A stretch of 19,219 bases of DNA from a virus. Where the stretch lies: the UHGV virus genome UHGV-0267650; one strand, written 5' to 3'. Below, piece after piece: positions 1 to 19,219 of this stretch (positions are counted from its first letter, which is position 1; the number at the start of each line of letters is the position of its first letter). The notes under the pieces are model-generated. The model saw nothing but the letters and a program-made list of their open reading frames with translations, made no database searches and was not told the origin of the DNA. A program made the translations under genes and the position numbers.

Positions 1-119
1 CGTAACACTCCCTCACCGATCCATTTATCAAAGAGTGATTTTTCGAATGCGTCTTTGAAAGCATCGATCATTGTTACCTGCCAATGCCCGTACCGATTTT
101 TAAGTCGGGCATCGGAAAA

Positions 120-386
120 CCGTCACAACTATCACGCATCCTGAAATCACACCTTAACCACATGATTAATTTAAATAAATATTGTGACGGTAAAACCATC
201 ACAAAACGTAACGTAAACAGTCACACCCAATAAATTCAGTAAGTTATAAAACAGAGTTGTGATGGCTTAAGACCGTCACACTGGGATGCTGTTGTGATAG
301 TTTTGTGATGGTTTTCAATACCACTATTTACTTATATTTATCATAGAGATAGTTATTATTTTTAAGTCTTGTGACGTTTGTGACGG
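120..386. repeat. Array of at least ten copies of an 8-bp motif TGTGAYRG (or its complement CYRTCACA) in direct and inverted pairs around an AT-rich core
   Basis: Copies read directly: 120-127 (-), 129-136 (-), 183-190 (+), 196-203 (-), 258-265 (+), 273-280 (-), 293-300 (+), 304-311 (+), 370-376 (+), 379-386 (+). The pair at 258-280 forms a 23-bp near-palindrome TGTGATGG-CTTAAGA-CCGTCACA. Confidence 0.7.
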
Positions 387-1016
387 TTTTCCGATGGTCC
401 CCCTCAATTTTTGAAAAAATCAGAATCGGTCAGAAATCACCCTGATTTGTTGGTAGTTTTGTATATCTATCTGTTAGTGACTTGAACACTGTAGCGTATA
501 CGTTAATGCAGGTATGGCGATGGTTCATGCTGTGCAAAGTATTTCAGTTCCGCATTTCATTGCTATTACGCGCCAGAGCACGTCAGCTAAGGCCTGGACA
601 CTTCCACGCACTGACCTGATCTCGCTGCGACCGTTACGTAAAAAGTCACGTAATCGCTGTTAACCCCGCATGAAACCCGGCACCGGCATTGTTCACCCAC
701 AGCCGGTCATCGCACAAAAACTGAAATCCTTGAAATTTGTTTCACACATTTCAGTTGGCGAACTACTGCCAAAGCCCCAGCGCTGGCGCGGTCTGGCGAT
801 GTGTTTTGTACCACCGGAAAAACTGAAATCATTCTCAACACGAAAACCGCAGGCGGGTGCGGTGTAGCGCCGTTTTCGTCACTTCCGCCGTTATTTCGTC
901 ACGGCAGGCTGTATCAGCGCCTTGCTGCGCTACTGAAGTTAATCAGGTTGGGATGAACGGGTGCAGATAATTACGGCGCTCAGAATGCGTCTGGTGAGGT
1001 CTGGTGGATACGATAA

Positions 1017-1035
1017 AGCCCGCATAATGCGGGCT
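1017..1035 (-). terminator. Rho-independent terminator candidate closing the leftward late operon
   Basis: Perfect 8-bp GC-rich inverted repeat AGCCCGCA / TGCGGGCT with a 3-nt loop, about 10 nt downstream of the stop of the last tail gene (1046). On the - strand transcript the hairpin is followed by UUAUCGUAU, which is only moderately U-rich. Confidence 0.5.
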
Positions 1036-1045
1036 GGTTGAGTAA

Positions 1046-2749
1046 TCAGGCAATAATGTTCTGGTACTTGCTCCGGGTTTCTCCGGCTTTCGTGGCGGTC
1101 TGCGTGAATGATGCCGCATTGGTCGGTGTGCCGACGCTGGGGTGTGAGTGACTGGCGCACTGCCTTGCCAGTTCTGCCAGTAAATCAATGGTATCCAGCA
1201 TCATGGTCAGGGCGTTGATACTCTCGCTGCCAATATGGACAGTTGCCCCCATGACCTGCTGACCGCCAGTGGCCACCGATTTACGTAATGCGGCAATCTT
1301 TTCTGTCAGGGTTCCCCCCACATCAACATCCACGGTGCCGGCTACTTTCGTGGATTGTTTGCCAGTTATATCGGCTTCGTCATTCCCCTCAATGCTGGCC
1401 AGCCTGTTACCTTTCACCGCCTGGCTATAATCACCGGCGCTTACCTGCTGGATGGCTCCGGCCAGCAGTGTGGCGGTTCCCAGTACCGTAGTTTTATCCG
1501 TGGCTTTCACCGTGGTTTCACGGCTGACCAGTTCGCGCTGTTCTGTATCGGCTTTTACAGTTCGCACCATTGATGTTTCGCTGATGGTCTGATCGGTCTG
1601 CCTTACCCAGTCCCCCGCCTGAGTCACTCTCTGGGATACTTCTTCCCGCTGCTGCTGTAATTGCTCACCGGGTTTAACGTCCGGCAGACTGGTGCCATCC
1701 GGTAGCGTCTGCCTGATAAAGGGTTTATCCGGTCTGCCTCCTGTGAATGCGACCTCAACCAGCGTCCCTTCTGGCGGGAACTGAAACATACCTGAATCAT
1801 TCCCGGCCATTGGTACCGGCAGCGGCACCGCTGAATAAACAGGCGTCTGATTGTCCGGGTTTCCGTCTGCGTCAAGCAGCTGAACGTCCACGGCGTAACG
1901 TGGACGGAAGGGATCGGCAAAGTTACCGCTTTTTACCGGCTCTGAATGCGCCACGACTCTGGCCATCTTTGGCAAATGAAGCCCGGATGCCAGTTCCGGG
2001 TAATGGCTTTCAATCTGCCGTTGCGCCGGTGTTTTCTGCAAAGGTTTACCCGTTGCGCGGTTTCTCGGCGTCCATGTGATCGCCATCGTGTCATTCGTCA
2101 GGTGAACTTTAGTCACGCGTTCACCGTTCATCTCCACCCCTGGCCGCATAGTCTGGATCACTGGTAATGTCACAGAGTTACCGCCAGCAGCCCCCTGGCT
2201 GAACTCTGACGGGATTTCTACGGGACGACCGGCAAATAATGACTTTTCTGCGCCGCCGACGTAAAGCGAACCATCAGGCAACTGGTACCAGATGTAATCC
2301 AGGATACTGAACGCCCTGCCCAGATTGTTCAGCAACTGATAACCTGTACCGTTATGGGTAAAATGTGGGATGGGGGTATCGCTGTACTGTGCATCAGGCA
2401 CACTGACCGTGATCCCGCTGTTTTCTTCCAGCCAGCCCGCAATTTCACGCAAAGTCGGGTGTTGAAACGAACATGGCCACATCCTTTCAAACACACCTAC
2501 CAGCTCACGAATGAACAGACGCTGAAAACCTTTTTCCGCGGGCTGCGATCGCTCCACATACCCCGTAAACCAGCGCAAAAGCAGATCGGTATACCCCACA
2601 TCCAGCCGCACCAGTTTTCCGGTGTAATCGGTTGTTGTCTCTGCGGTGATGAAGCCCCGGCCGCAGTTGTTCAGCTCCAGTACCAGGCTGGCGTCCGCCA
2701 TGTGAACTTCATCCGTTGAAAGGTAAAGGCGTTTTACTGGTTTCATCAT
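1046..2749 (-). CDS. Baseplate central spike protein: gpV-like OB-fold and apex in the C-terminal half, with a ~300-aa N-terminal extension of unknown identity (possibly hub-like)
   Basis: 567-aa ORF, last gene of the operon. Residues ~321-345 PPEGTLVEVAFTGGRPDKPFI resemble the OB-fold motif of P2 gpV as I recall it (PSVGEQVLILAVGGELDTAFV). Near the C-terminus ASHSHPSVGTPT resembles the gpV apex motif HTHKHPGDSGGTTGSP. Its start codon overlaps the stop of the upstream ORF. Confidence 0.6.
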   Translation of the reverse strand: MMKPVKRLYLSTDEVHMADASLVLELNNCGRGFITAETTTDYTGKLVRLDVGYTDLLLRWFTGYVERSQPAEKGFQRLFIRELVGVFERMWPCSFQHPTLREIAGWLEENSGITVSVPDAQYSDTPIPHFTHNGTGYQLLNNLGRAFSILDYIWYQLPDGSLYVGGAEKSLFAGRPVEIPSEFSQGAAGGNSVTLPVIQTMRPGVEMNGERVTKVHLTNDTMAITWTPRNRATGKPLQKTPAQRQIESHYPELASGLHLPKMARVVAHSEPVKSGNFADPFRPRYAVDVQLLDADGNPDNQTPVYSAVPLPVPMAGNDSGMFQFPPEGTLVEVAFTGGRPDKPFIRQTLPDGTSLPDVKPGEQLQQQREEVSQRVTQAGDWVRQTDQTISETSMVRTVKADTEQRELVSRETTVKATDKTTVLGTATLLAGAIQQVSAGDYSQAVKGNRLASIEGNDEADITGKQSTKVAGTVDVDVGGTLTEKIAALRKSVATGGQQVMGATVHIGSESINALTMMLDTIDLLAELARQCASHSHPSVGTPTNAASFTQTATKAGETRSKYQNIIA

Positions 2750-3294
2750 TAACCCAAAGCATCATTGACGGGCTTCAGCACCTTGCGTTCAAACCACGTC
2801 AGTTTTTCTTCATCCTCTCCGGCAGACTGGCCACCGGACTGTCCCGCACTACCGGCAGTTTGTTTTTTTGCGGTCGTCTTACCTGTTGCCCTGGCCTCTC
2901 GCTTTTCCTGCACGCTGATATGTTCCGCCAGTGTGAATGTCACCAGCCAGGACATTTTCCCGTCCTGCTGGGGTGCATCCAGCATCCCGCTGAACGTTGC
3001 TTCACGAAAATTAACAGCACGGGCAACTTCATGCGCCACGCGGTACTTCTGACGATTACCACTGGCATCGGTAGCACTGGCCAGCTCAAAAATACGCTTG
3101 AGTATTTCAGGCTGTTTAAAAGGTATTTCCCCGCTGATCCGCAGTTCCTTTCCCTTTGCTCCCTGCTCTGATTTTGTTGTGGCGCTGGTCTGGCCGGACT
3201 GATCTTTATCCTGAAACTGCTGTGAAACAGTCACCCGCATGTTTTTCAGCTGGATGGCCTCGCCATTAAGCGCCAGTGTCGGGATCGAAGTCAT
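2749..3294 (-). CDS. Hypothetical protein within the tail operon (181 aa), function unknown
   Basis: Long - strand ORF packed between neighbours; overlaps the upstream ORF by 29 nt and shares position 2749 with the start of the spike gene. Contains a low-complexity Q/S/T/G/K-rich segment. No family recognised. Confidence 0.45.
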   Translation of the reverse strand: MTSIPTLALNGEAIQLKNMRVTVSQQFQDKDQSGQTSATTKSEQGAKGKELRISGEIPFKQPEILKRIFELASATDASGNRQKYRVAHEVARAVNFREATFSGMLDAPQQDGKMSWLVTFTLAEHISVQEKREARATGKTTAKKQTAGSAGQSGGQSAGEDEEKLTWFERKVLKPVNDALG

Positions 3295-3991
3295 GAATCA
3301 TTCCCTTTATTCCATCAAGATTATCGCCAACCAGCATCATTGCAGCGGTGTACACGGCAGACTGCTGCGGAATGTCCTCCACCAGTTCCAGTAACGTGGT
3401 GCCGGTGTCTCCGCTGGCAGTAAAAACCCACGCTCTGGCACTCTTCCCCTGTAAATCATTCAGGCCGCTGGCCACATCACTGATAAGCTGGTCACGCATC
3501 TGCGTGAACTCGCCCAGCTGTTTTTTCAGCCCTTCGATATCAAACCCGGCACCCGCCGCCTTTTGTGCCTGGCTGATTGCCGCAGCAGATAAAGCTGCCC
3601 TGCTGGTTGGTACAGACAACGGAATGGGCGCAGGTAACGCAGCGGCGGTTTTCGCAGGGATCTGCATCTTTTCAATAGCCAGCGCTGCGGCGGATTGCGC
3701 CAGCCGTTTGACCTGTGTGAATGCCGGGGCGGGGAAAATCCCGACCAGGTTATTCAGGCTGGCCATAAAGTTTTCCTGTGTCTGTCCGGTGACCATCATA
3801 ATCACCACGTCCACATTCCCCCCTGTTCCGGCCAGGCGTTCAGCAAGATAGCGAACAGCATTAACCGGGCTGAGATATGCCCCGTTTGCTGTCTGCTGTC
3901 CCAGCCCATAAATCCACGGATGCGCAGGGACGATCGAACAGTTCAGCGCAGCAACAGAATCCGTGAAGGCCAGACGTGCTTCACGCCACAT
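3266..3991 (-). CDS. Hypothetical protein within the tail operon (~241 aa), function unknown; apparently two domains joined by an Ala/Pro-rich linker
   Basis: The ORF track gives 3266..4027, but the ATG at 3991 is preceded by GGAGG at about -9, so I prefer it as the start. It overlaps the Tfa stop by 11 nt. Ala/Pro-rich linker AAALAIEKMQIPAKTAAALPAPIPLSVPTSRAALSAAAIS. No family recognised. Confidence 0.45.
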   Translation of the reverse strand: MWREARLAFTDSVAALNCSIVPAHPWIYGLGQQTANGAYLSPVNAVRYLAERLAGTGGNVDVVIMMVTGQTQENFMASLNNLVGIFPAPAFTQVKRLAQSAAALAIEKMQIPAKTAAALPAPIPLSVPTSRAALSAAAISQAQKAAGAGFDIEGLKKQLGEFTQMRDQLISDVASGLNDLQGKSARAWVFTASGDTGTTLLELVEDIPQQSAVYTAAMMLVGDNLDGIKGMIHDFDPDTGA

Positions 3992-4568
3992 TTCCAGGCA
4001 CCTCCGGCCACACAATTTCCGGCGCATCTTCCGGTTGAATACGATTCAGTAAAACGCGGAATTTTTTCCATGCAGTAAGCAGTAGCGCTTCTTCTTCGGT
4101 CGCCATGTCAAAATCAACGGCATCCTGCAATGTGGCAATGGCATCATTGGCCTGTTTAAGCAGTCTTTTCTTTTCGGCGTCTGCCTCGCTGACTAATGCA
4201 ATTCGCATGGCCTCCGCATCATCCATCCACGCCTTACCATTCCATTTTTGCCAGGCATTAGCCGGTGCTGACGTGGTTGTCCCTTCCGGGTAAGCGCCTG
4301 GCTCGGTGATCACCAGTTCATTACCGTTTTCTGTATCAAACACCACCTCACCACGGTGATCCTCACGGGAAATCCATCTTTGCTTCTCTGAATCAAAAAT
4401 CGCCACAAATCCCGCTTTGATTGCCGGTGGCTTTATCGTGGTGCAGTTAGCTGGCAGTCCGGTATGCGCAGGAATAAAAGCATCACCCGAACCAATAAAT
4501 TCATTCGTATCGGAACGCAGGTTATAAACAGTAACTGTTTGATCGGTTTCACTCATTTTAAAAGTCAT
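3981..4568 (-). CDS. Tail fiber assembly protein (Tfa / P2 gpG-like chaperone)
   Basis: 195-aa ORF immediately downstream of the tail fiber gene, sharing position 4568 with the fiber stop. Size, position and general sequence character fit the tail-fibre assembly family; called from memory, not from a search. Confidence 0.6.
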   Translation of the reverse strand: MTFKMSETDQTVTVYNLRSDTNEFIGSGDAFIPAHTGLPANCTTIKPPAIKAGFVAIFDSEKQRWISREDHRGEVVFDTENGNELVITEPGAYPEGTTTSAPANAWQKWNGKAWMDDAEAMRIALVSEADAEKKRLLKQANDAIATLQDAVDFDMATEEEALLLTAWKKFRVLLNRIQPEDAPEIVWPEVPGNVA

Positions 4569-6142
4569 TATGCGAGTCTCACTATGTAGTTAAATGCAAT
4601 ATTCTTAACGGTCGTTTCTGCGTTGCCCGACGCGACGACGGTAATGGTGTGACTGTGTGCGCCAATGGCTACGGTATGAGAGTGAGCGCCAATACCTACG
4701 GAGTGATTATGTGCGCCAATGGCTACGGTGTGCGCGTGGTTTCCCGCTGAACTGGTATTTACGGTATATGCAGTACCACTTCCGCCTGCTGATCTGGCTA
4801 TTCCTGAACCATCAGTGCCTCGCGTGGTAAAACCGTGTGCGTGCGCCCCTGTCGTATTTGTCGTTTTTGTACCGTGGTCAAACGTACTCGCCGTTTTAGT
4901 ACCGTAATCAAATGAGGATGTTGATTTCGTTCCCAGATCGGTACTTGATGCACTGGCAGTGTGAGCATGGGATTTATTGCCATCATCTTCACAGGACAAT
5001 ACTGCGCGGCCATCTGGTTTTCCTTTGATTGTCTGGCGGCGCATGTCAGTAATAACACCCGATGGATACGCAGCAGCCAGCAAAGGATATGCCGCTGTAT
5101 TAAAAGACTGCCCTTGCATAATTGCCCATCCAGTAGGTGGGATATCTGTTGGCCAGGGAAGCGGCACACCAACCGGCAGAACATCACTACGACTTAAAAC
5201 GGCCAGTTCACCCAGATCCAGGCTTTTTCTTGCCTTTACCTTGTCGTTAACATCAGCAAGGTTTGCATCCTTACGCAAAAAATCGATGCTGGCCTGCTGT
5301 TCTCCCAGGTTACCTTTTGGCCGTAAATCCGTGATGTTGCCATCCACATCAATGCTGGCCACCGCAAACACGTAATGCTGAACCCCGTTCTGAACGTAAT
5401 CAGCAAGATTTGCTGCCACCGTGATTTTGCTCTGCACATTCCAGACACTAGTCAGTGTCCCTGTCCAGCACACATCCAGCCAGACTTTTACCGGCTTTGT
5501 CGTCACCGTAATATTCTGGTTCGCTGCCAGTGACGCACGAAGTCCAGCCACATAACCCGTGCCTTTCGTGACAAAAAACTGATTGCCGGTTTTGGCTACC
5601 AGATACCCGTCACCAAAAAACGCCGCCGCGCCATAAATATCCATATTTTCCAGGCGCTGGCGCTCATCCATTCCGGCCATACGCGCGGTGAAATCAATCT
5701 GCCAGGTTTCAGCAGGCGTACTAATCCCGGTTTCCGTCTGTGCGCCGTTGTACTCCATCAGAAACGAGCGGGTCAGCACGTTTCCCTGTTGCCCTTCTTT
5801 TGTTTTCAGTTTCTGCTGTGATGGTGCATGGACAATCATTGCCAGCGTACCGCTGGCCTTATTGAGCAGACCGATCCAGTTAAAACTGAAATCACCCACA
5901 TCTGCGCCCAGCACTACGGAATAAACCACCCCATTTTCATTCACCACACCCGTGCGGGTAACAGCCTGCCGGTGAACAATCTGTGCTGTCGGGGGTAACA
6001 CTTCATTACGGTCAACAGGTGTATCCGGGTTTAAATCCGGCACACTGGCAAATACAAATTCGTCCAGTAGTACCGGTTCACCCGTAGCGCCCTGTTGCGC
6101 TTTCCAGTTTTCAAATGCCAGTGTGATGGCTGTCTGTGACAT
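4568..6142 (-). CDS. Tail fiber protein (P2 gpH / Mu gpS-like N-terminus; His-rich repeat C-terminal tip)
   Basis: 524-aa ORF with AAGGAG about 8 nt upstream of the ATG. The N-terminal ~100 aa resemble the conserved N-terminal domain of P2 H / Mu S fibers. The C-terminus carries tandem 11-aa repeats rich in H-x-H ([32 protein letters not shown]), and the gene is followed by a Tfa gene. Confidence 0.75.
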
Positions 6143-6152
6143 AAAAAACTCC

Positions 6153-6758
6153 TTACAAACTCGCGCTGAATGCTGCGCTGCGGGCTTCCGTCCCTGCTAA
6201 CATCGCCGGATAAACCACATATTCCCCCTGATCCCATCCGGCTCTGATGGCCAGTTTTTCCGATGTGATCACCTCAAACTGATAGCGGCGGCATGTTCGT
6301 CCGTACTGGCGGATTATCTGGATCAGCAGTTGCGTGTTGTCTGCAATCTGGCTGTCTGTAACCCGAACCAGAATCACATCCCAGTCGATATCCGGTTGCC
6401 GTTCTAACAGCTCCACATAACCAATTCCCAGCCGTTCAAAGATATTGATAAACCCCTCTACTGAACCGGCATCCCGCGCATTCACGAAGGCAAAAGCCAC
6501 GCGTTTGCGGAACAGGGTCAACGGTTCACCATCAAAGCGGGTAATATCCCGGTCATAAGCCAGCAGGTTCAGTAATGCCGGTGTACACGTCAGCGGATCA
6601 AACTGATTCACTGGCCAGATAACCCAGCCGTAAACCTCAGCCCAGAACCGCCGCGCCGTTTTCAGCAACTTGGCCGGCTCCCCTTTGTTCATCCAGGAAG
6701 GAAGCACCATCCCGGCCAGCTTTTTCAGGAACTCACTCATTTTCAATAACCACCGCAA
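6153..6758 (-). CDS. Baseplate/tail protein, P2 gpI-like (Mu gp48-like)
   Basis: 201-aa ORF directly downstream of the J-like gene, in the position of P2 gene I. The real start may be the internal Met (MSEFLKK) at 6740. Weak resemblance to P2 gpI as recalled. Confidence 0.55.
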
Positions 6759-7917
6759 GCGATTTCAGACGCGGCACACTCAGTTCACTGGTGATGTCGC
6801 CCAGCGAAAAAGACAGTGATTCCGTCTGCGCAAAGGTTTTATGAATTTCCCGCCCCAGTTGAGAAAAGGAAAACCGCGAATATGGCCACGTCTTCCTGAC
6901 GTCATAATCAGCATTCTCACGAAAGGCACAGCGGATCATGTTTTCCACCCCGTCTTTCAGGGTTTTCCTGTCCTCATCGCTGAAATTGGCCAGATTTTTG
7001 ACATAAACCGTGACGGACAGATCATGAAGCGTTTCCGGCATGGGATAGCACTGCATATCATCACCGTGGCCGTGATGCCCCTGCGTGTTGATATAGTCAT
7101 TGACGGCATCCACGAACGGCGAAGAAGCCACCCCGCTGTCCAGCAACAGATACGCGTTGGCGGTACCGGGTCCCCTCGGCGCTTCATGTTCAAAGAAAAT
7201 CCGGTCAATACTCAGCCCTGCAACGCCGGCAATCATTGACCGGTAAACGGCGTCAGTGTGGTAATTCCCCACCAGATTGAACTGATTGCGGCAGCGTTCG
7301 CGCAGCTCATCATCACTTTCTTCATCCGCGCCCGGTACGGTCAGCCAGTTTTCTTCGCTGGTCACGTGGCTGATACCGTCAACGGCAACCGGCAGAATGC
7401 GGTAATATCCCGGCGCAAGGTTATATGCGCCCCCGGTGCCGGTGGCTTTCACCGGCAGTAATGCGCTGGCCATACCGGAAGCGATCACCACATCCTCACT
7501 GGTGGCCAGCTCATACACGCGGCCGTTAATGCGCTCTGTCTGGATAATCGTCCCGGCTTTCACCGTCACCACAGCTTTTGCATCTTCTTTGAAGAAGCGG
7601 ATCACACCCTGTGCAGCGCTCGCCGGTTTTGCCGTGACGTTCACCGCCCACGCCAGCAGACGCAACATGCTCCCGCTGGCTGTGGCCACAAACATATTGG
7701 CCAGCACGGTGAATACCAGAACGTCTTTCAGCCACATCACTGGTGCGGTCACAATGGCGGTGATTAACCGCCAGAACGGTGACATGCGGGACGTATTGGT
7801 GATAATCCCCTCGTCAGCTGCAATCGCATTAAAGCGATCGCGAACCTCAGATTCCGTCACCGGCATCCCGCTGGCTTTCACCACTTCTTCAAAATCAACC
7901 TGGGGCTTTTCCGTCAT
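6733..7917 (-). CDS. Baseplate J-like protein (P2 gpJ / Mu gp47 family)
   Basis: The ORF track gives 6733..7971 (412 aa). I prefer the ATG at 7917, which overlaps the upstream gene's TGA in an ATGA junction, giving ~394 aa. Size and position (after the gp46/W-like gene, before the I-like gene and fiber) match baseplate J. Confidence 0.65.
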   Translation of the reverse strand: MTEKPQVDFEEVVKASGMPVTESEVRDRFNAIAADEGIITNTSRMSPFWRLITAIVTAPVMWLKDVLVFTVLANMFVATASGSMLRLLAWAVNVTAKPASAAQGVIRFFKEDAKAVVTVKAGTIIQTERINGRVYELATSEDVVIASGMASALLPVKATGTGGAYNLAPGYYRILPVAVDGISHVTSEENWLTVPGADEESDDELRERCRNQFNLVGNYHTDAVYRSMIAGVAGLSIDRIFFEHEAPRGPGTANAYLLLDSGVASSPFVDAVNDYINTQGHHGHGDDMQCYPMPETLHDLSVTVYVKNLANFSDEDRKTLKDGVENMIRCAFRENADYDVRKTWPYSRFSFSQLGREIHKTFAQTESLSFSLGDITSELSVPRLKSLAVVIENE

Positions 7918-8243
7918 AAGTCCACCTGATATGAAAGCGTGCCAAAATCGTATGTGCTCGCGGTCACCCACAGCCGTTTCTGGCTTTCTTCACTGATTTC
8001 CACCGTTCCCGGCACAATGCGTTCATCGTTTTCAACCAGTAATTCCAGTTGTGTAAAAATATCTGCCCTCAGTGTCGGACTGCGTTCCGCAATTAATTGC
8101 GTGGCTAATCCGCTCTCAATAATGGCGTGAATAATGTCCTGCCCGATACTTTTTCGGTTATTGCATAATTCAGGCTCATTACCGGCATTTAATGAAAAGT
8201 CACCATTCTCAATAAGCAGGTCAATATAAAGGGCTTCACTCAT
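7914..8243 (-). CDS. Small baseplate protein (Mu gp46 / P2 gpW-like wedge component), tentative
   Basis: 109-aa ORF immediately upstream of the J-like gene, with its start 4 nt inside the tape measure 3' end. Size and position fit gp46/gpW; the sequence-level call is from memory only. Confidence 0.4.
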   Translation of the reverse strand: MSEALYIDLLIENGDFSLNAGNEPELCNNRKSIGQDIIHAIIESGLATQLIAERSPTLRADIFTQLELLVENDERIVPGTVEISEESQKRLWVTASTYDFGTLSYQVDL

Positions 8244-10207
8244 ACACCCAGCTCCTGATATTCCATTAACTTGCCGGGCGACATCATTTCAGTTGGATAA
8301 ATATTCACCGTATCAATTCTGCGGCTGTTATCCGTTACTGATTTAGAATTACTACTAATTGTTTTACTGATACCGCCTTTATCAACGCCTTTTAATTCAC
8401 CGCCAGTAGAAAGGGTATTCGTTGTCAGTGCTGGTTGAGATTCGTTCGCCAGTGAAATATCGACGCCCGGAATTTTATTGAGTTTTCCGACAATCCAGTT
8501 CCACGATTTCAGGAACCCGCCTTTGATGGTCTGCCAGACGTTATCAAACAGGGAGACAATCCCGCTGGCCATGCCGCTTAGCGCCTGTGACGGTGAAAAG
8601 CCGGTCAGCAGCGCAATAAAGCTGTTCCAGCCGTCCGTGATCCATTGCCACGCCGCGGAAAACACGCCGGCAAGCCATTCAACCACACCAGCCACGGCGG
8701 TAAACGCTGCCGTATTCATCACCGCCGCTTTCACATCATCCCAGTGTTTAATCAGCAGATAACACCCGGCAGCCAGCAGAGCAATCGCCCCGATAACCAG
8801 CAGAACCGGCCAGCTCATCAGGTTGATGCCAATACCGGCCATAATCGCCGCCATACGCACGGCCAGCAGCGTACCCCGCAGGAATTTCAGCGTCAGGTTC
8901 CACGCCACAACAGCCTTTGAGGCAATCCAGACCGTGGCCGTGTAAAACTTCGTGACCAGCGTCAGGGCGCTCCAGAGTCCCTTCAGTCCCACCAGGATAA
9001 ATTTTGAGACGCCCATGACAATATTTGTCACCGCGCCCGCTGCCGCCACGCCAAACAGCGCAAGTTGCACGTAACCAATCACCCGCGCAATGTTGGGAAA
9101 CATCTGCATCCAGCGTCCGAACGTCTGCCCCATATCGGCCAGGCGGTTCAGTACCGGGTACAGAACCGGGATCAACGTCAGTCCGATCACCGTCTGAATG
9201 GCTTTAAGGATTTGTACAAAGCGATCCCACGGCCTGACCAGCTTCCCGGCCATCTCCTGTGTACGCTTCAGCCCGTCAGAGCCGCCCAGTTCGGTGATAT
9301 TACGCTGCAGTAACGCCACATTGCCGTACAGATGTTTTATCACCGCTGAACTGTCACCAAATGCCGCATCCAGCTCCGCCTGGGCTTTCAGGTTCCCTTC
9401 CAGGCTTTTGCCGTATTTGCCCTGCAGCTTGATCAGCATTTCAGGCATGGACAGCATTTTGCCGGTGGAGTCCGTAAAGGACAGCCCAAGCTTTTTAGCG
9501 CCCTCTATCGCGCCGGTCATGAAACCTTCGTAAGCGCTGCTGGCCTCTGTTCCCAGCGTACGGTTGAGCTGTCCCAGCACCGCCAGCTGTTCATCCAGCC
9601 CGACGCCGTAGTTGGTACCGACCCCCCGCGCCCCTTCCATCAGGTCTTTAATGGTACCCATTTCGGTACCGAAGACCTTGCGCATATACACCATTTTTCC
9701 CGCCAGTTGCTCAGCGAACTGGACTTTACCCAGCCGCGCCGCATCGTCGGAAAAGTTACCGTACATCTGCCCCATGAACTCCGCCGTGTCGGCGGATGTG
9801 GATTTTAGGGCAAATGCCAGCGTATTAGCGACCTTCGTCACTCTCGGCAGCTCGCTGGCGGTAAGGCCGGCAATGGACGCGTTAATGTTCTCTGTGGATT
9901 TGACGAACTCCACCGCGCTGGCACCGTAGGTCATGCTGAACCGGAGCGCGTCACGCTGTACGGTCTTTAATGCCTGATTATCAATCCCTTTTGCGGCGGC
10001 ATCATTCAGCGCGTCGTACATTTCGATAGCCGGCGATAACGCGCCTTTTATGGCCATTCCCGTGCCAACCAGTCCCAGCACGCCGCCACCAATCTGCGAA
10101 AAGGCCGCTTTTGATTTTTCCGCAAAGCCGGTGACGCTGCCCTGCGCCTGTTTTAACGGGCGCGTCAGCTTATCAATCAGGCTTAATGTAAAATCTAACT
10201 GTTTCAT
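8240..10207 (-). CDS. Tail tape measure protein
   Basis: 655-aa ORF, the longest in the tail module. It is Ala/Gly/Leu-rich with helical N-terminal repeats and hydrophobic segments in the C-terminal half, and sits directly downstream of the chaperone/frameshift pair. Its ATG overlaps the stop of the frameshift extension. Confidence 0.8.
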   Translation of the reverse strand: MKQLDFTLSLIDKLTRPLKQAQGSVTGFAEKSKAAFSQIGGGVLGLVGTGMAIKGALSPAIEMYDALNDAAAKGIDNQALKTVQRDALRFSMTYGASAVEFVKSTENINASIAGLTASELPRVTKVANTLAFALKSTSADTAEFMGQMYGNFSDDAARLGKVQFAEQLAGKMVYMRKVFGTEMGTIKDLMEGARGVGTNYGVGLDEQLAVLGQLNRTLGTEASSAYEGFMTGAIEGAKKLGLSFTDSTGKMLSMPEMLIKLQGKYGKSLEGNLKAQAELDAAFGDSSAVIKHLYGNVALLQRNITELGGSDGLKRTQEMAGKLVRPWDRFVQILKAIQTVIGLTLIPVLYPVLNRLADMGQTFGRWMQMFPNIARVIGYVQLALFGVAAAGAVTNIVMGVSKFILVGLKGLWSALTLVTKFYTATVWIASKAVVAWNLTLKFLRGTLLAVRMAAIMAGIGINLMSWPVLLVIGAIALLAAGCYLLIKHWDDVKAAVMNTAAFTAVAGVVEWLAGVFSAAWQWITDGWNSFIALLTGFSPSQALSGMASGIVSLFDNVWQTIKGGFLKSWNWIVGKLNKIPGVDISLANESQPALTTNTLSTGGELKGVDKGGISKTISSNSKSVTDNSRRIDTVNIYPTEMMSPGKLMEYQELGV

Positions 10208-10652
10208 TCCGTGCCTTTAAATGCAGTGCTGATTCCGTTAGCAACCGCTATTCGCATATTTTCCCAGTGGCGATTATCCAGCCAGATAGCAGCGGAAATA
10301 TCATCCATGGAATCCTGACCGTGTGGTAAATAATGGCGACGCAAAATTAAATACTGTTCGAGTCCGTTCTGTTCAATTGCCCGGACTCGTTTTGTCAGTT
10401 TTTTACTTCAATTTCCAGTTCTGGCGCATAAAGTTCATTCACTTTCCCGGCCAACTGGATCGCTGCGCCCGGACGTTTCAGAATATCATCCAGCGCCTCT
10501 TTACTTTCAGCAGACACAATGCGCACAAGATAATTGTGTGCAGGTGCCACTTTATTATCCATCGCCATTTCGTTGATGAACTTATTATAAGCGGTCTGAT
10601 TCGGTTCAAAGGTGATTTCTTTTTCGCATACAACCAGATTAATTTTTTCCAT
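10204..10652 (-). CDS. Predicted -1 frameshift fusion product of the tail assembly chaperone (E+E'-like, ~146 aa)
   Basis: The -1 frame is open for 61 codons from the slippery site at 10398..10404 (LTKRVRAIEQNGLEQYLILRRHYLPHGQDSMDDISAAIWLDNRHWENMRIAVANGISTAFKGTE). It ends at a TGA that overlaps the tape measure ATG. The 0 frame and +1 frame both hit stops immediately. Confidence 0.55.
10395..10652 (-). CDS. Tail assembly chaperone (P2 gpE-like), zero-frame product
   Basis: 85-aa ORF immediately upstream of the tape measure gene. It ends ...EVKN with the canonical slippery heptamer A_AAA_AAC placed just before its TGA stop. Confidence 0.6.
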   Translation of the reverse strand: MEKINLVVCEKEITFEPNQTAYNKFINEMAMDNKVAPAHNYLVRIVSAESKEALDDILKRPGAAIQLAGKVNELYAPELEIEVKN

Positions 10653-10938
10653 AAATAACGTTCTCTCTTAAATTAATTTCATCAACAAGCGCGTTATGCC
10701 GTGCAGCACACTGCCCGTATAACTCCAGATAAAGTGTCAGTAATTCCGCCGCGTCTTTTCCCTGCGTTCCACTCAGGCGCGGCAGCTGCGTGGCGCATTT
10801 AGTTTTCAGGTTTTCCTGATAACGTACGTTCGGTACTGGTGACGGCGTCGTTGTACATGCGGACAAAGTCATCAGACAGACACTTATTGGTAAATACCGG
10901 CTTAACCACTTCCGTGCGGATTTCACGCGGTGGCGCAT
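10639..10938 (-). CDS. o-spanin (outer-membrane lipoprotein, Rz1/LysC-like)
   Basis: 99-aa ORF that starts inside the i-spanin gene in another frame and extends beyond it. It has a signal peptide with lipobox LSAC followed by a Pro-rich segment (TTTPSPVPNV), typical of o-spanins. Confidence 0.6.
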   Translation of the reverse strand: MRHRVKSARKWLSRYLPISVCLMTLSACTTTPSPVPNVRYQENLKTKCATQLPRLSGTQGKDAAELLTLYLELYGQCAARHNALVDEINLRENVIYGKN

Positions 10939-11131
10939 TTTTCAGTGCCTCCAGTTTGTCTTCCAGCCGGCGACCAGATGAACCGGCAATTTCAGCCAGT
11001 TGTTCCCCGGTCGCGGTGACCGCTTTTGAGACAGTCAGATCAACACTGTCCCGCTGCCAGCCGGCCGTTTTCCAGCCGGCTATAAATGCCAGAGCAAGGG
11101 TGAATAACCAGCCTGACACGACGCGATCCAT
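10799..11131 (-). CDS. i-spanin (inner-membrane, Rz/LysB-like)
   Basis: 110-aa ORF with an N-terminal transmembrane segment (VVSGWLFTLALAFIAGW) followed by a charged helical periplasmic region. Lies directly downstream of the endolysin with a 1-nt overlap. Confidence 0.6.
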   Translation of the reverse strand: MDRVVSGWLFTLALAFIAGWKTAGWQRDSVDLTVSKAVTATGEQLAEIAGSSGRRLEDKLEALKNAPPREIRTEVVKPVFTNKCLSDDFVRMYNDAVTSTERTLSGKPEN

Positions 11132-11472
11132 CAGCGCACCCCGTTATGTTCCAGGCTGAAATGATTACCATCAGGGCGGGATTTGAAGCGACCGCCCCAT
11201 GAACCACCCAGCGATTCCCAGTATTCACCCAGCGGCAGATACGCCGCGCTGTCGGTCTGATACTGGCCATTAATGAACAGATTGAAGTCCACGGCCAGAC
11301 GCTGCGTGTGCAGACTGCTGGAAATGCCGCTGCCTTTTTTCGCGTTCAGTGCAGCCTGTTCCGGGGTACGGTAAGCCTCACCAAACGTCAGCCGGTAGCC
11401 ATGTTCTTCAGCCCACTGGATCAGATTTGCCACCATAACGGTAAAGAGTTGCTGTTTTTCGCTCAGAGTCAT
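11131..11472 (-). CDS. Endolysin, peptidase M15-type (L-alanyl-D-glutamate peptidase-like)
   Basis: 113-aa ORF containing SLHTQRLAVDF and DGNHFSLEH, consistent with the H-x(6)-D...H zinc-binding signature of M15 phage endolysins. Flanked by a holin and spanins. Confidence 0.7.
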   Translation of the reverse strand: MTLSEKQQLFTVMVANLIQWAEEHGYRLTFGEAYRTPEQAALNAKKGSGISSSLHTQRLAVDFNLFINGQYQTDSAAYLPLGEYWESLGGSWGGRFKSRPDGNHFSLEHNGVR

Positions 11473-11765
11473 TTCCCTGTCCCTTTATCAAAAATCCCTG
11501 TAAAACCCCGCTTACGCAGCCAGGCTTCCACCACATTCTGTCCCAGAATACCCAACGCGGAGCCAAATCCGGCTAATGCGAGCGGGTGGATATCCGGGAC
11601 AAAGTACAGCGCCACCCCGGCAATCAGTGACAGTCCGCTGCCCACAATGACACGCCCCGCCACCAGGCGAAGGGTGATTGGTTCATCACTGTTGAGCAAT
11701 TTACCCAGCGCAATCAGCGCCCCCATGACTGCCAGTGCAATGAACCCCTTTTCGTACTCCTGCAT
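11469..11765 (-). CDS. Holin (three predicted transmembrane segments)
   Basis: 98-aa ORF with three hydrophobic stretches and a charged C-terminus (RKRGFTGIFDKGTGK). Sits immediately upstream of the endolysin with a 4-nt overlap. Confidence 0.6.
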   Translation of the reverse strand: MQEYEKGFIALAVMGALIALGKLLNSDEPITLRLVAGRVIVGSGLSLIAGVALYFVPDIHPLALAGFGSALGILGQNVVEAWLRKRGFTGIFDKGTGK

Positions 11766-11777
11766 CCCTGCTGCCTC

Positions 11778-12233
11778 TTATCCAATCAGGTTTTCCGTGG
11801 CTTCCGCTTCCAGATACGGCACACCGTTGATGTTGACGAACTTCGGACTTGTCACGAAGTATTTGATTTTATGCGTGGACACACTGCCACCCTTCGGATC
11901 ACCATCCAGAACGCTGTTGAGCTGCAGCTTGTTACCAAAGGTTTCCACCTTCATTTCCTCGCTGCCGGCTTTGGCGTAAAAAAGGAAGTCAACCGGAGGA
12001 ATGCCACGCCATGACCCCGCTGAACGGGCTTTGGCTGTCAGAACCTGCAGCACTTTTGAGCTGACTTCAATTTCACCCTCAGCGGCAACATCTCCGTCCA
12101 CATACCCGTCAGGGACACCGCGCGTCTGTGCCGCCGCGCTGTTATCGGTGATATCCAGCGAAATTTTTTCAATGTGGATCAGGTCACCGTCCAGATAGAT
12201 GTCAAAGGACATCCCTGAAATACGTTTGGTCAT
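11778..12233 (-). CDS. Contractile tail tube protein (P2 gpFII-like in size and position)
   Basis: 151-aa ORF directly after the sheath-sized gene, joined to it by an ATGA overlap. Size is typical of tube proteins. Confidence 0.5.
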   Translation of the reverse strand: MTKRISGMSFDIYLDGDLIHIEKISLDITDNSAAAQTRGVPDGYVDGDVAAEGEIEVSSKVLQVLTAKARSAGSWRGIPPVDFLFYAKAGSEEMKVETFGNKLQLNSVLDGDPKGGSVSTHKIKYFVTSPKFVNINGVPYLEAEATENLIG

Positions 12234-13357
12234 GCGCTGGCCTCCAGACTTGCATCCAGTAACAGACTGATGGTGATCTGCAGCGGTACTTCATACGTAC
12301 GCACCACAATGTAAATATCCACCGCCTTTTTGTTCTTCCAGACAATGGTCACGTCACCGTCCTGTGGAGGTTTCACCTCGCCCGGAAATGACACGCCGTT
12401 AATGCTGGCCGCAGTGGACATTTCCCGCAGCGGACGGGCAAACAGCGTCTGGTGTGCGGCAATACTGCCCGGTGTACTGTTAAGTGAGCGATCGGCAATC
12501 TTACCGATGGCCAGCAGACGGACGCGGCGTGCTGCCTTATCCACAATACGCAGCGTCTCAATGGACTGGTAATCGCCGCCCTCAACGTCCAGCGTGCGCC
12601 CGTCAGCCCAGTAAAAACCGTCATAGTCCGGATACCACATCGGCACGCTGTAGCGCTGTGCCTCCAGCGCCTGAAGGGTCGCCAGTTCCAGCGTTTCGCC
12701 GGCACCGTCTTTTGGCAGTTCATCGCTTCCCAGACTCAGCAACGCGCCTGTTTTCACCCGCGCCGGACTGTCGGCAATAGTGACAGCACGATTGCAGAGA
12801 CGACCAGCCAGCACGCCCGGTTCATTCCCCCAGAGACGGGGTACCAGCTGTACCGCTTTTTCCGCGATACCTTCCTGAAGGGTGGACAGACGCACCAGAT
12901 AATCCGCCTGGGCTTCATCCTGCTGCATCCCCTGAACCGCCAGAATGAACCACACCCAGCGCCCGTATTTAGCAATCAGTTCAGATCGCAGCGTTGCCGC
13001 CTGGTTAATCTGCGCTTTCGCGGCCACATCATCAGACAGCACCACACCCTCCACCGAACAGGAAACCTGTGCGGCCTTAACGGCATCCACCCATGCCCCC
13101 GGCTCACTGTCTGCGGCCAGCACATGAACAAATCCCCACCAGTTCTGGCCGGCGTTCGCCAGTGCGGCCAGCACATCACTTTTTAACGGGCTGTCACCCT
13201 CGCCCAGCAGCGCATCAAAATCACTCTGTGCGTTAACTGCCAGCGTCTTACCTACATTTTTGGTTCCCGTGCCGATAAACAGCAGCGTGCGCTCCACTTC
13301 CGTGGTTTCACCCAGCAGCTGATTTACCTGGTTTACGGTCACAATTGGCCAGGTCAT
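12230..13357 (-). CDS. Contractile tail sheath protein (P2 gpFI-like in size and position)
   Basis: 375-aa ORF preceded by GGGGGAG, followed by the tube-sized gene. Called from size and gene order, not from a recognised motif. Confidence 0.5.
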   Translation of the reverse strand: MTWPIVTVNQVNQLLGETTEVERTLLFIGTGTKNVGKTLAVNAQSDFDALLGEGDSPLKSDVLAALANAGQNWWGFVHVLAADSEPGAWVDAVKAAQVSCSVEGVVLSDDVAAKAQINQAATLRSELIAKYGRWVWFILAVQGMQQDEAQADYLVRLSTLQEGIAEKAVQLVPRLWGNEPGVLAGRLCNRAVTIADSPARVKTGALLSLGSDELPKDGAGETLELATLQALEAQRYSVPMWYPDYDGFYWADGRTLDVEGGDYQSIETLRIVDKAARRVRLLAIGKIADRSLNSTPGSIAAHQTLFARPLREMSTAASINGVSFPGEVKPPQDGDVTIVWKNKKAVDIYIVVRTYEVPLQITISLLLDASLEASA

Positions 13358-14058
13358 GCTCTCCCCCTGATATCCTGCGCGTTAACATCCCAGCCGAACC
13401 CGATAGCCTGCAGCTGTCGCGCCAGCGCTTTGTTAAAATCATCCTGACCTATCCCCAGAAACGCCCTGGCAGGTAAATCAATCTGCCAGGACGTTTTGAC
13501 CGGTTTGTCCTCCAGTATCCGGATAAGCAAACCTGCCTGTCTGGCGGTCATCCTTTCCTGTATTTCCTTATAACCGGGCTTACGCCAGCGCTTACCGCGC
13601 CTGACTTTATACCCGGCCTTGCGCAGACGTTTCGCCTGTCGAAGTGATGCAGGCTTGTCCCCCTGCTCACGGCCTTCCACCTGCTTACGGTTGACGGTCA
13701 CGCTCATGCCGTTCTGCTGGACATACCCCACCACGCCGGCAGGCAGATTTCCCTTCGCATTCCGGTAATGACCACCGGCCAGATACAGCCTGACCGACTC
13801 CGTTTCAGGCATTTCCCGGATGCGGATCAGTTTCGGCATATTGCGCAACATTTTGCCTTTACGCCGGGTCTGCCGCGCCTGCCACTTATCACCCTCCGGC
13901 GACTGCTGATTGCGCACATTACGCTTTGCTGCGGCTTCCACGCCGTATTTCGCCATACGCCACAACAGCCGGCGACGTTTCGCAGAAGGTAAATCCAGCT
14001 TTTTCAGCGCGTCCTGGAGCTGGCGGAACTGTTCCTTGTTCAGCTCGCCATTTATCAT
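13354..14058 (-). CDS. Virion morphogenesis / tail completion protein (P2 gpS / Mu gpG family-like)
   Basis: 234-aa highly basic ORF. The segment SPEGDKWQARQTRRKGKMLR resembles the conserved region of gpS-family proteins as I recall it. Lies between the head-completion and sheath genes. Confidence 0.5.
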   Translation of the reverse strand: MINGELNKEQFRQLQDALKKLDLPSAKRRRLLWRMAKYGVEAAAKRNVRNQQSPEGDKWQARQTRRKGKMLRNMPKLIRIREMPETESVRLYLAGGHYRNAKGNLPAGVVGYVQQNGMSVTVNRKQVEGREQGDKPASLRQAKRLRKAGYKVRRGKRWRKPGYKEIQERMTARQAGLLIRILEDKPVKTSWQIDLPARAFLGIGQDDFNKALARQLQAIGFGWDVNAQDIRGRA

Positions 14059-14537
14059 TCCTGCCCCTCACTGACCGGGATCACCGTCACCTCATCAGCC
14101 GTCCAGACTTCGGGGTTAGCCAGCTTCCAGCGCTGACCATCAAACGGGATCTGGCCTTTGGGATCGGGAACCAGATTCAGTTCCTCCACCATTGGCAGCG
14201 TCACCACCATGATGGCGGTTTCCTGGTCGATGGTTTCGATATCAAACTCCGGCAGCTCGGCGTCAATGCCGGTTTCCTCAAAGAGCGTGCGCTCATCCTG
14301 GCAAAGCCACGACATAAACAAAGCCATCAGGATTTTGGGATCGTACTCGCGGTAGGGATAACGCTCCCACGTCAGCACGGCGTTATAACGGATGATGGCA
14401 ATACGGTACTGCCCCAGCCCGGTGTCCCGCTGTGCCGGGATGAACGCGATCTCGTCCATCTGGCTGTCAAATCCCTGCATTGCCCGTCTGGGCATGTTGG
14501 CAATGAGAAAATCGGTTAATTCCGTTAACTGGCTCAT
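14055..14537 (-). CDS. Tail completion protein, gpR-like (tentative)
   Basis: 160-aa acidic ORF between the L-like and S-like genes with start/stop overlaps on both sides. The call rests on position only. Confidence 0.35.
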   Translation of the reverse strand: MSQLTELTDFLIANMPRRAMQGFDSQMDEIAFIPAQRDTGLGQYRIAIIRYNAVLTWERYPYREYDPKILMALFMSWLCQDERTLFEETGIDAELPEFDIETIDQETAIMVVTLPMVEELNLVPDPKGQIPFDGQRWKLANPEVWTADEVTVIPVSEGQE

Positions 14538-14986
14538 ATCATGGCCACCGTAATGCGTTTCAGCCCTTTGATGCGGCGTACTGCCAGTGTGGACTCTGCA
14601 ATCAGGCTGGAGCGGGTTTCGTCACTTTCCTGCCCCGGATGGCTCTCACGGCGACCAACAGAGGCAAACTCGCCCATCAAATCAGCTTTGGCACGTGCAT
14701 ATACCGCTTTGCGATAACGGGCGCACAACAGATTTTCGCCGTCAATTTCCACGCCCGGAACGTGCGCCGCGCGCTCATGGCCAACGCTGCGATACCTTGC
14801 CGCCACACTGACCAGATCATCATTGATTTCGCCGGCTGCAGTCAGCAGCGCCTGGCGGATGGTGGCCGCATCAATATCGGCCGGAATGGTGCGCTGGGAC
14901 TGAAAATCTTTCACGCTCAGGTCAGGCCAGAAGCCATCATTCGTCAGAGTGGCATCGTCAAAATCAATTGAAGTTCCGCTGAACAT
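14534..14986 (-). CDS. L: Head completion/stabilisation protein (P2 gpL-like)
   Basis: The ORF track extends to a GTG at 15025. The ATG at 14986 has a good RBS (GGAGAAACAGG then ATG) and gives ~150 aa. Position after the small terminase gene and sequence character fit gpL. Confidence 0.55.
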   Translation of the reverse strand: MFSGTSIDFDDATLTNDGFWPDLSVKDFQSQRTIPADIDAATIRQALLTAAGEINDDLVSVAARYRSVGHERAAHVPGVEIDGENLLCARYRKAVYARAKADLMGEFASVGRRESHPGQESDETRSSLIAESTLAVRRIKGLKRITVAMI

Positions 14987-15000
14987 CCTGTTTCTCCGGA

Positions 15001-15070
15001 AAAAAGCGGGCTGACCGGTTTCCACGGGCGATACGCTTATGCGATCCCCTCCACCGCGCCCGCTTTCGGG
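15001..15070 (-). terminator. Terminator/attenuator-like structured element with a U6 tract upstream of the L gene
   Basis: On the - strand transcript AAAGCGGGC can pair with GCCCGCUUUUUU, enclosing ~41 nt of internally pairing sequence (GGGCG...CGCCC), and is followed by six U residues. It lies in the 54-nt gap between the 63-aa ORF and the L RBS. Confidence 0.3.
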
Positions 15071-15079
15071 TCGGTAGTC

Positions 15080-15271
15080 TTACTCGCCGCGTTTTGCGGC
15101 CTGAATCTCACCTTCTTCAAACCACGCATCAGATGCGCGACCGTCAGCAGTCTGATAATGGATCAGATACTGATTGCAGCTGTTGGTGTACTCCGCACGG
15201 GCTTTGATATGCCCCTCTTCGCCGCTAATGGAAACTTCAACAACCTGGCCTAACTCATGCTTAAACGACAT
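15080..15271 (-). CDS. Small hypothetical protein (63 aa) inserted between the small terminase and head completion genes
   Basis: ORF with SD-like GGGAG about 8 nt upstream of the ATG, beginning 1 nt after the M-like stop. P2 has no gene at this position as I recall. Faint resemblance to small YodC/DUF2158-type proteins, from memory only. Confidence 0.4.
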   Translation of the reverse strand: MSFKHELGQVVEVSISGEEGHIKARAEYTNSCNQYLIHYQTADGRASDAWFEEGEIQAAKRGE

Positions 15272-15272
15272 A

Positions 15273-15986
15273 TCAAACTCCCGTAGACTCTTTTTTCAGC
15301 GCCCGCAGACGCGCAGCAATACGCTGCAACATCGTGCCAACACCACATTTAGGGTCGAATCCCTTCGCCTGCTCCAGCAGTTCCTTAGCCCGGAGCAATA
15401 CTTCCCTGTCTTCCGTTGCCGCTGCGCGTGGCTCTCCGTTTTCATCGCGTAGCAGGTGCAGACCGGCAAACTTCAGGTATTTGGCCTTAATGACCTCATA
15501 CACATTCCAGTGCTGCGTCACGTTTTCCAGCGTACGGCCAAAATACGGCTCCACATCATGCCCCTGTACGGCTTCCGCTTCCGCCCAGGACAACACCGTA
15601 TCCGCCACAAACACCGGGAACGCGCTGCCGAACGCGGCCGGGGTTTCCTGCCCCCGCTGGATTGCCACATCCGCCCAGTCCAGCGCCTGGTCAAACTGGC
15701 CTGTATCAAACAGCCAGACGACACACCAGGCAAAAACAGGATTCTGTTGCACACTGTCACCTTCCAGCCAGGATTGCGCGGTTGGCATCCAGCGCGGTAA
15801 CAGCACATCACGCTTAAATTCCATTCGCTCAGCGCGGCTTTCAATCGCTGCAGCTGCGGCGACATCTTTCTCCAGCGCGACAATCTGAATATGCAGGCTG
15901 GTTTCCGTGTCCAGAGACTGCTGCTGTCGCAGTAACCGCTCCGCTTCAATTCGTGCGCTGTGGCGCTGTGCCGGTGACAGTTGCAT
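15273..15986 (-). CDS. M: Terminase small (endonuclease) subunit, P2 gpM-like
   Basis: 237-aa ORF with N-terminal SPAQRH and internal LHLLRDENGE, matching P2 gpM as recalled (SPAQRH..., ...LFLRDGGD). RBS AAGGGGGA. Located between the capsid and head-completion genes. Confidence 0.7.
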   Translation of the reverse strand: MQLSPAQRHSARIEAERLLRQQQSLDTETSLHIQIVALEKDVAAAAAIESRAERMEFKRDVLLPRWMPTAQSWLEGDSVQQNPVFAWCVVWLFDTGQFDQALDWADVAIQRGQETPAAFGSAFPVFVADTVLSWAEAEAVQGHDVEPYFGRTLENVTQHWNVYEVIKAKYLKFAGLHLLRDENGEPRAAATEDREVLLRAKELLEQAKGFDPKCGVGTMLQRIAARLRALKKESTGV

Positions 15987-15996
15987 TAAATCCCCC

Positions 15997-17025
15997 TTAC
16001 TCGCCTGCCGGAGGCGCGACAGGTGCCCCGATAGCTACCGCACTTTCATCAAACGCGGCGTACAGTTCCGGATACTCAACCGCATAACCTTCGTTACGCA
16101 GGTATTTGTTTTCGTACTGTTTACGGTCTTCCACAAACTCCGCTTTACGCTGACGCGTGCCGCGCTGGGTGTAGATGTGCAGGTTTGGCAGTGTCGTAAC
16201 AATCATGCGTTTGCCTGGCATAAACGGCGGTACGTAAGCCGTGCGGCCAGCGATGCTGTCAGACAGCAGTTGCGCAGCGATCTTCTCCGTGGGTTTGTCT
16301 GCTTTCTGATACAGACGGAACGACTCCGCCGCGACCAGATCAGCGCCGACAAGAACCACCAGGCGTGGATCATTACGGTACTGTGCCGGGATTTTGGCGT
16401 TGATAAGGTCGGAGGCCATTGCATCCAGCGACACGTAATCGCCTTTCCCGTCACCGTCAAGCACCACCGCATCAGTGATGATCTGCTGGCCGTCCTTCCA
16501 CTCTTTGACGATCTGATGCCAGCCCTTGTTCACATCCTCGCCGTTCGGGTTGGTTTCCGCGTTCGTGGTTTCGGCTACTTTGGTACCGTTAAAGCCGATA
16601 CGCAGCATATCCAGCGCAAACGCCTGATTAGTGAACTCCTGAACACGCTGGAAAAACTCGTTTTCATCGCCGGCGTTCGCCCAGACAGAAAGCAACTGCC
16701 AGGTGAGTGCGGCGCATGAGTCGGTCTCGACCAGACTGTAATCATTACCACTCACGCCCACTTTCTTACGGAAGCGGCCATCCAGCACACGCCCGGTATA
16801 CAGGCCAGAGCTGCCAACAGGAACCACCTGCCCCTGCAGCTGATCGACATCGGCAACGGTGATCAGATTCAGGAAATCAGACTGCTCCATCAGCGCATTG
16901 CGCAGCTGAGTTTCTTTGGGGTCGGTGAGTGCAAACCAGCGTTCGCTGTCAGTCGCCCCGTAGGATTCACGCAGCCCGGTGTGATACTGAAGCAGAAACT
17001 CACGGGCTTTCGCATTTAATTGCAT
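15997..17025 (-). CDS. N: Major capsid protein, P2 gpN-like
   Basis: 342-aa ORF with RBS AAGGA. DYVSLDA, DPRLVVLVG and NLHIYT correspond to P2 gpN DYASLDA, DPDLVVIVG and NLSIYY (recalled). Confidence 0.85.
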   Translation of the reverse strand: MQLNAKAREFLLQYHTGLRESYGATDSERWFALTDPKETQLRNALMEQSDFLNLITVADVDQLQGQVVPVGSSGLYTGRVLDGRFRKKVGVSGNDYSLVETDSCAALTWQLLSVWANAGDENEFFQRVQEFTNQAFALDMLRIGFNGTKVAETTNAETNPNGEDVNKGWHQIVKEWKDGQQIITDAVVLDGDGKGDYVSLDAMASDLINAKIPAQYRNDPRLVVLVGADLVAAESFRLYQKADKPTEKIAAQLLSDSIAGRTAYVPPFMPGKRMIVTTLPNLHIYTQRGTRQRKAEFVEDRKQYENKYLRNEGYAVEYPELYAAFDESAVAIGAPVAPPAGE

Positions 17026-17059
17026 ATTCTTTTTCCTTAAAGAAAAGTAGTGTTATCCC

Positions 17060-17899
17060 TTACAGGAAATTGAAGCCTTTTTTGCCCTTGCTGAATTTCT
17101 TGTCCGGCAGTTGAGTAACTTTGTTATTCAGCTTGCTGAAGTTTTTCACCAGCTCCGGCAGGTTCCCCACCAGACGCGCAAAATCTTCGGTGTCCACCAC
17201 TTCCTTCACGGTGTCCACATCGTCCTGCACATCAGATACCGCCTCTTCCGCCTCACCCAGTCGGGTTTCAATAGCAGATACGCGCTTATCAATGGCATCC
17301 AGCGCTTCAGCCAGCGCCTGTAAGGCATCAGACTGTGAAGGTTCCTGCTCCGGGGTCTGCTCCGGTTCTTCGATACTGAAAAAATGGCGCCAGCCCTTTT
17401 TCGCTGTCTTTGACATTCCCTTTTCCTTTTTAAATTCCCTGACTTCATCAAACGCCAGCGGCTTGTATGGTCCGATGCGTTTTCCCCTGGTGCGGCTGAA
17501 ACGTAACCGTGTGGTGCTTACCCCGGCCGGACTGTCAGTAATGGCCAGTCCCTCAAGATAGGTTTTCCCGGTATTTCTGAAATTCCCGTCTGGTGTAAAC
17601 TCCGGTGATAAAAATAAAAGCTGCCCCTTCGCATTCGCCTGAAGCAATGCAATAGCCGGACAGAGTCGGGCATATAAACGAAGAATACCTTCATCATCCC
17701 GCTCTGCTTTTACTTCCAGCACTTCCCCCATATTCCCGAAATTGCGGGTATGTTCCGGCCATAACAGCGCGGTATATAAGTTGGGGTCATATAATTCAGC
17801 GGCATCAAGTAACCATTGTTCTTCAATGGTTCTTTTATCGACCGTTTCACCCGCAGTGGCGATACAAATCCAGTTTGTTGCCAGTTGTGAACCTGACAT
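17060..17899 (-). CDS. O: Capsid scaffolding protein, P2 gpO-like
   Basis: The ORF track extends to 17959, which is a GTG. The ATG at 17899 has GGAGG upstream, and from there the protein aligns with the P2 gpO N-terminus (...YDPNLYTALLWPEH versus ...FDPRVYGCRINLEH). C-terminal acidic helical region. Confidence 0.8.
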   Translation of the reverse strand: MSGSQLATNWICIATAGETVDKRTIEEQWLLDAAELYDPNLYTALLWPEHTRNFGNMGEVLEVKAERDDEGILRLYARLCPAIALLQANAKGQLLFLSPEFTPDGNFRNTGKTYLEGLAITDSPAGVSTTRLRFSRTRGKRIGPYKPLAFDEVREFKKEKGMSKTAKKGWRHFFSIEEPEQTPEQEPSQSDALQALAEALDAIDKRVSAIETRLGEAEEAVSDVQDDVDTVKEVVDTEDFARLVGNLPELVKNFSKLNNKVTQLPDKKFSKGKKGFNFL

Positions 17900-18041
17900 A
17901 TTGCCTCCATTCCTGCTGCGGTTTTCAGTATCGCCAATAAAATTAACCGCCGCATTCACTTCATTTCGGATATAGGCTATTAGCCGAACACATCAGAAAT
18001 AAAGCGGGATTTAATATACAAACGCCCGTGCATAATGTGCG
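17900..18041. promoter_or_regulatory. Divergent late promoter region between the O-like and P-like genes, with a central imperfect dyad TTCGG-N14-CCGAA at 17964..17987
   Basis: 142-bp AT-rich intergenic region between divergently oriented head genes, as in P2 where the late promoters lie here. -10-like hexamers GATACT (- strand) and TAATAT (+ strand) flank the dyad. Confidence 0.4.
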
Positions 18042-19219
18042 CATGGCTAAATATTCAGAAGAATTAAAAGGCGTTGCGCGGGCGCTTTATTTAAAACGCT
18101 ATACCACGCAGGAAATTGCCAGCGAACTTAATCTGCCTAACAGACGCATTGTCTATTACTGGGCGGAGAAATATTGCTGGGCGGAATTACTCAGTCATGA
18201 ATCCACCGAAGATGCATTAAACCGTCGCATTCAGTCACTGACATTACGTGAAGGGAAATCGGAGCTGGAGCTGCGGGAGCTGGACAATCTCGTTTCTCAC
18301 CTGGTGAAACTACGTGCACAACACAATAAGCATCAGGAAAAGCTGGCAGAAATTAAACACAGTGAAAATGATGCGCCGACGCGTCAGTCCGGTGGCGACG
18401 AAAAGCCCCGGAAACGTGGCAAGTACAAAAAGAACGACATCAGCGGACTGACACAGGAAGATTTTGACCGGTTCGCACTGGAGCACCTTTTCGGCTATCA
18501 GAAACACCTTCGCGCTAATCTTCATCAGCAAATCAGGAACATCCTGAAAAGCCGCCAGATTGGTGCAACCTGGTATTTCTCAATAGAAGCCTTTGAGAAT
18601 GCGGTCATGACAGGCGATCCGCAAATCTTCCTGTCCGCATCAAAGGCTCAGGCGGAAGTATTCCGCAGCTATATCGTCAATATTGCGGAGCAGTATTTCG
18701 GCGTGGAGCTGACGGGAAACCCCATCCGCCTCTCCAACGGCGCGGAGCTGCGATTCCTGTCCACCAACAAGAACACCGCCCAGTCATACAGCGGCCATCT
18801 GTACTGCGATGAATATTTCTGGGTACCCAACTTTGCAAAATTAAACGAAGTGGCCAGCGCGATGGCCACACACGACAAATGGCGAACCACCTACTTTTCC
18901 ACCCCCAGCAGCAAAACGCACCAAGCGTACCCGTTCTGGACTGGTGAAGAATGGAAGCGCGGTGACAAAAAACGCGCGCGCGTACAATTTCCCACGGAGA
19001 AGGAGCTGCGCGACGGTGGACGGTTATGTCCTGATGGACAGTGGCGCTACATCATCACGATGGAAGACGCGATCGCAGGCGGGTTTAATCTCGCCAGCAT
19101 CGGGAAGCTGCGCAACCGCTACAACCGCGACACTTTCAACATGCTGTATATGTGCGTGTTCGTGGACAGCAAGGACAGCGTATTTTCGTTCTCTCACGTG
19201 GAACGCTGCTGTGTAGATC
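18042..19219 (+). CDS. P: Terminase large (ATPase) subunit, P2 gpP-like; 3' end truncated by the window edge
   Basis: Open frame from the ATG at 18042 to the end of the window, 392 codons. SRQIGATWYFS, YFSTPSSK, LCPDGQWRYIITMEDAIAGG and YMCVFVDSKDSVFSF correspond to P2 gpP SRQIGATFYFA, YFSTPST, LCADGQWRQIVTIEDALAGG and FMCEFVDDKASVFPF (recalled). Confidence 0.85.

Follow-up and report, generated by a model that had tools for sequence, protein, structure and literature searches.

An ordered array of TGTGAYRG octamers in an Evevirus-type P2-like prophage is a probable replication origin

What is a dense cluster of short repeats doing in the non-coding DNA beyond the last tail gene of a prophage? 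We addressed this question for an array of TGTGAYRG octamers near the left end of a viral sequence, UHGV-0267650 (the stretch analysed, 19,219 nucleotides long, is referred to here as the window). The initial annotation had offered four architectures for the array: iterons at a replication origin, a partition centromere, an operator array or recombinase arm-type sites. It had also suggested that the array marked either an unusual prophage boundary or an unrecognised maintenance or regulatory module. Of the four, iterons at a replication origin are favoured by a layout like that of phage P4 and by co-occurrence with one family of primases. Comparison of sequences leads us to conclude that the array is probably a cis-acting replication element, most likely the vegetative theta origin of an Evevirus-type P2-like prophage.

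A dense, ordered octamer array inside a P2-like prophage

The array is real and highly non-random. Eight exact octamers lie within positions 120–386, starting at 120(−), 183(+), 196(−), 258(+), 273(−), 293(+), 304(+) and 379(+), and three further copies with one mismatch (129–136(−), 218–225(−) and 370–377(+)) bring the total to 11 in 267 bp. About 0.05 matches would be expected by chance: in 20,000 simulations with the local composition of positions 100–400 the mean was 0.053 and the maximum 2, against the 8 observed. When the whole window was simulated 1,000 times with a first-order Markov model, the densest 270 bp anywhere held 3 copies. A shuffled-sequence control also put the motif density far above expectation, with 11 exact matches in the whole 19,219-base window compared to 2.74 expected, a count that none of 200 shuffles reached.

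The three tandem and two inverted pairs originally described proved correct on recount in their members, periods and spacers. Tandem pairs 120/129 and 370/379 have a 9-bp period and pair 293/304 an 11-bp period, while the inverted pairs 183/196 and 258/273 are separated by the 5-bp spacer TAAAA and by CTTAAGA, respectively. Octamers in the left half mostly point one way and those in the right half mostly the opposite way, and the whole is bounded by a 26-nt inverted repeat whose arms are 88% complementary (Table 1). The GC content of the array region is 36%, against 53% for the window. The AT-rich stretch reported at about 312–368 was upheld at 81% AT, and on its composition we regard it as a candidate DNA-unwinding element. 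A single weak IHF-like site (155–167, one mismatch to consensus, not significant window-wide) lies in the array, and the matching gaps of the array in phage phiCTX hold annotated IHF sites.

Two other kinds of element were considered for this region and rejected. The bounding inverted repeat is not a transposon end or MITE, because homology with relatives is continuous from about 96 to 1050 and there is no insertion footprint. Nor does the region hold a known RNA, as an Rfam scan of positions 1–1100 gave only sub-threshold chance matches.

Table 1. Features of the window, and arrays of similar layout in other elements. A dot in the strand column marks a feature listed without strand.
Element	Feature	Position	Strand	Basis or context
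Window	Start of a gene (MIDAFKDAFEKSLFDKWIGEGVL...) running off the left edge; outside the array	1..70	-	Read from sequence
Window	Bounding inverted repeat, left arm; holds outer pair 120-127 + 129-136 (9-bp period)	110..135	.	Repeat search
Window	Iteron array, 11x TGTGAYRG	120..386	.	Motif counts and simulations; octamers conserved in alignment with E. coli prophage and ev239
Window	AT-rich spacer, 74% AT, between outer pair and first inverted pair	137..182	.	Composition
Window	AT-rich stretch, 81% AT, GC down to 0.22	312..368	.	Composition
Window	Bounding inverted repeat, right arm; overlaps outer tandem pair 370-377 + 379-386	371..396	.	Repeat search
Window	Conserved non-coding spacer, array to cos	387..700	.	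Kept together with array in compared relatives
Window	cos region; cohesive-end site ~848-870 (CCGCAGGCGGGTGCGGTGTAGCGCC); CTGAAAT/ATTTCAG repeats either side	716..900	.	ev239 adapter read-through
Window	Last tail-module gene, 567 aa; start of structural genes	1046..2749	-	Gene calls, comparison with relatives
phiCTX	GGTAAT array, 12 copies	35107-35380		Annotated 'R3 repeats' with two IHF sites, between attP and cosR
RSY1	GGTAAY array	16-293		Between attP and cos
Smp131	GGTAAY array	33054-33330		
Halomonas phage vB_HboP_4908	GGTAAY array	Near start of record		
UFJF_PfPro	CTGACAG array	813-1081		
phi3	CCGGAACA array, 15 copies			Directly after primase gene, far from int
Clone 2F_1	GTTACAA array	End of record		
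E. coli guaA-site P2-type prophage	AAGGTAAC array			Between cos and attR; primase 53% identical
E. coli 12-kb satellite-like island L290	CGGTTACA array, 13 copies			1.3 kb downstream of primase; primase 51% identical
Soil contigs	ATCGTGCA array, short			Directly after primase stop codon

Comparison with related genomes placed the array in an Evevirus-type P2-like prophage. Positions 96–1050 of the window share 86% identity with a prophage that 22 of 5,426 complete E. coli genomes carry and 79% identity with phage ESSI2_ev239 (Peduoviridae, Evevirus; ev239 below), and the array is also conserved in Erwinia, Cedecea and Pseudocitrobacter. The E. coli gene order is raiA, att junction, acyltransferase cargo gene, array, about 500 bp, and then the tail genes. 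The 29-kb ev239 genome runs from tail and head genes through terminase, portal, Ogr, an SSB-like protein and an 885-aa 'DNA primase' to exonuclease, Cox, C, integrase, attP, acyltransferase and array. All four E. coli genomes that we opened have the array inside the prophage, beside the tail genes, and the array is thus not ordinary host intergenic DNA. Deletion derivatives of the raiA-site prophage were also seen in E. coli YPE10 and BY63, one of them truncated by IS1; many phage genes are gone from both, but the array and the acyltransferase gene remain.

The structural genes of the window are of the P2-like phage type and lie on the minus strand. To the left of the array, homology begins at about position 93–112 in every relative compared, and for this reason we assign the gene that starts at position 70 to a variable cargo (moron) slot. 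Its 23-aa N-terminus had no relative in phages, and the left-flank DNA had no match in genome or metagenome contigs. For the 567-aa tail protein, a search for identical proteins returned no match.

To the right of the array lies the cos site, which was placed from the ev239 record. There, a Nextera adapter directly follows ...CCGCAGGCGGG and the sequence resumes at GGTGCGGTGTAG. This junction marks the physical end of the genome, at window 848–870, and puts the array some 460 bp in from the right end of the virion DNA. More than 120 IMG/VR contigs share the cos core. The 'unusual prophage boundary' thus came from a misread gene order, in which ogr and att were expected after the last tail gene; it is cos that follows, as in the HP1/phiCTX-like layout (PMC2771037), and Ogr adjoins the portal gene in ev239.

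Some further details of this region were recorded. CTGAAAT(C)/ATTTCAG repeats occur at window 141–149, 541–549, 719–735/740–756 and 822–831, with one 17-nt inverted pair among them; those around cos are also conserved in relatives with a P2 gpA-type replication gene, and terminase or IHF may bind them. At its end (29127–29203) the ev239 record reads into Nextera adapter and poly-A; its first ~116 nt (1–116) match window 5835–5957 at 98% and appear to be chimeric.

A shared layout and a primase-helicase family

The window ends before the replication module, so the primase is known from relatives and not from the window's own phage. Every close relative with a readable replication module (ev239, the E. 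coli raiA-site prophages and IMG/VR contigs) encodes the 885-aa protein, in which an N-terminal Cys motif (Zn-ribbon) is followed by Toprim_3, DUF5906 (SF3 helicase) and a C-terminal domain. This is the gene with which the array travels: the array is conserved in related prophages and accompanies the 885-aa primase-helicase family. Among IMG/VR contigs that contain a first 21-mer from the array, 12 of 18 have the primase on the same contig or genome, the others being too short to judge, and a second 21-mer recovered one further primase-bearing contig. In all, we found an array of this kind in about 11 primase-bearing genomes or islands. The family has more than 2,100 proteins and includes phiCTX orf37, RSY1 ORF47 and the Smp131 primase.

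Sister prophages that encode a P2 gpA-type 'replication endonuclease', which served as controls, lack the array, although their tail genes are nearly identical and their cos core is unchanged. One of these sisters (L007) has eight copies of a different motif, GCACATA, in about 160 bp (21041–21200), between the small terminase and head-completion genes.

The exception to co-occurrence is one provirus (L011 + L076; IMGVR_UViG_2824588292_000014), which has a 96%-identical primase but showed no array in the 26.6 kb read out of its 27.6 kb. Upstream of its cos, a 286-bp element bounded by inverted repeats of 35 nt has taken over. The predicted ends of this provirus were trimmed at gene boundaries, and the array may therefore lie outside them, or the prophage may be defective. 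Nine other primase-bearing proviruses, whose cos-proximal ends fall outside the sequence read, gave no match to exact array or cos-flank patterns. The 286-bp element (L076 226–511; L125; L205 6001–6499) takes the place of array and spacer upstream of cos in two proviruses, and a copy was also seen next to a Mu-like remnant in E. coli. Nearby CCACTAAC repeats may be att arm sites.

Which part of the primase might contact the octamers? The last 155 aa gave a confident structural model (pLDDT 88.9) with a helix/strand order typical of a winged helix. Fold searches with this model returned no significant match to any solved structure; among the weak Foldseek matches, also not significant, the best were DNA-binding winged-helix proteins, for example TcpK in complex with oriT. 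By sequence or profile, the C-terminus had no similarity to the P4 alpha origin-binding domain or to PDB chains, and C-terminal domain identities do not group by iteron motif. From the model, we infer that the DNA-binding domain is probably this C-terminal winged-helix-like domain.

The layout of the array extends well beyond its closest relatives. In nearly every complete or nearly complete primase-family genome read, inner clusters in low-GC DNA lie between two outer tandem pairs; these pairs have a 9-bp period, are inverted relative to each other and stand about 255–280 bp apart in most genomes and about 310 bp in phi3 (Table 1). The motif itself is lineage-specific, with TGTGAYGG, GGTAAY, GGTTACA, CCGGAACA, CTGACAG and ATCGTGCA in different lineages. 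Motif offsets align closely among the window (0, 9, 63, 76, 98, 138, 153, 173, 184, 250 and 259), phiCTX (0, 9, 74, 85, 96, 105, 171, 183, 193, 205, 259 and 268) and the E. coli island L290 (0, 9, 84, 95, 102, 118, 128, 179, 188, 199, 213, 266 and 275). Mae-JY29 is a weaker case of the layout, and a further locus (L296) has a ~280-bp GGTAAC array with a shared flank.

Flanking sequences are held in common as well. The left-arm flank ATCGGAAAA followed by the iteron is common to the window, RSY1 and the E. coli guaA-site prophage, as is the boundary context TCGGAAAA plus iteron, which is mirrored as iteron plus TTTTCCGA. Two IMG/VR proviruses, L115 and L148 (IMGVR_UViG_2850535167_000002 and 3300010279_000222, not necessarily in this order), have a GGTTACA array at the homologous position, and downstream of it DNA homologous to the spacer and cos of the window (634–871 in L115; 441–871 in L148, which retains this DNA though its iterons are of another type). 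A GGTTACA array upstream of homologous spacer and cos means that the iteron has been swapped within a conserved scaffold. A search aimed at the replication gene of these two proviruses gave no match in E. coli genomes or phages, and a portal-based scan did not recover their contigs.

The position of the array relative to att and cos varies: it comes directly after the primase in phi3 and the soil contigs, and at some distance downstream of it in L290. The conserved array thus co-occurs with the primase family and is independent of att, cos and neighbouring genes.

Packaging, recombination, regulation and partition

The array might instead resemble cosB, with sites at which the small terminase subunit (gpM) and IHF would bind to aid recognition of cos; we give this reading a small chance of being right. 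In the window, phiCTX, RSY1, Smp131 and the guaA-site prophage the array does lie only 170–460 bp from cos, and IHF sites are annotated inside the phiCTX array. Moreover, gpM is only 50% identical between array-bearing prophages and their array-less gpA-type sisters, so the comparison of sisters described above leaves room for a terminase-specific site. What argues against a packaging role is mainly the arrays of phi3, L290, the soil contigs and a P4-like satellite (L177), because the array follows the primase there, not cos. L177 has an Evevirus-type cos but a different iteron, GGTAACA, placed directly after its own primase. In addition, more than 100 contigs retain the cos core with its CTGAAAT flanks but have no array.

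There is a slim chance that the octamers are integrase arm-type or accessory sites, or a relic or secondary attP. The ev239 attP has the same grammar as the array, an inverted pair with tandem pairs, and its motif TGTGGACGG is one base from the iteron TGTGACGG. Arrays also adjoin attP in phiCTX, RSY1 and P4. However, the true attP of ev239 lies elsewhere, directly after int, with arm repeats TGTGGAC(A/G)G, and the array is about 1.4 kb further on, beyond the moron gene. In integrated prophages the array is not split but intact, at least 1.2 kb from the att junction, and in E. coli as in ev239 a moron gene comes between the two. It is also unchanged across at least four integrase clusters with 46–81% mutual identity, and far from int in phi3. 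The arm repeats of phiCTX and RSY1 are unrelated to the array motif.

Two observations on arm sites stand beside these. Within the ev239 record the attP arms (26742–26966) form an inverted pair and two tandem pairs, with one extra G compared to TGTGACGG. The arm repeats of Smp131 are AATTTTACCGG (PMC3931495), and they resemble the GGTAAC iterons of that phage.

An operator, silencer or insulator, through which a phage regulator (C, Cox, Ogr or another) would act on the cargo gene or on read-through to cos, has equally slim prospects. Octamers at this density would permit cooperative binding of a regulator, and a minus-strand gene starts 50–100 bp from the array in the window and in L115 and L148. 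However, promoter-like sites occur at chance level (a promoter scan found one weak site against 1.9 expected, not above shuffles), and the neighbouring gene varies in identity and strand among relatives. In E. coli and ev239 this neighbour is the plus-strand acyltransferase gene, which ends before the array, and there is therefore no constant promoter relationship. The C/Cox region of ev239 has a different repeat of its own, TTGCAAA, and arrays are present in phages with unrelated regulatory modules.

A partition or plasmid-maintenance centromere for an episomal stage is scarcely credible: clustered direct and inverted repeats bear a general resemblance to parC/parS, but no ParA, ParB or ParR gene is annotated in the complete 29-kb ev239 genome or the E. 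coli prophages, the relatives found are all integrase-bearing and chromosomal (26 of 26), and window 1–1050 had no match among 72,556 plasmids.

A putative origin and its relation to known systems

The reading that we prefer, a replication origin, makes the array a known kind of element and not a new maintenance system. By analogy with P4, the primase-helicase would bind the octamers and melt the DNA, and the array would function as an origin. We propose that this phage lineage, lacking the P2 gpA rolling-circle initiator, replicates with the 885-aa primase-helicase. After derepression, this protein would bind the TGTGAYGG octamers, the contact probably being made by its C-terminal winged-helix-like domain. 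Cooperative binding of neighbouring protein molecules could be made possible by the tandem pairs 9–11 bp apart and by the inverted pairs. With about 250 bp between them, the two outer inverted pairs, together with the AT-rich gaps, possibly bent by IHF, might then let the DNA wrap or loop. Melting would take place in the AT-rich stretch at 312–368, where the helicase would load and the primase domain would prime synthesis.

P4 is among the closest known systems in its organization. Its alpha primase-helicase binds type 1 repeats. In the annotated P4 genome, crr contains ten TGTTCACC octamers in 300 bp, in both orientations and with tandem pairs at a 9-bp period, and occupies the interval that separates the attP arms from the alpha gene's end; the P4 ori has six octamers. 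The window array is likewise a short octamer repeated in both orientations, with tandem pairs at 9–11 bp, in low-GC DNA. The primase family shares with alpha the domain order Zn ribbon, Toprim primase, SF3 helicase and C-terminal domain (PMC2777425). The two systems also differ. P4 needs two elements, ori and crr, about 4.7 kb apart, and its crr is itself a duplicated 120-bp unit, whereas the window type is one dyad-symmetric module. ev239 has a single octamer cluster, its other four exact matches being scattered inside genes. Sequence similarity between the initiators is marginal (E = 0.002 across the Toprim and Walker regions).

The R3 repeats of phiCTX have the same layout and map position as the window array, and the phiCTX primase is homologous (41% identity). 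They differ in motif, GGTAAT as against TGTGAYGG, and in abutting attP, where E. coli and ev239 have a moron between array and attP. No function is given for the R3 region in the NC_003278 annotation or the open-access literature searched, and a literature search for a replication origin of the 885-aa primase family found none.

Other origins are less alike. In theta plasmids and lambdoid phages (RepA-type origins; lambda ori with its O protein), iterons are typically direct repeats of about 17–22 bp, bound by a dedicated initiator that recruits host helicase and primase. The window repeats, in contrast, are 8 bp long and in both orientations, and their presumed binder is itself a helicase-primase. 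The origin of P2 and 186 is a rolling-circle nick site inside gene A. This too is the replication origin of a P2-like phage, but it works by another mechanism, and the gpA-type sisters are without the array.

We suggest tentatively, as one possible generalization, that the whole family of more than 2,100 P4-alpha-like primase-helicases of P2-like phages and satellites shares one single-module, dyad-symmetric origin design in which only the iteron is swapped between lineages. This design may consist of outer inverted 9-bp-spaced pairs about 265 bp apart, with an iteron of 6–8 bp. If so, iteron swaps would uncouple the replication of helpers, satellites and prophages that share a host, and the sequence could reveal their specificity. 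The phiCTX R3 repeats would gain the function that record and literature leave unassigned. If the origin reading of the window array is right, this array would mark the replication origin of widespread Enterobacterales P2-like prophages that do without the P2 gpA/ori system, and the phiCTX repeat region would be explained as well. A rule for primase-family elements would follow, which is to seek low-GC DNA of about 270 bp with inverted tandem pairs of a short motif at its two ends. Such origins, with their cognate primase-helicases, could serve as compact, mutually independent replicons and could help to predict replication cross-activation between satellites and helper phages. The origin reading extends the P4 paradigm and adds no new principle to it.

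Two satellite-type elements were seen in the course of the comparison. The P4-like satellite with the Evevirus-type cos (L177, 4996–9855; IMGVR_UViG_3300031414_000125) has the order DUF927-type primase, GGTAACA iteron array, Ogr/Delta, cos and GmrSD-like nuclease, and also encodes a P2-family capsid protein and an Ash protein. The satellite-like 12-kb island of E. coli (L290, 5593–18107; GCA_011890865.2) lies between gcd and hpt and contains two integrase genes, AlpA, the family primase (P0095), the 13-copy CGGTTACA array, Ogr, a P2-capsid-like gene and a PemK toxin gene.

Follow-up and report, generated by a model that had tools for sequence, protein, structure and literature searches.

Oriented boxes at fixed distances from the cohesive-end site of a P2-family temperate phage probably belong to its DNA-packaging signal

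We analyzed a 19,219-nt stretch of viral DNA (UHGV virus genome UHGV-0267650, referred to as the window here), in which positions 541 to 902 probably form the DNA-packaging signal (cos region) of a P2-family temperate phage (Peduoviridae, ESSI-2/Evevirus-like), with a set of short recurring boxes that would be read by one phage protein, most likely the terminase. This reading was obtained by comparing the window with the corresponding sequences of related phages and prophages. The segment lies within a stretch, positions 71 to 1045, in which we found no convincing open reading frame (ORF). From position 1046 onward follow the genes of a P2-family structural module, given as minus strand (a gpP-like ORF is given as plus), and on the other side a minus-strand gene starts at position 70 and extends past the left end of the window. 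Among public sequences, the closest relatives are prophages of Escherichia coli (86% identity), followed by Escherichia phage ESSI2_ev239 (79%; Peduoviridae, Evevirus). In an E. coli prophage, the non-coding stretch homologous to that of the window is flanked by the last tail gene on one side and by an acyltransferase cargo gene on the other. What lies to its left differs among the relatives: an unknown gene in the window, an acyltransferase in the E. coli prophages (L001) and in ev239 (L002), and an abortive-infection protein plus a serine acetyltransferase in phage ev040 (L022). A variable hotspot of cargo and defense genes beside cos has been described in P2-like phages (PMC9122126), and the variable left gene among the relatives of the window fits such a cos-adjacent hotspot.

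As judged from physical ends in the records and contigs of relatives, the phage cos is at positions 852 to 870 of the window (GGCGGGTGCGGTGTAGCGC). Five observations led us to place it there. First, the 15-mer GCGGGTGCGGTGTAG that both opens and closes the record of Cronobacter phage ESSI-2 is identical to window positions 853 to 867. Second, the linear record of ESSI2_ev239 has a Nextera adaptor at an end that corresponds to about window position 857 and resumes at about position 856. Third, ev040 contains adaptor sequence inserted within the 19-mer that corresponds to 852 to 870, and fourth, IMG/VR contig L018 terminates inside this same segment. Fifth, the G+C-rich cohesive end of P2, GGCGAGGCGGGGAAAGCAC, matches 852 to 870 at 11 of 19 positions in register; PMC3931495 gives this sequence as a 19-nt 5' end, which differs from the 15-nt terminal repeat seen in the ESSI-2 record. 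In the phage group of the window, cos separates the cargo/int region from the end of the tail operon and is away from the portal gene, unlike in P2, where it lies beside the portal gene. The comparison therefore gives a definite role to a "non-coding flank" of ∼360 bp, and it places cos for the ESSI-2/Evevirus type of P2-family prophages, which are widespread in enterobacteria and little studied. The existence of cos sites in P2-family phages is already known, and the termini of ESSI-2 are in GenBank; we found no paper containing the cos 15-mer in the literature searched, and the reviews examined mention P2 cos in general terms only.

The same comparison showed that two RefSeq phage records are contaminated with Illumina Nextera adaptor at or inside cos. 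In ev239 (NC_049392), the adaptor stands at cos and the artefact regions are 1 to 116 and 29128 to 29203, of which the first 116 nt duplicate the phage's own tail-fibre gene and represent an assembly artefact. In ev040 (NC_049393), the adaptor is at about 1430 to 1470, inside cos. Three loci (L099, L103, and L118) have the exact 19-nt cos core without the left box array or the G+C-rich block described below; they may represent a different left flank or recombinants. L103, though it has no box array, encodes a homologue of baseplate J.

The boxes to the left of cos have AACTGAAAT as their true core word. Four exact copies are present on both strands of positions 71 to 1045 (719 and 821 on the plus strand, 541 and 748 on the minus strand), against an expectation of 0.01, and none of 1,000 dinucleotide shuffles equaled this count; two further, short boxes (TGAAA/TTTCA) are at 731 and 740. 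Any 9-mer with at least four copies occurred in 1 of 1,000 dinucleotide shuffles. The shorter word CTGAAATC has three copies in the non-coding stretch (0.01 expected), AAAAACTGAAATC is present twice at a distance of 102 nt, and ACGTAA/TTACGT has five copies where 0.8 are expected, a number reached in 2 of 1,000 shuffles of 71 to 1045. An earlier, sequence-only reading of the window had pointed to an excess of short recurring words in this region, and the shuffles bear this out. AACTGAAAT also occurs inside two tail genes (5884 to 5892 on the plus strand and 8286 to 8294 on the minus strand), and six exact copies in 19 kb are well above the expectation for a 9-mer.

Some of the copies that this reading had listed are where it put them, namely CTGAAATCAC at 141 to 150, CAGAAATCAC at 431 to 440, ATTTCAG at 541 to 547, CGTAAC at 1 to 6, and ACGTAACGTAA at 206 to 216. 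Others are real but displaced: CTGAAATCC is at 721 to 729 rather than at about 720 to 728, CTGAAATCAT at 823 to 832 rather than 812 to 821 (an error of 11 nt), the second ATTTCAG at 748 to 754 rather than 750 to 756, and the palindrome TTACGTAA at 634 to 641 rather than 635 to 642. The boxes at 730 (TTGAAAT) and 740 (TTTCA) had been missed, as had the adjacent cos, only 20 nt past the last copy listed. The proposed motif family holds in part, given that the copies at 541, 721, 748, and 823 are kept in relatives but those at 141, 431, and 1 to 6 are not members of it. The copy at 141 is found in the closest relatives only, with unrelated sequence in the others, and since it varies even among close relatives, we attribute it to chance. 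CGTAAC at 1 to 6 lies inside a coding gene and is likewise a chance recurrence. The copy at 431 is kept wherever an array of TGTGAYGG iterons is present and makes up half of an inverted repeat, AAATCA-ccc-TGATTT; as it has no counterpart in iteron-free cos flanks, it belongs to the neighboring iteron module. ACGTAACGTAA reads ACGCAACACAA in about half of the relatives.

To put the boxes into the context of the family, we scanned the IMG/VR viral contigs with the cos core plus 4 nt, which yielded at least 120 loci, and a scan with the baseplate protein contributed 80 further loci. Combined, these searches gave at least 154 to 156 distinct left flanks with 120 representatives. A 21-mer from the G+C-rich block retrieved two loci from genome contigs, one of which (L007, a Flavobacteriaceae MAG) is a chance match. 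The zero point of all offsets is window position 849, the G of GCAGGCGGG (referred to as the anchor). Among the at least 156 flanks listed, boxes are found at fixed offsets from cos of -306, about -128, -118, -108, -99, and about -27, and the window copies at 541, 721, 730, 740, 748, and 823 coincide exactly with these family-wide offsets.

From left to right, the array begins with a distal box at 541 to 549 (ATTTCAGTT, i.e., AACTGAAAT on the minus strand), ∼307 nt left of the anchor, where TTTCAGT at offset -306 is present in 76 of 120 representatives among the matches listed. A cluster of four boxes follows. Its first member, AACTGAAAT at 719 to 727 (plus strand), is represented by ACTGA/TGAAA at -131 to -125 (ACTGAAA at offset -130; 99/120 listed representatives), and its second, TTGAAAT at 730 to 736 (plus strand), by TGAAA(T) at -119 to -114 (TGAAAT at offset -118; 104/120 listed representatives). 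The two remaining members are on the minus strand: TTTCA at 740 to 744, found at -110 to -106 (offset -108) in 96/120, and ATTTCAGTT at 748 to 756, found as TTTCAG(TT) at -101 to -94 (TTTCAGTT at offset -99) in 104/120 of the listed representatives. Next come a G+C-rich block, AAAGCCCCAGCGCTGGCGCGGTCTGGCG, at 771 to 798, with the palindrome CCAGCGCTGG at 777 to 786, and a TTTGTA box at 805 to 810; among the matches listed, CCAGC, GGCGC, and CTGGC are found at offsets -72, -64, and -56 in 66 to 88 of 120 representatives, and TTTGT at -46 to -42 (offset -44) in 90. The last member is a proximal box, AACTGAAAT at 821 to 829 (plus strand), 23 nt left of cos, with AACTGAAA at -30 to -24 (offset -29) in 104/120 listed representatives. 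Just to the right of cos, at 870 to 902, the window contains a direct repeat of the pattern CCGTT(N)TTCGTCAC, with copies CCGTTTTCGTCAC at 870 to 882 and CCGTTATTTCGTCAC at 888 to 902; family-wide, CGTTT..GTC words stand at about +20 and +40 from the anchor in most members, including a lineage with a different box word (TGCAA; see below).

This conservation of position is found in flanks that have otherwise diverged. Upstream of about -140 (-340 to -140), the flanks are mostly unalignable to each other, yet the box positions are fixed. Of 126 unique flanks among the matches listed, 74 have TTTCAG at -304 to -308 and at most 5 have it at any other position between -340 and -160, and no other position between -302 and -151 reaches 40% of the 120 representatives among the matches listed. 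The distal box is missing from 35 of 141 TGAAA-type flanks among the matches listed and is therefore not essential. In all relatives of the window subtype, the copies at 541, 748, and 823 are unchanged, which provides the conservation in related elements that the sequence-only reading had looked to; box 721 reads CTGTAAT in two relatives, L001 from E. coli and L127. Its broader proposal of functional DNA dense in protein-recognition sites, rather than plain spacer, holds. The notion that the repeats are chance recurrences in an A/T-rich spacer applies to two of the items listed, the copy at 141 and CGTAAC at 1 to 6. As an account of the remaining boxes, however, its probability is close to nil, since 0 of 1,000 shuffles reach the observed counts and more than 100 diverged flanks among the matches listed keep the positions, so that it is refuted for 541, 721, 748, and 823.

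We observed that the word in the boxes changes between lineages in a concerted manner. Among the matches listed, 137 of 156 distinct flanks have TGAAA/TTTCA at the cluster and proximal positions, 15 have TGCAA/TTGCA at every one of them, and 4 are odd in their box word. At the distal position, TTTCA is found in 106 of 141 non-TGCAA flanks and TTGCA in all 15 TGCAA flanks, with cross-matches to the other class in only 2 and 0 flanks, respectively, again among the matches listed. A third word, TGCAT, is present in P2 (L004, right end), P4 (L142), and 186 (L143), at -124, -111, -101, and -29 from the start of the 19-nt cos. One word has thus been rewritten everywhere, including in copies 100 and 300 nt away, as a single sequence-specific reader predicts.

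Such a reader need not be the terminase. The boxes could instead be bound by an architectural protein of the host (IHF, Fis, HU, or similar) or by another phage protein (a late activator or a protein of the Cox type) that shapes the cos region, in which case the terminase would recognize only the G+C-rich block and cos. A/T-rich words about one helical turn apart, with outer distances in phase, are typical of DNA-bending proteins, lambda cosB uses IHF, and the G+C-rich block at 771 to 798, which is common to 186 and P4, is at least as conserved as the boxes. Nevertheless, we regard this explanation as rather unlikely, because host factors are conserved across the Enterobacteriaceae, which is at odds with a word that changes in concert between phage lineages (TGAAA, TGCAA, and TGCAT). 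Given that P2/186 and ev239-type phages all grow on E. coli (PMC6969025) and have different words in this one host, the reader of the boxes is most likely phage-encoded, as far as the word comparison indicates.

Within the cluster of two direct and two inverted copies (721, 731, 740, and 749), neighboring boxes are separated by about one helical turn, and the outer spacings, 102 nt from 721 to 823 and 207 nt from 541 to 748, are near whole helical turns. The sites would therefore be on one face of the DNA, which would permit a bend or wrap. The opposite orientation of the copies also allows for a different reading, in which the inverted boxes, instead of being words bound by a protein, would owe their function to a cruciform or hairpin formed by 719 to 756 in supercoiled or single-stranded DNA. 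The arms 719 to 735 and 740 to 756 are 82% complementary, and the single-stranded DNA of 719 to 756 folds at -8.5 kcal/mol (z = -2.1), but an equally good or better fold was obtained for 11 of 200 shuffles. Moreover, pairing is confined to the boxes with the spacers unpaired, and the arm spacers are of unequal length in other family members, which speaks for oriented protein sites arranged in an array and against selection for a hairpin. Although they are outside the hairpin, the proximal and distal copies switch their word along with the cluster. Taken together, we consider a role as a DNA structure improbable. A small RNA locus, one of the functions suggested by the sequence-only reading, is disfavored as well, since the inverted repeat at 719 to 756 pairs through the boxes alone and no Rfam family reached its threshold; a scan of 1 to 1200 with E values up to 10 returned only subthreshold noise (isrK, 16 bits versus 50; MicF, 22 versus 79).

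A function of the boxes as transcription signals, i.e., as operators or promoter elements that control the variable cargo genes or an unannotated small RNA beside cos, was also considered. The annotated old-tin transcripts of P2 start just downstream of its TGCAT cluster, and cos-adjacent cargo genes carry their own promoters (PMC9122126). In the window, however, ∼650 nt separate the cluster from the closest start of a leftward gene, and in the family the distance of the boxes is constant to cos and not to any gene, even though the cargo genes vary. Promoter prediction, which the sequence-only reading had recommended for this region, found no more promoter-like sites than in shuffled sequence, and the Rfam hits stayed below threshold. 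We therefore see little chance that the boxes serve transcription, and a promoter reading of the region was rejected for want of a nearby gene start and of promoter-like sites beyond the shuffle level. Terminator hits at 781 to 798 and 846 to 871 are the conserved G+C-rich blocks of the cos region and were considered unconvincing. A 65-amino-acid ORF at 670 to 867 and two hypothetical genes of ev239 that span the boxes and cos were rejected as genes because conservation follows box position, not reading frame; the "hypothetical proteins" annotated over the cos flank of ev239 are thus doubtful.

For the packaging signal, which we prefer, the predicted sequence of events is as follows. A single sequence-specific phage protein would read all boxes, the terminase (gpM/gpP) being the most likely candidate. 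Its binding is predicted to bend or wrap roughly 300 bp, and the bent or wrapped DNA would place the nuclease on cos. The choice of the DNA to be packaged would follow from this placement, as it does with lambda cosB and with the pacL/pacR boxes of SPP1. The window encodes a homologue of the small terminase gpM at 15273 to 15986 on the minus strand (PF05944 at 5.9e-38), a large terminase in the form of the gpP-like ORF, which starts near 18100 on the plus strand and contains Terminase_5 plus Terminase_6N, and a P2-family capsid protein. When gpM was paired with the cos flank in 43 loci, 22 columns discriminated the TGCAA lineage, 9 of them within the first 37 residues (e.g., SPAQRH[S/N] versus SPCQRHR). 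Discriminating columns in other proteins of the TGCAA lineage amount to 15% in the capsid, 27% in the tube, 9% in the sheath, and 4% in baseplate J, so that this lineage is a separate clade across the structural proteins examined and gpM, although its pattern is compatible with the model, is not singled out by its class-specific residues. The N-terminal SPAQRH motif is presumably also present in gpM of P2, a phage that uses a different word. No relative of gpM was found among solved structures.

According to PMC3931495, the conserved cos region of P2 and its relatives comprises 55 bp (Ziermann and Calendar 1990, as cited there). A P2-type core of this size would cover the proximal box alone and thus counts against the reading in which the full array is used.

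The nearest known counterparts are the cos regions of P2, 186, and P4 (Ziermann and Calendar 1990, as cited in PMC3931495 and PMC9122126), which share with the window a terminase of the same family (gpM with PF05944 and a gpP-like protein). The sequence AAAACCGC just left of cos is common to the window and to P2, P4, and 186, and 186 and P4 have a related GGCGCGG(T)CT box at the place of the window's G+C-rich block. Their box layout (-124, -111, -101, and -29) agrees with that of the window family (-128, -118, -108, -99, and -27), and by position the proximal box of the window corresponds to the TGCAT box at -29. They differ in the word itself, TGCAT versus TGAAA, and in that the window has an extra distal box at about -306. 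In P4, TTTTTACTGAAAAAAG is located directly upstream of the TGCAT cluster and resembles the first box of ESSI-2.

More remote systems offer a likeness in layout or mode of action only. In lambda cosB, the gpNu1 sites R3, R2, and R1 and an IHF site adjoin cosN, and the small terminase reads these sites and positions the large subunit; the sites are 16 bp long and fall within ∼120 bp, and we know of no distal site at ∼300 bp in lambda. The likeness to the window consists of several short sites, in both orientations, on one side of the nicking site, with no homology in sequence or protein (gpNu1 versus gpM). In SPP1, Chai et al. in 1995 reportedly described pacL boxes a and b and a pacR box c that are bound by the small terminase G1P; these short repeated boxes are said to flank the cut on both sides at a spacing of about one helical turn, and DNA bending or looping is proposed to join them. 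The window, too, has repeated short boxes and repeats on the right of cos (870 to 902), but SPP1 packages by a headful (pac) mechanism and has an unrelated terminase family and host.

The fixed positions, the word change, and the layout shared with P2, P4, and 186 provide a testable model of DNA recognition by P2-type terminases, which is poorly defined beyond the 55-bp core, and are relevant to helper-satellite specificity and to the design of transducing vectors that use cos. Our literature search, which did not cover the primary P2 cos paper, found no description of the box layout, the distal box, or the concerted TGCAT/TGAAA/TGCAA switch. A more far-reaching generalization, which we put forward tentatively and think more doubtful than the packaging signal itself, is that P2-family phages may specify packaging through an evolvable code word of 5 to 6 nt (TGCAT, TGAAA, or TGCAA) at five or six phased positions over ∼300 bp, including the fixed distal site at ∼306 nt, with one terminase assembly reading the wrapped DNA and the whole set having been rewritten in concert at least twice. 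If true, the word would define groups of packaging compatibility and predict which cos-carrying satellites, such as P4, exploit which helper phage, and packaging specificity could be re-engineered by word swapping.

The boxes are present whatever replication module or cargo gene lies to their left. Of the functions that the sequence-only reading had proposed, an origin of replication does not suit the CTGAAAT boxes, which follow cos and not the replication module: ESSI-2, which has a gpA-type nickase and lacks iterons, shows the same offsets as ev239, in which iterons and a P4-alpha-like primase are present. An att site (attP) was rejected too, since the region is internal to the prophage in E. 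coli, where the boundary is more than 1 kb further left and the acyltransferase gene separates the region from raiA at this boundary. ESSI-2 has a tRNA-like attP candidate ∼750 nt left of cos.

A separate element of the window is the iteron array at 110 to 400, with ∼10 copies of TTGTGAYGGTTTT (TGTGAYGG). The left-hand and right-hand copies are oppositely oriented around an A/T-rich center (310 to 360), and the arms 110 to 135 and 371 to 396 are 88% complementary. This array is limited to one cos-flank subtype. Where a replication gene is visible, it is a P4-alpha-like primase in both of two iteron loci (ev239 included) and a gpA-like nickase in all seven iteron-free loci. It is reasonable to regard the array as a candidate origin for the primase-type module, distinct from the boxes.

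An accessory element of the window cos subtype is found at 633 to 654, an island (GTTACGTAAAAAGTCACGTAAT) of two ACGTAA words 12 nt apart that contains the palindrome TTACGTAA. It is kept in 16 of 16 flanks of the window subtype, including four without iterons, even where its surroundings diverge; it is absent from ESSI-2-type flanks and, among the matches listed, from most other family members. GATCC boxes, which contain Dam sites, are found at -149, -139, and -12 in 50 to 71 of 120 representatives among the matches listed and in none of the window subtype. The ACGTAA-N6-ACGTAA island and GATCC may thus represent a second, accessory recognition word that differs by lineage.

What the first reader, a model, noticed from the sequence alone, without database searches (positions are those of the whole stretch)
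1046..2749. Central spike gene with a ~300-aa N-terminal extension, placed at the far end of the tail operon
The C-terminal half carries two hallmarks of P2 gpV-type spikes: the OB-fold motif PPEGTLVEVAFTGGRPDKPFI and a near-C-terminal SHSHP apex motif (the histidines bind metal at the spike tip in gpV-family proteins). The protein is 567 aa, about 2.7 times the size of gpV, with about 300 aa of unrecognised sequence preceding the OB domain. No separate spike or hub gene sits in the expected place between tape measure and the gp46/W-like gene. That suggests a natural hub-spike fusion (VgrG-like domain order) or a spike carrying an enzymatic or adaptor N-domain. The relocation to after the fiber/Tfa genes is unlike P2 or Mu order.
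Basis: partly seen in the sequence, partly recalled or inferred. Interest (0 to 1): 0.7.

Follow-up and report, generated by a model that had tools for sequence, protein, structure and literature searches.

The report
Fused baseplate hub and spike protein
The last gene of this HP1-like prophage tail operon joins the baseplate hub and the membrane-piercing spike into one VgrG-like protein, a conserved but poorly annotated arrangement of a well-known kind of machine.

Summary
The window is the late region of an HP1/ESSI-2-like prophage (Peduoviridae). The gene is the orthologue of HP1 orf35, K139 orf39 and phiO18P gp46.

The C-terminal half has an OB fold, a T4 gp5-like beta-helix and a conserved HxH near the end. 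By sequence it is closer to VgrG and gp5 than to P2 gpV.

The "relocation" is explained: the gene sits where P2 keeps its hub gene D, last before the operon terminator.

In related phages (PV94, ACA2, phi3) the hub and spike are two adjacent, overlapping genes. That split form is the more diverse one.

This is a new, poorly annotated member of a known kind. Interest is modest.

The parts
1046..2749 (-). Whole hub-spike gene, 567 aa, orthologue of HP1 orf35
   Evidence: ORF and translation. PHROG 2258 'baseplate protein' matches full length at E 1e-275. It is 40-42% identical to HP1 and HP2 orf35 and 34% to K139 orf39. More than 1200 homologues were found.
2066..2749 (-). Compact baseplate hub domain, residues 1-228 (gp27 / Mu gp44 / P2 gpD fold)
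2021..2065 (-). Linker, residues 229-243 (TPRNRATGKPLQKTPAQ region); has no counterpart in homologues where hub and spike are separate genes
   Evidence: Alignments with the split genes of PV94, ACA2 and phi3.
1700..2020 (-). Spike N-terminal helix (about 244-254) and OB-fold domain (about 255-350).
   Evidence: Pfam Phage_base_V at 24.2 bits, cut-off 23.8. Family profile against P. aeruginosa VgrG1 (4mtk) gives E 1.6e-8. Five strands are predicted at 261-349 in a low-confidence model. The segment aligns to the N-terminus of stand-alone spikes.
1220..1699 (-). Connector and beta-helix, residues 351-510. The T4 gp5-like stretch is residues 413-508 (1226-1513).
   Evidence: phmmer against PDB T4 gp5 gives E 2e-10 with residues 413-508 aligned to gp5 481-576. 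Pfam Gp5_C at 27.6 bits, cut-off 20.4. The length varies between homologues; HP1 is about 30 aa shorter here.
1049..1219 (-). C-terminal tip module, residues 511-567: predicted helix, then the HxH loop (H534 and H536, at 1142-1150), then a second helix
   Evidence: H534 and H536 are invariant in alignment A4. HxH lies within the last 60 residues in 194 of 195 homologues and in most intact fused representatives. Helices are predicted at 513-533 and 545-566 with pLDDT 63-80. There is no Pfam Apex match.
1017..1035 (-). Terminator-like hairpin 10 nt after the stop codon; marks the end of the tail operon
   Evidence: RNA fold -14.2 kcal/mol, z -3.9. K139 has an annotated terminator at the same place after orf39.
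2749..3294 (-). Upstream gene, 181 aa, HP1 orf34 family. Its stop overlaps the hub-spike start by 1 nt (TAATG).
   Evidence: Pfam HP1_ORF34 'baseplate complex protein' at E 4e-54. Junction sequence. The ACA2 homologue is noted as 'putative P2 gpU-like' by its depositors. My own comparison with P2 gpU did not confirm this.

Best explanation
The gene encodes the central puncturing device of an HP1-type contractile tail as a single polypeptide.

Parts of the protein:
- Residues 1-228 form a compact baseplate hub of the gp27 / Mu gp44 / P2 gpD fold.
- A linker of about 15 residues leads into a spike.
- The spike has an N-terminal helix, an OB fold, a gp5-like beta-helix and a C-terminal tip carrying a conserved HxH.

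Inferred mechanism, by analogy with Mu, T4 and VgrG:
- Three copies form a trimer.
- The hub ring nucleates the baseplate wedges (the J-, I- and W-like proteins encoded upstream) and caps the tube and tape measure.
- The OB domains plug the hub, and the three chains wind into the beta-helix needle.
- The three HxH pairs hold a metal ion at the tip.
- On sheath contraction the tube drives this unit through the outer membrane. Because hub and spike are covalently joined, they must leave the tube end together.

The fold assignments and domain boundaries are shown here. Trimerisation, metal binding and the infection steps are inferred.

The gene order follows the order T-U-D-V-W-J-I-H-G (the Mu order, recalled rather than fetched; P2's two tail operons read as a circle). 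The hub and spike genes are neighbours in that order. Here they are fused, and the block lies after the fibre genes.
For: - Spike: Phage_base_V and Gp5_C score above their Pfam cut-offs on the C-terminal half. T4 gp5 matches at E 2e-10 and VgrG1 at E 1.6e-8 with the family profile.
- Domain boundary: in PV94, ACA2 and phi3 the two halves are separate adjacent genes that break exactly after the conserved Trp (W226 here). The ACA2 depositors annotated them 'gpD-like' and 'cell puncturing device'.
- Context: the tail sheath, tube, tape measure, W-, J- and I-like proteins, fibre and Tfa are all encoded upstream. No other hub or spike candidate is in the window or in the rest of the related E. coli prophage as far as the stretch fetched reaches (about 6 kb beyond the window's far end).
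- Synteny is conserved in HP1, K139 and phiO18P.
- HxH is conserved. A C-terminal HxH in spikes binds Fe and marks spikes that need no separate tip protein (PMC12407873, citing Browning et al. 2012).
Against: - No sequence method links the N-domain to Phage_GPD, gp27 or any solved hub: no Pfam hit at E up to 10, hhalign against P2 gpD at probability 0.2, and no PDB profile match. The hub assignment therefore rests on a predicted structure.
- The hub is about 100 residues shorter than Mu gp44 or P2 gpD. I could not determine which sub-domain is missing, or whether the trimer alone still makes a full pseudo-hexameric ring.
- The whole-protein model failed (pLDDT 39), so the hub-OB packing and the tip architecture are unmodelled.
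- The tip does not match the gpV Apex family.
- There are no experimental data for any member of the family.
Confidence: 0.85

Rival explanations
1. A gpV-like spike carrying an N-terminal enzymatic or adaptor domain (for example a lysin or receptor-binding module), with the hub encoded by another gene.
For: Many phage spikes and hubs do carry enzymes, such as the T4 gp5 lysozyme and the A-1(L) hub hydrolases (PMC10966104). The N-domain has no Pfam annotation. The neighbouring 253-aa and 181-aa proteins are uncharacterised.
Against: All top structural matches of the N-domain are hubs and none is an enzyme. No other gene in the window or in the related prophage is a hub candidate. The domain exists as a stand-alone gene directly upstream of the spike gene in relatives, as Mu gp44 does upstream of gp45 (Mu order recalled, not fetched).
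Confidence: 0.04
2. The fusion is an artefact: a frameshift, an assembly error or a decaying prophage gene that joins two normally separate genes.
For: Hub and spike are separate, overlapping genes in PV94, ACA2 and phi3, and a small indel could in principle merge them.
Against: Full-length fused proteins of 530-612 aa are conserved from 28% to 96% identity in Escherichia, Salmonella, Enterobacter, Aeromonas, Haemophilus, Pasteurella and Vibrio phages and prophages, including viable sequenced phages HP1, HP2, K139 and phiO18P. The fused forms carry a dedicated linker of about 15 residues that the split forms lack.
Confidence: 0.02
3. The hub assignment is right, but the C-terminal HxH module is not a metal-loaded piercing tip. 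It could instead be a helical docking or trimerisation element, or a site for a separate tip protein.
For: There is no match to the gpV Apex or Phage_spike families. The HxH lies between two predicted helices and 31 residues from the end, unlike gpV, where HTHKH lies at 194-198 of 211. Relatives such as PV94 replace this module with a Cys/His-containing one.
Against: Both histidines are invariant across the module-bearing family. No PAAR-like gene is in the operon, which ends at a terminator straight after this gene. The literature rule is that spikes with a C-terminal HxH lack a tip protein (PMC12407873).
Confidence: 0.2

Closest known systems
HP1 orf35 family (HP1/HP2 orf35, K139 orf39, Kappa kp45, phiO18P gp46, ESSI-2; PHROG 2258 'baseplate protein')
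   Same: It is orthologous over the full length at 34-96% identity. It holds the same position as the last gene of the tail operon, after the orf33- and orf34-like genes.
   Different: Nothing differs in architecture. The beta-helix here is about 30 aa longer than in HP1. The family has no experimental characterisation that I could find. NCBI's pipeline calls it 'hypothetical protein'.
T6SS VgrG and eCIS Afp8/Pvc8 (hub-spike fusions)
   Different: The TIGR VgrG models score 16 bits against cut-offs of 122-186, so it is not a VgrG family member by sequence. The hub is about 130 aa shorter: the OB fold starts near residue 255 here against about 365-380 in VgrG. It carries an HxH tip rather than a blunt end capped by PAAR. 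It lies in a prophage tail operon, not a T6SS or eCIS locus.
Mu gp44 + gp45 and P2 gpD + gpV (separate hub and spike)
   Different: The two are fused into one chain. There is no Phage_GPD, Phage_spike or Apex match. The hub has about 228 aa against 379-387. The needle is a gp5-type beta-helix rather than the short gpV one. In P2, gene V lies in another operon.
Split relatives: PV94 gp46/gp47, ACA2 gp48/gp49, phi3 unannotated ORF + ALY08278
   Same: They are homologous in both halves at 26-39% identity and have the same neighbours.
   Different: They are two genes. The spike ATG overlaps the conserved Trp codon at the end of the hub gene. Stand-alone hubs account for 88 of 109 representatives of at least 215 aa, against 17 fused.

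Membership tests
Baseplate hub fold (T4 gp27 / Mu gp44 / P2 gpD / XkdQ) | Three-dimensional fold of the hub core superposes on solved hubs | tested here: met
Baseplate hub fold (T4 gp27 / Mu gp44 / P2 gpD / XkdQ) | Sequence membership in Pfam Phage_GPD (PF05954) | tested here: not met
   No Pfam hit at E up to 10 for residues 1-232, whereas P2 gpD scores 95 bits. hhalign against P2 gpD gives probability 0.2.
Baseplate hub fold (T4 gp27 / Mu gp44 / P2 gpD / XkdQ) | Trimer forming a pseudo-hexameric ring under the tube, with a complete domain set | not testable with these tools
   Only monomer prediction was available. The domain is about 100 aa shorter than Mu gp44, and the missing sub-domain was not identified.
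Central spike (gp5 / gpV / VgrG C-terminal part) | OB-fold domain of the Phage_base_V family | tested here: met
   24.2 bits against a cut-off of 23.8 on the C-terminal half, and 22.9 on the whole protein. The family profile matches VgrG1 at E 1.6e-8 across the OB end. The score is marginal by Pfam alone.
Central spike (gp5 / gpV / VgrG C-terminal part) | Triple-stranded beta-helix repeats | tested here: met
   Gp5_C at 27.6 bits, cut-off 20.4. T4 gp5 residues 481-576 match at E 2e-10.
P2 gpV-type spike specifically | Phage_spike trimer domain (PF18715) and Apex motif (PF18946) | tested here: not met
   Neither family is reported for the C-terminal half at E up to 10, while P2 gpV matches both. 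hhalign of the family against gpV gives probability 0.25.
Iron-loaded apex (HxH) spikes | Conserved HxH close to the C-terminus | tested here: met
   H534 and H536 are invariant in A4. HxH is in the last 60 residues of 194 of 195 homologues.
Iron-loaded apex (HxH) spikes | Buried metal ion coordinated by six histidines on the three-fold axis | not testable with these tools
   This needs a trimer structure or metal analysis. The whole-protein monomer model was poor.
T6SS VgrG (TIGR01646 / TIGR03361) | Score above the NCBIfam cut-offs, and a T6SS gene neighbourhood | tested here: not met
   16 bits against cut-offs of 122 and 186. The neighbours are phage tail, lysis and head genes.

The most novel reading that the evidence does not exclude
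The HP1-type puncturing device is a distinct minimal design. It has a hub of only about 228 aa, covalently tethered to a spike whose tip is a helix-HxH-helix module with no match among solved structures in sequence searches (fold not compared; no usable model). Close relatives carry the same two modules as separate genes. The family would therefore be a natural test of whether hub and spike must separate during infection, and a phage-side model for how VgrG-type fusions arise.
Probability: 0.3. Interest if true: 0.45.

Novelty: new member of a known kind. Interest (0 to 1): 0.3.

Why it matters
It assigns a specific role, hub plus spike, to a gene that NCBI's pipeline labels 'hypothetical protein' and phage resources label only 'baseplate protein'. 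That gene occurs in more than a thousand enterobacterial, Aeromonas, Vibrio and Pasteurellaceae prophage proteins.

It accounts for the apparently missing hub and spike in HP1-type tail modules. It also shows that P2-like phages contain VgrG-style fusions alongside split versions.

The practical value is better annotation, plus a compact and tractable system for studying hub-spike coupling. It does not reveal a new kind of machine.

Tried and rejected
- Whole-protein AF2 with a 22-sequence alignment failed (pLDDT 39).
- Sequence routes from the N-domain to known hubs all failed:
  - Pfam at E up to 10.
  - hhalign of a 9-sequence profile against P2 gpD, probability 0.2.
  - PDB profile searches with 9 and 105 sequences. 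Only beta-propeller 'DG.IYVGS' noise appeared.
- I could not confirm that the upstream orf34-like protein is gpU-like. BLASTP, hhalign and the PDB profile search were all negative. That label rests on the ACA2 depositors' note and is not used as evidence.
- The 253-aa orf33-like protein has no PDB or Pfam match.
- Programmed frameshifting in the split homologues was considered. The overlaps are ordinary ATG/stop overlaps with no slippery heptamer visible, so I dropped the idea.
- No tRNA or att-type feature was found downstream.
- Two papers could not be retrieved: the P2 cryo-EM preprint and Buttner et al. 2016.

Full report
**What the window is.** All long ORFs lie on the minus strand. They form a P2-like head module: scaffold, P2-family capsid, small terminase, and head and tail completion proteins. 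A tail module follows, in this order:
- sheath (12230-13357) and tube (11778-12233)
- holin, M15 endolysin and spanins
- chaperone, then tape measure (8240-10207)
- DUF2590/W-like (7914-8243), baseplate J (6733-7971) and I-like (6153-6758)
- tail fibre (4568-6142) and Tfa (3981-4568)
- a 253-aa protein, a 181-aa HP1_ORF34-family protein, and the 567-aa target

The DNA is 94% identical over 19 kb to prophages in 12 complete E. coli genomes. There the target is annotated 'hypothetical protein'. By protein it is 96% identical to Escherichia phages of the ESSI2 group, 79% to Cronobacter phage ESSI-2, 40-42% to Haemophilus phages HP1 and HP2 (orf35), and 34-39% to K139 orf39, Kappa kp45, phiO18P gp46 and F108. 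It always lies last, after the orf33- and orf34-like genes. This is therefore an HP1-type (Peduoviridae) tail module.

**Checking the observation.** The gene starts one base inside the stop codon of the upstream gene (TAATG). A strong hairpin follows it 10 nt after its stop, at 1017-1035 (-14.2 kcal/mol, z -3.9). It is thus the last gene of the operon. No gene lies between the tape measure and the W-like gene.

**The C-terminal half is a spike, but closer to gp5 and VgrG than to gpV.**
- On the isolated C-terminal half, Pfam Phage_base_V (OB fold) scores 24.2 bits (cut-off 23.8) and Gp5_C scores 27.6 bits (cut-off 20.4).
- phmmer against the PDB aligns residues 413-508 to the beta-helix of T4 gp5 (481-576) at E 2e-10.
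- A profile of eight diverse homologues finds P. aeruginosa VgrG1 at E 1.6e-8 across the end of the OB fold and the start of the helix. It then finds VgrS, T4 gp5 and, weakly, Afp8 and Pvc8.
- P2 gpV matches Phage_spike and Apex, which this protein does not.

The 'gpV-type' label is too narrow.

**The tip.**
- H534 and H536 are invariant in the 22-sequence alignment.
- They are conserved in HP1 (THTH), K139 (THTH), phi3 (GHVH) and ACA2 (NHGH).
- HxH lies in the last 60 residues of 194 of 195 homologues and of most intact fused representatives.
- According to PMC12407873, citing Browning et al. 2012, spikes with a C-terminal HxH have an apex that buries an Fe ion held by three HxH motifs, and they need no separate tip protein. 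No PAAR-like gene is present here.
- The module differs from gpV. The HxH lies between two predicted helices (513-533 and 545-566, pLDDT 63-80 in an otherwise poor model), 31 residues from the end.

Metal binding is inferred, not shown.

**The N-terminal part.** Alignment with relatives in which the gene is split fixes the boundary.
- The split relatives are Vibrio phage PV94 gp46/gp47, Pseudoalteromonas phage ACA2 gp48/gp49, and Pseudomonas phage phi3 (an unannotated 232-aa ORF plus ALY08278).
- The upstream protein ends just after the conserved Trp, which is W226 here. The downstream spike begins a few residues before the conserved 'KRxI..FPEL..HLP' segment, residues 244-260 here.
- The fused proteins carry an extra linker of about 15 residues rich in Pro, Lys and Thr.

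The 'extension' is thus a domain of about 228 aa plus a linker, not 300 aa.

Sequence methods see nothing in this domain: no Pfam hit at E up to 10, nothing in the PDB, and hhalign against P2 gpD at probability 0.2.

In each case 210-220 of 232 residues align at 2.5-3.2 A. Foldseek on the PDB (E down to 5e-12) and on BFVD ('Phage protein D', '43 kDa tail protein', 'Late control GPD') agrees. No enzyme fold appears.

The domain is about 100 residues shorter than Mu gp44 or P2 gpD. I could not identify the missing sub-domain without coordinates.

**Fusion versus split.**
- A full HMMER scan of 1.84 billion representatives with residues 1-232 finds 248 clusters.
- Among the 109 listed hits of at least 215 aa, 88 are stand-alone (215-262 aa) and 17 are fused (at least 450 aa).
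- In a neighbour-joining tree the fused forms group together, apart from a few 'stand-alone' hits, at least two of them fragmentary. Parsimony on the midpoint-rooted tree puts the stand-alone state at the root. This result is indicative only.
- In the three split phages, the spike ATG overlaps the conserved Trp codon of the hub gene (A-TGG). This is an ordinary coupling overlap.

**Gene order.** In P2 the F operon runs FI, FII, E, E', T, U, D and ends next to ogr and attP. V, W, J, I, H and G form a separate operon. The hub gene is therefore the last tail gene in P2 too. I did not fetch the Mu genome. From memory its order is tape measure gp42, then gp43 through gp50. PMC11915804 assigns their roles: gp43 is the tube initiator, gp44 the hub, gp45 the spike, gp46-48 the wedge and gp49-50 the fibre. 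The HP1-type order T, W, J, I, H, G, orf33, orf34, hub::spike keeps hub and spike adjacent and places that block last. The ACA2 depositors labelled the orf34 homologue gpU-like (PMC10612066 describes their HHpred-based annotation). My own tests did not confirm that.

**Mechanism.** Shown here:
- a hub-fold domain, a linker, an OB fold, a gp5-like helix and a conserved HxH in one conserved ORF
- its place at the end of a complete tail operon that has no other hub or spike

Inferred from Mu, T4, P2 and VgrG structures:
- a trimer whose hub ring seeds the wedges and caps the tube and tape measure
- OB domains that plug the ring, and a needle stiffened by a metal at the tip
- expulsion of the whole unit when the sheath contracts

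**Novelty.** Hub-spike fusions are the rule in T6SS (VgrG) and eCIS (Afp8, Pvc8), and they occur in some phages. The split relatives were already annotated 'gpD-like' and 'cell puncturing device' by the ACA2 depositors. One database name for a close homologue reads 'valine-glycine repeat…'. I found no paper describing HP1 orf35-type proteins as hub-spike fusions, and standard annotation misses it. This is a new, under-annotated member of a known kind. The compact hub and the helical HxH tip are the only mildly unusual features.

Noticed in passing
L003:9654-10418 (PV94 gp47); also P0299 and P0301: Some relatives replace the helix-HxH-helix tip with a different short C-terminal module, '...NGG.G..C.....CPFTG..H....TVFAG'. 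It is rich in Cys and His and may be an alternative metal-binding tip.
   Followed up: partly
L006:3004-3702 (Pseudomonas phage phi3, KT887559): A 232-aa stand-alone hub ORF is not annotated in the GenBank record. It overlaps the start of the annotated 'Gp5 domain-containing' spike gene by 16 nt.
   Followed up: yes
L003:9654, L004:9603, L006:3687: In all three split phages the spike start codon is formed by the base before the conserved hub Trp codon plus its first two bases (A-TGG). The spike ORF is in the -1 frame. No slippery site was seen, so this looks like translational coupling.
   Followed up: partly
window 3266-4027 (-): A 253-aa Ala-rich protein of the HP1 orf33 / PHROG 1677 family lies between Tfa and the orf34-like gene. 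It has no Pfam or PDB match, and PV94 has no gene in the corresponding position. It may supply something the compact hub lacks, but this is untested.
   Followed up: partly
window 2749-3294 (-): Homologues of this HP1_ORF34-family protein carry misleading names in phage records: 'adenine glycosylase' in PV94 and 'nucleoid DNA-binding protein' in phi3. The depositors' 'gpU-like' note for ACA2 could not be reproduced with hhalign against P2 gpU.
   Followed up: partly
window 1-1045: About 1 kb downstream of the operon terminator has lower G+C (0.45), no convincing ORF and no tRNA. Positions 96-1045 are conserved in the E. coli prophages, where the element abuts an acyltransferase gene next to raiA. 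The first 95 bases differ. This is possibly the prophage end or att region.
   Followed up: partly
window 10207-11765 (-): The lysis cassette (holin, M15 peptidase, two spanin ORFs) sits between the tube gene and the tail chaperone and tape-measure genes, as in HP1. This differs from P2, where lysis genes precede the tail completion genes.
   Followed up: no

What the first reader, a model, noticed from the sequence alone, without database searches (positions are those of the whole stretch)
1046..19219. Mosaic late region: P2-order head genes with a rearranged contractile tail module
The head genes follow P2 order and match P2 motifs (P diverging from O-N-M-L), but the downstream order is L, R/S-like, sheath, tube, lysis, chaperone, tape measure, gp46/W-like, J-like, I-like, fiber, Tfa, two unknowns, spike. 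P2 order as I recall is L, X, lysis, R, S, V, W, J, I, H, G, FI, FII, E, T, U, D. The sheath/tube and tape-measure blocks are transposed relative to the baseplate/fiber block and the spike is relocated to the end. This implies either an undescribed lineage of P2-related phages or recombination between tail modules.
Basis: partly seen in the sequence, partly recalled or inferred. Interest (0 to 1): 0.5.

Follow-up and report, generated by a model that had tools for sequence, protein, structure and literature searches.

The report
Ordinary HP1-type phage late region
This stretch is the virion-assembly and lysis gene block of a temperate phage from the HP1 branch of the P2 family; it is about 95% identical to an already classified coliphage, and its "rearranged" tail gene order is the normal order for that branch.

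Summary
Its proposed significance is not supported. The window is 95.4% identical over 99% of its length to Escherichia phage ESSI2_ev239 (Peduoviridae, Evevirus) and about 94% identical to prophages in 12 complete E. coli genomes.

Its order is: P diverging from O-N-M-L, then R, S, sheath, tube, lysis cassette, chaperone, tape measure, DUF2590, J, I, fibre, Tfa, two small proteins, and a hub-spike. This matches Haemophilus phage HP1 orf16-orf35 gene for gene. It also matches Vibrio phage K139 and Cronobacter phage ESSI-2, and 225 of 227 related viral contigs.

Tail proteins are 28-62% identical to HP1 proteins. BLAST finds no similarity to P2 or Mu tail proteins. Two Pfam hits are named after HP1 (Orf24 tube, ORF34). 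The literature already splits Peduoviridae into HP1 and P2 subgroups by their tail modules.

Real but ordinary mosaicism exists within the HP1 group. The head-neck block, the lysis cassette and the fibre/Tfa genes have been exchanged among relatives.

The terminal "spike" is a VgrG-like fusion of a gpD-type hub and a gpV-type spike. This too is already published for HP1.

The parts
18043..19219 (+). Terminase large subunit (P2 gpP / HP1 orf16 homologue). N-terminal 392 aa; runs off the window.
   Evidence: Open frame from the ATG at 18043. Identity is 92% to ev239, 78% to ESSI-2, 54% to HP1 and K139, 45% to P2, and none to Mu.
17900..18042 (.). Divergent O/P intergenic region; presumed late promoters.
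   Evidence: Sequence read. No TGT-N12-ACA (P2 Ogr-type) site is present here. The promoter role is inferred from position only, by analogy with K139 P16/P17 and P2 pO/pP.
17060..17899 (-). Capsid scaffold/protease (gpO). The ORF can extend to a GTG at 17959.
   Evidence: Pfam Phage_GPO, E=1e-34. The ATG at 17899 is preceded by GGAGG. Identity is 36% to HP1 orf17 and 29% to P2 O.
15997..17025 (-). Major capsid protein (gpN).
   Evidence: Pfam Phage_cap_P2, E=1e-97. Identity is 72% to ESSI-2, 51% to K139, 35% to HP1 and 31% to P2.
15273..15986 (-). Terminase small subunit (gpM).
   Evidence: Pfam Phage_term_smal, E=6e-38. Identity is 39% to HP1 and 27% to P2.
15080..15271 (-). 63-aa accessory ORF of unknown function between M and L.
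   Evidence: PHROG 8618, unknown function; no Pfam family. Present in only 14 of the first 80 related loci.
14534..15025 (-). Head completion / head-tail adaptor (gpL).
   Evidence: Pfam Phage_GPL, E=2e-45. hhalign to the P2-group L profile gives 99% probability.
14055..14537 (-). Tail terminator/completion protein (gpR-like; HP1 orf21).
   Evidence: Pfam P2_Phage_GpR, E=9e-24. PHROG 65, tail terminator. hhalign to P2 R gives 86%.
13354..14058 (-). Tail completion protein with a gpS-like N-terminal domain and a C-terminal extension of about 115 aa (HP1 orf22 position).
   Evidence: Pfam Phage_tail_S on residues 11-74. PHROG 26. hhalign to P2 S gives 98% over residues 12-119.
12230..13357 (-). 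Contractile tail sheath (HP1 orf23 type, DUF2586).
   Evidence: Pfam DUF2586, E=2e-138. Identity is 56% to HP1 orf23 and 84% to the ESSI-2 sheath. The ESSI-2 sheath was modelled as a one-domain sheath in PMC9230969. No profile link to P2 FI.
11778..12233 (-). Tail tube (HP1 orf24 type).
   Evidence: Pfam Phage_HP1_Orf24, E=9e-63. Identity is 61% to HP1 orf24.
10639..11765 (-). Lysis cassette: holin 11469-11765, M15 peptidase endolysin 11131-11472, Rz/LysB-like spanin 10799-11131, and an overlapping Rz1/LysC-like lipoprotein within 10639-10938.
   Evidence: Pfam Phage_holin_3_2, Peptidase_M15_4 and LysC. PHROG 1152, Rz-like spanin. The holin is 43% identical to P2 Y, but there is no similarity to the HP1 or K139 lysis genes. 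A slot of about 1.1 kb between tube and chaperone occurs in 188 of 191 loci.
10204..10652 (-). Tail assembly chaperone (10395-10652) and its -1 frameshift extension (to 10204). The slippery A AAA AAC lies at 10404-10398.
   Evidence: Pfam Phage_TAC_10, E=9e-36. The -1 frame is open from the heptamer to a stop overlapping the tape-measure start, giving a 149-aa product. The heptamer is conserved in 196 of 197 loci.
8240..10207 (-). Tape measure protein (HP1 orf27).
   Evidence: Pfam PhageMin_Tail, E=2e-21. Identity is 32% to HP1 orf27 over full length.
7914..8243 (-). DUF2590 protein (HP1 orf28); probable gpW/gp25-type sheath initiator.
   Evidence: Pfam DUF2590, E=2e-48. Identity is 62% to HP1 orf28. 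The gpW equivalence comes from HHpred in the PMC10612066 supplement; my hhalign did not reproduce it.
6733..7917 (-). Baseplate wedge protein J (HP1 orf29).
   Evidence: Pfam Baseplate_J, E=4e-29. Identity is 51% to HP1. hhalign to P2 J gives 60%.
6153..6758 (-). Baseplate wedge protein, gpI-like (HP1 orf30); start uncertain.
   Evidence: Pfam Tail_P2_I, weak at E=8e-4. PHROG 1228, tail protein. Identity is 57% to HP1 orf30.
4568..6142 (-). Tail fibre (conserved N-terminal half, variable C-terminal half).
   Evidence: Pfam Phage_tail_fib and Collar. Only the N-terminal half or so aligns with HP1, K139 or ESSI-2.
3981..4568 (-). Tail fibre assembly protein (Tfa).
   Evidence: Pfam Caudo_TAP, E=2e-33. 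Identity is 39% to P2 G and 33% to Mu U. A 178-nt stretch is 93% identical to TfaE of Erwinia phage RF1.
3266..3991 (-). HP1 orf33-type protein of unknown role (the ORF can extend to 4027).
   Evidence: No Pfam or NCBIfam family. PHROG 1677, unknown. Identity is 28% to HP1 orf33. No relative in the PDB by profile search. Its homologue in phage ACA1 was detected in virions by mass spectrometry (PMC10612066 supplement).
2749..3294 (-). HP1 orf34-type baseplate protein (possibly gpU-like).
   Evidence: Pfam HP1_ORF34, E=4e-54. Identity is 40% to HP1 orf34. The gpU equivalence is marked 'uncertain' in the PMC10612066 supplement and was not seen in my hhalign.
1046..2749 (-). Baseplate hub fused to the central spike (HP1 orf35 type; VgrG-like, gpD + gpV).
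   Evidence: Identity is 41% to HP1 orf35 over full length. The T4 gp5 beta-helix matches at E=2e-10. A profile hits the VgrG1 OB domain and helix at E=3e-4. Phage_base_V is found in 12 of 17 family members. The top Foldseek hits of the AF2 model are full-length VgrG and CIS spikes (E=6e-10), followed by the Mu gp44 hub. The fusion is stated for HP1 in the PMC10612066 supplement.
1017..1035 (-). Terminator-like GC-rich hairpin 11 nt after the last tail gene.
   Evidence: An 8-bp stem followed by UUUAU; -15.4 kcal/mol, z=-3.7 against shuffles. K139 has an annotated terminator, T39, at the same place.

Best explanation
The window is the late region (virion morphogenesis plus lysis) of a temperate myovirus of the HP1 subgroup of Peduoviridae. 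It is a close relative of Escherichia phage ESSI2_ev239 (genus Evevirus), most likely resident as a prophage in an enterobacterium.

How it works, with shown and inferred steps marked:
- P (and Q, beyond the window) are transcribed rightwards. O through the hub-spike gene run leftwards as one tightly packed series of about 16.9 kb. It has no intergenic gap above about 55 nt other than the frameshift region, and it ends at a terminator-like hairpin. That this is a single late transcription unit is inferred from packing and from the K139 annotation.
- O, N, M, L and P build and fill a P2-type capsid.
- R- and S-like proteins complete the tail-head joint.
- An HP1-type one-domain sheath and tube polymerise on a baseplate. 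The baseplate is made from the DUF2590 sheath initiator, J/I wedges, the orf33/orf34-type proteins and a VgrG-like hub-spike fusion.
- A chaperone pair, made by a conserved -1 frameshift, together with the tape measure sets tail length.
- Fibre and Tfa set host range.
- A holin, M15 endolysin and spanin cassette embedded between tube and chaperone lyses the cell.

The difference in order from P2 is the canonical HP1-type arrangement. It reflects the ancient split of the two Peduoviridae tail modules and is not a rearrangement in this genome.
For: - Near-identity to known elements: 95.4% over 99% of the window to ev239, and about 94% to prophages in 12 E. coli genomes inserted between raiA and pheL.
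- Gene-for-gene collinearity with HP1 orf16-35, K139 orf16-39 and ESSI-2.
- Tail proteins are 28-62% identical to HP1, with no BLAST similarity to P2 or Mu tails.
- HP1-named Pfam families match the tube and orf34.
- 225 of 227 IMG/VR loci anchored on the J protein (43-100% identity) are collinear, and 176 of 181 have a P2-family capsid upstream.
- The lysis slot lies between tube and chaperone in 188 of 191 loci.
- The head proteins and P are also closer to HP1 and K139 than to P2.
- Published HP1/P2 subgroup split: PMC2771037. PMC10612066 Table 2 lists Seongnamvirus in the HP1 group.
- Hub-spike fusion.
- Frameshift.
- Terminator-like hairpin.
Against: - No experimental data were available for this element.
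- Transcription as one operon is inferred from gene packing and the K139 annotation.
- No P2-type TGT-N12-ACA activator site is present in the O/P intergenic region.
- The roles of the orf33/orf34-type proteins are unproven.
- The structure model of the hub-spike has low overall confidence (mean pLDDT 56, TM-scores 0.14-0.18).
- Evevirus itself is not listed in the published HP1-group table; only its relative Seongnamvirus is.
- Q, ogr and int lie outside the window, so completeness of the prophage was not checked for the window's own source.
Confidence: 0.93

Rival explanations
1. A new or undescribed P2-related lineage, created by a recent rearrangement or by acquisition of a foreign (for example Mu-like) tail module next to a P2 head module.
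For: The order differs from P2 in three blocks. The tail core proteins show no detectable BLAST or hhalign similarity to P2 FI, FII, W, U or E.
Against: - The same order occurs in HP1, K139, ESSI-2, ev239 and ev129, and in 225 of 227 viral contigs.
- The window is 95% identical to a classified phage.
- Only Tfa resembles Mu.
- The head genes are themselves HP1/K139-like and not P2-like.
- The split is already described in the literature.
Confidence: 0.02
2. The notable feature is recent module shuffling within the HP1 group. On this reading the window's head-neck block (O to S), lysis cassette and fibre/Tfa have different histories from its tail core, so the window is a patchwork of Evevirus, Quadragintavirus and Seongnamvirus-like segments.
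For: - Among loci with similar tails (sheath 84-97%, J 76-92%), the head-neck proteins fall into two classes: O at least 85%, or about 40-48% (one locus, L052, has O at 65%); N at least 79%, or about 67-75%.
- Nucleotide identity to ev129 (a different genus) is 95-98% over 1501-4500, 86-96% over 4501-8000, 73-86% over 8001-13500 and about 65-70% beyond 13500.
- Megablast to ev129, ev015 and ev040 stops at 13489, close to the S/sheath boundary.
- The holin resembles P2 Y, whereas HP1 and K139 carry unrelated lysis genes.
Against: This complements the main explanation and does not compete with it. Such patchwork is the norm for temperate phages and does not change gene order. No formal recombination test or gene phylogenies were run, so unequal rates could explain part of the gradient, though not the two-class split in the head genes.
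Confidence: 0.75
3. The region is a defective prophage remnant or a tailocin (headless tail) cluster, not part of a functional phage.
For: Three related viral contigs (L182, L183, L222) carry the HP1-type tail cluster without head genes and without the internal lysis cassette.
Against: The window has intact O, N, M, L and P genes with no frame disruptions. Its close relatives are deposited as complete phage genomes of about 29-31 kb, with portal, replication and integrase genes. The E. coli prophages likewise carry portal, ogr-like, primase, cox and int genes.
Confidence: 0.04

Closest known systems
Escherichia phage ESSI2_ev239 (Peduoviridae; Evevirus ev239; NC_049392)
   Same: 95.4% nucleotide identity over 99% of the window. 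The gene order is identical, and most proteins are 92-100% identical.
   Different: The P gene (about 82% nt; 92% aa) and the non-coding left end (79% nt) are more diverged. Window 1-92 has no counterpart. Identity sits at the border of the usual 95% species threshold.
Haemophilus phage HP1 (Hpunavirus HP1; NC_001697), prototype of the 'HP1-like viruses'
   Same: Exactly the same order from orf16 (P) to orf35, including the lysis genes between tube and chaperone and the fused hub-spike as the last gene. The tail proteins with a detectable HP1 match are 28-62% identical.
   Different: The lysis genes are unrelated: HP1 has a lysozyme-type Lys, the window an M15 peptidase and a P2 Y-like holin. 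The S-like protein, Tfa and the C-terminal half of the fibre do not align. Head proteins are only 35-39% identical.
Cronobacter phage ESSI-2 (Seongnamvirus) and Escherichia phages ESSI2_ev129/ev015/ev040 (ev129 is classified in Quadragintavirus)
   Same: Same order. The tail module is 70-89% identical at protein level (ESSI-2) or about 88% at nucleotide level (ev129 and relatives).
   Different: The head-neck block is much more diverged: O 46% and M 54% to ESSI-2, and about 65-70% nt to ev129. They are classified in other genera.
Vibrio phage K139 (Longwoodvirus)
   Same: Same order. One annotated rightward operon runs from P17 to terminator T39.
   Different: Tail proteins are 23-48% identical. 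K139 has extra small genes (orf23, orf26). Its capsid is closer to the window (51%) than HP1's is.
Enterobacteria phage P2 (Peduovirus P2)
   Same: Q/P diverge from O-N-M-L. Homologous L, R, S, J and I (hhalign 99, 86, 98, 60 and 28%). Also shared are the holin Y type, Tfa, and the chaperone frameshift principle (E/E').
   Different: P2's order is L-X-lysis-R-S | V-W-J-I-H-G | FI-FII-E-T-U-D in four late operons, with separate V and D genes. There is no detectable sequence or profile similarity for sheath, tube, chaperone, W or U.
Type VI secretion VgrG / contractile injection system central spikes
   Same: The 567-aa last gene has the VgrG layout: a gp27/gpD-like hub, then an OB domain, then a beta-helix.
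   Different: It is a phage virion protein within a tail operon. The similarity rests on structure and profiles only (10-15% identity), and the model's confidence is modest.

Membership tests
HP1 subgroup of Peduoviridae ('HP1-like viruses') | P2-family head/packaging genes, with P(Q) diverging from O-N-M-L. | tested here: met
   Pfam Phage_GPO, Phage_cap_P2, Phage_term_smal and Phage_GPL. The P fragment lies on the opposite strand. Q is outside the window.
HP1 subgroup of Peduoviridae ('HP1-like viruses') | Tail proteins match HP1-type and not P2-type proteins (the criterion used in PMC10612066 Table 2). | tested here: met
   Identity to HP1: sheath 56%, tube 61%, DUF2590 62%, J 51%, I 57%, orf34 40%, orf35 41%. 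There are no BLAST hits to the P2 counterparts. Pfam HP1_Orf24 and HP1_ORF34 match.
HP1 subgroup of Peduoviridae ('HP1-like viruses') | Gene order R-S-sheath-tube-lysis-chaperone-tape measure-orf28-J-I-fibre-Tfa-orf33-orf34-orf35. | tested here: met
   Collinear tblastn hits to HP1 and K139. 225 of 227 related loci are collinear.
HP1 subgroup of Peduoviridae ('HP1-like viruses') | gpD-like hub and gpV-like spike fused in one polypeptide. | tested here: met
   Sequence, profile and Foldseek evidence. Published for HP1. The model confidence is modest.
HP1 subgroup of Peduoviridae ('HP1-like viruses') | cos site next to attP/int and not downstream of the portal gene (PMC2771037). | not tested
   The region downstream of the last tail gene (1-1045) is non-coding and repeat-rich, which fits. 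No cos ends were mapped.
Species Evevirus ev239 | At least 95% nucleotide identity over the whole genome. | tested here: inconclusive
   95.4% over the 19.2-kb window, but 82% in P and 79% at the left end. The rest of the genome is not in the window.
P2-type (Peduovirus/P2 subgroup) late region | Order L-X-lysis-R-S, V-W-J-I-H-G, FI-FII-E-T-U-D, with P2-type FI/FII/U/D/V proteins. | tested here: not met
   The order differs. There is no BLAST or hhalign link for sheath, tube, chaperone, W or U.
P2-type (Peduovirus/P2 subgroup) late region | Ogr/Delta-dependent late promoters with TGT-N12-ACA upstream of the late operons. | tested here: not met
   The window has five matches, no more than chance, and none lies in the O/P intergenic region. 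An ogr/Delta-like gene does exist in relatives, outside the window.
Mu-like tail module | Homology to Mu L/M/gp42-48 tail and baseplate proteins. | tested here: not met
   Only Tfa matches Mu U (33%). No other tblastn hit.

The most novel reading that the evidence does not exclude
The HP1-type tail module may be an independent, ancient contractile-tail lineage. Its orf33- and orf34-type baseplate proteins have no counterpart among solved baseplate structures. It has also been captured outside P2-type phages as headless tail clusters: L182/L183 sit next to lambdoid replication genes, and L222 lies in tandem with a P2-type tail cluster. This would answer a question left open in PMC10612066, namely whether this module recombines into non-P2-like elements. 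It concerns the family in general and not this window in particular.
Probability: 0.3. Interest if true: 0.35.

Novelty: already known. Interest (0 to 1): 0.08.

Why it matters
It matters mainly as a negative result. A gene order that looks rearranged against P2 is the textbook arrangement of the other half of the family, so it should not be flagged as a novel mosaic.

Practical by-products:
- The HP1-type tail proteins are still labelled 'hypothetical' or 'DUF' in RefSeq, and NCBIfam has no models for them. A slot-by-slot annotation is given here.
- The small 'DUF6890' ORF is best read as the frameshift arm of the tail chaperone.
- The Evevirus/Quadragintavirus genus split coincides with an exchanged head-neck block joined to a shared tail module.

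Tried and rejected
- AlphaFold on the single hub-spike sequence gave an unusable model (pLDDT 36). With the only alignment I could assemble (47 sequences, all at least 75% identical, since the homologue search lists only the best 120 hits) it reached pLDDT 56. That model was used for Foldseek local matches only.
- A locus scan with P2 gpD alone returned only relatives at least 98% identical and added no profile depth. It was repeated with an alignment led by phiCTX.
- hhalign between HP1-type and P2-type profiles, without secondary structure, found no link for sheath, tube, chaperone, DUF2590, orf33 or orf34. It gave only a weak top hit of the orf35 N-terminus to gpD (6%, E about 0.006). The gpW and gpU equivalences therefore rest on the published HHpred table, not on my tests.
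- Profile searches of orf33- and orf34-type alignments against PDB sequences and Pfam found nothing credible.
- The P2 late-promoter motif TGT-N12-ACA occurs no more often than chance and is absent from the O/P intergenic region. The sigma-70 and terminator consensus scans were uninformative.
- No tRNA genes and no Rfam family were found.
- The original HP1 (PMC145952) and K139 (PMC135448) papers are not held in the library. Their GenBank annotations were used instead.
- The Mu-like tail idea was rejected, as was the tailocin reading for this window.

Full report
**What is in the window.** The long ORFs form one uninterrupted minus-strand series from about 17.9 kb down to 1046. A plus-strand ORF starts at 18043 and runs off the right end. 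There are no tRNA genes and no Rfam matches.

Pfam and PHROGs assign the series as follows:
- gpO scaffold/protease, P2-family capsid, small terminase, a 63-aa unknown ORF, and gpL head completion.
- A gpR-like terminator, and a protein with a gpS-like N-terminal domain.
- DUF2586 (sheath) and Phage_HP1_Orf24 (tube).
- Holin, M15 peptidase, and an Rz-like plus an overlapping LysC-like spanin.
- A Phage_TAC_10 chaperone and the tape measure.
- DUF2590, Baseplate_J and a weak Tail_P2_I match.
- Tail-collar fibre and Tfa.
- A protein without any family, and HP1_ORF34.
- A 567-aa protein with a gpV-type OB domain and gp5-type repeats.

**What it matches.** Megablast against phage records gives 95.4% identity over 99% of the window to Escherichia phage ESSI2_ev239, classified as Peduoviridae; Evevirus ev239. 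The tail two-thirds (1015-13489) matches ESSI2_ev129, ev015 and ev040 at about 88%; ev129 is classified in Quadragintavirus. Cronobacter phage ESSI-2 (Seongnamvirus) matches at about 77%.

In complete E. coli genomes, 55 of 5,426 carry a related prophage. Twelve of these cover the window at about 94%. One example is inserted between raiA and pheL, with portal, ogr/Delta-like, primase, cox and integrase genes beyond the window.

**The order is the HP1 order.** Two Pfam families are named after HP1, so I fetched HP1, K139, P2 and Mu. I compared all window proteins with them by tblastn.
- Hits to HP1 run collinearly from orf17 (O) to orf35. Hits to K139 run from orf17 to orf39.
- In both, the lysis genes sit between tube and chaperone, and the large 'baseplate protein' comes last.
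- Tail proteins that align with HP1 are 28-62% identical to it (sheath 56, tube 61, DUF2590 62, J 51, I 57, orf34 40, orf35 41). They are 23-48% identical to K139.
- Nothing in the tail core hits P2 or Mu. The exceptions are the holin (43% to P2 Y), Tfa (39% to P2 G, 33% to Mu U) and a marginal tape-measure hit.
- Head proteins are 35-51% identical to HP1/K139 and 27-31% to P2. The P fragment is 54% identical to HP1/K139 and 45% to P2.

So head and tail both belong to the HP1 branch.

**Breadth of the arrangement.** Three scans of IMG/VR, anchored on the HP1-type J protein, returned 227 distinct loci with 43-100% J identity.
- 225 are fully collinear with the window.
- 176 of the 181 loci with 10 kb upstream carry a P2-family capsid gene in the expected place.
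- 188 of 191 have a slot of about 1.1 kb between tube and chaperone, where the lysis cassette sits.

**Literature.**
- Lavigne et al. 2009 (PMC2771037) set up the 'HP1-like viruses' beside the 'P2-like viruses'. [quoted passage not shown]
- PMC10612066 divides all Peduoviridae genera into an HP1 group, which includes Seongnamvirus, and a P2 subgroup, on tail-protein similarity. It dates the tail split as far deeper than the head split. [quoted passage not shown]
- Its supplement equates HP1 orf28 with gpW. It equates orf34 with gpU, marked uncertain. It states that in HP1 the gpD and gpV homologues are fused.

**My own tests of deep homology.** I built profiles from about 40-70 non-redundant HP1-type sequences per slot. 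I compared them with P2-group profiles from P2, 186, phiCTX and RSA1, and later with 23-41 sequences per family from IMG/VR.
- hhalign recovered L (99%), S (98%), R (86%), J (60%) and I (28%).
- It did not recover sheath, tube, chaperone, DUF2590, orf33 or orf34.
- The N-terminus of orf35 gave gpD as top hit, but weakly (E about 0.006).

The 'transposed blocks' are therefore not shuffled copies of P2's genes. They are a separately evolved module with an equivalent parts list.

**The spike.**
- The 567-aa protein matches the T4 gp5 beta-helix at E=2e-10.
- Its family profile matches the VgrG1 OB-plus-helix region at E=3e-4.
- 12 of 17 diverse family members hit Phage_base_V, and one hits Phage_GPD.
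- A single-sequence AlphaFold model failed.
- A model built on a shallow alignment reached pLDDT 56, with residues 30-170 confident.
- Foldseek against the PDB ranked full-length VgrG, VgrS, PVC and AFP central spikes first (E=6e-10 to 2e-7). The Mu gp44, MuSo2 and P1 hubs followed.

With the published statement for HP1, the last gene is a hub-spike fusion. It occupies the position that gpD holds in P2. The spike is fused to the hub rather than relocated on its own.

**Mechanistic details.**
- Gene boundaries overlap or lie within 55 nt of one another throughout. The one exception is the 187 nt between chaperone and tape measure.
- That interval is spanned by the -1 frame, which opens at a slippery A AAA AAC at 10404-10398. 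The result is a 149-aa product ending at the tape-measure start. The heptamer is conserved in 196 of 197 loci.
- A strong hairpin followed by UUUAU lies 11 nt after the last gene, where K139 has its T39 terminator.
- A single late operon is thus likely, but it is inferred. No P2-type TGT-N12-ACA site lies in the O/P intergenic region.

**Mosaicism that is real.**
- Among the 80 closest loci, tails stay 75-97% identical to the window. The head-neck proteins O to S fall into two classes, for example O at least 85% or about 40-48% (one locus, L052, is intermediate at 65%).
- Against ev129, nucleotide identity is 95-98% over 1.5-4.5 kb. It falls stepwise to about 65-70% beyond 13.5 kb.
- The lysis cassette and the fibre C-terminus/Tfa also vary independently.

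This is ordinary modular exchange among related temperate phages. It does not alter gene order.

**Verdict.** The element is a known kind, and nearly a known species.

Noticed in passing
window 10204-10404 (minus strand): The small ORF annotated in relatives as a separate 'DUF6890'/hypothetical protein is the -1 frame continuation of the tail assembly chaperone. A slippery A AAA AAC sits at the chaperone's last codons, and the shifted frame ends at the tape-measure start (149-aa product). The heptamer is conserved in 196 of 197 related loci.
   Followed up: yes
window 116-390: An AT-rich non-coding stretch holds 7 exact and about 3 degenerate copies of TGTGAYGG(TTTT) in both orientations. The whole window has 10 exact copies against 1.7 expected, and no shuffle of 200 reached 10. 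It lies downstream of the tail operon, where HP1-type phages have cos. It may be a terminase or other protein-binding array; its function is unknown.
   Followed up: partly
window 1-95: The first 70 bases encode the start of a minus-strand gene (ATG at 70-68, MIDAFKDAFEKSLFDKWIGEGV...) that runs off the left end. This end has no counterpart in ev239 or in the E. coli prophages, which carry an acyltransferase moron there.
   Followed up: no
window 15080-15271: A 63-aa ORF (PHROG 8618, unknown function) is inserted between the small terminase and head-completion genes. It is absent from HP1, K139, P2 and ESSI-2 and present in only 14 of the 80 closest loci, which is moron-like behaviour.
   Followed up: partly
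window 10639-11765: The lysis cassette occupies the HP1-type slot but has different content: a P2 Y-like holin (43%), an M15 peptidase in place of the HP1/K139 lysozyme, and overlapping LysB/LysC-like spanins. Holin and Rz identities among close relatives swing from about 47% to 100%, independently of the flanking tail genes.
   Followed up: partly
window 13354-13500 (S-like/sheath junction): Similarity to the ESSI2_ev129/ev015/ev040 phages (ev129 classified in Quadragintavirus) ends here. Head-neck genes fall into two identity classes among loci with near-identical tails, which suggests a recombination junction that coincides with a genus boundary.
   Followed up: partly
window 3981-6142: The C-terminal half of the fibre and Tfa form the most variable tail segment. 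Tfa resembles P2 G and Mu U, and a 178-nt piece (4440-4617) is 93% identical to TfaE of Erwinia phage RF1. This is a host-range cassette exchanged across phage families.
   Followed up: no
L182 and L183 (IMGVR_UViG_2775507145_000004, IMGVR_UViG_2916703105_000005), about 1-21 kb: An HP1-type tail cluster (R-like protein through hub-spike) has no head genes upstream and no internal lysis cassette. It is preceded instead by Phg_2220_C, lambda-P-like replication and lysozyme genes. There is no match in the phage collection. It may be a tailocin or a hybrid with a lambdoid early region.
   Followed up: partly
L222 (IMGVR_UViG_3300048856_000141), 1-17 kb: The end of a P2-type tail cluster (tape measure, gpU, gpD) is followed by a PH-domain gene and then a headless HP1-type tail cluster, in an enterobacterial-like context. 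The two Peduoviridae tail types therefore lie in tandem.
   Followed up: partly
window 13354-14058: The gpS-like protein is 234 aa, against 150 aa in P2. Only the first 120 residues or so are gpS-like. The C-terminal 115 residues or so have no family, and HP1 orf22 at the same position does not align with it.
   Followed up: no
L001 (NC_049392) 1-127 versus window 5835-5960: The deposited ev239 record begins with a 127-nt copy of an internal tail-fibre segment (97.6% identity). This is probably an assembly or circularisation artefact in that record.
   Followed up: no
window 1046-13357 (tail genes): NCBIfam has no models for the HP1-type sheath, tube, DUF2590, I-like, orf33, orf34 or hub-spike proteins. 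RefSeq therefore labels most of them 'hypothetical' or 'DUF', which makes this common module look stranger than it is.
   Followed up: yes

Follow-up and report, generated by a model that had tools for sequence, protein, structure and literature searches.

We report that the tail fibre encoded in UHGV-0267650, a viral DNA of 19,219 nucleotides (hereafter the window), very probably ends in a module of the T4 gp37 / lambda Stf type, in which His-rich repeats would form a metal-clamped shaft and a receptor-contacting head would be placed before these repeats in the chain. The evidence comes from homology to a solved fibre tip, from the conservation of the histidine motifs, from a hypervariable segment between two repeat arrays, and from the copy numbers of these arrays across the family.

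The fibre gene and its neighbourhood

The fibre gene occupies positions 4568-6142 on the minus strand, which also carries all features for which coordinates are given below, and encodes 524 amino acids plus the stop codon; it was identified from the open reading frame list and its translation, from Pfam and from the PHROG tail fibre families. The protein combines a P2 gpH-type N-terminus with a C-terminal receptor-binding module of the T4 gp37 / lambda Stf type. The N-terminal fibre domain (Phage_tail_fib, PF12571; 111 bits, E = 6.5e-32) covers aa 3-158 (5669-6136) and presumably attaches the fibre to the baseplate, a role taken from its family. Directly downstream of the fibre gene lies a gene for a tail fibre assembly protein, Tfa, of 195 aa (3981-4568; Pfam Caudo_TAP, E = 2.2e-33; PHROG 105), which is likely to be a chaperone for trimerisation of the tip.

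Among the open reading frames upstream of the fibre gene, one matches Baseplate_J and another gives a weak match to Tail_P2_I (19.7 bits, under the cut-off of 20.6 bits). The neighbourhood is a P2-like baseplate and tail cluster, whose gene order recurs in ESSI2_ev129. Annotated fibres from ESSI2 Peduoviridae and from E. coli prophages are 87-93% identical to the window fibre in protein sequence. In DNA the nearest relatives (91-95% identity) comprise E. coli prophages together with four induced Peduoviridae phages, ESSI2_ev129, ev015, ev040 and ev239, and the genera of the nearest relatives are Quadragintavirus and Evevirus, both Peduoviridae.

Homology to the T4 gp37 tip and proposed topology of the chain

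A phmmer search against all PDB chains matched aa 321-524 of the fibre to the receptor-binding tip of T4 gp37 (2XGF, chain residues 28-242; E = 3.5e-68), and in a global alignment to the T4 gp37 tip 132 of 204 residues (65%) are identical. The T4 protein is divided into a collar (residues 811-881 and 1010-1026), a stem (882-931 and 960-1009) and a tip subdomain (932-959) (PMC6957217), and chains of the gp37 type double back at the head, such that the needle is a six-stranded barrel (PMC12609058).

With these limits the N-terminal part of the collar domain comprises aa 321-391 (4970-5182), corresponding to T4 gp37 812-881, and the ascending strand of the needle, or stem, comprises aa 392-436 (4835-4969), aligned to T4 882-931. 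The head, or tip subdomain, follows as a segment of 28 residues (aa 437-464; 4751-4834) that is aligned to T4 932-959 and is also marked by its hypervariability. It is succeeded by the descending strand of the needle (aa 465-506; 4625-4750), aligned to T4 960-1009, and by a C-terminal strand of 18 residues leading back to the collar (aa 507-524; 4571-4624) and is aligned to T4 1010-1026, i.e., to collar domain D10. Pfam also recognises the collar (PF07484, aa 325-369; 32.9 bits vs a cut-off of 24), directly preceding the needle, and the C-terminal return strand is nearly invariant across the homologues. The alignment of the descending strand includes the iron-binding HxH motifs at T4 positions 966, 980, 989 and 998, while the middle ascending site of T4, H915/H917, has no counterpart in the fibre; the number and the spacing of the sites hence differ from those in the solved structure. 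Since the T4 domain limits can be transferred through the alignment, the His-rich repeat would be the descending half of the shaft, and the two arrays that the sequence-only reading had listed apart would be the two halves of one hairpin.

For this hairpin, the variable head (aa 437-464), the arrays changing in lock-step and the fit of the alignment to the T4 limits agree with each other, and the only structure model is an unreliable AlphaFold2 monomer. That model, computed for aa 301-524 from a 52-sequence alignment, is of low confidence (mean pLDDT 60, pTM 0.24), and a Foldseek search with it against the PDB gave no match, both of which are expected if the native form is an intertwined trimer.

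The architecture that we propose takes its trimeric state from the family. Three chains would build the collar from aa 321-391 and 507-524, and a six-stranded antiparallel beta needle would project from it, each chain running up (aa 392-436), through the small head (aa 437-464) and down again (aa 465-506). The HxH motifs would face the threefold axis, and the three copies of each motif would place six histidines around one buried metal in octahedral geometry, the metal in T4 being iron. The Ser/Thr/Gly-rich 10-aa repeat would constitute the ascending half, packed against the His-rich descending half, and each rung, the element that sets the length of the needle, would consist of an ascending unit, a descending unit and a metal site. 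Receptor specificity would sit in the head, a cassette that would be swapped within its conserved HxH-encoding flanks, and the adjacent Tfa would assist the folding of the tip.

Two repeat arrays in the fibre

The 32-residue His-rich peptide quoted in the sequence-only reading is found verbatim at aa 468-499 of the minus-strand open reading frame 4568-6142, and the Ser/Thr/Gly-rich repeat of 29 residues that it had placed before this peptide is likewise found, at aa 402-430. Tandem HxH repeats near the C-terminus are thus present, as four units, and what needs revision is the strand and the period, the latter from 11 aa / 33 nt to 9 aa / 27 nt. Tandem Repeats Finder gave a period of 27 at 4655-4729 (2.8 copies, 75% matches), a separate repeat search gave three copies, 27 nt apart, at 4646-4738, and the self-identity of the array at a lag of 27 nt was 0.65, the top value in the 19-kb window (background 0.27 +/- 0.055), compared with 0.44 at a lag of 33 nt.

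The descending array accordingly consists of four 9-aa HxH units (aa 467-502; 4637-4744), the last of which reads GAHSHTITV, and its HxH motifs are located at aa 469-471 (4730-4738), 478-480 (4703-4711), 487-489 (4676-4684) and 496-498 (4649-4657). The upstream, ascending array has a period of 30 nt, with a lag-30 self-identity of 0.62 that is again the top value in the window, and is made up of three 10-aa units of the form D-x-G-T-K-x-x-x-x-F/T (aa 402-431; 4850-4939). These units are flanked by the two ascending HxH motifs at aa 392-394 (4961-4969) and aa 434-436 (4835-4843). Altogether, the six HxH motifs (starting at aa 392, 434, 469, 478, 487 and 496) hold 12 of the 16 histidines of the fibre protein. 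When the residues were shuffled 20,000 times no shuffled sequence reached six HxH motifs, the maximum being four; chance falls far short of explaining the His-rich repeats, which are real.

At the DNA level the descending units are only 56-74% identical in pairwise comparison, and identical residues share their codon about half the time, which argues that the repeat units in the window are old; on this codon usage we rejected the idea that the DNA repeat arose by recent tandem duplication. The longest exact direct repeat is 20 nt and occurs at 4656 and 4710, i.e., 54 nt apart.

Predicted metal sites

The HxH motifs of T4 gp37 coordinate iron along the trimer axis (PMC6957217, PMC12609058, PMC6116203); the T4 tip contains seven axial irons, H929/H931 bind iron, and residues of the tip are essential for infection (PMC6957217). 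In the present fibre all 12 HxH histidines are invariant, both in 52 diverse homologues and in eight close relatives (87-93% overall protein identity, 84-96% DNA identity over the first 900 nt of the gene). The suggestion made earlier that these motifs bind metal in the manner of T4 gp37 is backed by this invariance and by the homology to 2XGF.

By analogy with T4 we predict that metal, probably iron, is bound at six buried octahedral sites, of which the ascending strand would supply two and the descending strand four; that there would be six sites and not seven as in T4 follows from the absence here of the T4 H915/H917 rung. Octahedral HxH iron sites are also present in pyocin fibres and in the P2 spike, and T4 gp12 was solved with zinc in its HxH site (PMC6116203). 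As the gp12 example illustrates, the metal here could be another divalent ion. We also considered H423, the lone histidine in FDHGTK, as a seventh ligand and rejected it, since this residue is Tyr in 8/8 close relatives and not invariant in the family.

The two arrays change in lock-step

The copy numbers of the two arrays were surveyed in 265 homologues, comprising the 120 best hits and representatives at 50% clustering, of which 248 were parsed automatically and 17 by eye. Counted from the first ascending HxH motif, the second lies 32, 42, 52, 62 or 72 aa further on, and these distances pair with two, three, four, five or six nine-residue descending spacings, respectively. This pairing holds in 248/248 automatically parsed sequences and the remaining 17 agree on inspection; an unpaired change in one array was found in none of the 265 homologues. 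The number of descending HxH motifs ranges from 3 to 7 across the family, and two sub-series can be distinguished, one of the type seen in the window (42|9,9,9) and one of the T4 type, which has an extra 14/14 rung beside the head. The 3-rung form present in the window is the commonest (130 of the 248 automatically parsed sequences).

Two of the surveyed fibres, P0016 and P0111, provide a direct comparison. They are 96.8% identical and share the same N-terminus and head, and they differ by an insertion of 20 aa in the ascending array and one of 18 aa in the descending array, seen in the DNA as a clean 60-nt indel paired with a clean 54-nt one. At 75-78% identity to the units next to them, the additional units of P0016 are not fresh duplications.

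The lock-step behaviour of the arrays suggests that a rung corresponds to a 10-aa unit plus a 9-aa unit plus a metal site, and that rungs are gained or lost only as such pairs. We tentatively consider it possible that the arrays obey a strict grammar, with one 9-aa unit for each 10-aa D-x-G-T-K-x-x-x-x-F unit, under which needle length would be quantised and evolvable, each step requiring two coordinated changes, and may tune access to the receptor. The explicit lock-step grammar may be the only new part of what we describe, and the literature examined merely hints at it, in the remark of the Bas63 authors that the number of HxH motifs appears to scale with the length of the needle (PMC12609058). 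As a constraint on needle design, the lock-step rule means that one 10-aa unit and one 9-aa unit would have to be added or removed together.

Could the repeats influence host range?

The reading of the repeats that best survives beside a purely structural shaft is that the length of the needle is itself adaptive and is tuned by whole paired rungs, for instance to reach receptors through surface polysaccharide, in which case the repeats would affect host range indirectly. The discrete series of two to six rungs with its perfect pairing, the paired 60-nt and 54-nt indels between fibres that are 97% identical and have one head in common, and the Bas63 authors' remark on HxH number and needle length (PMC12609058) are all consistent with such tuning. 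However, the 3-rung form of the window is shared by 130 of 248 automatically parsed sequences, and the number of rungs is constant in the window fibre and its close relatives, and we regard adaptive tuning of the length as rather unlikely, if still a serious candidate.

A more direct role, close to the possible switch raised in the sequence-only reading, would be that the DNA repeats form a contingency locus, in which slippage or unequal recombination between the 27-nt units frequently alters the number of HxH motifs and thereby switches host range. In favour of this are the 20-nt exact direct repeat at 4656 and 4710, the differences in copy number across the family (3 to 7 descending HxH motifs), and reported duplications in T4 gene 37 by which Yersinia is added to the host range (Tetart 1996, cited by PMC7002106). 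Yet the units have diverged to 56-74% DNA identity with about half of the codons differing at identical residues, the copy number is constant in the eight closest relatives, no array changes without its partner in 265 homologues, and even the extra units of P0016 differ from their neighbours by too much (75-78% identity) to be fresh duplications. A single slippage would shorten the descending strand by two units, for which the ascending strand would then be too long; since the arrays never change singly in the 265 homologues, a single slippage event would give a mismatched and presumably misfolded needle. The near-identical units, and the copy number varying among close relatives, that characterise a slippage-type repeat locus were not found here. 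The comparison of copy number among relatives that had been suggested earlier thus gave constancy in the eight close relatives and variation in the wider family, there only together with the ascending array. The proposed host-range switch is largely not borne out: a simple contingency switch is unlikely, and we consider it improbable by a wide margin that the locus works in this way, while needle length may plausibly be modulated more slowly, by paired changes.

A hypervariable head between the arrays

Among the eight close relatives the head, aa 437-464, is the sole hypervariable block and has no consensus. DNA identity in these relatives falls to 30-50% only across aa ~431-468 and amounts to 82-98% in the HxH-encoding flanks, and the HxH copy number is invariant among them. 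Host-range mutations in T4 map to the head (PMC5221442), where T4 genetics also puts receptor-contact residues (PMC6957217, PMC5221442); this genetics, together with the hypervariability, suggests that the head contacts the receptor in the present fibre as well.

This location bears on the proposal that the receptor-binding apex is formed by the C-terminal HxH repeats. The repeats are the last conspicuous feature before the C-terminus, and HxH motifs do occur within the T4 gp37 module that is called the receptor-binding tip. In the solved homologue, however, the chain turns back on itself, such that its C-terminal HxH run belongs to the descending stem and its last 17 residues rejoin the collar. 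The His-rich repeats therefore lie near the C-terminus of the sequence, as had been noted, yet the homology to 2XGF puts them away from the physical end of the fibre: in the 2XGF topology they belong to the shaft, an outcome named beforehand as speaking against their being the apex. Moreover, the repeats are invariant among relatives with unrelated heads, whereas the surface of an adhesin is expected to vary and buried metal ligands are not. We accordingly find it highly improbable, even more so than slippage switching, that the repeats form the apex; aa 437-464, lying between the arrays, are the predicted counterpart of the apex. For annotation and engineering, specificity would thus be assigned to the head cassette (aa 437-464; nt 4751-4834) and not to the His repeats, and the conserved HxH-encoding flanks would serve as natural junctions for head swaps.

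How the head varies is indicated by its occurrence elsewhere. A near-identical head, with one substitution, is present in a 317-aa fibre of a Mu-like phage, and this phage shares with the window an 86%-identical block of 737 nt that starts at fibre aa 342 and takes in the first ~60 Tfa codons. The picture is one of cassette exchange, in which the head, or the whole tip together with the start of the chaperone gene, would move between conserved flanks, the repeats not being the variable part. The least probable reading of all, that the variability arises through a diversity-generating retroelement or local hypermutation, could draw on the sharply bounded ~28-aa hypervariable block in an otherwise conserved receptor-binding protein, but we dismiss it because the heads differ in length and show 30-50% nucleotide identity, the level of unrelated sequence, because they carry no adenine-specific substitutions, because the same head recurs almost unchanged in the unrelated Mu-like phage inside the 86%-identical 737-nt block, and because the 25 features annotated within the initial 20 kb of ESSI2_ev129, a related genome, include no reverse transcriptase.

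Comparison with known fibres

The closest solved relative, the T4 gp37 tip (2XGF), shares the collar-needle-head module (65% of 204 aa identical), the presence of HxH motifs in the ascending as well as the descending strand, a variable head at the same position and a nearly identical C-terminal strand of 18 aa. It differs in having seven HxH motifs where the window fibre has six: the extra 14/14 rung by the T4 head adds two HxH motifs, and T4 has only two 10/9 rungs (32,14|14,9,9), whereas the window fibre has three regular rungs (42|9,9,9). The head sequences of the two proteins are unrelated. Furthermore, T4 gp37 is a protein of 1026 aa that uses the chaperone gp38, while the window fibre is short (524 aa) and of P2 type, and its gene adjoins one for a lambda Tfa-type protein.

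With the P2 gpH fibre and its gpG assembly protein (Peduoviridae) the window shares the N-terminal Phage_tail_fib domain and the gene order baseplate J, P2 gpI-like, fibre and Tfa. The likeness to gpH is drawn on the N-terminus and this gene order; the C-terminal module of the window fibre is of the gp37/Stf type. R-type pyocin fibres and the central spikes of P2 (gpV) and phi92 resemble the window fibre in having three symmetry-related HxH motifs around one octahedral axial iron (PMC6116203), but they have one such site in a different fold, compared with six predicted sites along a hairpin needle in the window fibre.

The lambdoid Stf fibres (lambda Stf, and stfR, tfaR and tfaQ of the K-12 cryptic prophages) likewise have this needle module, with a Caudo_TAP Tfa gene after it. 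They differ from the window fibre in their N-terminus, which is a prophage tail fibre N-terminal domain and not the P2 Phage_tail_fib domain, and in their heads and needle lengths, the matched spans being 393-519 nt vs 403 nt here. The module is well known, very common and well understood, and the present fibre is a new but ordinary member of its kind, as is evident from the DNA matches to 4568-4970 in 3,944 of 5,426 complete E. coli genomes (~73%). These matches include features annotated as stfR and fibre genes beside tfaQ or tfaR, and some are from K-12 strains.

Paired copy-number changes and substituted residues in the fibre tip

In all 265 homologous fibre proteins (P0001-P0265), the copy numbers of the 10-aa ascending units and of the 9-aa descending HxH units, which in the window occupy 4850-4939 and 4637-4744, respectively, change only jointly. 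The paired arrays form between two and six rungs among these homologues, where a rung comprises one ascending unit, one descending unit and one predicted metal site, and the homologues fall into two sub-series, one of the window type and one of the T4 type, the latter having an additional 14/14 rung. P0016 (L011:732-1796) and P0111 (L013:1845-2795), which are 96.8% identical at the protein level and 91% at the DNA level, have the same head. They are distinguished by two clean indels, a 60-nt one in the ascending array paired with a 54-nt one in the descending array, and the additional units show 75-78% identity with those next to them.

Two residues of the window fibre, Cys384 (4991-4993) and His423 (4874-4876), occupy positions where all eight closest relatives have Tyr. 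Owing to His423 the window has FDHGTK as compared to FDYGTK, and an H/Y alternation of this kind was seen at the same repeat position in other family members.

Apparent exchange and distribution of the fibre tip

The window fibre tip, including a near-identical head, is also present in a phage (L010) that we refer to as Mu-like on the basis of its baseplate genes of the Mu Gp45/46/48 type. The block common to the two (L010:6403-7139) spans 737 nt (86% identity), from fibre residue 342 to approximately residue 61 of the assembly protein Tfa, and since it extends past the fibre to include the first part of Tfa, this suggests joint transfer of the fibre tip and the chaperone N-terminus. Hence, these two parts appear to be co-mobile between unrelated myophages.

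The needle-encoding DNA (window 4568-4970) has matches in 3,944 of the 5,426 complete E. coli genomes in the ecoli_genomes collection, with 169 of the matches being plasmid-borne. They include features annotated as stfR and fibre genes adjoining tfaQ or tfaR, some of them in K-12 strains, and the matched spans vary between 393 and 519 nt because heads and needle types differ.

Genes close to the fibre modules

A 253-aa ORF (3266-4027, minus strand) is located between the genes for Tfa and for a baseplate protein resembling HP1 ORF34 (2749-3294), and it shares 47 nt with the 3' end of the Tfa gene. Its sole match is PHROG 1677, a family of unknown function, with no match detected in Pfam, and its counterpart in the Peduoviridae relative ESSI2_ev129 is annotated as "putative phage gene". 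In the phages carrying P0016 and P0111, the Tfa gene is directly followed by a gene for a 657-aa Acyl_transf_3 and SGNH protein (L011:2410-4383 and L013:3409-5382), which is likely a surface-polysaccharide acyltransferase and therefore possibly the product of a lysogenic-conversion gene adjoining the receptor-binding module.

Elsewhere in the tail gene cluster, position relative to the ESSI2_ev129 annotation places a putative lysis cassette at about 10799-11765 (minus strand), flanked by the tape-measure region on one side and tail tube/sheath genes on the other, with a putative holin (~11469-11765), endolysin (~11131-11472) and Rz-like spanin (~10799-11131).

Follow-up and report, generated by a model that had tools for sequence, protein, structure and literature searches.

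A very strongly conserved −1 frameshift signal predicted to join a Phage_TAC_10 tail assembly chaperone to DUF6890 in an HP1-type phage

The closest known systems to the locus described here belong to the HP1 subgroup of the Peduoviridae (HP1, HP2, F108, K139, phiO18P, ESSI-2 and ev239). In HP1, orf26 and a −1 ORF located before orf27 correspond to a tail assembly chaperone and its extension. The fusions of HP1 and phi3 likewise combine the Pfam families Phage_TAC_10 and DUF6890 in the same two frames, and in HP1, F108 and K139 the chaperone frame ends in GTA AAA AAC followed by a stop, as it does here. A frameshift is annotated in none of the HP1-subgroup phage records, while the GenBank record of the more distant Pseudoalteromonas phage ACA1, which belongs to the same Pfam family, carries such an annotation by projection only. 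In the literature, we found no experimental evidence for a frameshift in any member of the Phage_TAC_10 family, and searches for DUF6890, for ESSI-2 with frameshift and for HP1 with chaperone and frameshift yielded nothing relevant. In P2, Christie et al., whose work the P2 and ACA1 records cite, are said to have described in 2002 a −1 frameshift in the FETUD tail operon that gives E and E+E', and Xu et al. reportedly covered P2-like myoviruses in 2004. In lambda, an abundant short chaperone (G) and a rare −1 long form (GT) are made just upstream of the tape measure gene, the slippery site being G_GGA_AAG. The ~30:1 ratio of the two lambda forms and the binding of the T domain to the tube protein were shown experimentally, whereas for the present locus both would apply by analogy. 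The lambda work (Levin 1993; Xu, Hendrix and Duda 2004, 2013, 2014) has been summarised, and frameshifting of the G/GT type is widespread and conserved among long-tailed phages (PMC5009743). As for the heptamer A_AAA_AAC, it is weak in E. coli, being one of the less efficient slippery sequences (PMC5009743, PMC4066793), and the IS1 insA-insB' junction is a proven case of low-efficiency −1 frameshifting on it (PMC4066793). IS1 shares with our locus the identical heptamer and an enterobacterial host, but its product is a transposase and it has no established stimulator, whereas a covarying hairpin and an adjacent stop accompany the heptamer here.

The window, that is, the whole stretch of 19,219 nucleotides of virus genome UHGV-0267650 that we analyzed, contains a locus at which a programmed −1 slip very probably yields an 85-aa and a 149-aa form of the tail assembly chaperone. 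All elements of the locus are on the minus strand:

12233..11778, minus strand: tube gene, upstream of the chaperone gene
10652..10395, minus strand: tail assembly chaperone gene, frame-0 product of 85 aa, Pfam Phage_TAC_10, counterpart of lambda G, P2 E and HP1 orf26
10410..10408, minus strand: −1 frame stop TGA, upstream edge of the 10-nt shift window
10404..10398, minus strand: slippery heptamer A_AAA_AAC in the phase X_XXY_YYZ, GT[A AAA AAC]
10397..10395, minus strand: frame-0 stop TGA, abutting the heptamer, downstream edge of the shift window
10359..10389, minus strand: candidate stimulatory hairpin of 8 bp with a 15-nt loop and an 8-nt spacer (10397..10390)
10204..10398, minus strand: −1 frame extension of 64 codons plus TGA, DUF6890 domain, counterpart of lambda T and P2 E'
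complement(join(10398..10652, 10204..10398)), minus strand: predicted fused CDS of 149 aa
8240..10207, minus strand: tape measure protein gene, 655 aa, Pfam PhageMin_Tail (E=1.8e-21) and phrog_28 'tail length tape measure protein'

The chaperone gene and the −1 ORF (10407..10204, 67 codons from stop to stop) sit directly 5' of the tape measure gene, whose identity, anticipated in the original prediction, is borne out by the two matches listed. The gene order of sheath, tube, lysis cassette, chaperone, tape measure and baseplate is the same in HP1, and the four-gene lysis cassette separates the tube gene from the chaperone gene as in the HP1 subgroup. Among sequenced phages, Escherichia phage ESSI2_ev239 (Evevirus) comes closest, with 97.7% DNA identity over the region, whereas HP1 differs in that its chaperone has a 17-aa N-terminal extension and in that its downstream hairpin is different. 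With two ORFs before the tape measure gene and an in-phase slip site in their overlap, the locus is, as far as its sequence can tell, of the G/GT-type class. It differs from lambda in that lambda is a siphovirus without detectable sequence similarity to this locus. The likeness to P2 is closer in layout, because both are contractile-tail Peduoviridae phages with a small chaperone gene directly upstream of the tape measure gene, and in both the stop of the long product overlaps the tape measure start. However, P2 has its chaperone gene right behind the tube gene FII, with no lysis cassette between the two, its domains are Phage_TAC_7 and Phage_P2_GpE rather than Phage_TAC_10 and DUF6890, and the slip site T_TTT_TTG lies six codons before the E stop, whereas A_AAA_AAC abuts the stop here. 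The proteins of the window gave no Pfam match to PF10109 or PF06528, and hhalign of a 17-member profile against P2 E+E' returned a probability of 0.13%. According to these data, the locus would work like P2 E/E+E' but stands outside that sequence family. The original prediction had compared the locus with P2 E/E'; this stands as an analogy but not as sequence homology (different Pfam families; hhalign probability, rounded, 0.1%), while its remark that the slip site is unlike the T-rich one of P2 was correct. It had also placed the product sizes near those of P2 E and E+E', and they are 91/142 aa in P2 vs 85/149 aa here, although its own count for the fusion was off.

The 85-aa ORF matches Pfam Phage_TAC_10 (PF10963) with E=9e-36 and 122.4 bits against a gathering cut-off of 25.7. 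Its predicted structure matches the fold of the HK97 tail assembly chaperone (HK97 gp-G-like, PDB 2ob9), showing the ~85–100 aa domain of a beta-hairpin followed by a helical bundle that is seen in solved tail assembly chaperones. Pfam family and predicted fold thus agree with the earlier assignment of the upstream ORF as a tail assembly chaperone. The extension matches Pfam DUF6890 (PF21830) with E=2.8e-25 and 88.2 bits against a gathering cut-off of 23.6, and phrog_7050. Modeled alone from its single sequence, it gives two helices at low confidence (pLDDT 62.6). By these family matches the locus belongs to the Phage_TAC_10 and DUF6890 families, in the lineage of HP1 orf26.

As had been predicted, the chaperone ORF, located at 10652..10395 on the minus strand, ends in ...GAA GTA AAA AAC TGA, and the in-frame A_AAA_AAC lies at 10404..10398, with zero nucleotides between heptamer and stop. 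The −1 frame opens only at 10407, 3 nt ahead of the heptamer, which leaves no more than 10 nt (10407..10398) that are free of stops in frame 0 and in frame −1 alike. Because of this short overlap and the −1 frame TGA at 10410..10408, a productive shift is possible only on the heptamer. The −1 frame then runs from CTG 10398..10396 to GAA 10209..10207, which amounts to 64 sense codons and not the exactly 61 counted earlier, and to a fusion of 149 aa instead of ~146. Its TGA (10206..10204) does overlap the tape measure ATG (10207..10205), giving the sequence ATGA. Regarding the other frames, which had been said to stop at once, this holds for the 0 frame but not for the +1 frame, which runs 9 codons; as it then closes, we rejected +1 or −2 shifting. 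The heptamer motif by itself is not unusual, its significance lying in position and conservation: AAAAAAC occurs 7 times in the window vs 4.5 +/- 2.2 expected, and in-frame X_XXY_YYZ motifs are found at 23/5485 (~0.4%) of the codons of minus-strand ORFs.

We collected 132 related loci with N-terminal patterns only, and 126 of them contain NTAAAAAAC followed by a stop. In four of the others, all of them intact, these codons read A_AAA_AAG, A_AAA_AAA or A_AAG. A further 143 related loci all conform to the slip-site arrangement. Across ~280 loci in total, drawn from enterobacterial, Aeromonas, Haemophilus, Vibrio and Pseudomonas phages, a slip site made of lysine codons is retained at the homologous position, as the original prediction would have it, and the −1 frame is open there in every intact relative examined; a closed frame would have spoken against the prediction. 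The slip site is A_AAA_AAC in the clade of this locus and in HP1, F108 and K139, and A_AAA_AAA, A_AAA_AAG or A_AAG elsewhere, with A_AAA_AAA in PV94 and PY3 and A_AAA_AAG in phi3 and PfPro. In the 102 unique sequences of the AAC clade, entropy is zero at all 7 heptamer positions, three 0-frame synonymous sites included: AAA is never AAG, and AAC is never AAT, though replacing C by T at position 7 would alter the encoded residue in neither frame. In the codon preceding the slip, position 1 is variable (GTA, CTA, ATA), while the silent position 3 is fixed. Every AAC member, and nearly every AAA member, has a stop (TGA, TAA or TAG) abutting the heptamer. The geometry is conserved as well, the overlap of frames 0 and −1 being exactly 10 nt in 95/130 loci and the ATGA overlap of extension stop and tape measure start being present in 102/130. 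Judged by this pattern, the locus is a very strongly conserved programmed −1 ribosomal frameshift signal.

Coding selection gives a consistent picture. Codon-position entropy is 0.54/0.29/1.33 in frame 0 upstream of the heptamer and 0.50/0.37/1.29 in frame −1 downstream of it, the first 18 codons included, and the −1 periodicity starts at the first codon after the heptamer. The signature of protein-level selection thus lies in frame 0 right up to the heptamer and in frame −1 from that very point on. In addition, the fused products of 17 diverse members align without gaps across the junction.

Downstream of the heptamer, the candidate hairpin is formed by the arms CGAGUCCG (10389..10382) and CGGACUCG (10366..10359). 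The hairpin alone has a dG of −14.2 kcal/mol, and the 75-nt fold reaches −17 kcal/mol (z=−2.4). Across 80 unique sequences, pairing is kept in 89.4% of cells, compared to 10–42% for slid controls, and 5/8 pairs change on both sides. The covariation score is 0.325 vs 0.187, with 0/500 shuffles reaching 0.325, and RNAalifold independently predicts the identical helix. Because the arms also encode conserved residues (RVR, NGLE), part of this conservation is protein-level. Aeromonas, Yersinia and Brenneria-type relatives do not keep the stem intact, and fold z-scores are mixed in distant relatives, whose hairpins differ. A covarying structure 5–9 nt from the heptamer, of the kind that characterizes dnaX/IS911-type signals, is accordingly a feature of the enterobacterial clade only, where the 8-bp hairpin located 8 nt downstream probably assists the slip. 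An Rfam search returned only a chance sub-threshold match to a snoRNA. As to an upstream Shine-Dalgarno-like stimulator, the region 6–17 nt before the heptamer holds only a weak UGGA (dG of the anti-SD duplex −3.3 kcal/mol). Such elements are optional in known cases of bacterial −1 programmed ribosomal frameshifting.

The extension could also be read as a separate gene, encoding a DUF6890 protein of 34–46 aa that starts at TTG 10344 or ATG 10308 without recoding. RefSeq/PGAP and several phage records present it in this manner, giving a 46-aa 'DUF6890 family protein' or 'hypothetical protein', with TTG 10344 as the RefSeq start. Moreover, the internal ATG noted earlier at about 10306 is present at 10308..10306, and in this window it is preceded, 4 nt upstream, by a weak AGGA (dG −4.1). 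However, neither start is conserved. The ATG is GTG, GTT, ATT, ATA or CTC in relatives, and TTG 10344, for which no Shine-Dalgarno sequence was found, is replaced by CTG, CTT or CTA in many of them. The entire extension is devoid of ATG in 41/110 unique sequences, and in 48/110 the first possible start comes at codon 48 or later. In contrast, the first 18–30 codons of the extension, which lie before the candidate starts and include the N-terminal residues LTKRVRAIEQNGLEQYLI that precede any start codon, are its best conserved part and show clean −1 periodicity. Separate genes would also give no reason for the −1 frame to open precisely where an invariant heptamer lies. We therefore regard independent initiation as very improbable; by all these signs the extension would be produced only as a fusion, having no conserved start codon of its own, as is typical of the G/GT class.

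A shift at the level of the transcript would lead to the same downstream frame. If RNA polymerase added one A in the A6 run, a minority of mRNAs would encode a fusion with the junction ...EVKK-LTK..., and some bacterial IS elements and secretion-system genes do use transcriptional slippage (PMC5009743). The homopolymer makes such an event conceivable, and the run is A7 in some relatives (PV94, PY3, L050, ACA1). Yet efficient slippage by bacterial RNA polymerase as a rule needs runs of ~8–9 or more, a length the A6 run falls short of, and within the 102 unique sequences of the AAC clade the run is never longer. Two related loci (L025 and L049) keep the same arrangement with only GTA AAG, without any homopolymer. 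Furthermore, the invariance of the C after the run, for all that its change to T is silent in both frames, is expected from the rules of tRNA re-pairing and not from polymerase slippage, and the covarying hairpin 8 nt downstream is of a kind typical of ribosomal stimulators. Taken together, these observations make polymerase slippage highly unlikely. Even less credible, to the point of being negligible, is that a chaperone gene, once continuous and coding for ~149 aa, lost its frame through mutation or through a sequencing error in the A-run, the heptamer being incidental. Homopolymer runs are indeed hot spots for indels and sequencing errors, and one relative (L051) has an indel elsewhere in the chaperone gene. 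But the same 'break' recurs across ~280 loci, which come from separate assemblies, isolates and phage genera, and purifying selection acts on both halves; an uninterrupted in-frame fusion was not found among the best 120 database clusters, each of which covers <=57% of the query.

For the ribosomal −1 frameshift, we propose the following course of events. Most ribosomes would terminate at the TGA 10397..10395 and release the 85-aa chaperone, whereas a minority would slip back by one nucleotide on A_AAA_AAC, either by tandem slippage of tRNA-Lys and tRNA-Asn or with tRNA-Asn in the P site and the stop codon in the A site. After the slip, CUG would be the first codon read, and translation would go on over 64 codons, up to the TGA overlapping the tape measure start. 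The resulting 149-aa fusion is predicted to read ...EIEVKN-LTKRVRAIEQNGLEQ..., its C-terminal part being the DUF6890 domain, and ribosomal slippage after decoding of Asn predicts a junction peptide containing IEVKNLTKRVRAIE. We infer the slippage itself from these features and expect an efficiency of a few per cent. The frame-0 stop abutting the heptamer may cause the ribosome to pause, and slow termination there could aid the slip. If the model of lambda G/GT and P2 E/E+E' carries over, the tape measure protein should be bound by both forms via their common chaperone domain. On the same analogy, the added domain of the rarer long form may serve to recruit the tube protein, and virions should contain neither product.

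The position of the frame-0 stop varies with the strength of the heptamer. It abuts the weak heptamers A_AAA_AAC and A_AAA_AAA in 126 enterobacterial loci, in 55/55 HP1-like loci and in 10/10 PV94-like loci, and it lies 7–11 codons downstream in the lineages with the strong A_AAA_AAG (78/78 phi3-like loci, plus L048). A tentative reading, which we put forward with considerable doubt, is that the stop forms an integral, co-evolving part of the frameshift signal in Phage_TAC_10 plus DUF6890 loci. If so, a termination pause and the hairpin would compensate for a poor slip site and hold the ratio of short to long form constant across hosts, and the phages would offer a natural titration series for the trade-off between heptamer strength, stop context and structure.

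Our understanding of tail assembly is unchanged by this locus, as the strategy is a textbook one; it is the current annotations of this phage group that miss the signal. In terms of mechanism, the family provides an unusually clean and deeply conserved bacterial A_AAA_AAC site, with sister clades using AAA or AAG, and with its stop-bounded 10-nt window and covarying hairpin it is a useful system in which to examine the tuning of frameshift efficiency. In terms of annotation, RefSeq/PGAP and most phage records split the locus or omit the second ORF, and the TTG start is implausible; the correct product would be the joined 149-aa CDS, a change that touches dozens of Peduoviridae genera and hundreds of prophages. 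DUF6890 would then be a frameshift-encoded C-terminal domain and, by analogy, a family that gains a function, to be recast as the 'T-like' domain by which HP1-type myoviruses would recruit the tube protein.

The proposed frameshift locus of UHGV-0267650 lies in a region whose genes are all on the minus strand, and comprises the following features.

Features of the proposed frameshift locus
10652..10395, minus: chaperone ORF, 85 aa, 3' end ...GAA ATT GAA GTA AAA AAC TGA
10410..10408, minus: TGA of the -1 frame, upstream of the heptamer
10404..10398, minus: heptamer AAAAAAC in the phase X_XXY_YYZ
10389..10359: 8-bp hairpin (arms CGAGUCCG / CGGACUCG, 15-nt loop), 8 nt 3' of the heptamer
ATG at 10207..10205, minus: tape measure ORF, 655 aa (PhageMin_Tail; PHROG 'tail length tape measure protein')

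The 85-aa protein matches the tail assembly chaperone family Phage_TAC_10 (Pfam, E=8.7e-36), and its stop codon abuts the heptamer with zero nucleotides between. The -1 frame opens at 10407 and runs for 67 stop-free codons to a TGA at 10206..10204, which overlaps the tape measure ATG as ATGA; this frame matches DUF6890 (Pfam, E=2.8e-25) and phrog_7050. Frames 0 and -1 share an open stretch of only 10 nt, essentially the heptamer, on which a -1 slip yields a fusion of 149 aa (85 aa + 64 aa). The ORF end, heptamer phase and ATGA overlap were as originally described, with the post-slip extension being 64 rather than 61 codons and the fusion 149 rather than about 146 aa. The +1 frame, said to stop at once, closes after 9 codons.

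By itself, the heptamer is unremarkable: AAAAAAC occurs seven times in the window against 4.5 expected, and in-frame X_XXY_YYZ motifs make up about 0.4% of codons in long minus-strand ORFs. The evidence lies in its position and its conservation. A second in-frame heptamer, T_TTG_GGT (2752..2758, minus), abuts the TAA stop of an HP1_ORF34-like baseplate gene at the junction of ORFs 3294..2749 and 2749..1046, and the following spike gene (Gp5_C / Phage_base_V) lies in the -1 frame, open from just upstream. Given the motif frequency and 21 ORF ends, the two genes probably just overlap in the usual TAATG manner, the motif there being a coincidence.

Related loci were retrieved from public genomes and IMG/VR using chaperone residues 1-75 only, with patterns in the N-terminal half, so that the heptamer was not selected for. 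NTA AAA AAC with an immediate stop was present in 126 of 132 loci. Two of the six exceptions are damaged or truncated (L051, L070), and the four intact ones carry A_AAA_AAG (L048), A_AAA_AAA (L050) or GT_A_AAG (L025, L049) at the homologous codons. In L051 (Enterobacter sp. EA-1, CP025776, 1201..1460), an upstream indel cuts the chaperone to 58 aa while heptamer and extension are intact, which suggests that the prophage is decaying or that the assembly is wrong at this point. With the fused product as tblastn query, 65 phage records, among them HP1, HP2, F108, PV94 and phi3, gave matches to both halves in two frames. HP1, F108 and K139 have A_AAA_AAC and stop, PV94 and PY3 have A_AAA_AAA and stop, and in phi3 and PfPro the site is A_AAA_AAG, the stop following 7 codons later. 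All of a further 143 loci conform, namely 78/78 intact phi3-like (80 retrieved, two of which ran off contigs), 10/10 PV94-like and 55/55 HP1-like. Within the AAC clade (102 unique junction sequences), entropy is zero at all seven heptamer positions, compared to a mean of 1.3 bits at other third codon positions. AAC to AAT was never seen in this set, though silent in both frames, and the pre-slip codon varies at its first position (GTA, CTA, ATA) while its silent third position is fixed.

The slip-site variant tracks clade and host, as seen for phi3-like loci (L135, L139, L141-L220) vs the window, L132 and L221-L285. In Enterobacterales, Aeromonas, Pasteurellaceae and K139 the site is A_AAA_AAC with the stop adjoining it, in PV94 and PY3 it is A_AAA_AAA, again with an adjoining stop, and in the phi3-like (Pseudomonas phage) clade and a Granulosicoccaceae MAG it is A_AAA_AAG with a stop 7-11 codons downstream; Pseudoalteromonas phage ACA1 is the exception, having A_AAA_AAA with a stop 7 codons later. 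That weak heptamers may go together with a directly adjoining stop at the level of clades is a lead, not a finding.

The extension has the hallmarks of coding sequence from its very beginning. Upstream of the heptamer, frame 0 gives codon-position entropies of 0.54/0.29/1.33; downstream, frame -1 gives 0.50/0.37/1.29, already so in the first 18 codons, and the N-terminus is the best conserved part of the consensus (LTKRVRAIERNGLEQYLILRRHYLP...). These periodicity data, together with the start codons, contradict independent initiation of a small DUF6890 protein: among 110 unique sequences no start codon is conserved, 41 lack any ATG, and 48 have their first ATG, GTG or TTG no earlier than codon 48 of about 64. 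The ATG at 10308 is not conserved among relatives, and no Shine-Dalgarno sequence was found at the TTG start used by RefSeq. Conceptual fusions of 17 diverse members align gap-free across the junction with an invariant slip-site lysine. No in-frame natural or annotated fusion was present in the 120 best clusters of a 5.8-billion-protein database, each covering at most 57% of the fused query. As judged from these comparisons, the extension would be translated solely as a fusion. A broken gene is opposed by purifying selection and by the repetition of the arrangement in about 280 loci.

Transcriptional slippage on the A6 run could likewise join the two frames; against it, the run is short, the A_AAG variants lack a homopolymer, the C after the run is invariant and a hairpin is present. 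The hairpin has a free energy of -14.2 kcal/mol and is paired in 89.4% of cells across 80 unique sequences, vs 10-42% in controls with the partner shifted by 1-3 columns. Double-sided changes affect five of its eight pairs (e.g. G-C to A-U in 27 sequences, C-G to G-C in 9), RNAalifold recovers the same helix, and the covariation score exceeds 500/500 shuffles, with the caveat that the arms double as code for conserved residues. In the Aeromonas, Yersinia and Brenneria-type relatives this helix is disrupted, and more distant members have other hairpins at +1 to +10 with mixed z-scores. Searches revealed no convincing upstream Shine-Dalgarno-like element and no Rfam family. The best explanation of the locus, and a very probable one, is -1 programmed ribosomal frameshifting, yielding abundant 85-aa chaperone and rarer 149-aa fusion. 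The original prediction of a frameshift holds, the slip site being kept across loci, the -1 frame coding and no start conserved; the feature is real and very well supported.

The proposed frameshift is analogous to lambda G/GT and P2 E/E+E', where much depends critically on how much of each form is made, the common domain binding the tape measure protein and the extension recruiting the tube protein (PMC5009743). A_AAA_AAC is weak in E. coli yet used in proven cases such as IS1 (PMC4066793); a low fixed ratio is what a weak site aided by a hairpin, and perhaps by pausing at termination, would suit. The P2 record (E 91 aa, E+E' 142 aa) has T_TTT_TTG six codons 5' of the E stop. The proposed likeness to P2 stands for the mode of working but not for the sequence families. 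Because the P2 proteins are Phage_TAC_7 and Phage_P2_GpE, with undetectable profile similarity, the locus would work like P2 E/E+E' yet be of the HP1 orf26 lineage. The lack of similarity agrees with PMC10612066, in which the tail modules of P2 and HP1 are deeply divided.

Outside this locus, the window consists of the late region of a Peduoviridae member of the HP1 type. Its order is scaffold, P2-family capsid, small terminase, head completion, tail completion R and S, sheath (DUF2586), tube (HP1 Orf24 family), holin, M15 endolysin, Rz and Rz1, chaperone and tape measure, followed by baseplate J and I, tail fibre, fibre assembly, HP1 ORF34 and spike. The lysis cassette between the tube and chaperone genes (10639..11765, minus) is complete and HP1-style, not P2-style; its o-spanin ORF shares 14 nt with the start of the chaperone gene.

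Genes of the lysis cassette
11765..11469, minus: holin
11472..11131, minus: M15 endolysin
11131..10799, minus: Rz-like i-spanin
10938..10639, minus: LysC/Rz1-like lipoprotein o-spanin (lipobox LSAC)

Among sequenced phages, Escherichia phage ESSI2_ev239 is nearest (97.7% identity across the region), closely similar prophages are present in 39 of 5426 complete E. coli genomes, and an identical chaperone protein is on record for Citrobacter amalonaticus.

Frameshifted tail chaperones are a textbook class, to which this locus adds another member. Within the HP1 orf26 lineage, the GenBank record of ACA1 (PF10963 chaperone) already annotates a 'projected programmed frameshift analogous to that in phage P2'. 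The other inspected records, those of ev239, ev040, ESSI-2, YenM_324, phiO18P, SI7, HP1, K139, phi3, F108, PV94, PY3, PfPro and an E. coli RefSeq prophage, have either a small ORF of its own or no annotation for the extension. In Vibrio phage K139 (L134, NC_003313, 132..710), orf30 is annotated as 192 aa, with an N-terminal lipoprotein signal (LLLSGC, o-spanin-like) in frame into the chaperone domain; either its start was wrongly called, or spanin and chaperone use one reading frame in common. The main value of the finding lies in annotation, with the two frames entered as a joined CDS and DUF6890 as a frameshift-encoded domain, and the locus family provides a clean natural series of slip-site variants.

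Follow-up and report, generated by a model that had tools for sequence, protein, structure and literature searches.

The window, a stretch of 19,219 nucleotides, is a prophage of the P2 family (Peduoviridae, genus Evevirus), and its 1.6 kb from 14400 to 16000 share 98.8% identity with the Escherichia phage ESSI2_ev239. Its late genes form a single long string on the minus strand. The scaffold gene (17060-17959, minus strand) and the major capsid gene (15997-17025, minus strand) are followed by the small terminase subunit gene M (15273..15986, minus strand), a homologue of P2 gpM (Pfam PF05944, E 5.9e-38; PHROG 74, E 1e-70), by an accessory gene of 63 aa (15080..15271, minus strand) and by L (14534..14986, minus strand), which encodes a 150-aa head completion protein or head-tail adaptor homologous to P2 gpL (Pfam PF05926, E 1.2e-45, profile positions 1-139). 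Past L, the string continues with tail completion, sheath, tube, lysis and more tail genes. The 285-nt region between M and L (14987-15271) is found at an identity of at least 95% in 14 of 5,426 complete E. coli genomes. The copy of the prophage on the chromosome of E. coli PSJ-12 (L459, 2235-3285) is a remnant, with a truncated tail gene after L and then an acyltransferase gene.

The non-coding gap between the stop codon of the 63-aa ORF and the ATG of L measures 93 nt (15079-14987). It opens, directly after the stop codon, with a single-stranded leader, GACUACCG (ACCCGAAA), at 15064..15079 (minus strand), whose CUACCG core is nearly invariant. The leader is followed by a conserved rod-shaped RNA structure (15000..15063, minus strand) that is GC-rich and ends in GCCCGCUUUUUU, with its U-run at 15005-15000. 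The ribosome-binding region of L, CCGGAGAAACAGG (14987..14999, minus strand), abuts this U-run and contains the motif CCGGAG; an equivalent ribosome-binding site lies behind the element in all related loci. The sequence-only reading of this locus was thus right in describing a 63-aa ORF with its own Shine-Dalgarno sequence and a structured gap whose U-run immediately precedes the ribosome-binding site of L. Its length for the gap, 54 nt, has to be corrected, as only an L start at GTG 15025 would give that figure.

That start is also the one of RefSeq record NC_049392 (ESSI2_ev239), where L has 163 aa (13795-14286 of that record), whereas PGAP starts L at the ATG in E. coli chromosomes (150 aa). 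The GTG was rejected as the true start since it falls within the RNA structure, and the extension was rejected as coding since a U-run that varies from 5 to 8 U among close relatives breaks the frame. Moreover, the Pfam GPL domain fits the 150-aa form. On these sequence grounds the true start of L is the ATG at 14986, and the annotation of the head-completion gene in NC_049392 thus begins within an RNA structure. An extension of M into the element by read-through or frameshift was rejected in the same way, the lengths of the C-run and of the U-run varying among relatives.

The 63-aa ORF is a real gene and has to be kept in the annotation. Its ATG is found 1 nt past the TGA of M, and its Shine-Dalgarno sequence, GGGAG, lies 6 nt upstream of this ATG, within the 3' end of M. 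It matches the PHROG 8618 profile with an E value of 1.2e-35 (residues 1-60 against positions 1-60 of 61), and homologues of the protein make up 54 clusters, in Enterobacterales. Pairwise dN/dS among the copies found at the M-L site ranges from 0.07 to 0.2, similar to that of the neighbouring L; the ORF is thus conserved as a protein and is under purifying selection. At 50.5%, its GC content is below the 56-58% of the neighbouring genes.

The structure predicted for the 63-aa protein is a confident five-stranded SH3/Tudor-like barrel, whose fold matches are HspQ, Tudor and KOW domains. The identity with the HspQ/YccV-like SH3-type barrel (PDB 5ycq) and with Tudor, KOW and PWWP small barrels is 17-18%, and the search of PDB sequences returned nothing below E 0.06, so that the likeness to HspQ/YccV is one of fold alone. 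Neither a YccV-like nor any other Pfam family was matched at E up to 1, apart from weak hits far below the cut-off (DUF7465, E 0.078; UBR1 wing, E 0.16); the DUF2158/YodC-like relationship (PF09926) suggested earlier was not borne out by this search. PADLOC and NCBIfam gave no match either. The nearest known proteins are L33 of phage phiP27, with PHROG 8618, and PHROG 1935. The core of L33 is 54% identical to the 63-aa protein; in L33 (115 aa), as in a protein of 237 aa from a Yersinia phage, the 63-aa domain is combined with extensions. L33 (L003, 3902-4249) and the protein of Yersinia phage vB_YpM_44 (L005, 3653-4366) have a C-terminal extension in common, HPGCPVFA... The predicted fold being generic, a function cannot be assigned from it.

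The comparison of 79 complete related IMG/VR loci reveals that this gene is optional: it is present at the M-L site in 21, absent from 57 and replaced by a different cargo in one. Loci devoid of the 63-aa ORF include close relatives, with L at least 85% identical. The different cargo, in L013 (L 97% identical), is a low-GC ORF of 83 aa (MPNGQHTHSVSVNTGDF..., at about 2130-2400) that occupies exactly the site of the 63-aa ORF, possesses a Shine-Dalgarno sequence of its own and has no family match in PADLOC or NCBIfam. The insertion point of the 63-aa cassette lies between the stop codon of M and the first base of the RNA element. Comparison of the junctions indicates that the 3' end of M in the window differs from that of ORF-less relatives, its last codons having been remodelled by the cassette. 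In other clades, the start of the 63-aa ORF overlaps the M stop or closely trails it.

Homologues of the 63-aa ORF are also found elsewhere. Those of phiP27 (L33) and of a Morganella lambdoid prophage have the lysis cassette on one side and the packaging genes on the other; in Burkholderia phage Bcep176, the homologue sits in another region. A moron, in the HK97/lambda sense, is an extra gene with a promoter and a terminator of its own, located between conserved neighbours. The proposal that the 63-aa ORF is a moron-type insertion holds in that the gene is extra, is present or absent between genes otherwise parted by a fixed spacer, has a slightly lower GC content and belongs to a family, PHROG 8618, also found at the classic moron site (lysis/packaging) of lambdoid prophages. 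It fails on expression: unlike a moron, the ORF has no terminator of its own and no promoter, no sigma-70-like promoter site being found in the window from 10000 to 19219. Being promoterless and coupled to M in translation, it depends on the late operon for its expression. The 63-aa ORF is therefore mobile late-operon cargo and not a classical moron. On this reading, a promoterless cassette was inserted ahead of a non-coding element that already followed the M stop codon, and it is translated through coupling to M. Since the gene lies inside the late operon and always adjoins packaging genes, its product is most likely a small adaptor or binding protein that acts in lytic growth; a role as lysogenic-conversion factor is unlikely.

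The RNA element behind this gene was characterized by minimum free energy folding, covariation, a covariance model and comparison with the kink-turn consensus. In the window, the base of the rod is a helix P1, (AAA)GCGGGC/GCCCGC(UUU), continued by a helix P2, CGGU/ACCG; past P2 come a kink-turn-like loop (GGA opposite GUGGAA) and an apical hairpin, P3, and the rod ends in U6 (15005-15000). The consensus drawn from 36 distinct enteric sequences comprises the leader, P1 extended by A/G-U pairs, P2 of the form CGGN/NCCG, an asymmetric purine loop and P3. The 64-nt rod has a minimum free energy of -30.3 kcal/mol, and the probability of P1 in its context is about 0.65. Compared with shuffled sequences, the folding energy of the structure is unexceptional (z = -0.96); it is covariation, rather than energy, that places the structure beyond chance.

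In the enteric set, RNAalifold finds compensatory changes in 8 of 18 pairs, one P2 pair occurring as UA (14 sequences), CG (7), GC (6) and AU (6). Standard pairs fill 97.8% of the cells over the 36 sequences, against 35-47% when the partners are slid. Changes on both sides are seen at 9 pairs of the rod, the observed covariation score was reached by none of 500 shuffles, and a second covariation analysis of the same set had a similar outcome. Unpaired positions are also invariant, namely the CUACCG of the leader (columns C6, T7, A8, C10 and G11 of alignments A1 and A2) and junction residues. G-U pairs are tolerated only on the sense strand of the late transcript, and the structure therefore belongs to the sense transcript.

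The enteric covariance model recognizes a sole copy in the window, at 15000-15082, with 84 bits. Loose DNA patterns run on viral and genome collections returned mostly chance matches and were usable only once filtered by this model. Among the pattern matches listed, copies of the model are confined to P2-like contigs. The pattern and the model make no reference to L, and all 11 copies among the matches listed lie between M and L homologues (one in Symbiopectobacterium, three in Xenorhabdus, one in Photorhabdus, two in Erwinia and four in IMG/VR contigs). Searches of Rfam 15 gave no relevant match, either for the window from 14800 to 15400 (E up to 10) or for 10 loci of other clades (E up to 1). 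The element is thus structured on the sense strand, ancestral and tied to the M-L junction. An exception in the way M ends was seen in L030 (about 2380-2500), where M has no stop before the element: its frame continues across the leader, P1 and P2 and closes at a TAA within the apical loop. The start codon of L is GTG in this locus.

The same element of about 95 nt separates the M stop from the ribosome-binding site of L in relatives that lack the 63-aa ORF, such as Cronobacter phage ESSI-2 and the loci L015, L016 and L024, including loci with L 87-92% identical; some of these ORF-less relatives match the element of the window nearly base for base. The element occurs at the M-L junction of most Peduoviridae sampled. 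In P2 itself, where the sequence-only reading took M and L to be adjacent, the two genes are in fact parted by a gap of 99 nt, in which a comparable long hairpin and a leader like that of the window are found. M-L gaps of about 95-175 nt are found in Yersinia vB_YenM_324, Salmonella SI7, Aeromonas phiO18P, Vibrio K139, Pseudomonas phi3 and P2. Haemophilus phage HP2 has no intergenic element, its M overlapping L by 8 nt (L291, 701-708), so that one genus at least can do without the structure.

About 125 further distinct loci reveal one shared plan at almost every junction: a stop codon, a leader (C)GACUACC with a C-rich tail, a GC-rich P1, P2, a purine loop, an apical hairpin, a short U-rich spacer, a Shine-Dalgarno sequence and a start codon. 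In the Vibrio alignment, compensatory changes are found in P1, P2 and the apical stem. The 34 Pseudomonas-type sequences, folded singly, all give the rod, with differing helix sequences; MAFFT followed by RNAalifold recovers 3 pairs only, the alignment not being structure-consistent, so the rod of this type is based on 34 individual folds, a weaker kind of evidence than covariation. The Pseudomonas-type loci L317-L402 have a leader, (C)GACUACC, related to that of the window; it closes with a C-run of about 6-10 C, and the apical loop CCAUUUAUGG is strongly conserved across many otherwise divergent copies (about 30-100 nt upstream of L). The enteric model (R1) detects the Yersinia and Salmonella SI7 types and finds no match in the P2, Vibrio (K139) or Pseudomonas types. 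Because of this failure, it is position, leader and architecture that suggest a deep homology of the P2, Vibrio and Pseudomonas elements with the enteric one. The hairpin of the window is one instance of a conserved RNA structure, absent from Rfam, that is seen in P2-family phages of Enterobacterales, Vibrio and Pseudomonas.

The M-L junction accepts cargo on either side of this element. In two Vibrio K139-like loci (L297 and L314, about 250-700), the element and L are separated by a gene for a membrane protein of about 110-125 aa. With three different inserted genes observed, the junction is a cargo hot spot.

The internal loop of the rod deserves a separate description. A kink-turn consists of a C stem ending in C-G, a 3-nt bulge, tandem G.A/A.G pairs and an NC stem. 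The loop of the element reads NC-stem/N-G-A/GG on its 5' strand and CC/N-U-G/G-A/N/NC-stem on its 3' strand, and all 36 enteric sequences agree with the kink-turn consensus at the sequence level. Positions 1b2b are GA, 1n is A and L3 is G in 36 of 36; 2n is G in 31 and A in 5, A at 2n being a natural variant already known; -1n/-2n are GG, and -1b is C in 35 of 36. The 3b.3n pair is A.G in 16 sequences, U.G in 11, U.U in 5, C.U in 3 and A.U in one. The copies from Xenorhabdus, Photorhabdus and Erwinia retain the consensus. In the Vibrio clade, the loop reads CUGGC-GA-GG/CC-GUC-GA-CCCAG and a Watson-Crick alternative, CGA/UCG, is available. The Pseudomonas-type loop places GGA or GAA opposite (N)GAAA; it has tandem purines and departs from the full consensus.

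This layout of stem, bulge and G.A pairs is that of kink-turn RNAs such as rRNA Kt-7, box C/D RNAs and the SAM-I riboswitch. The 3b.3n pair is non-Watson-Crick, A.G as in Kt-7 or U.U as in box C/D. Unlike these known kink-turns, the loop of the element is known from sequence alone, and the host has no known L7Ae-type binders. We know of no description of a kink-turn motif within a terminator-like hairpin of a phage mRNA.

An attenuator-type role of the hairpin and U-run, as put forward by the sequence-only reading, is plausible. The hairpin with U6 is the local form of an ancestral structured RNA carried by the late mRNA at the M/L junction. Features of a terminator are present, namely a 9-bp A/G-C closing helix and then U6, (AAA)GCGGGC...GCCCGC(UUU)UUU in the window. 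In the enteric clade, U5-8 stands directly 3' of P1, and the A/G residues 5' of P1 pair with the first U's; in 27 of the 36 enteric sequences, five or more of the 8 nt that follow P1 are U. The most likely local role is that of a leaky intrinsic terminator, of a 3'-end-protecting hairpin or of both, the outcome of which would be more message for scaffold, capsid and terminase than for head completion and the downstream genes. Sheath and tube are required in high copy and their genes come later in the string, so any termination must be partial. Any role of the kink-turn-like loop is likewise putative.

Comparable devices exist. Intra-operon terminators or attenuators and 3'-stabiliser hairpins are, like the element, GC-rich helices with a U-run between cistrons of one operon, and REP or hairpin stabilisers occur in the malEFG and puf operons. 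The element is placed, as such stabilisers are, after the genes needed in highest copy. Furthermore, the GenBank record of P2 annotates a putative attenuator upstream of gene R in the O operon, the same operon as that of the element, and leaves the M-L gap unannotated. Unlike known terminators and attenuators, the element is 64 nt long and has conserved internal loops and a conserved single-stranded leader. The literature searched contains no transcript-end data for the phage of the window or its relatives and no paper describing a terminator or a structure between M and L.

Several observations argue against termination as the whole story. The hairpin is large rather than compact, P1 enclosing about 50 nt with two further helices and internal loops, which is too much for a simple terminator scan (consensus, loop of 3-8) to report the site. 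In the Pseudomonas clade (CCCUAUUUGAG) and the Vibrio clade (ACCUAUUUAGAG) the rod is kept with no U-tract next to it, and two enteric sub-clades have a weak one (UUUACC and UUCUUA). Since sister clades lack the U-tract, termination cannot be what conserves the structure across clades. A terminator needs neither an invariant leader nor an invariant kink-turn-like loop, and here unpaired bases are invariant and the leader is conserved in very distant hosts. An anti-terminator hairpin between the leader and the 5' strand of P1 was tried and rejected, being no better than with shuffled leaders in 13 representatives (fraction of shuffles as good, 0.07-0.88); in the context of the window, this alternative fold does compete, P1 having a probability of about 0.65, and it has no comparative support.

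Taken as a whole, the locus is best read, with somewhat better than even confidence, as two independent features, an optional late gene and an ancestral RNA that would act as a leaky terminator or stabiliser. The joint arrival of the ORF and of the hairpin with U6, as one moron-type unit carrying its terminator, deserves almost no credence. The ORF is optional, slightly lower in GC than its neighbours and directly followed by the hairpin; yet this insertion of the two together, assumed by the sequence-only reading, is refuted by ORF-less loci with a nearly identical element at the same place (ESSI-2, L015, L016 and L024). Also against it are P2 and other genera with a comparable element at the M-L junction, the other contexts in which the ORF homologues of phiP27 and Morganella prophages reside, the lack of any element copy in the phiP27 locus (L003) under the enteric covariance model and the lack of a promoter. 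It is also very improbable that the conserved sequence acts as DNA, either as a single-strand hairpin signal for replication or packaging or as a recombination anchor for swapping cargo genes. Cargo genes do differ on either side of the element, whose nucleotide conservation exceeds that of the flanking genes, but compensatory changes and G-U (G-T) pairs suit the sense strand of the late transcript only, the element is always oriented with the operon and located between cistrons, and a recombination anchor has no need of covarying helices.

Two further explanations keep the element as an RNA. It could be mainly a translational device that couples or limits the translation of L between a stop codon and the next ribosome-binding site, by holding the cistron ends together or by masking the site until the upstream ribosome terminates, the U-run then serving, ahead of the Shine-Dalgarno sequence, as a mere spacer or enhancer rich in A and U. 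Across all clades the element starts 0-7 nt after the stop and ends 3-30 nt before the Shine-Dalgarno sequence, its position is the same whether M, the 63-aa ORF or the L013 cargo provides the stop, and the Pseudomonas and Vibrio clades conserve the structure and not the U-tract. We nevertheless regard this explanation as rather unlikely. A helix "P0" between the leader and the L Shine-Dalgarno sequence can be drawn by eye (CU-A-CCG/CGG-AG in enterics, CCG-A-CU/AG-CGG in Pseudomonas, CUCCUA/UAGAGAG in Vibrio), but in RNAduplex the duplexes of 24 representatives are no stronger than those of 500 shuffled leaders each (fraction of shuffles as good, 0.06-0.99); the cargo between element and L in the Vibrio loci L297 and L314 implies that the element is not tied to the ribosome-binding site of L; and HP2 does without a gap entirely. 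A slightly smaller chance is given to a protein-binding or self-folding regulatory RNA, that is, either a stable processed RNA or a kink-turn domain to which a factor of the phage or the host binds; its resemblance to a terminator in enteric phages would then be a secondary matter. The kink-turn consensus, present in all 36 enteric sequences with its non-Watson-Crick 3b.3n pair and retained in Xenorhabdus, Photorhabdus and Erwinia, speaks for such an RNA, as do the invariance of the unpaired leader CUACCG and junction residues and the lack of a matching Rfam family. To our knowledge, however, Enterobacterales have no kink-turn-binding protein of the L7Ae type, and the related phage genome has none annotated; the Pseudomonas-type loop lacks the G.A consensus on its long strand, the Vibrio clade has the Watson-Crick alternative CGA/UCG, and a separate promoter or processing site is without support.

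A wider reading, held tentatively and well short of even confidence, is that the M/L junction carries an uncatalogued class of cis-acting RNA, made of the leader and the kink-turn or tandem-GA rod, whose conserved function is not simple termination. Such an RNA could be a factor- or ribosome-dependent switch that sets the ratio of head to tail expression; it could also be a fixed landmark beside which cargo genes are exchanged. The late operons of P2-family phages are a textbook system, known for promoter regulation by Ogr. A kink-turn-like RNA within the main late operon of several genera suggests an unstudied post-initiation control of the dosage of head versus downstream genes.

Besides the M-L junction, the late string of the window has one other sizeable gap, the only one, at 10653-10798 (minus strand; 146 nt by the reference annotation), flanked by an Rz-like spanin gene and tail chaperone genes. 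Either the 99-aa ORF listed for 10639-10938 or a second late promoter could lie there. A small hairpin, GCCGC-N5-GCGGC (15086..15100, minus strand), also present in the predicted minimum free energy structure, lies in the last codons of the 63-aa ORF. Its stem is preserved despite varying C-terminal residues (AAKRGE, AAVSGE, AAASGE, AAPRGA), which may reflect an RNA-level constraint or the boundary of a cassette.

Follow-up and report, generated by a model that had tools for sequence, protein, structure and literature searches.

Late gene activation in P2-type phages is a textbook example of how a small zinc-finger activator works from about -55, and P2 Ogr is established to recruit RNA polymerase via the alpha subunit. 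The P2 record (NC_001895) annotates one 'activator binding site; pO, pP promoters' at 3057-3087, lying -56/-55 from each of the starts at 3016 (minus strand) and 3127 (plus strand), and the record of phage 186 (NC_001317) has one B-protein site at 3798-3817 for the divergent pV and p12. As both records annotate one, a shared central site is the norm. The P2 late-promoter consensus is TGT-N12-ACA (PMC3931495), and the Ralstonia phages RSA1 and RSY1 have a variant, TGTTGT-N13-ACAACA (PMC5694545). The shared sites of P2 and 186 themselves read TGT-N12-CCA, not ACA, so a missing exact consensus is not by itself diagnostic. To sample the gaps of the P2 clade, viral contigs were scanned with P2 gpO, but every locus recovered was 100% identical to P2, and the records of 186, PsP3 and phiCTX were used instead.

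The O/P gap of the window and its dyad

The window analysed here, a stretch of 19,219 nucleotides of the viral genome UHGV-0267650, covers most of the late region of an E. coli Peduoviridae prophage of P2/HP1 type. Its head genes, on the minus strand, are P2-type (O-like scaffold, N-like capsid, M-like small terminase and an L-like gene) and its tail genes HP1-type (DUF2586 sheath and HP1 Orf24 tube). The leftward late operon begins with the O-like capsid scaffold gene (17063-17899, minus strand; Pfam Phage_GPO, E = 9.6e-35), which starts with an ATG at 17899, preceded by a Shine-Dalgarno sequence, GGAGG, at 17904-17908 (minus strand) that can be read in the sequence itself and is kept in close relatives. 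The P-like large terminase gene (18043-19219, plus strand; Pfam Terminase_5 and Terminase_6N) starts with an ATG at 18043 and extends past the window end, leaving an O/P gap of 143 bp (17900-18042). Among named phages Escherichia phage ESSI2_ev239 (Evevirus) is the nearest, with 82% nucleotide identity in the gap; ev129, ev040, ev015, Cronobacter ESSI-2 and Salmonella SI7 are more distant. A metagenome contig (L171, 5815-6001) is 98% identical to the window on the O side and ev239-type (82%) in the gap and on the P side, a mixture which places recombination between phage lineages within or beside the promoter gap.

A preliminary description of this DNA had reported a central TTCGG-N14-CCGAA dyad in the gap and no TGT-N12-ACA element. 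Both observations hold: the dyad is exact at 17965-17988, with extended half-sites TTCGGATAT and TTAGCCGAA, and TGT-N12-ACA has no match in the gap even when one mismatch is allowed. No second dyad with up to two mismatches is present in intergenic sequence anywhere in the window. The dyad region matches no Rfam family and forms no significant hairpin (-5 kcal/mol, z = -1.2). Of shuffled versions of the gap, however, 60% contain a perfect 5+5 dyad whose arms are 10-18 nt apart, and no significance can therefore be claimed from the window alone; it comes instead from conservation, as set out below.

The geometry around the dyad is asymmetric. On the O side the predicted -10 is GATACT (17927-17932, minus strand), 32 nt from the dyad, with a predicted start near 17920; 40 of 46 relatives have a homologous O-side hexamer (GATACT, AATACT or AATAAT) at one of two distances from the dyad, 32 or 42 nt. 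On the P side the conserved, predicted -10 is CATAAT (18031-18036, plus strand), exactly 42 nt past CCGAA. The distance of about 45-48 bp from dyad centre (17976.5) to -10 that had been proposed for both sides thus stands for the O side (44.5-49.5 bp) but not for the P side (54.5-59.5 bp). Counted from the predicted starts, the O promoter, a 32-nt arm, has the dyad centre at -56.5, and the P promoter, a 42-nt arm with an extra half-site at -47, has it at -66.5. This third, promoter-proximal half-site, CAGAA (17994-17998, plus strand), lies 10 bp past CCGAA and occupies -49 to -45 of the P promoter. On its O side (17955-17969) the window is 10 bp shorter than ev239-type gaps (L001 17215-17240), which have TGAAATTCGG between two direct repeats of TTCGG; this difference leaves one half-site fewer and brings the dyad one helical turn nearer the O promoter. 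An inverted repeat, TGCTGCGGTT / AACCGCCGCA (17914-17923 and 17945-17954), flanks the predicted O-promoter -10.

The terminase ATG coincides with the predicted P transcription start. As the -10 ends only 6 nt ahead of the ATG, which has no Shine-Dalgarno sequence upstream of it (window 18031-18045), a leaderless P mRNA is predicted. A distance of 6-7 nt is seen in 24 relatives of 46, including K139, and most of the others have leaders of 30-41 nt with AAGGAAG. There is a precedent in the P2 record, where the pV start is the first base of gene V.

Conservation and spacing in related phages

To the 80 genome loci that encode the same clade of Ogr-like protein phage records were added, giving 49 loci with a divergent O/P pair; 46 of these were gathered via the ogr-like gene itself, and the link between activator and site is one of co-occurrence. 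The exact TTCGG-N13/14-CCGAA dyad is present in 37 of the 49 gaps and, with up to one mismatch, in 45. All 37 exact copies lie inside the O/P gap and none elsewhere in the 716.7 kb of the 49 loci, and it is this placement that gives the dyad its significance. Each genome has one dyad, phased to the -10 elements on both sides, in hosts that include Escherichia, Salmonella, Serratia, Xenorhabdus, Brenneria, Morganella, Providencia and Vibrio cholerae. In the alignment of P/O gaps that had been proposed as a check, the CCGAA/TTCGG columns are conserved (1.5-1.9 bits, against about 0.1-0.4 bits in most others), the half-site being almost invariant across the sample, and TGT-N12-ACA is not: the exact element occurs in only two of 46 relatives, at unconserved positions.

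The spacing between the proximal half-site and the -10-like hexamer that scores best is quantised, falling into two classes one helical turn apart with few isolated intermediates. Of the 46 unique gaps, 43 have a P-side spacing of 41-43 nt and the other three one of 32-33 nt; for the O-side spacing, 33 gaps show 42 nt and seven show 32 nt. The -10 is locked to the dyad irrespective of whether the start codon follows 6-7 nt or 30-41 nt beyond. Only four elements are conserved in the 68 unique 42-nt arms, WTAnCCGAA at -63 to -55, a further half-site, mmGAAtt, at -49 to -43, a G at -33 and mATAAT at -12 to -7; within the second, G is found at -47 in 67 arms, A at -46 in 62 and A at -45 in 63. In the 32-nt arms the dyad arm itself fills -49 to -45, and the invariant is therefore a CCGAA-type half-site near -47 with at least one further half-site upstream on the same helix face. 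Neither a sigma-70 -35/-10 pair in 17800-18150 nor TTGACA-like conservation at -36 to -30 of the 68 arms could be found.

Promoter matrices trained without this window were used to scan it and three complete phage genomes (ev239, ev129 and ESSI-2). In the window the full matrix scores the P promoter at 35.6 bits and every match outside the gap below zero, and the proximal-module matrix (-50 to -7) scores the O promoter at 31.9 bits against 8.8 for the next best non-promoter match. Each of the three phage genomes likewise yields its two gap promoters and, like the window, no further late promoter, and this lineage thus has two detectable late promoters per genome where P2 has four.

The arrangement is repeated in Vibrio phage K139 (NC_003313), which has TTCGG-N14-CCGAA at 15489-15512 in its P16/P17 gap, spaced 42-43 nt from TATGAT and TATGGT. 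The K139 record differs in listing putative sigma-70 -35/-10 elements that overlap the dyad, a reading as ordinary promoters that stands against ours, and it annotates no activator site. The P/O gap of Haemophilus phage HP1 also resembles that of the window, as judged by eye, in having four nGGATAT / ATATCCnAA half-sites that recur every 10 bp, with CACAAT and AAAAAT at 32 nt from the outermost ones, but its inner pair is N24 apart and its half-sites are TTTGG/GTAGG, not TTCGG. The HP1 record also has an unannotated Ogr-like frame, possibly split over two frames, downstream of Q (L006 10420-10670, minus strand; tblastn E = 8e-16). Full-text literature searches returned no description of the motif, though one may exist in subscription journals.

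The Ogr-like gene and its orphan relatives

The window has no Ogr-like open reading frame, in line with the preliminary description, but this absence is an artefact of truncation, as the gene lies just beyond the window edge in near-identical prophages. The candidate for the late activator gene sought elsewhere in the prophage is, in these relatives, an Ogr/Delta zinc-finger gene directly past the portal gene. In a 98% identical prophage (E. coli 2018-18.25PC) a gene for an 'ogr/Delta-like zinc finger family protein' comes right after the portal gene and is followed by a strong terminator, and all four contigs whose O protein is identical to that of the window have a PF04606 gene past the portal gene. 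One of these four, GCA_016503685.1, matches window 12400-19219 at 99.85% identity, and its gap is the same. An Ogr_Delta gene also follows the portal gene in ev239, ev129, ESSI-2 and K139, and in the last of these a zinc-finger protein, orf13, has been described as the ogr homologue at this position (PMC8537503). In P2, by contrast, ogr lies past gene D, not past the portal gene at the end of a P-Q operon. At one locus (L002, 23841-24196) the annotated start of the Ogr-like gene overlaps the portal stop, the likely true start being MRVMKV, as in WP_000457450, at 23895, after GGAG; there is a strong terminator past the gene at 24173-24196 and a possible -10, TAAAAT, at 23856-23861. P, Q and ogr appear, from this arrangement, to form one late operon, which would imply positive feedback.

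The Ogr-like protein of the near-identical prophages scores 58.1 bits with Pfam PF04606, against a gathering cut-off of 26.3, and has a CX2CX22CX4C motif whose four cysteines align with those of P2 Ogr. It shares PHROG 603 with P2 Ogr and is only 21% identical to it, and it fails the P2-Ogr equivalog model (NCBIfam NF007241) with 17.8 bits against a cut-off of 116. No structure of Ogr type was retrieved by a sequence search of solved structures.

At about 28 loci of the same Ogr-like clade the neighbourhood is free of head genes. In Proteus (12 of 12 loci) an orphan ogr-like gene stands among chromosomal genes, divergent from genes for a holin (PF04550) and an M15 peptidase. In each of the 12 a 44-bp array of four half-sites, TTCGG-N5-nTCGG-N14-CCGAn-N5-CCGAA, lies between regulator and holin, exactly 32 nt from GATAAT on the holin side. 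That the same grammar accompanies the same regulator in so unrelated a context argues that the array is this regulator's site. The genetic setting looks like a domesticated lysis or secretion cassette. The orphan gene has its own TGGTTATAAT promoter, and pilus-usher and dihydroxyacetone-kinase genes flank it (L048 4790-6261, L049, L051, L053, L056-L060, L062, L064 and L066). About 16 other loci of the clade, with GGTAACA repeats ahead of the gene, have no such array within 260 nt upstream, which weighs against assigning the array to this regulator. Dense GGTAACA / TGTTACC repeats were seen in the 260 nt upstream of position 6001 at orphan ogr-like genes without head genes nearby (L046, L047, L052, L061, L063, L067, L069-L076 and L078); these loci may be satellite-type elements.

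A probable shared operator and its alternatives

The dyad is, we think with good probability, the core of a shared operator for the Ogr/Delta-type late activator of this prophage. It had been suggested that the activator might have a different specificity, or else that one site might serve both promoters. The first gains support from an activator that belongs to the Ogr/Delta family yet is so distant from P2 Ogr, together with the conservation of CCGAA, and the second from the single dyad per genome phased to both -10 elements; the two suggestions are compatible with each other.

From these data we infer an assembly in which the recognition unit would be a CCGAA half-site (extended, WTAnCCGAA) in place of the TGT/ACA of P2. 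Each divergent promoter would combine a good -10, no -35 and a CCGAA half-site at -49 to -45 on its own coding strand (5'-CCGAA-3'), and would also need at least one upstream half-site on the same helix face. In this arrangement the O promoter would use the left arm of the dyad at -49 to -45, so that the dyad is centred at -56.5, as in P2, and the P promoter would have the right arm at -59 to -55 and the extra CAGAA at -49 to -45, hence a dyad centre at -66.5. The activator, positioned at about -47, presumably recruits RNA polymerase via the alpha subunit, by analogy with P2 Ogr.

The correspondence with P2 is close in layout. Both have the same gene pair (terminase P and scaffold O), one central site, no -35 and an Ogr/Delta zinc-finger activator, and in both the proximal half-site is near -49 to -47. 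Counted from its predicted start, the O promoter of the window would have its dyad centre at -56.5; the P2 site is at -55/-56. The sites themselves differ, TGT-N12-CCA (18 bp) in P2 as against TTCGG-N14-CCGAA (24 bp) in the window, and P2 is without the additional direct-repeat half-sites of the window lineage. Phage 186 is alike in that a single annotated site activates both divergent promoters, but that site, GTTGTGTGGGCGGTTGTCCA, is of TGT-N12-CCA type and its B protein belongs to the P2-Ogr-like group. RSA1 and RSY1 show that the arm sequence and spacer of Ogr-type sites vary by lineage (PMC5694545), though they keep the TGT/ACA core that is missing in the window lineage.

Another protein, such as a host factor or a Cox-like, CII-like or repressor protein, might instead bind the array and activate or repress both late promoters. 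Early-region regulators do vary among the relatives, a CII-like gene being present in some only, so that on sequence alone the regulator could lie outside the window. We nevertheless consider this unlikely, as the early regions vary widely and the array does not, the Proteus array recurs beside an orphan ogr-like gene with no other phage regulator adjacent, and the position of the array matches that of the Ogr and B sites of P2 and 186. We know of no familiar E. coli regulator (e.g. CRP, FNR or IHF) whose consensus the motif matches. It is very improbable that the gap holds a degenerate P2-type TGT-N12-ACA site read with unchanged P2 Ogr specificity. The P2 and 186 sites are themselves imperfect, and in O orientation (minus strand) the window sequence TGTGTTCGGCTAATAGCCTATATCCGAAA loosely resembles P2 TGTGTCAGTGATAAGCCATCCGGGAC by eye if three gaps are allowed, a suggestive alignment that we set aside for the three indels it requires; but no near match to the P2 consensus is present in the gap, the columns that are conserved read CCGAA/TTCGG, the two arms are centred 18-19 bp from each other (N13/N14) as opposed to 15 bp in TGT-N12-ACA, and the activator is so divergent from P2 Ogr. 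Least probable of all is that the dyad is there by chance or serves a purpose other than transcription (as an RNA hairpin, or a packaging or replication site), given that, common as such dyads are in shuffled gaps, this one is conserved across genera amid otherwise unconserved sequence and locked to the -10 elements, has no Rfam counterpart and folds weakly, and that the records of P2, HP1 and 186 place the cohesive ends elsewhere.

Taking the shared-operator reading together with the wider sample, we lean, by a modest balance of probability, towards a joint interpretation in which a distinct Ogr/Delta subfamily, that of the HP1, K139 and ESSI-2 lineages, recognises CCGAA half-sites repeated two to four times, in phase, at 10-bp steps, the sole invariant being a protomer near -47 at each promoter. 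One array would then control all late expression through just two divergent promoters, of which one would give a leaderless terminase mRNA, and the same code would have been co-opted in Proteus for a holin-peptidase cassette.

The paradigm of P2-type late activation is unchanged by this. The Ogr-type DNA code has so far been defined just for the TGT-N12-ACA group, and CCGAA would be a second, well-conserved code, with strict helical phasing; the two would make a natural specificity pair for the study of how Ogr-type proteins read DNA, the more so as the sequence search retrieved no solved structure. Late promoters of the many prophages of HP1/K139/ESSI-2 type in Enterobacterales and Vibrio could also be annotated by a simple rule drawn from the grammar, and it would predict which helper phages and satellites, or which domesticated lysis cassettes, are capable of cross-talk.
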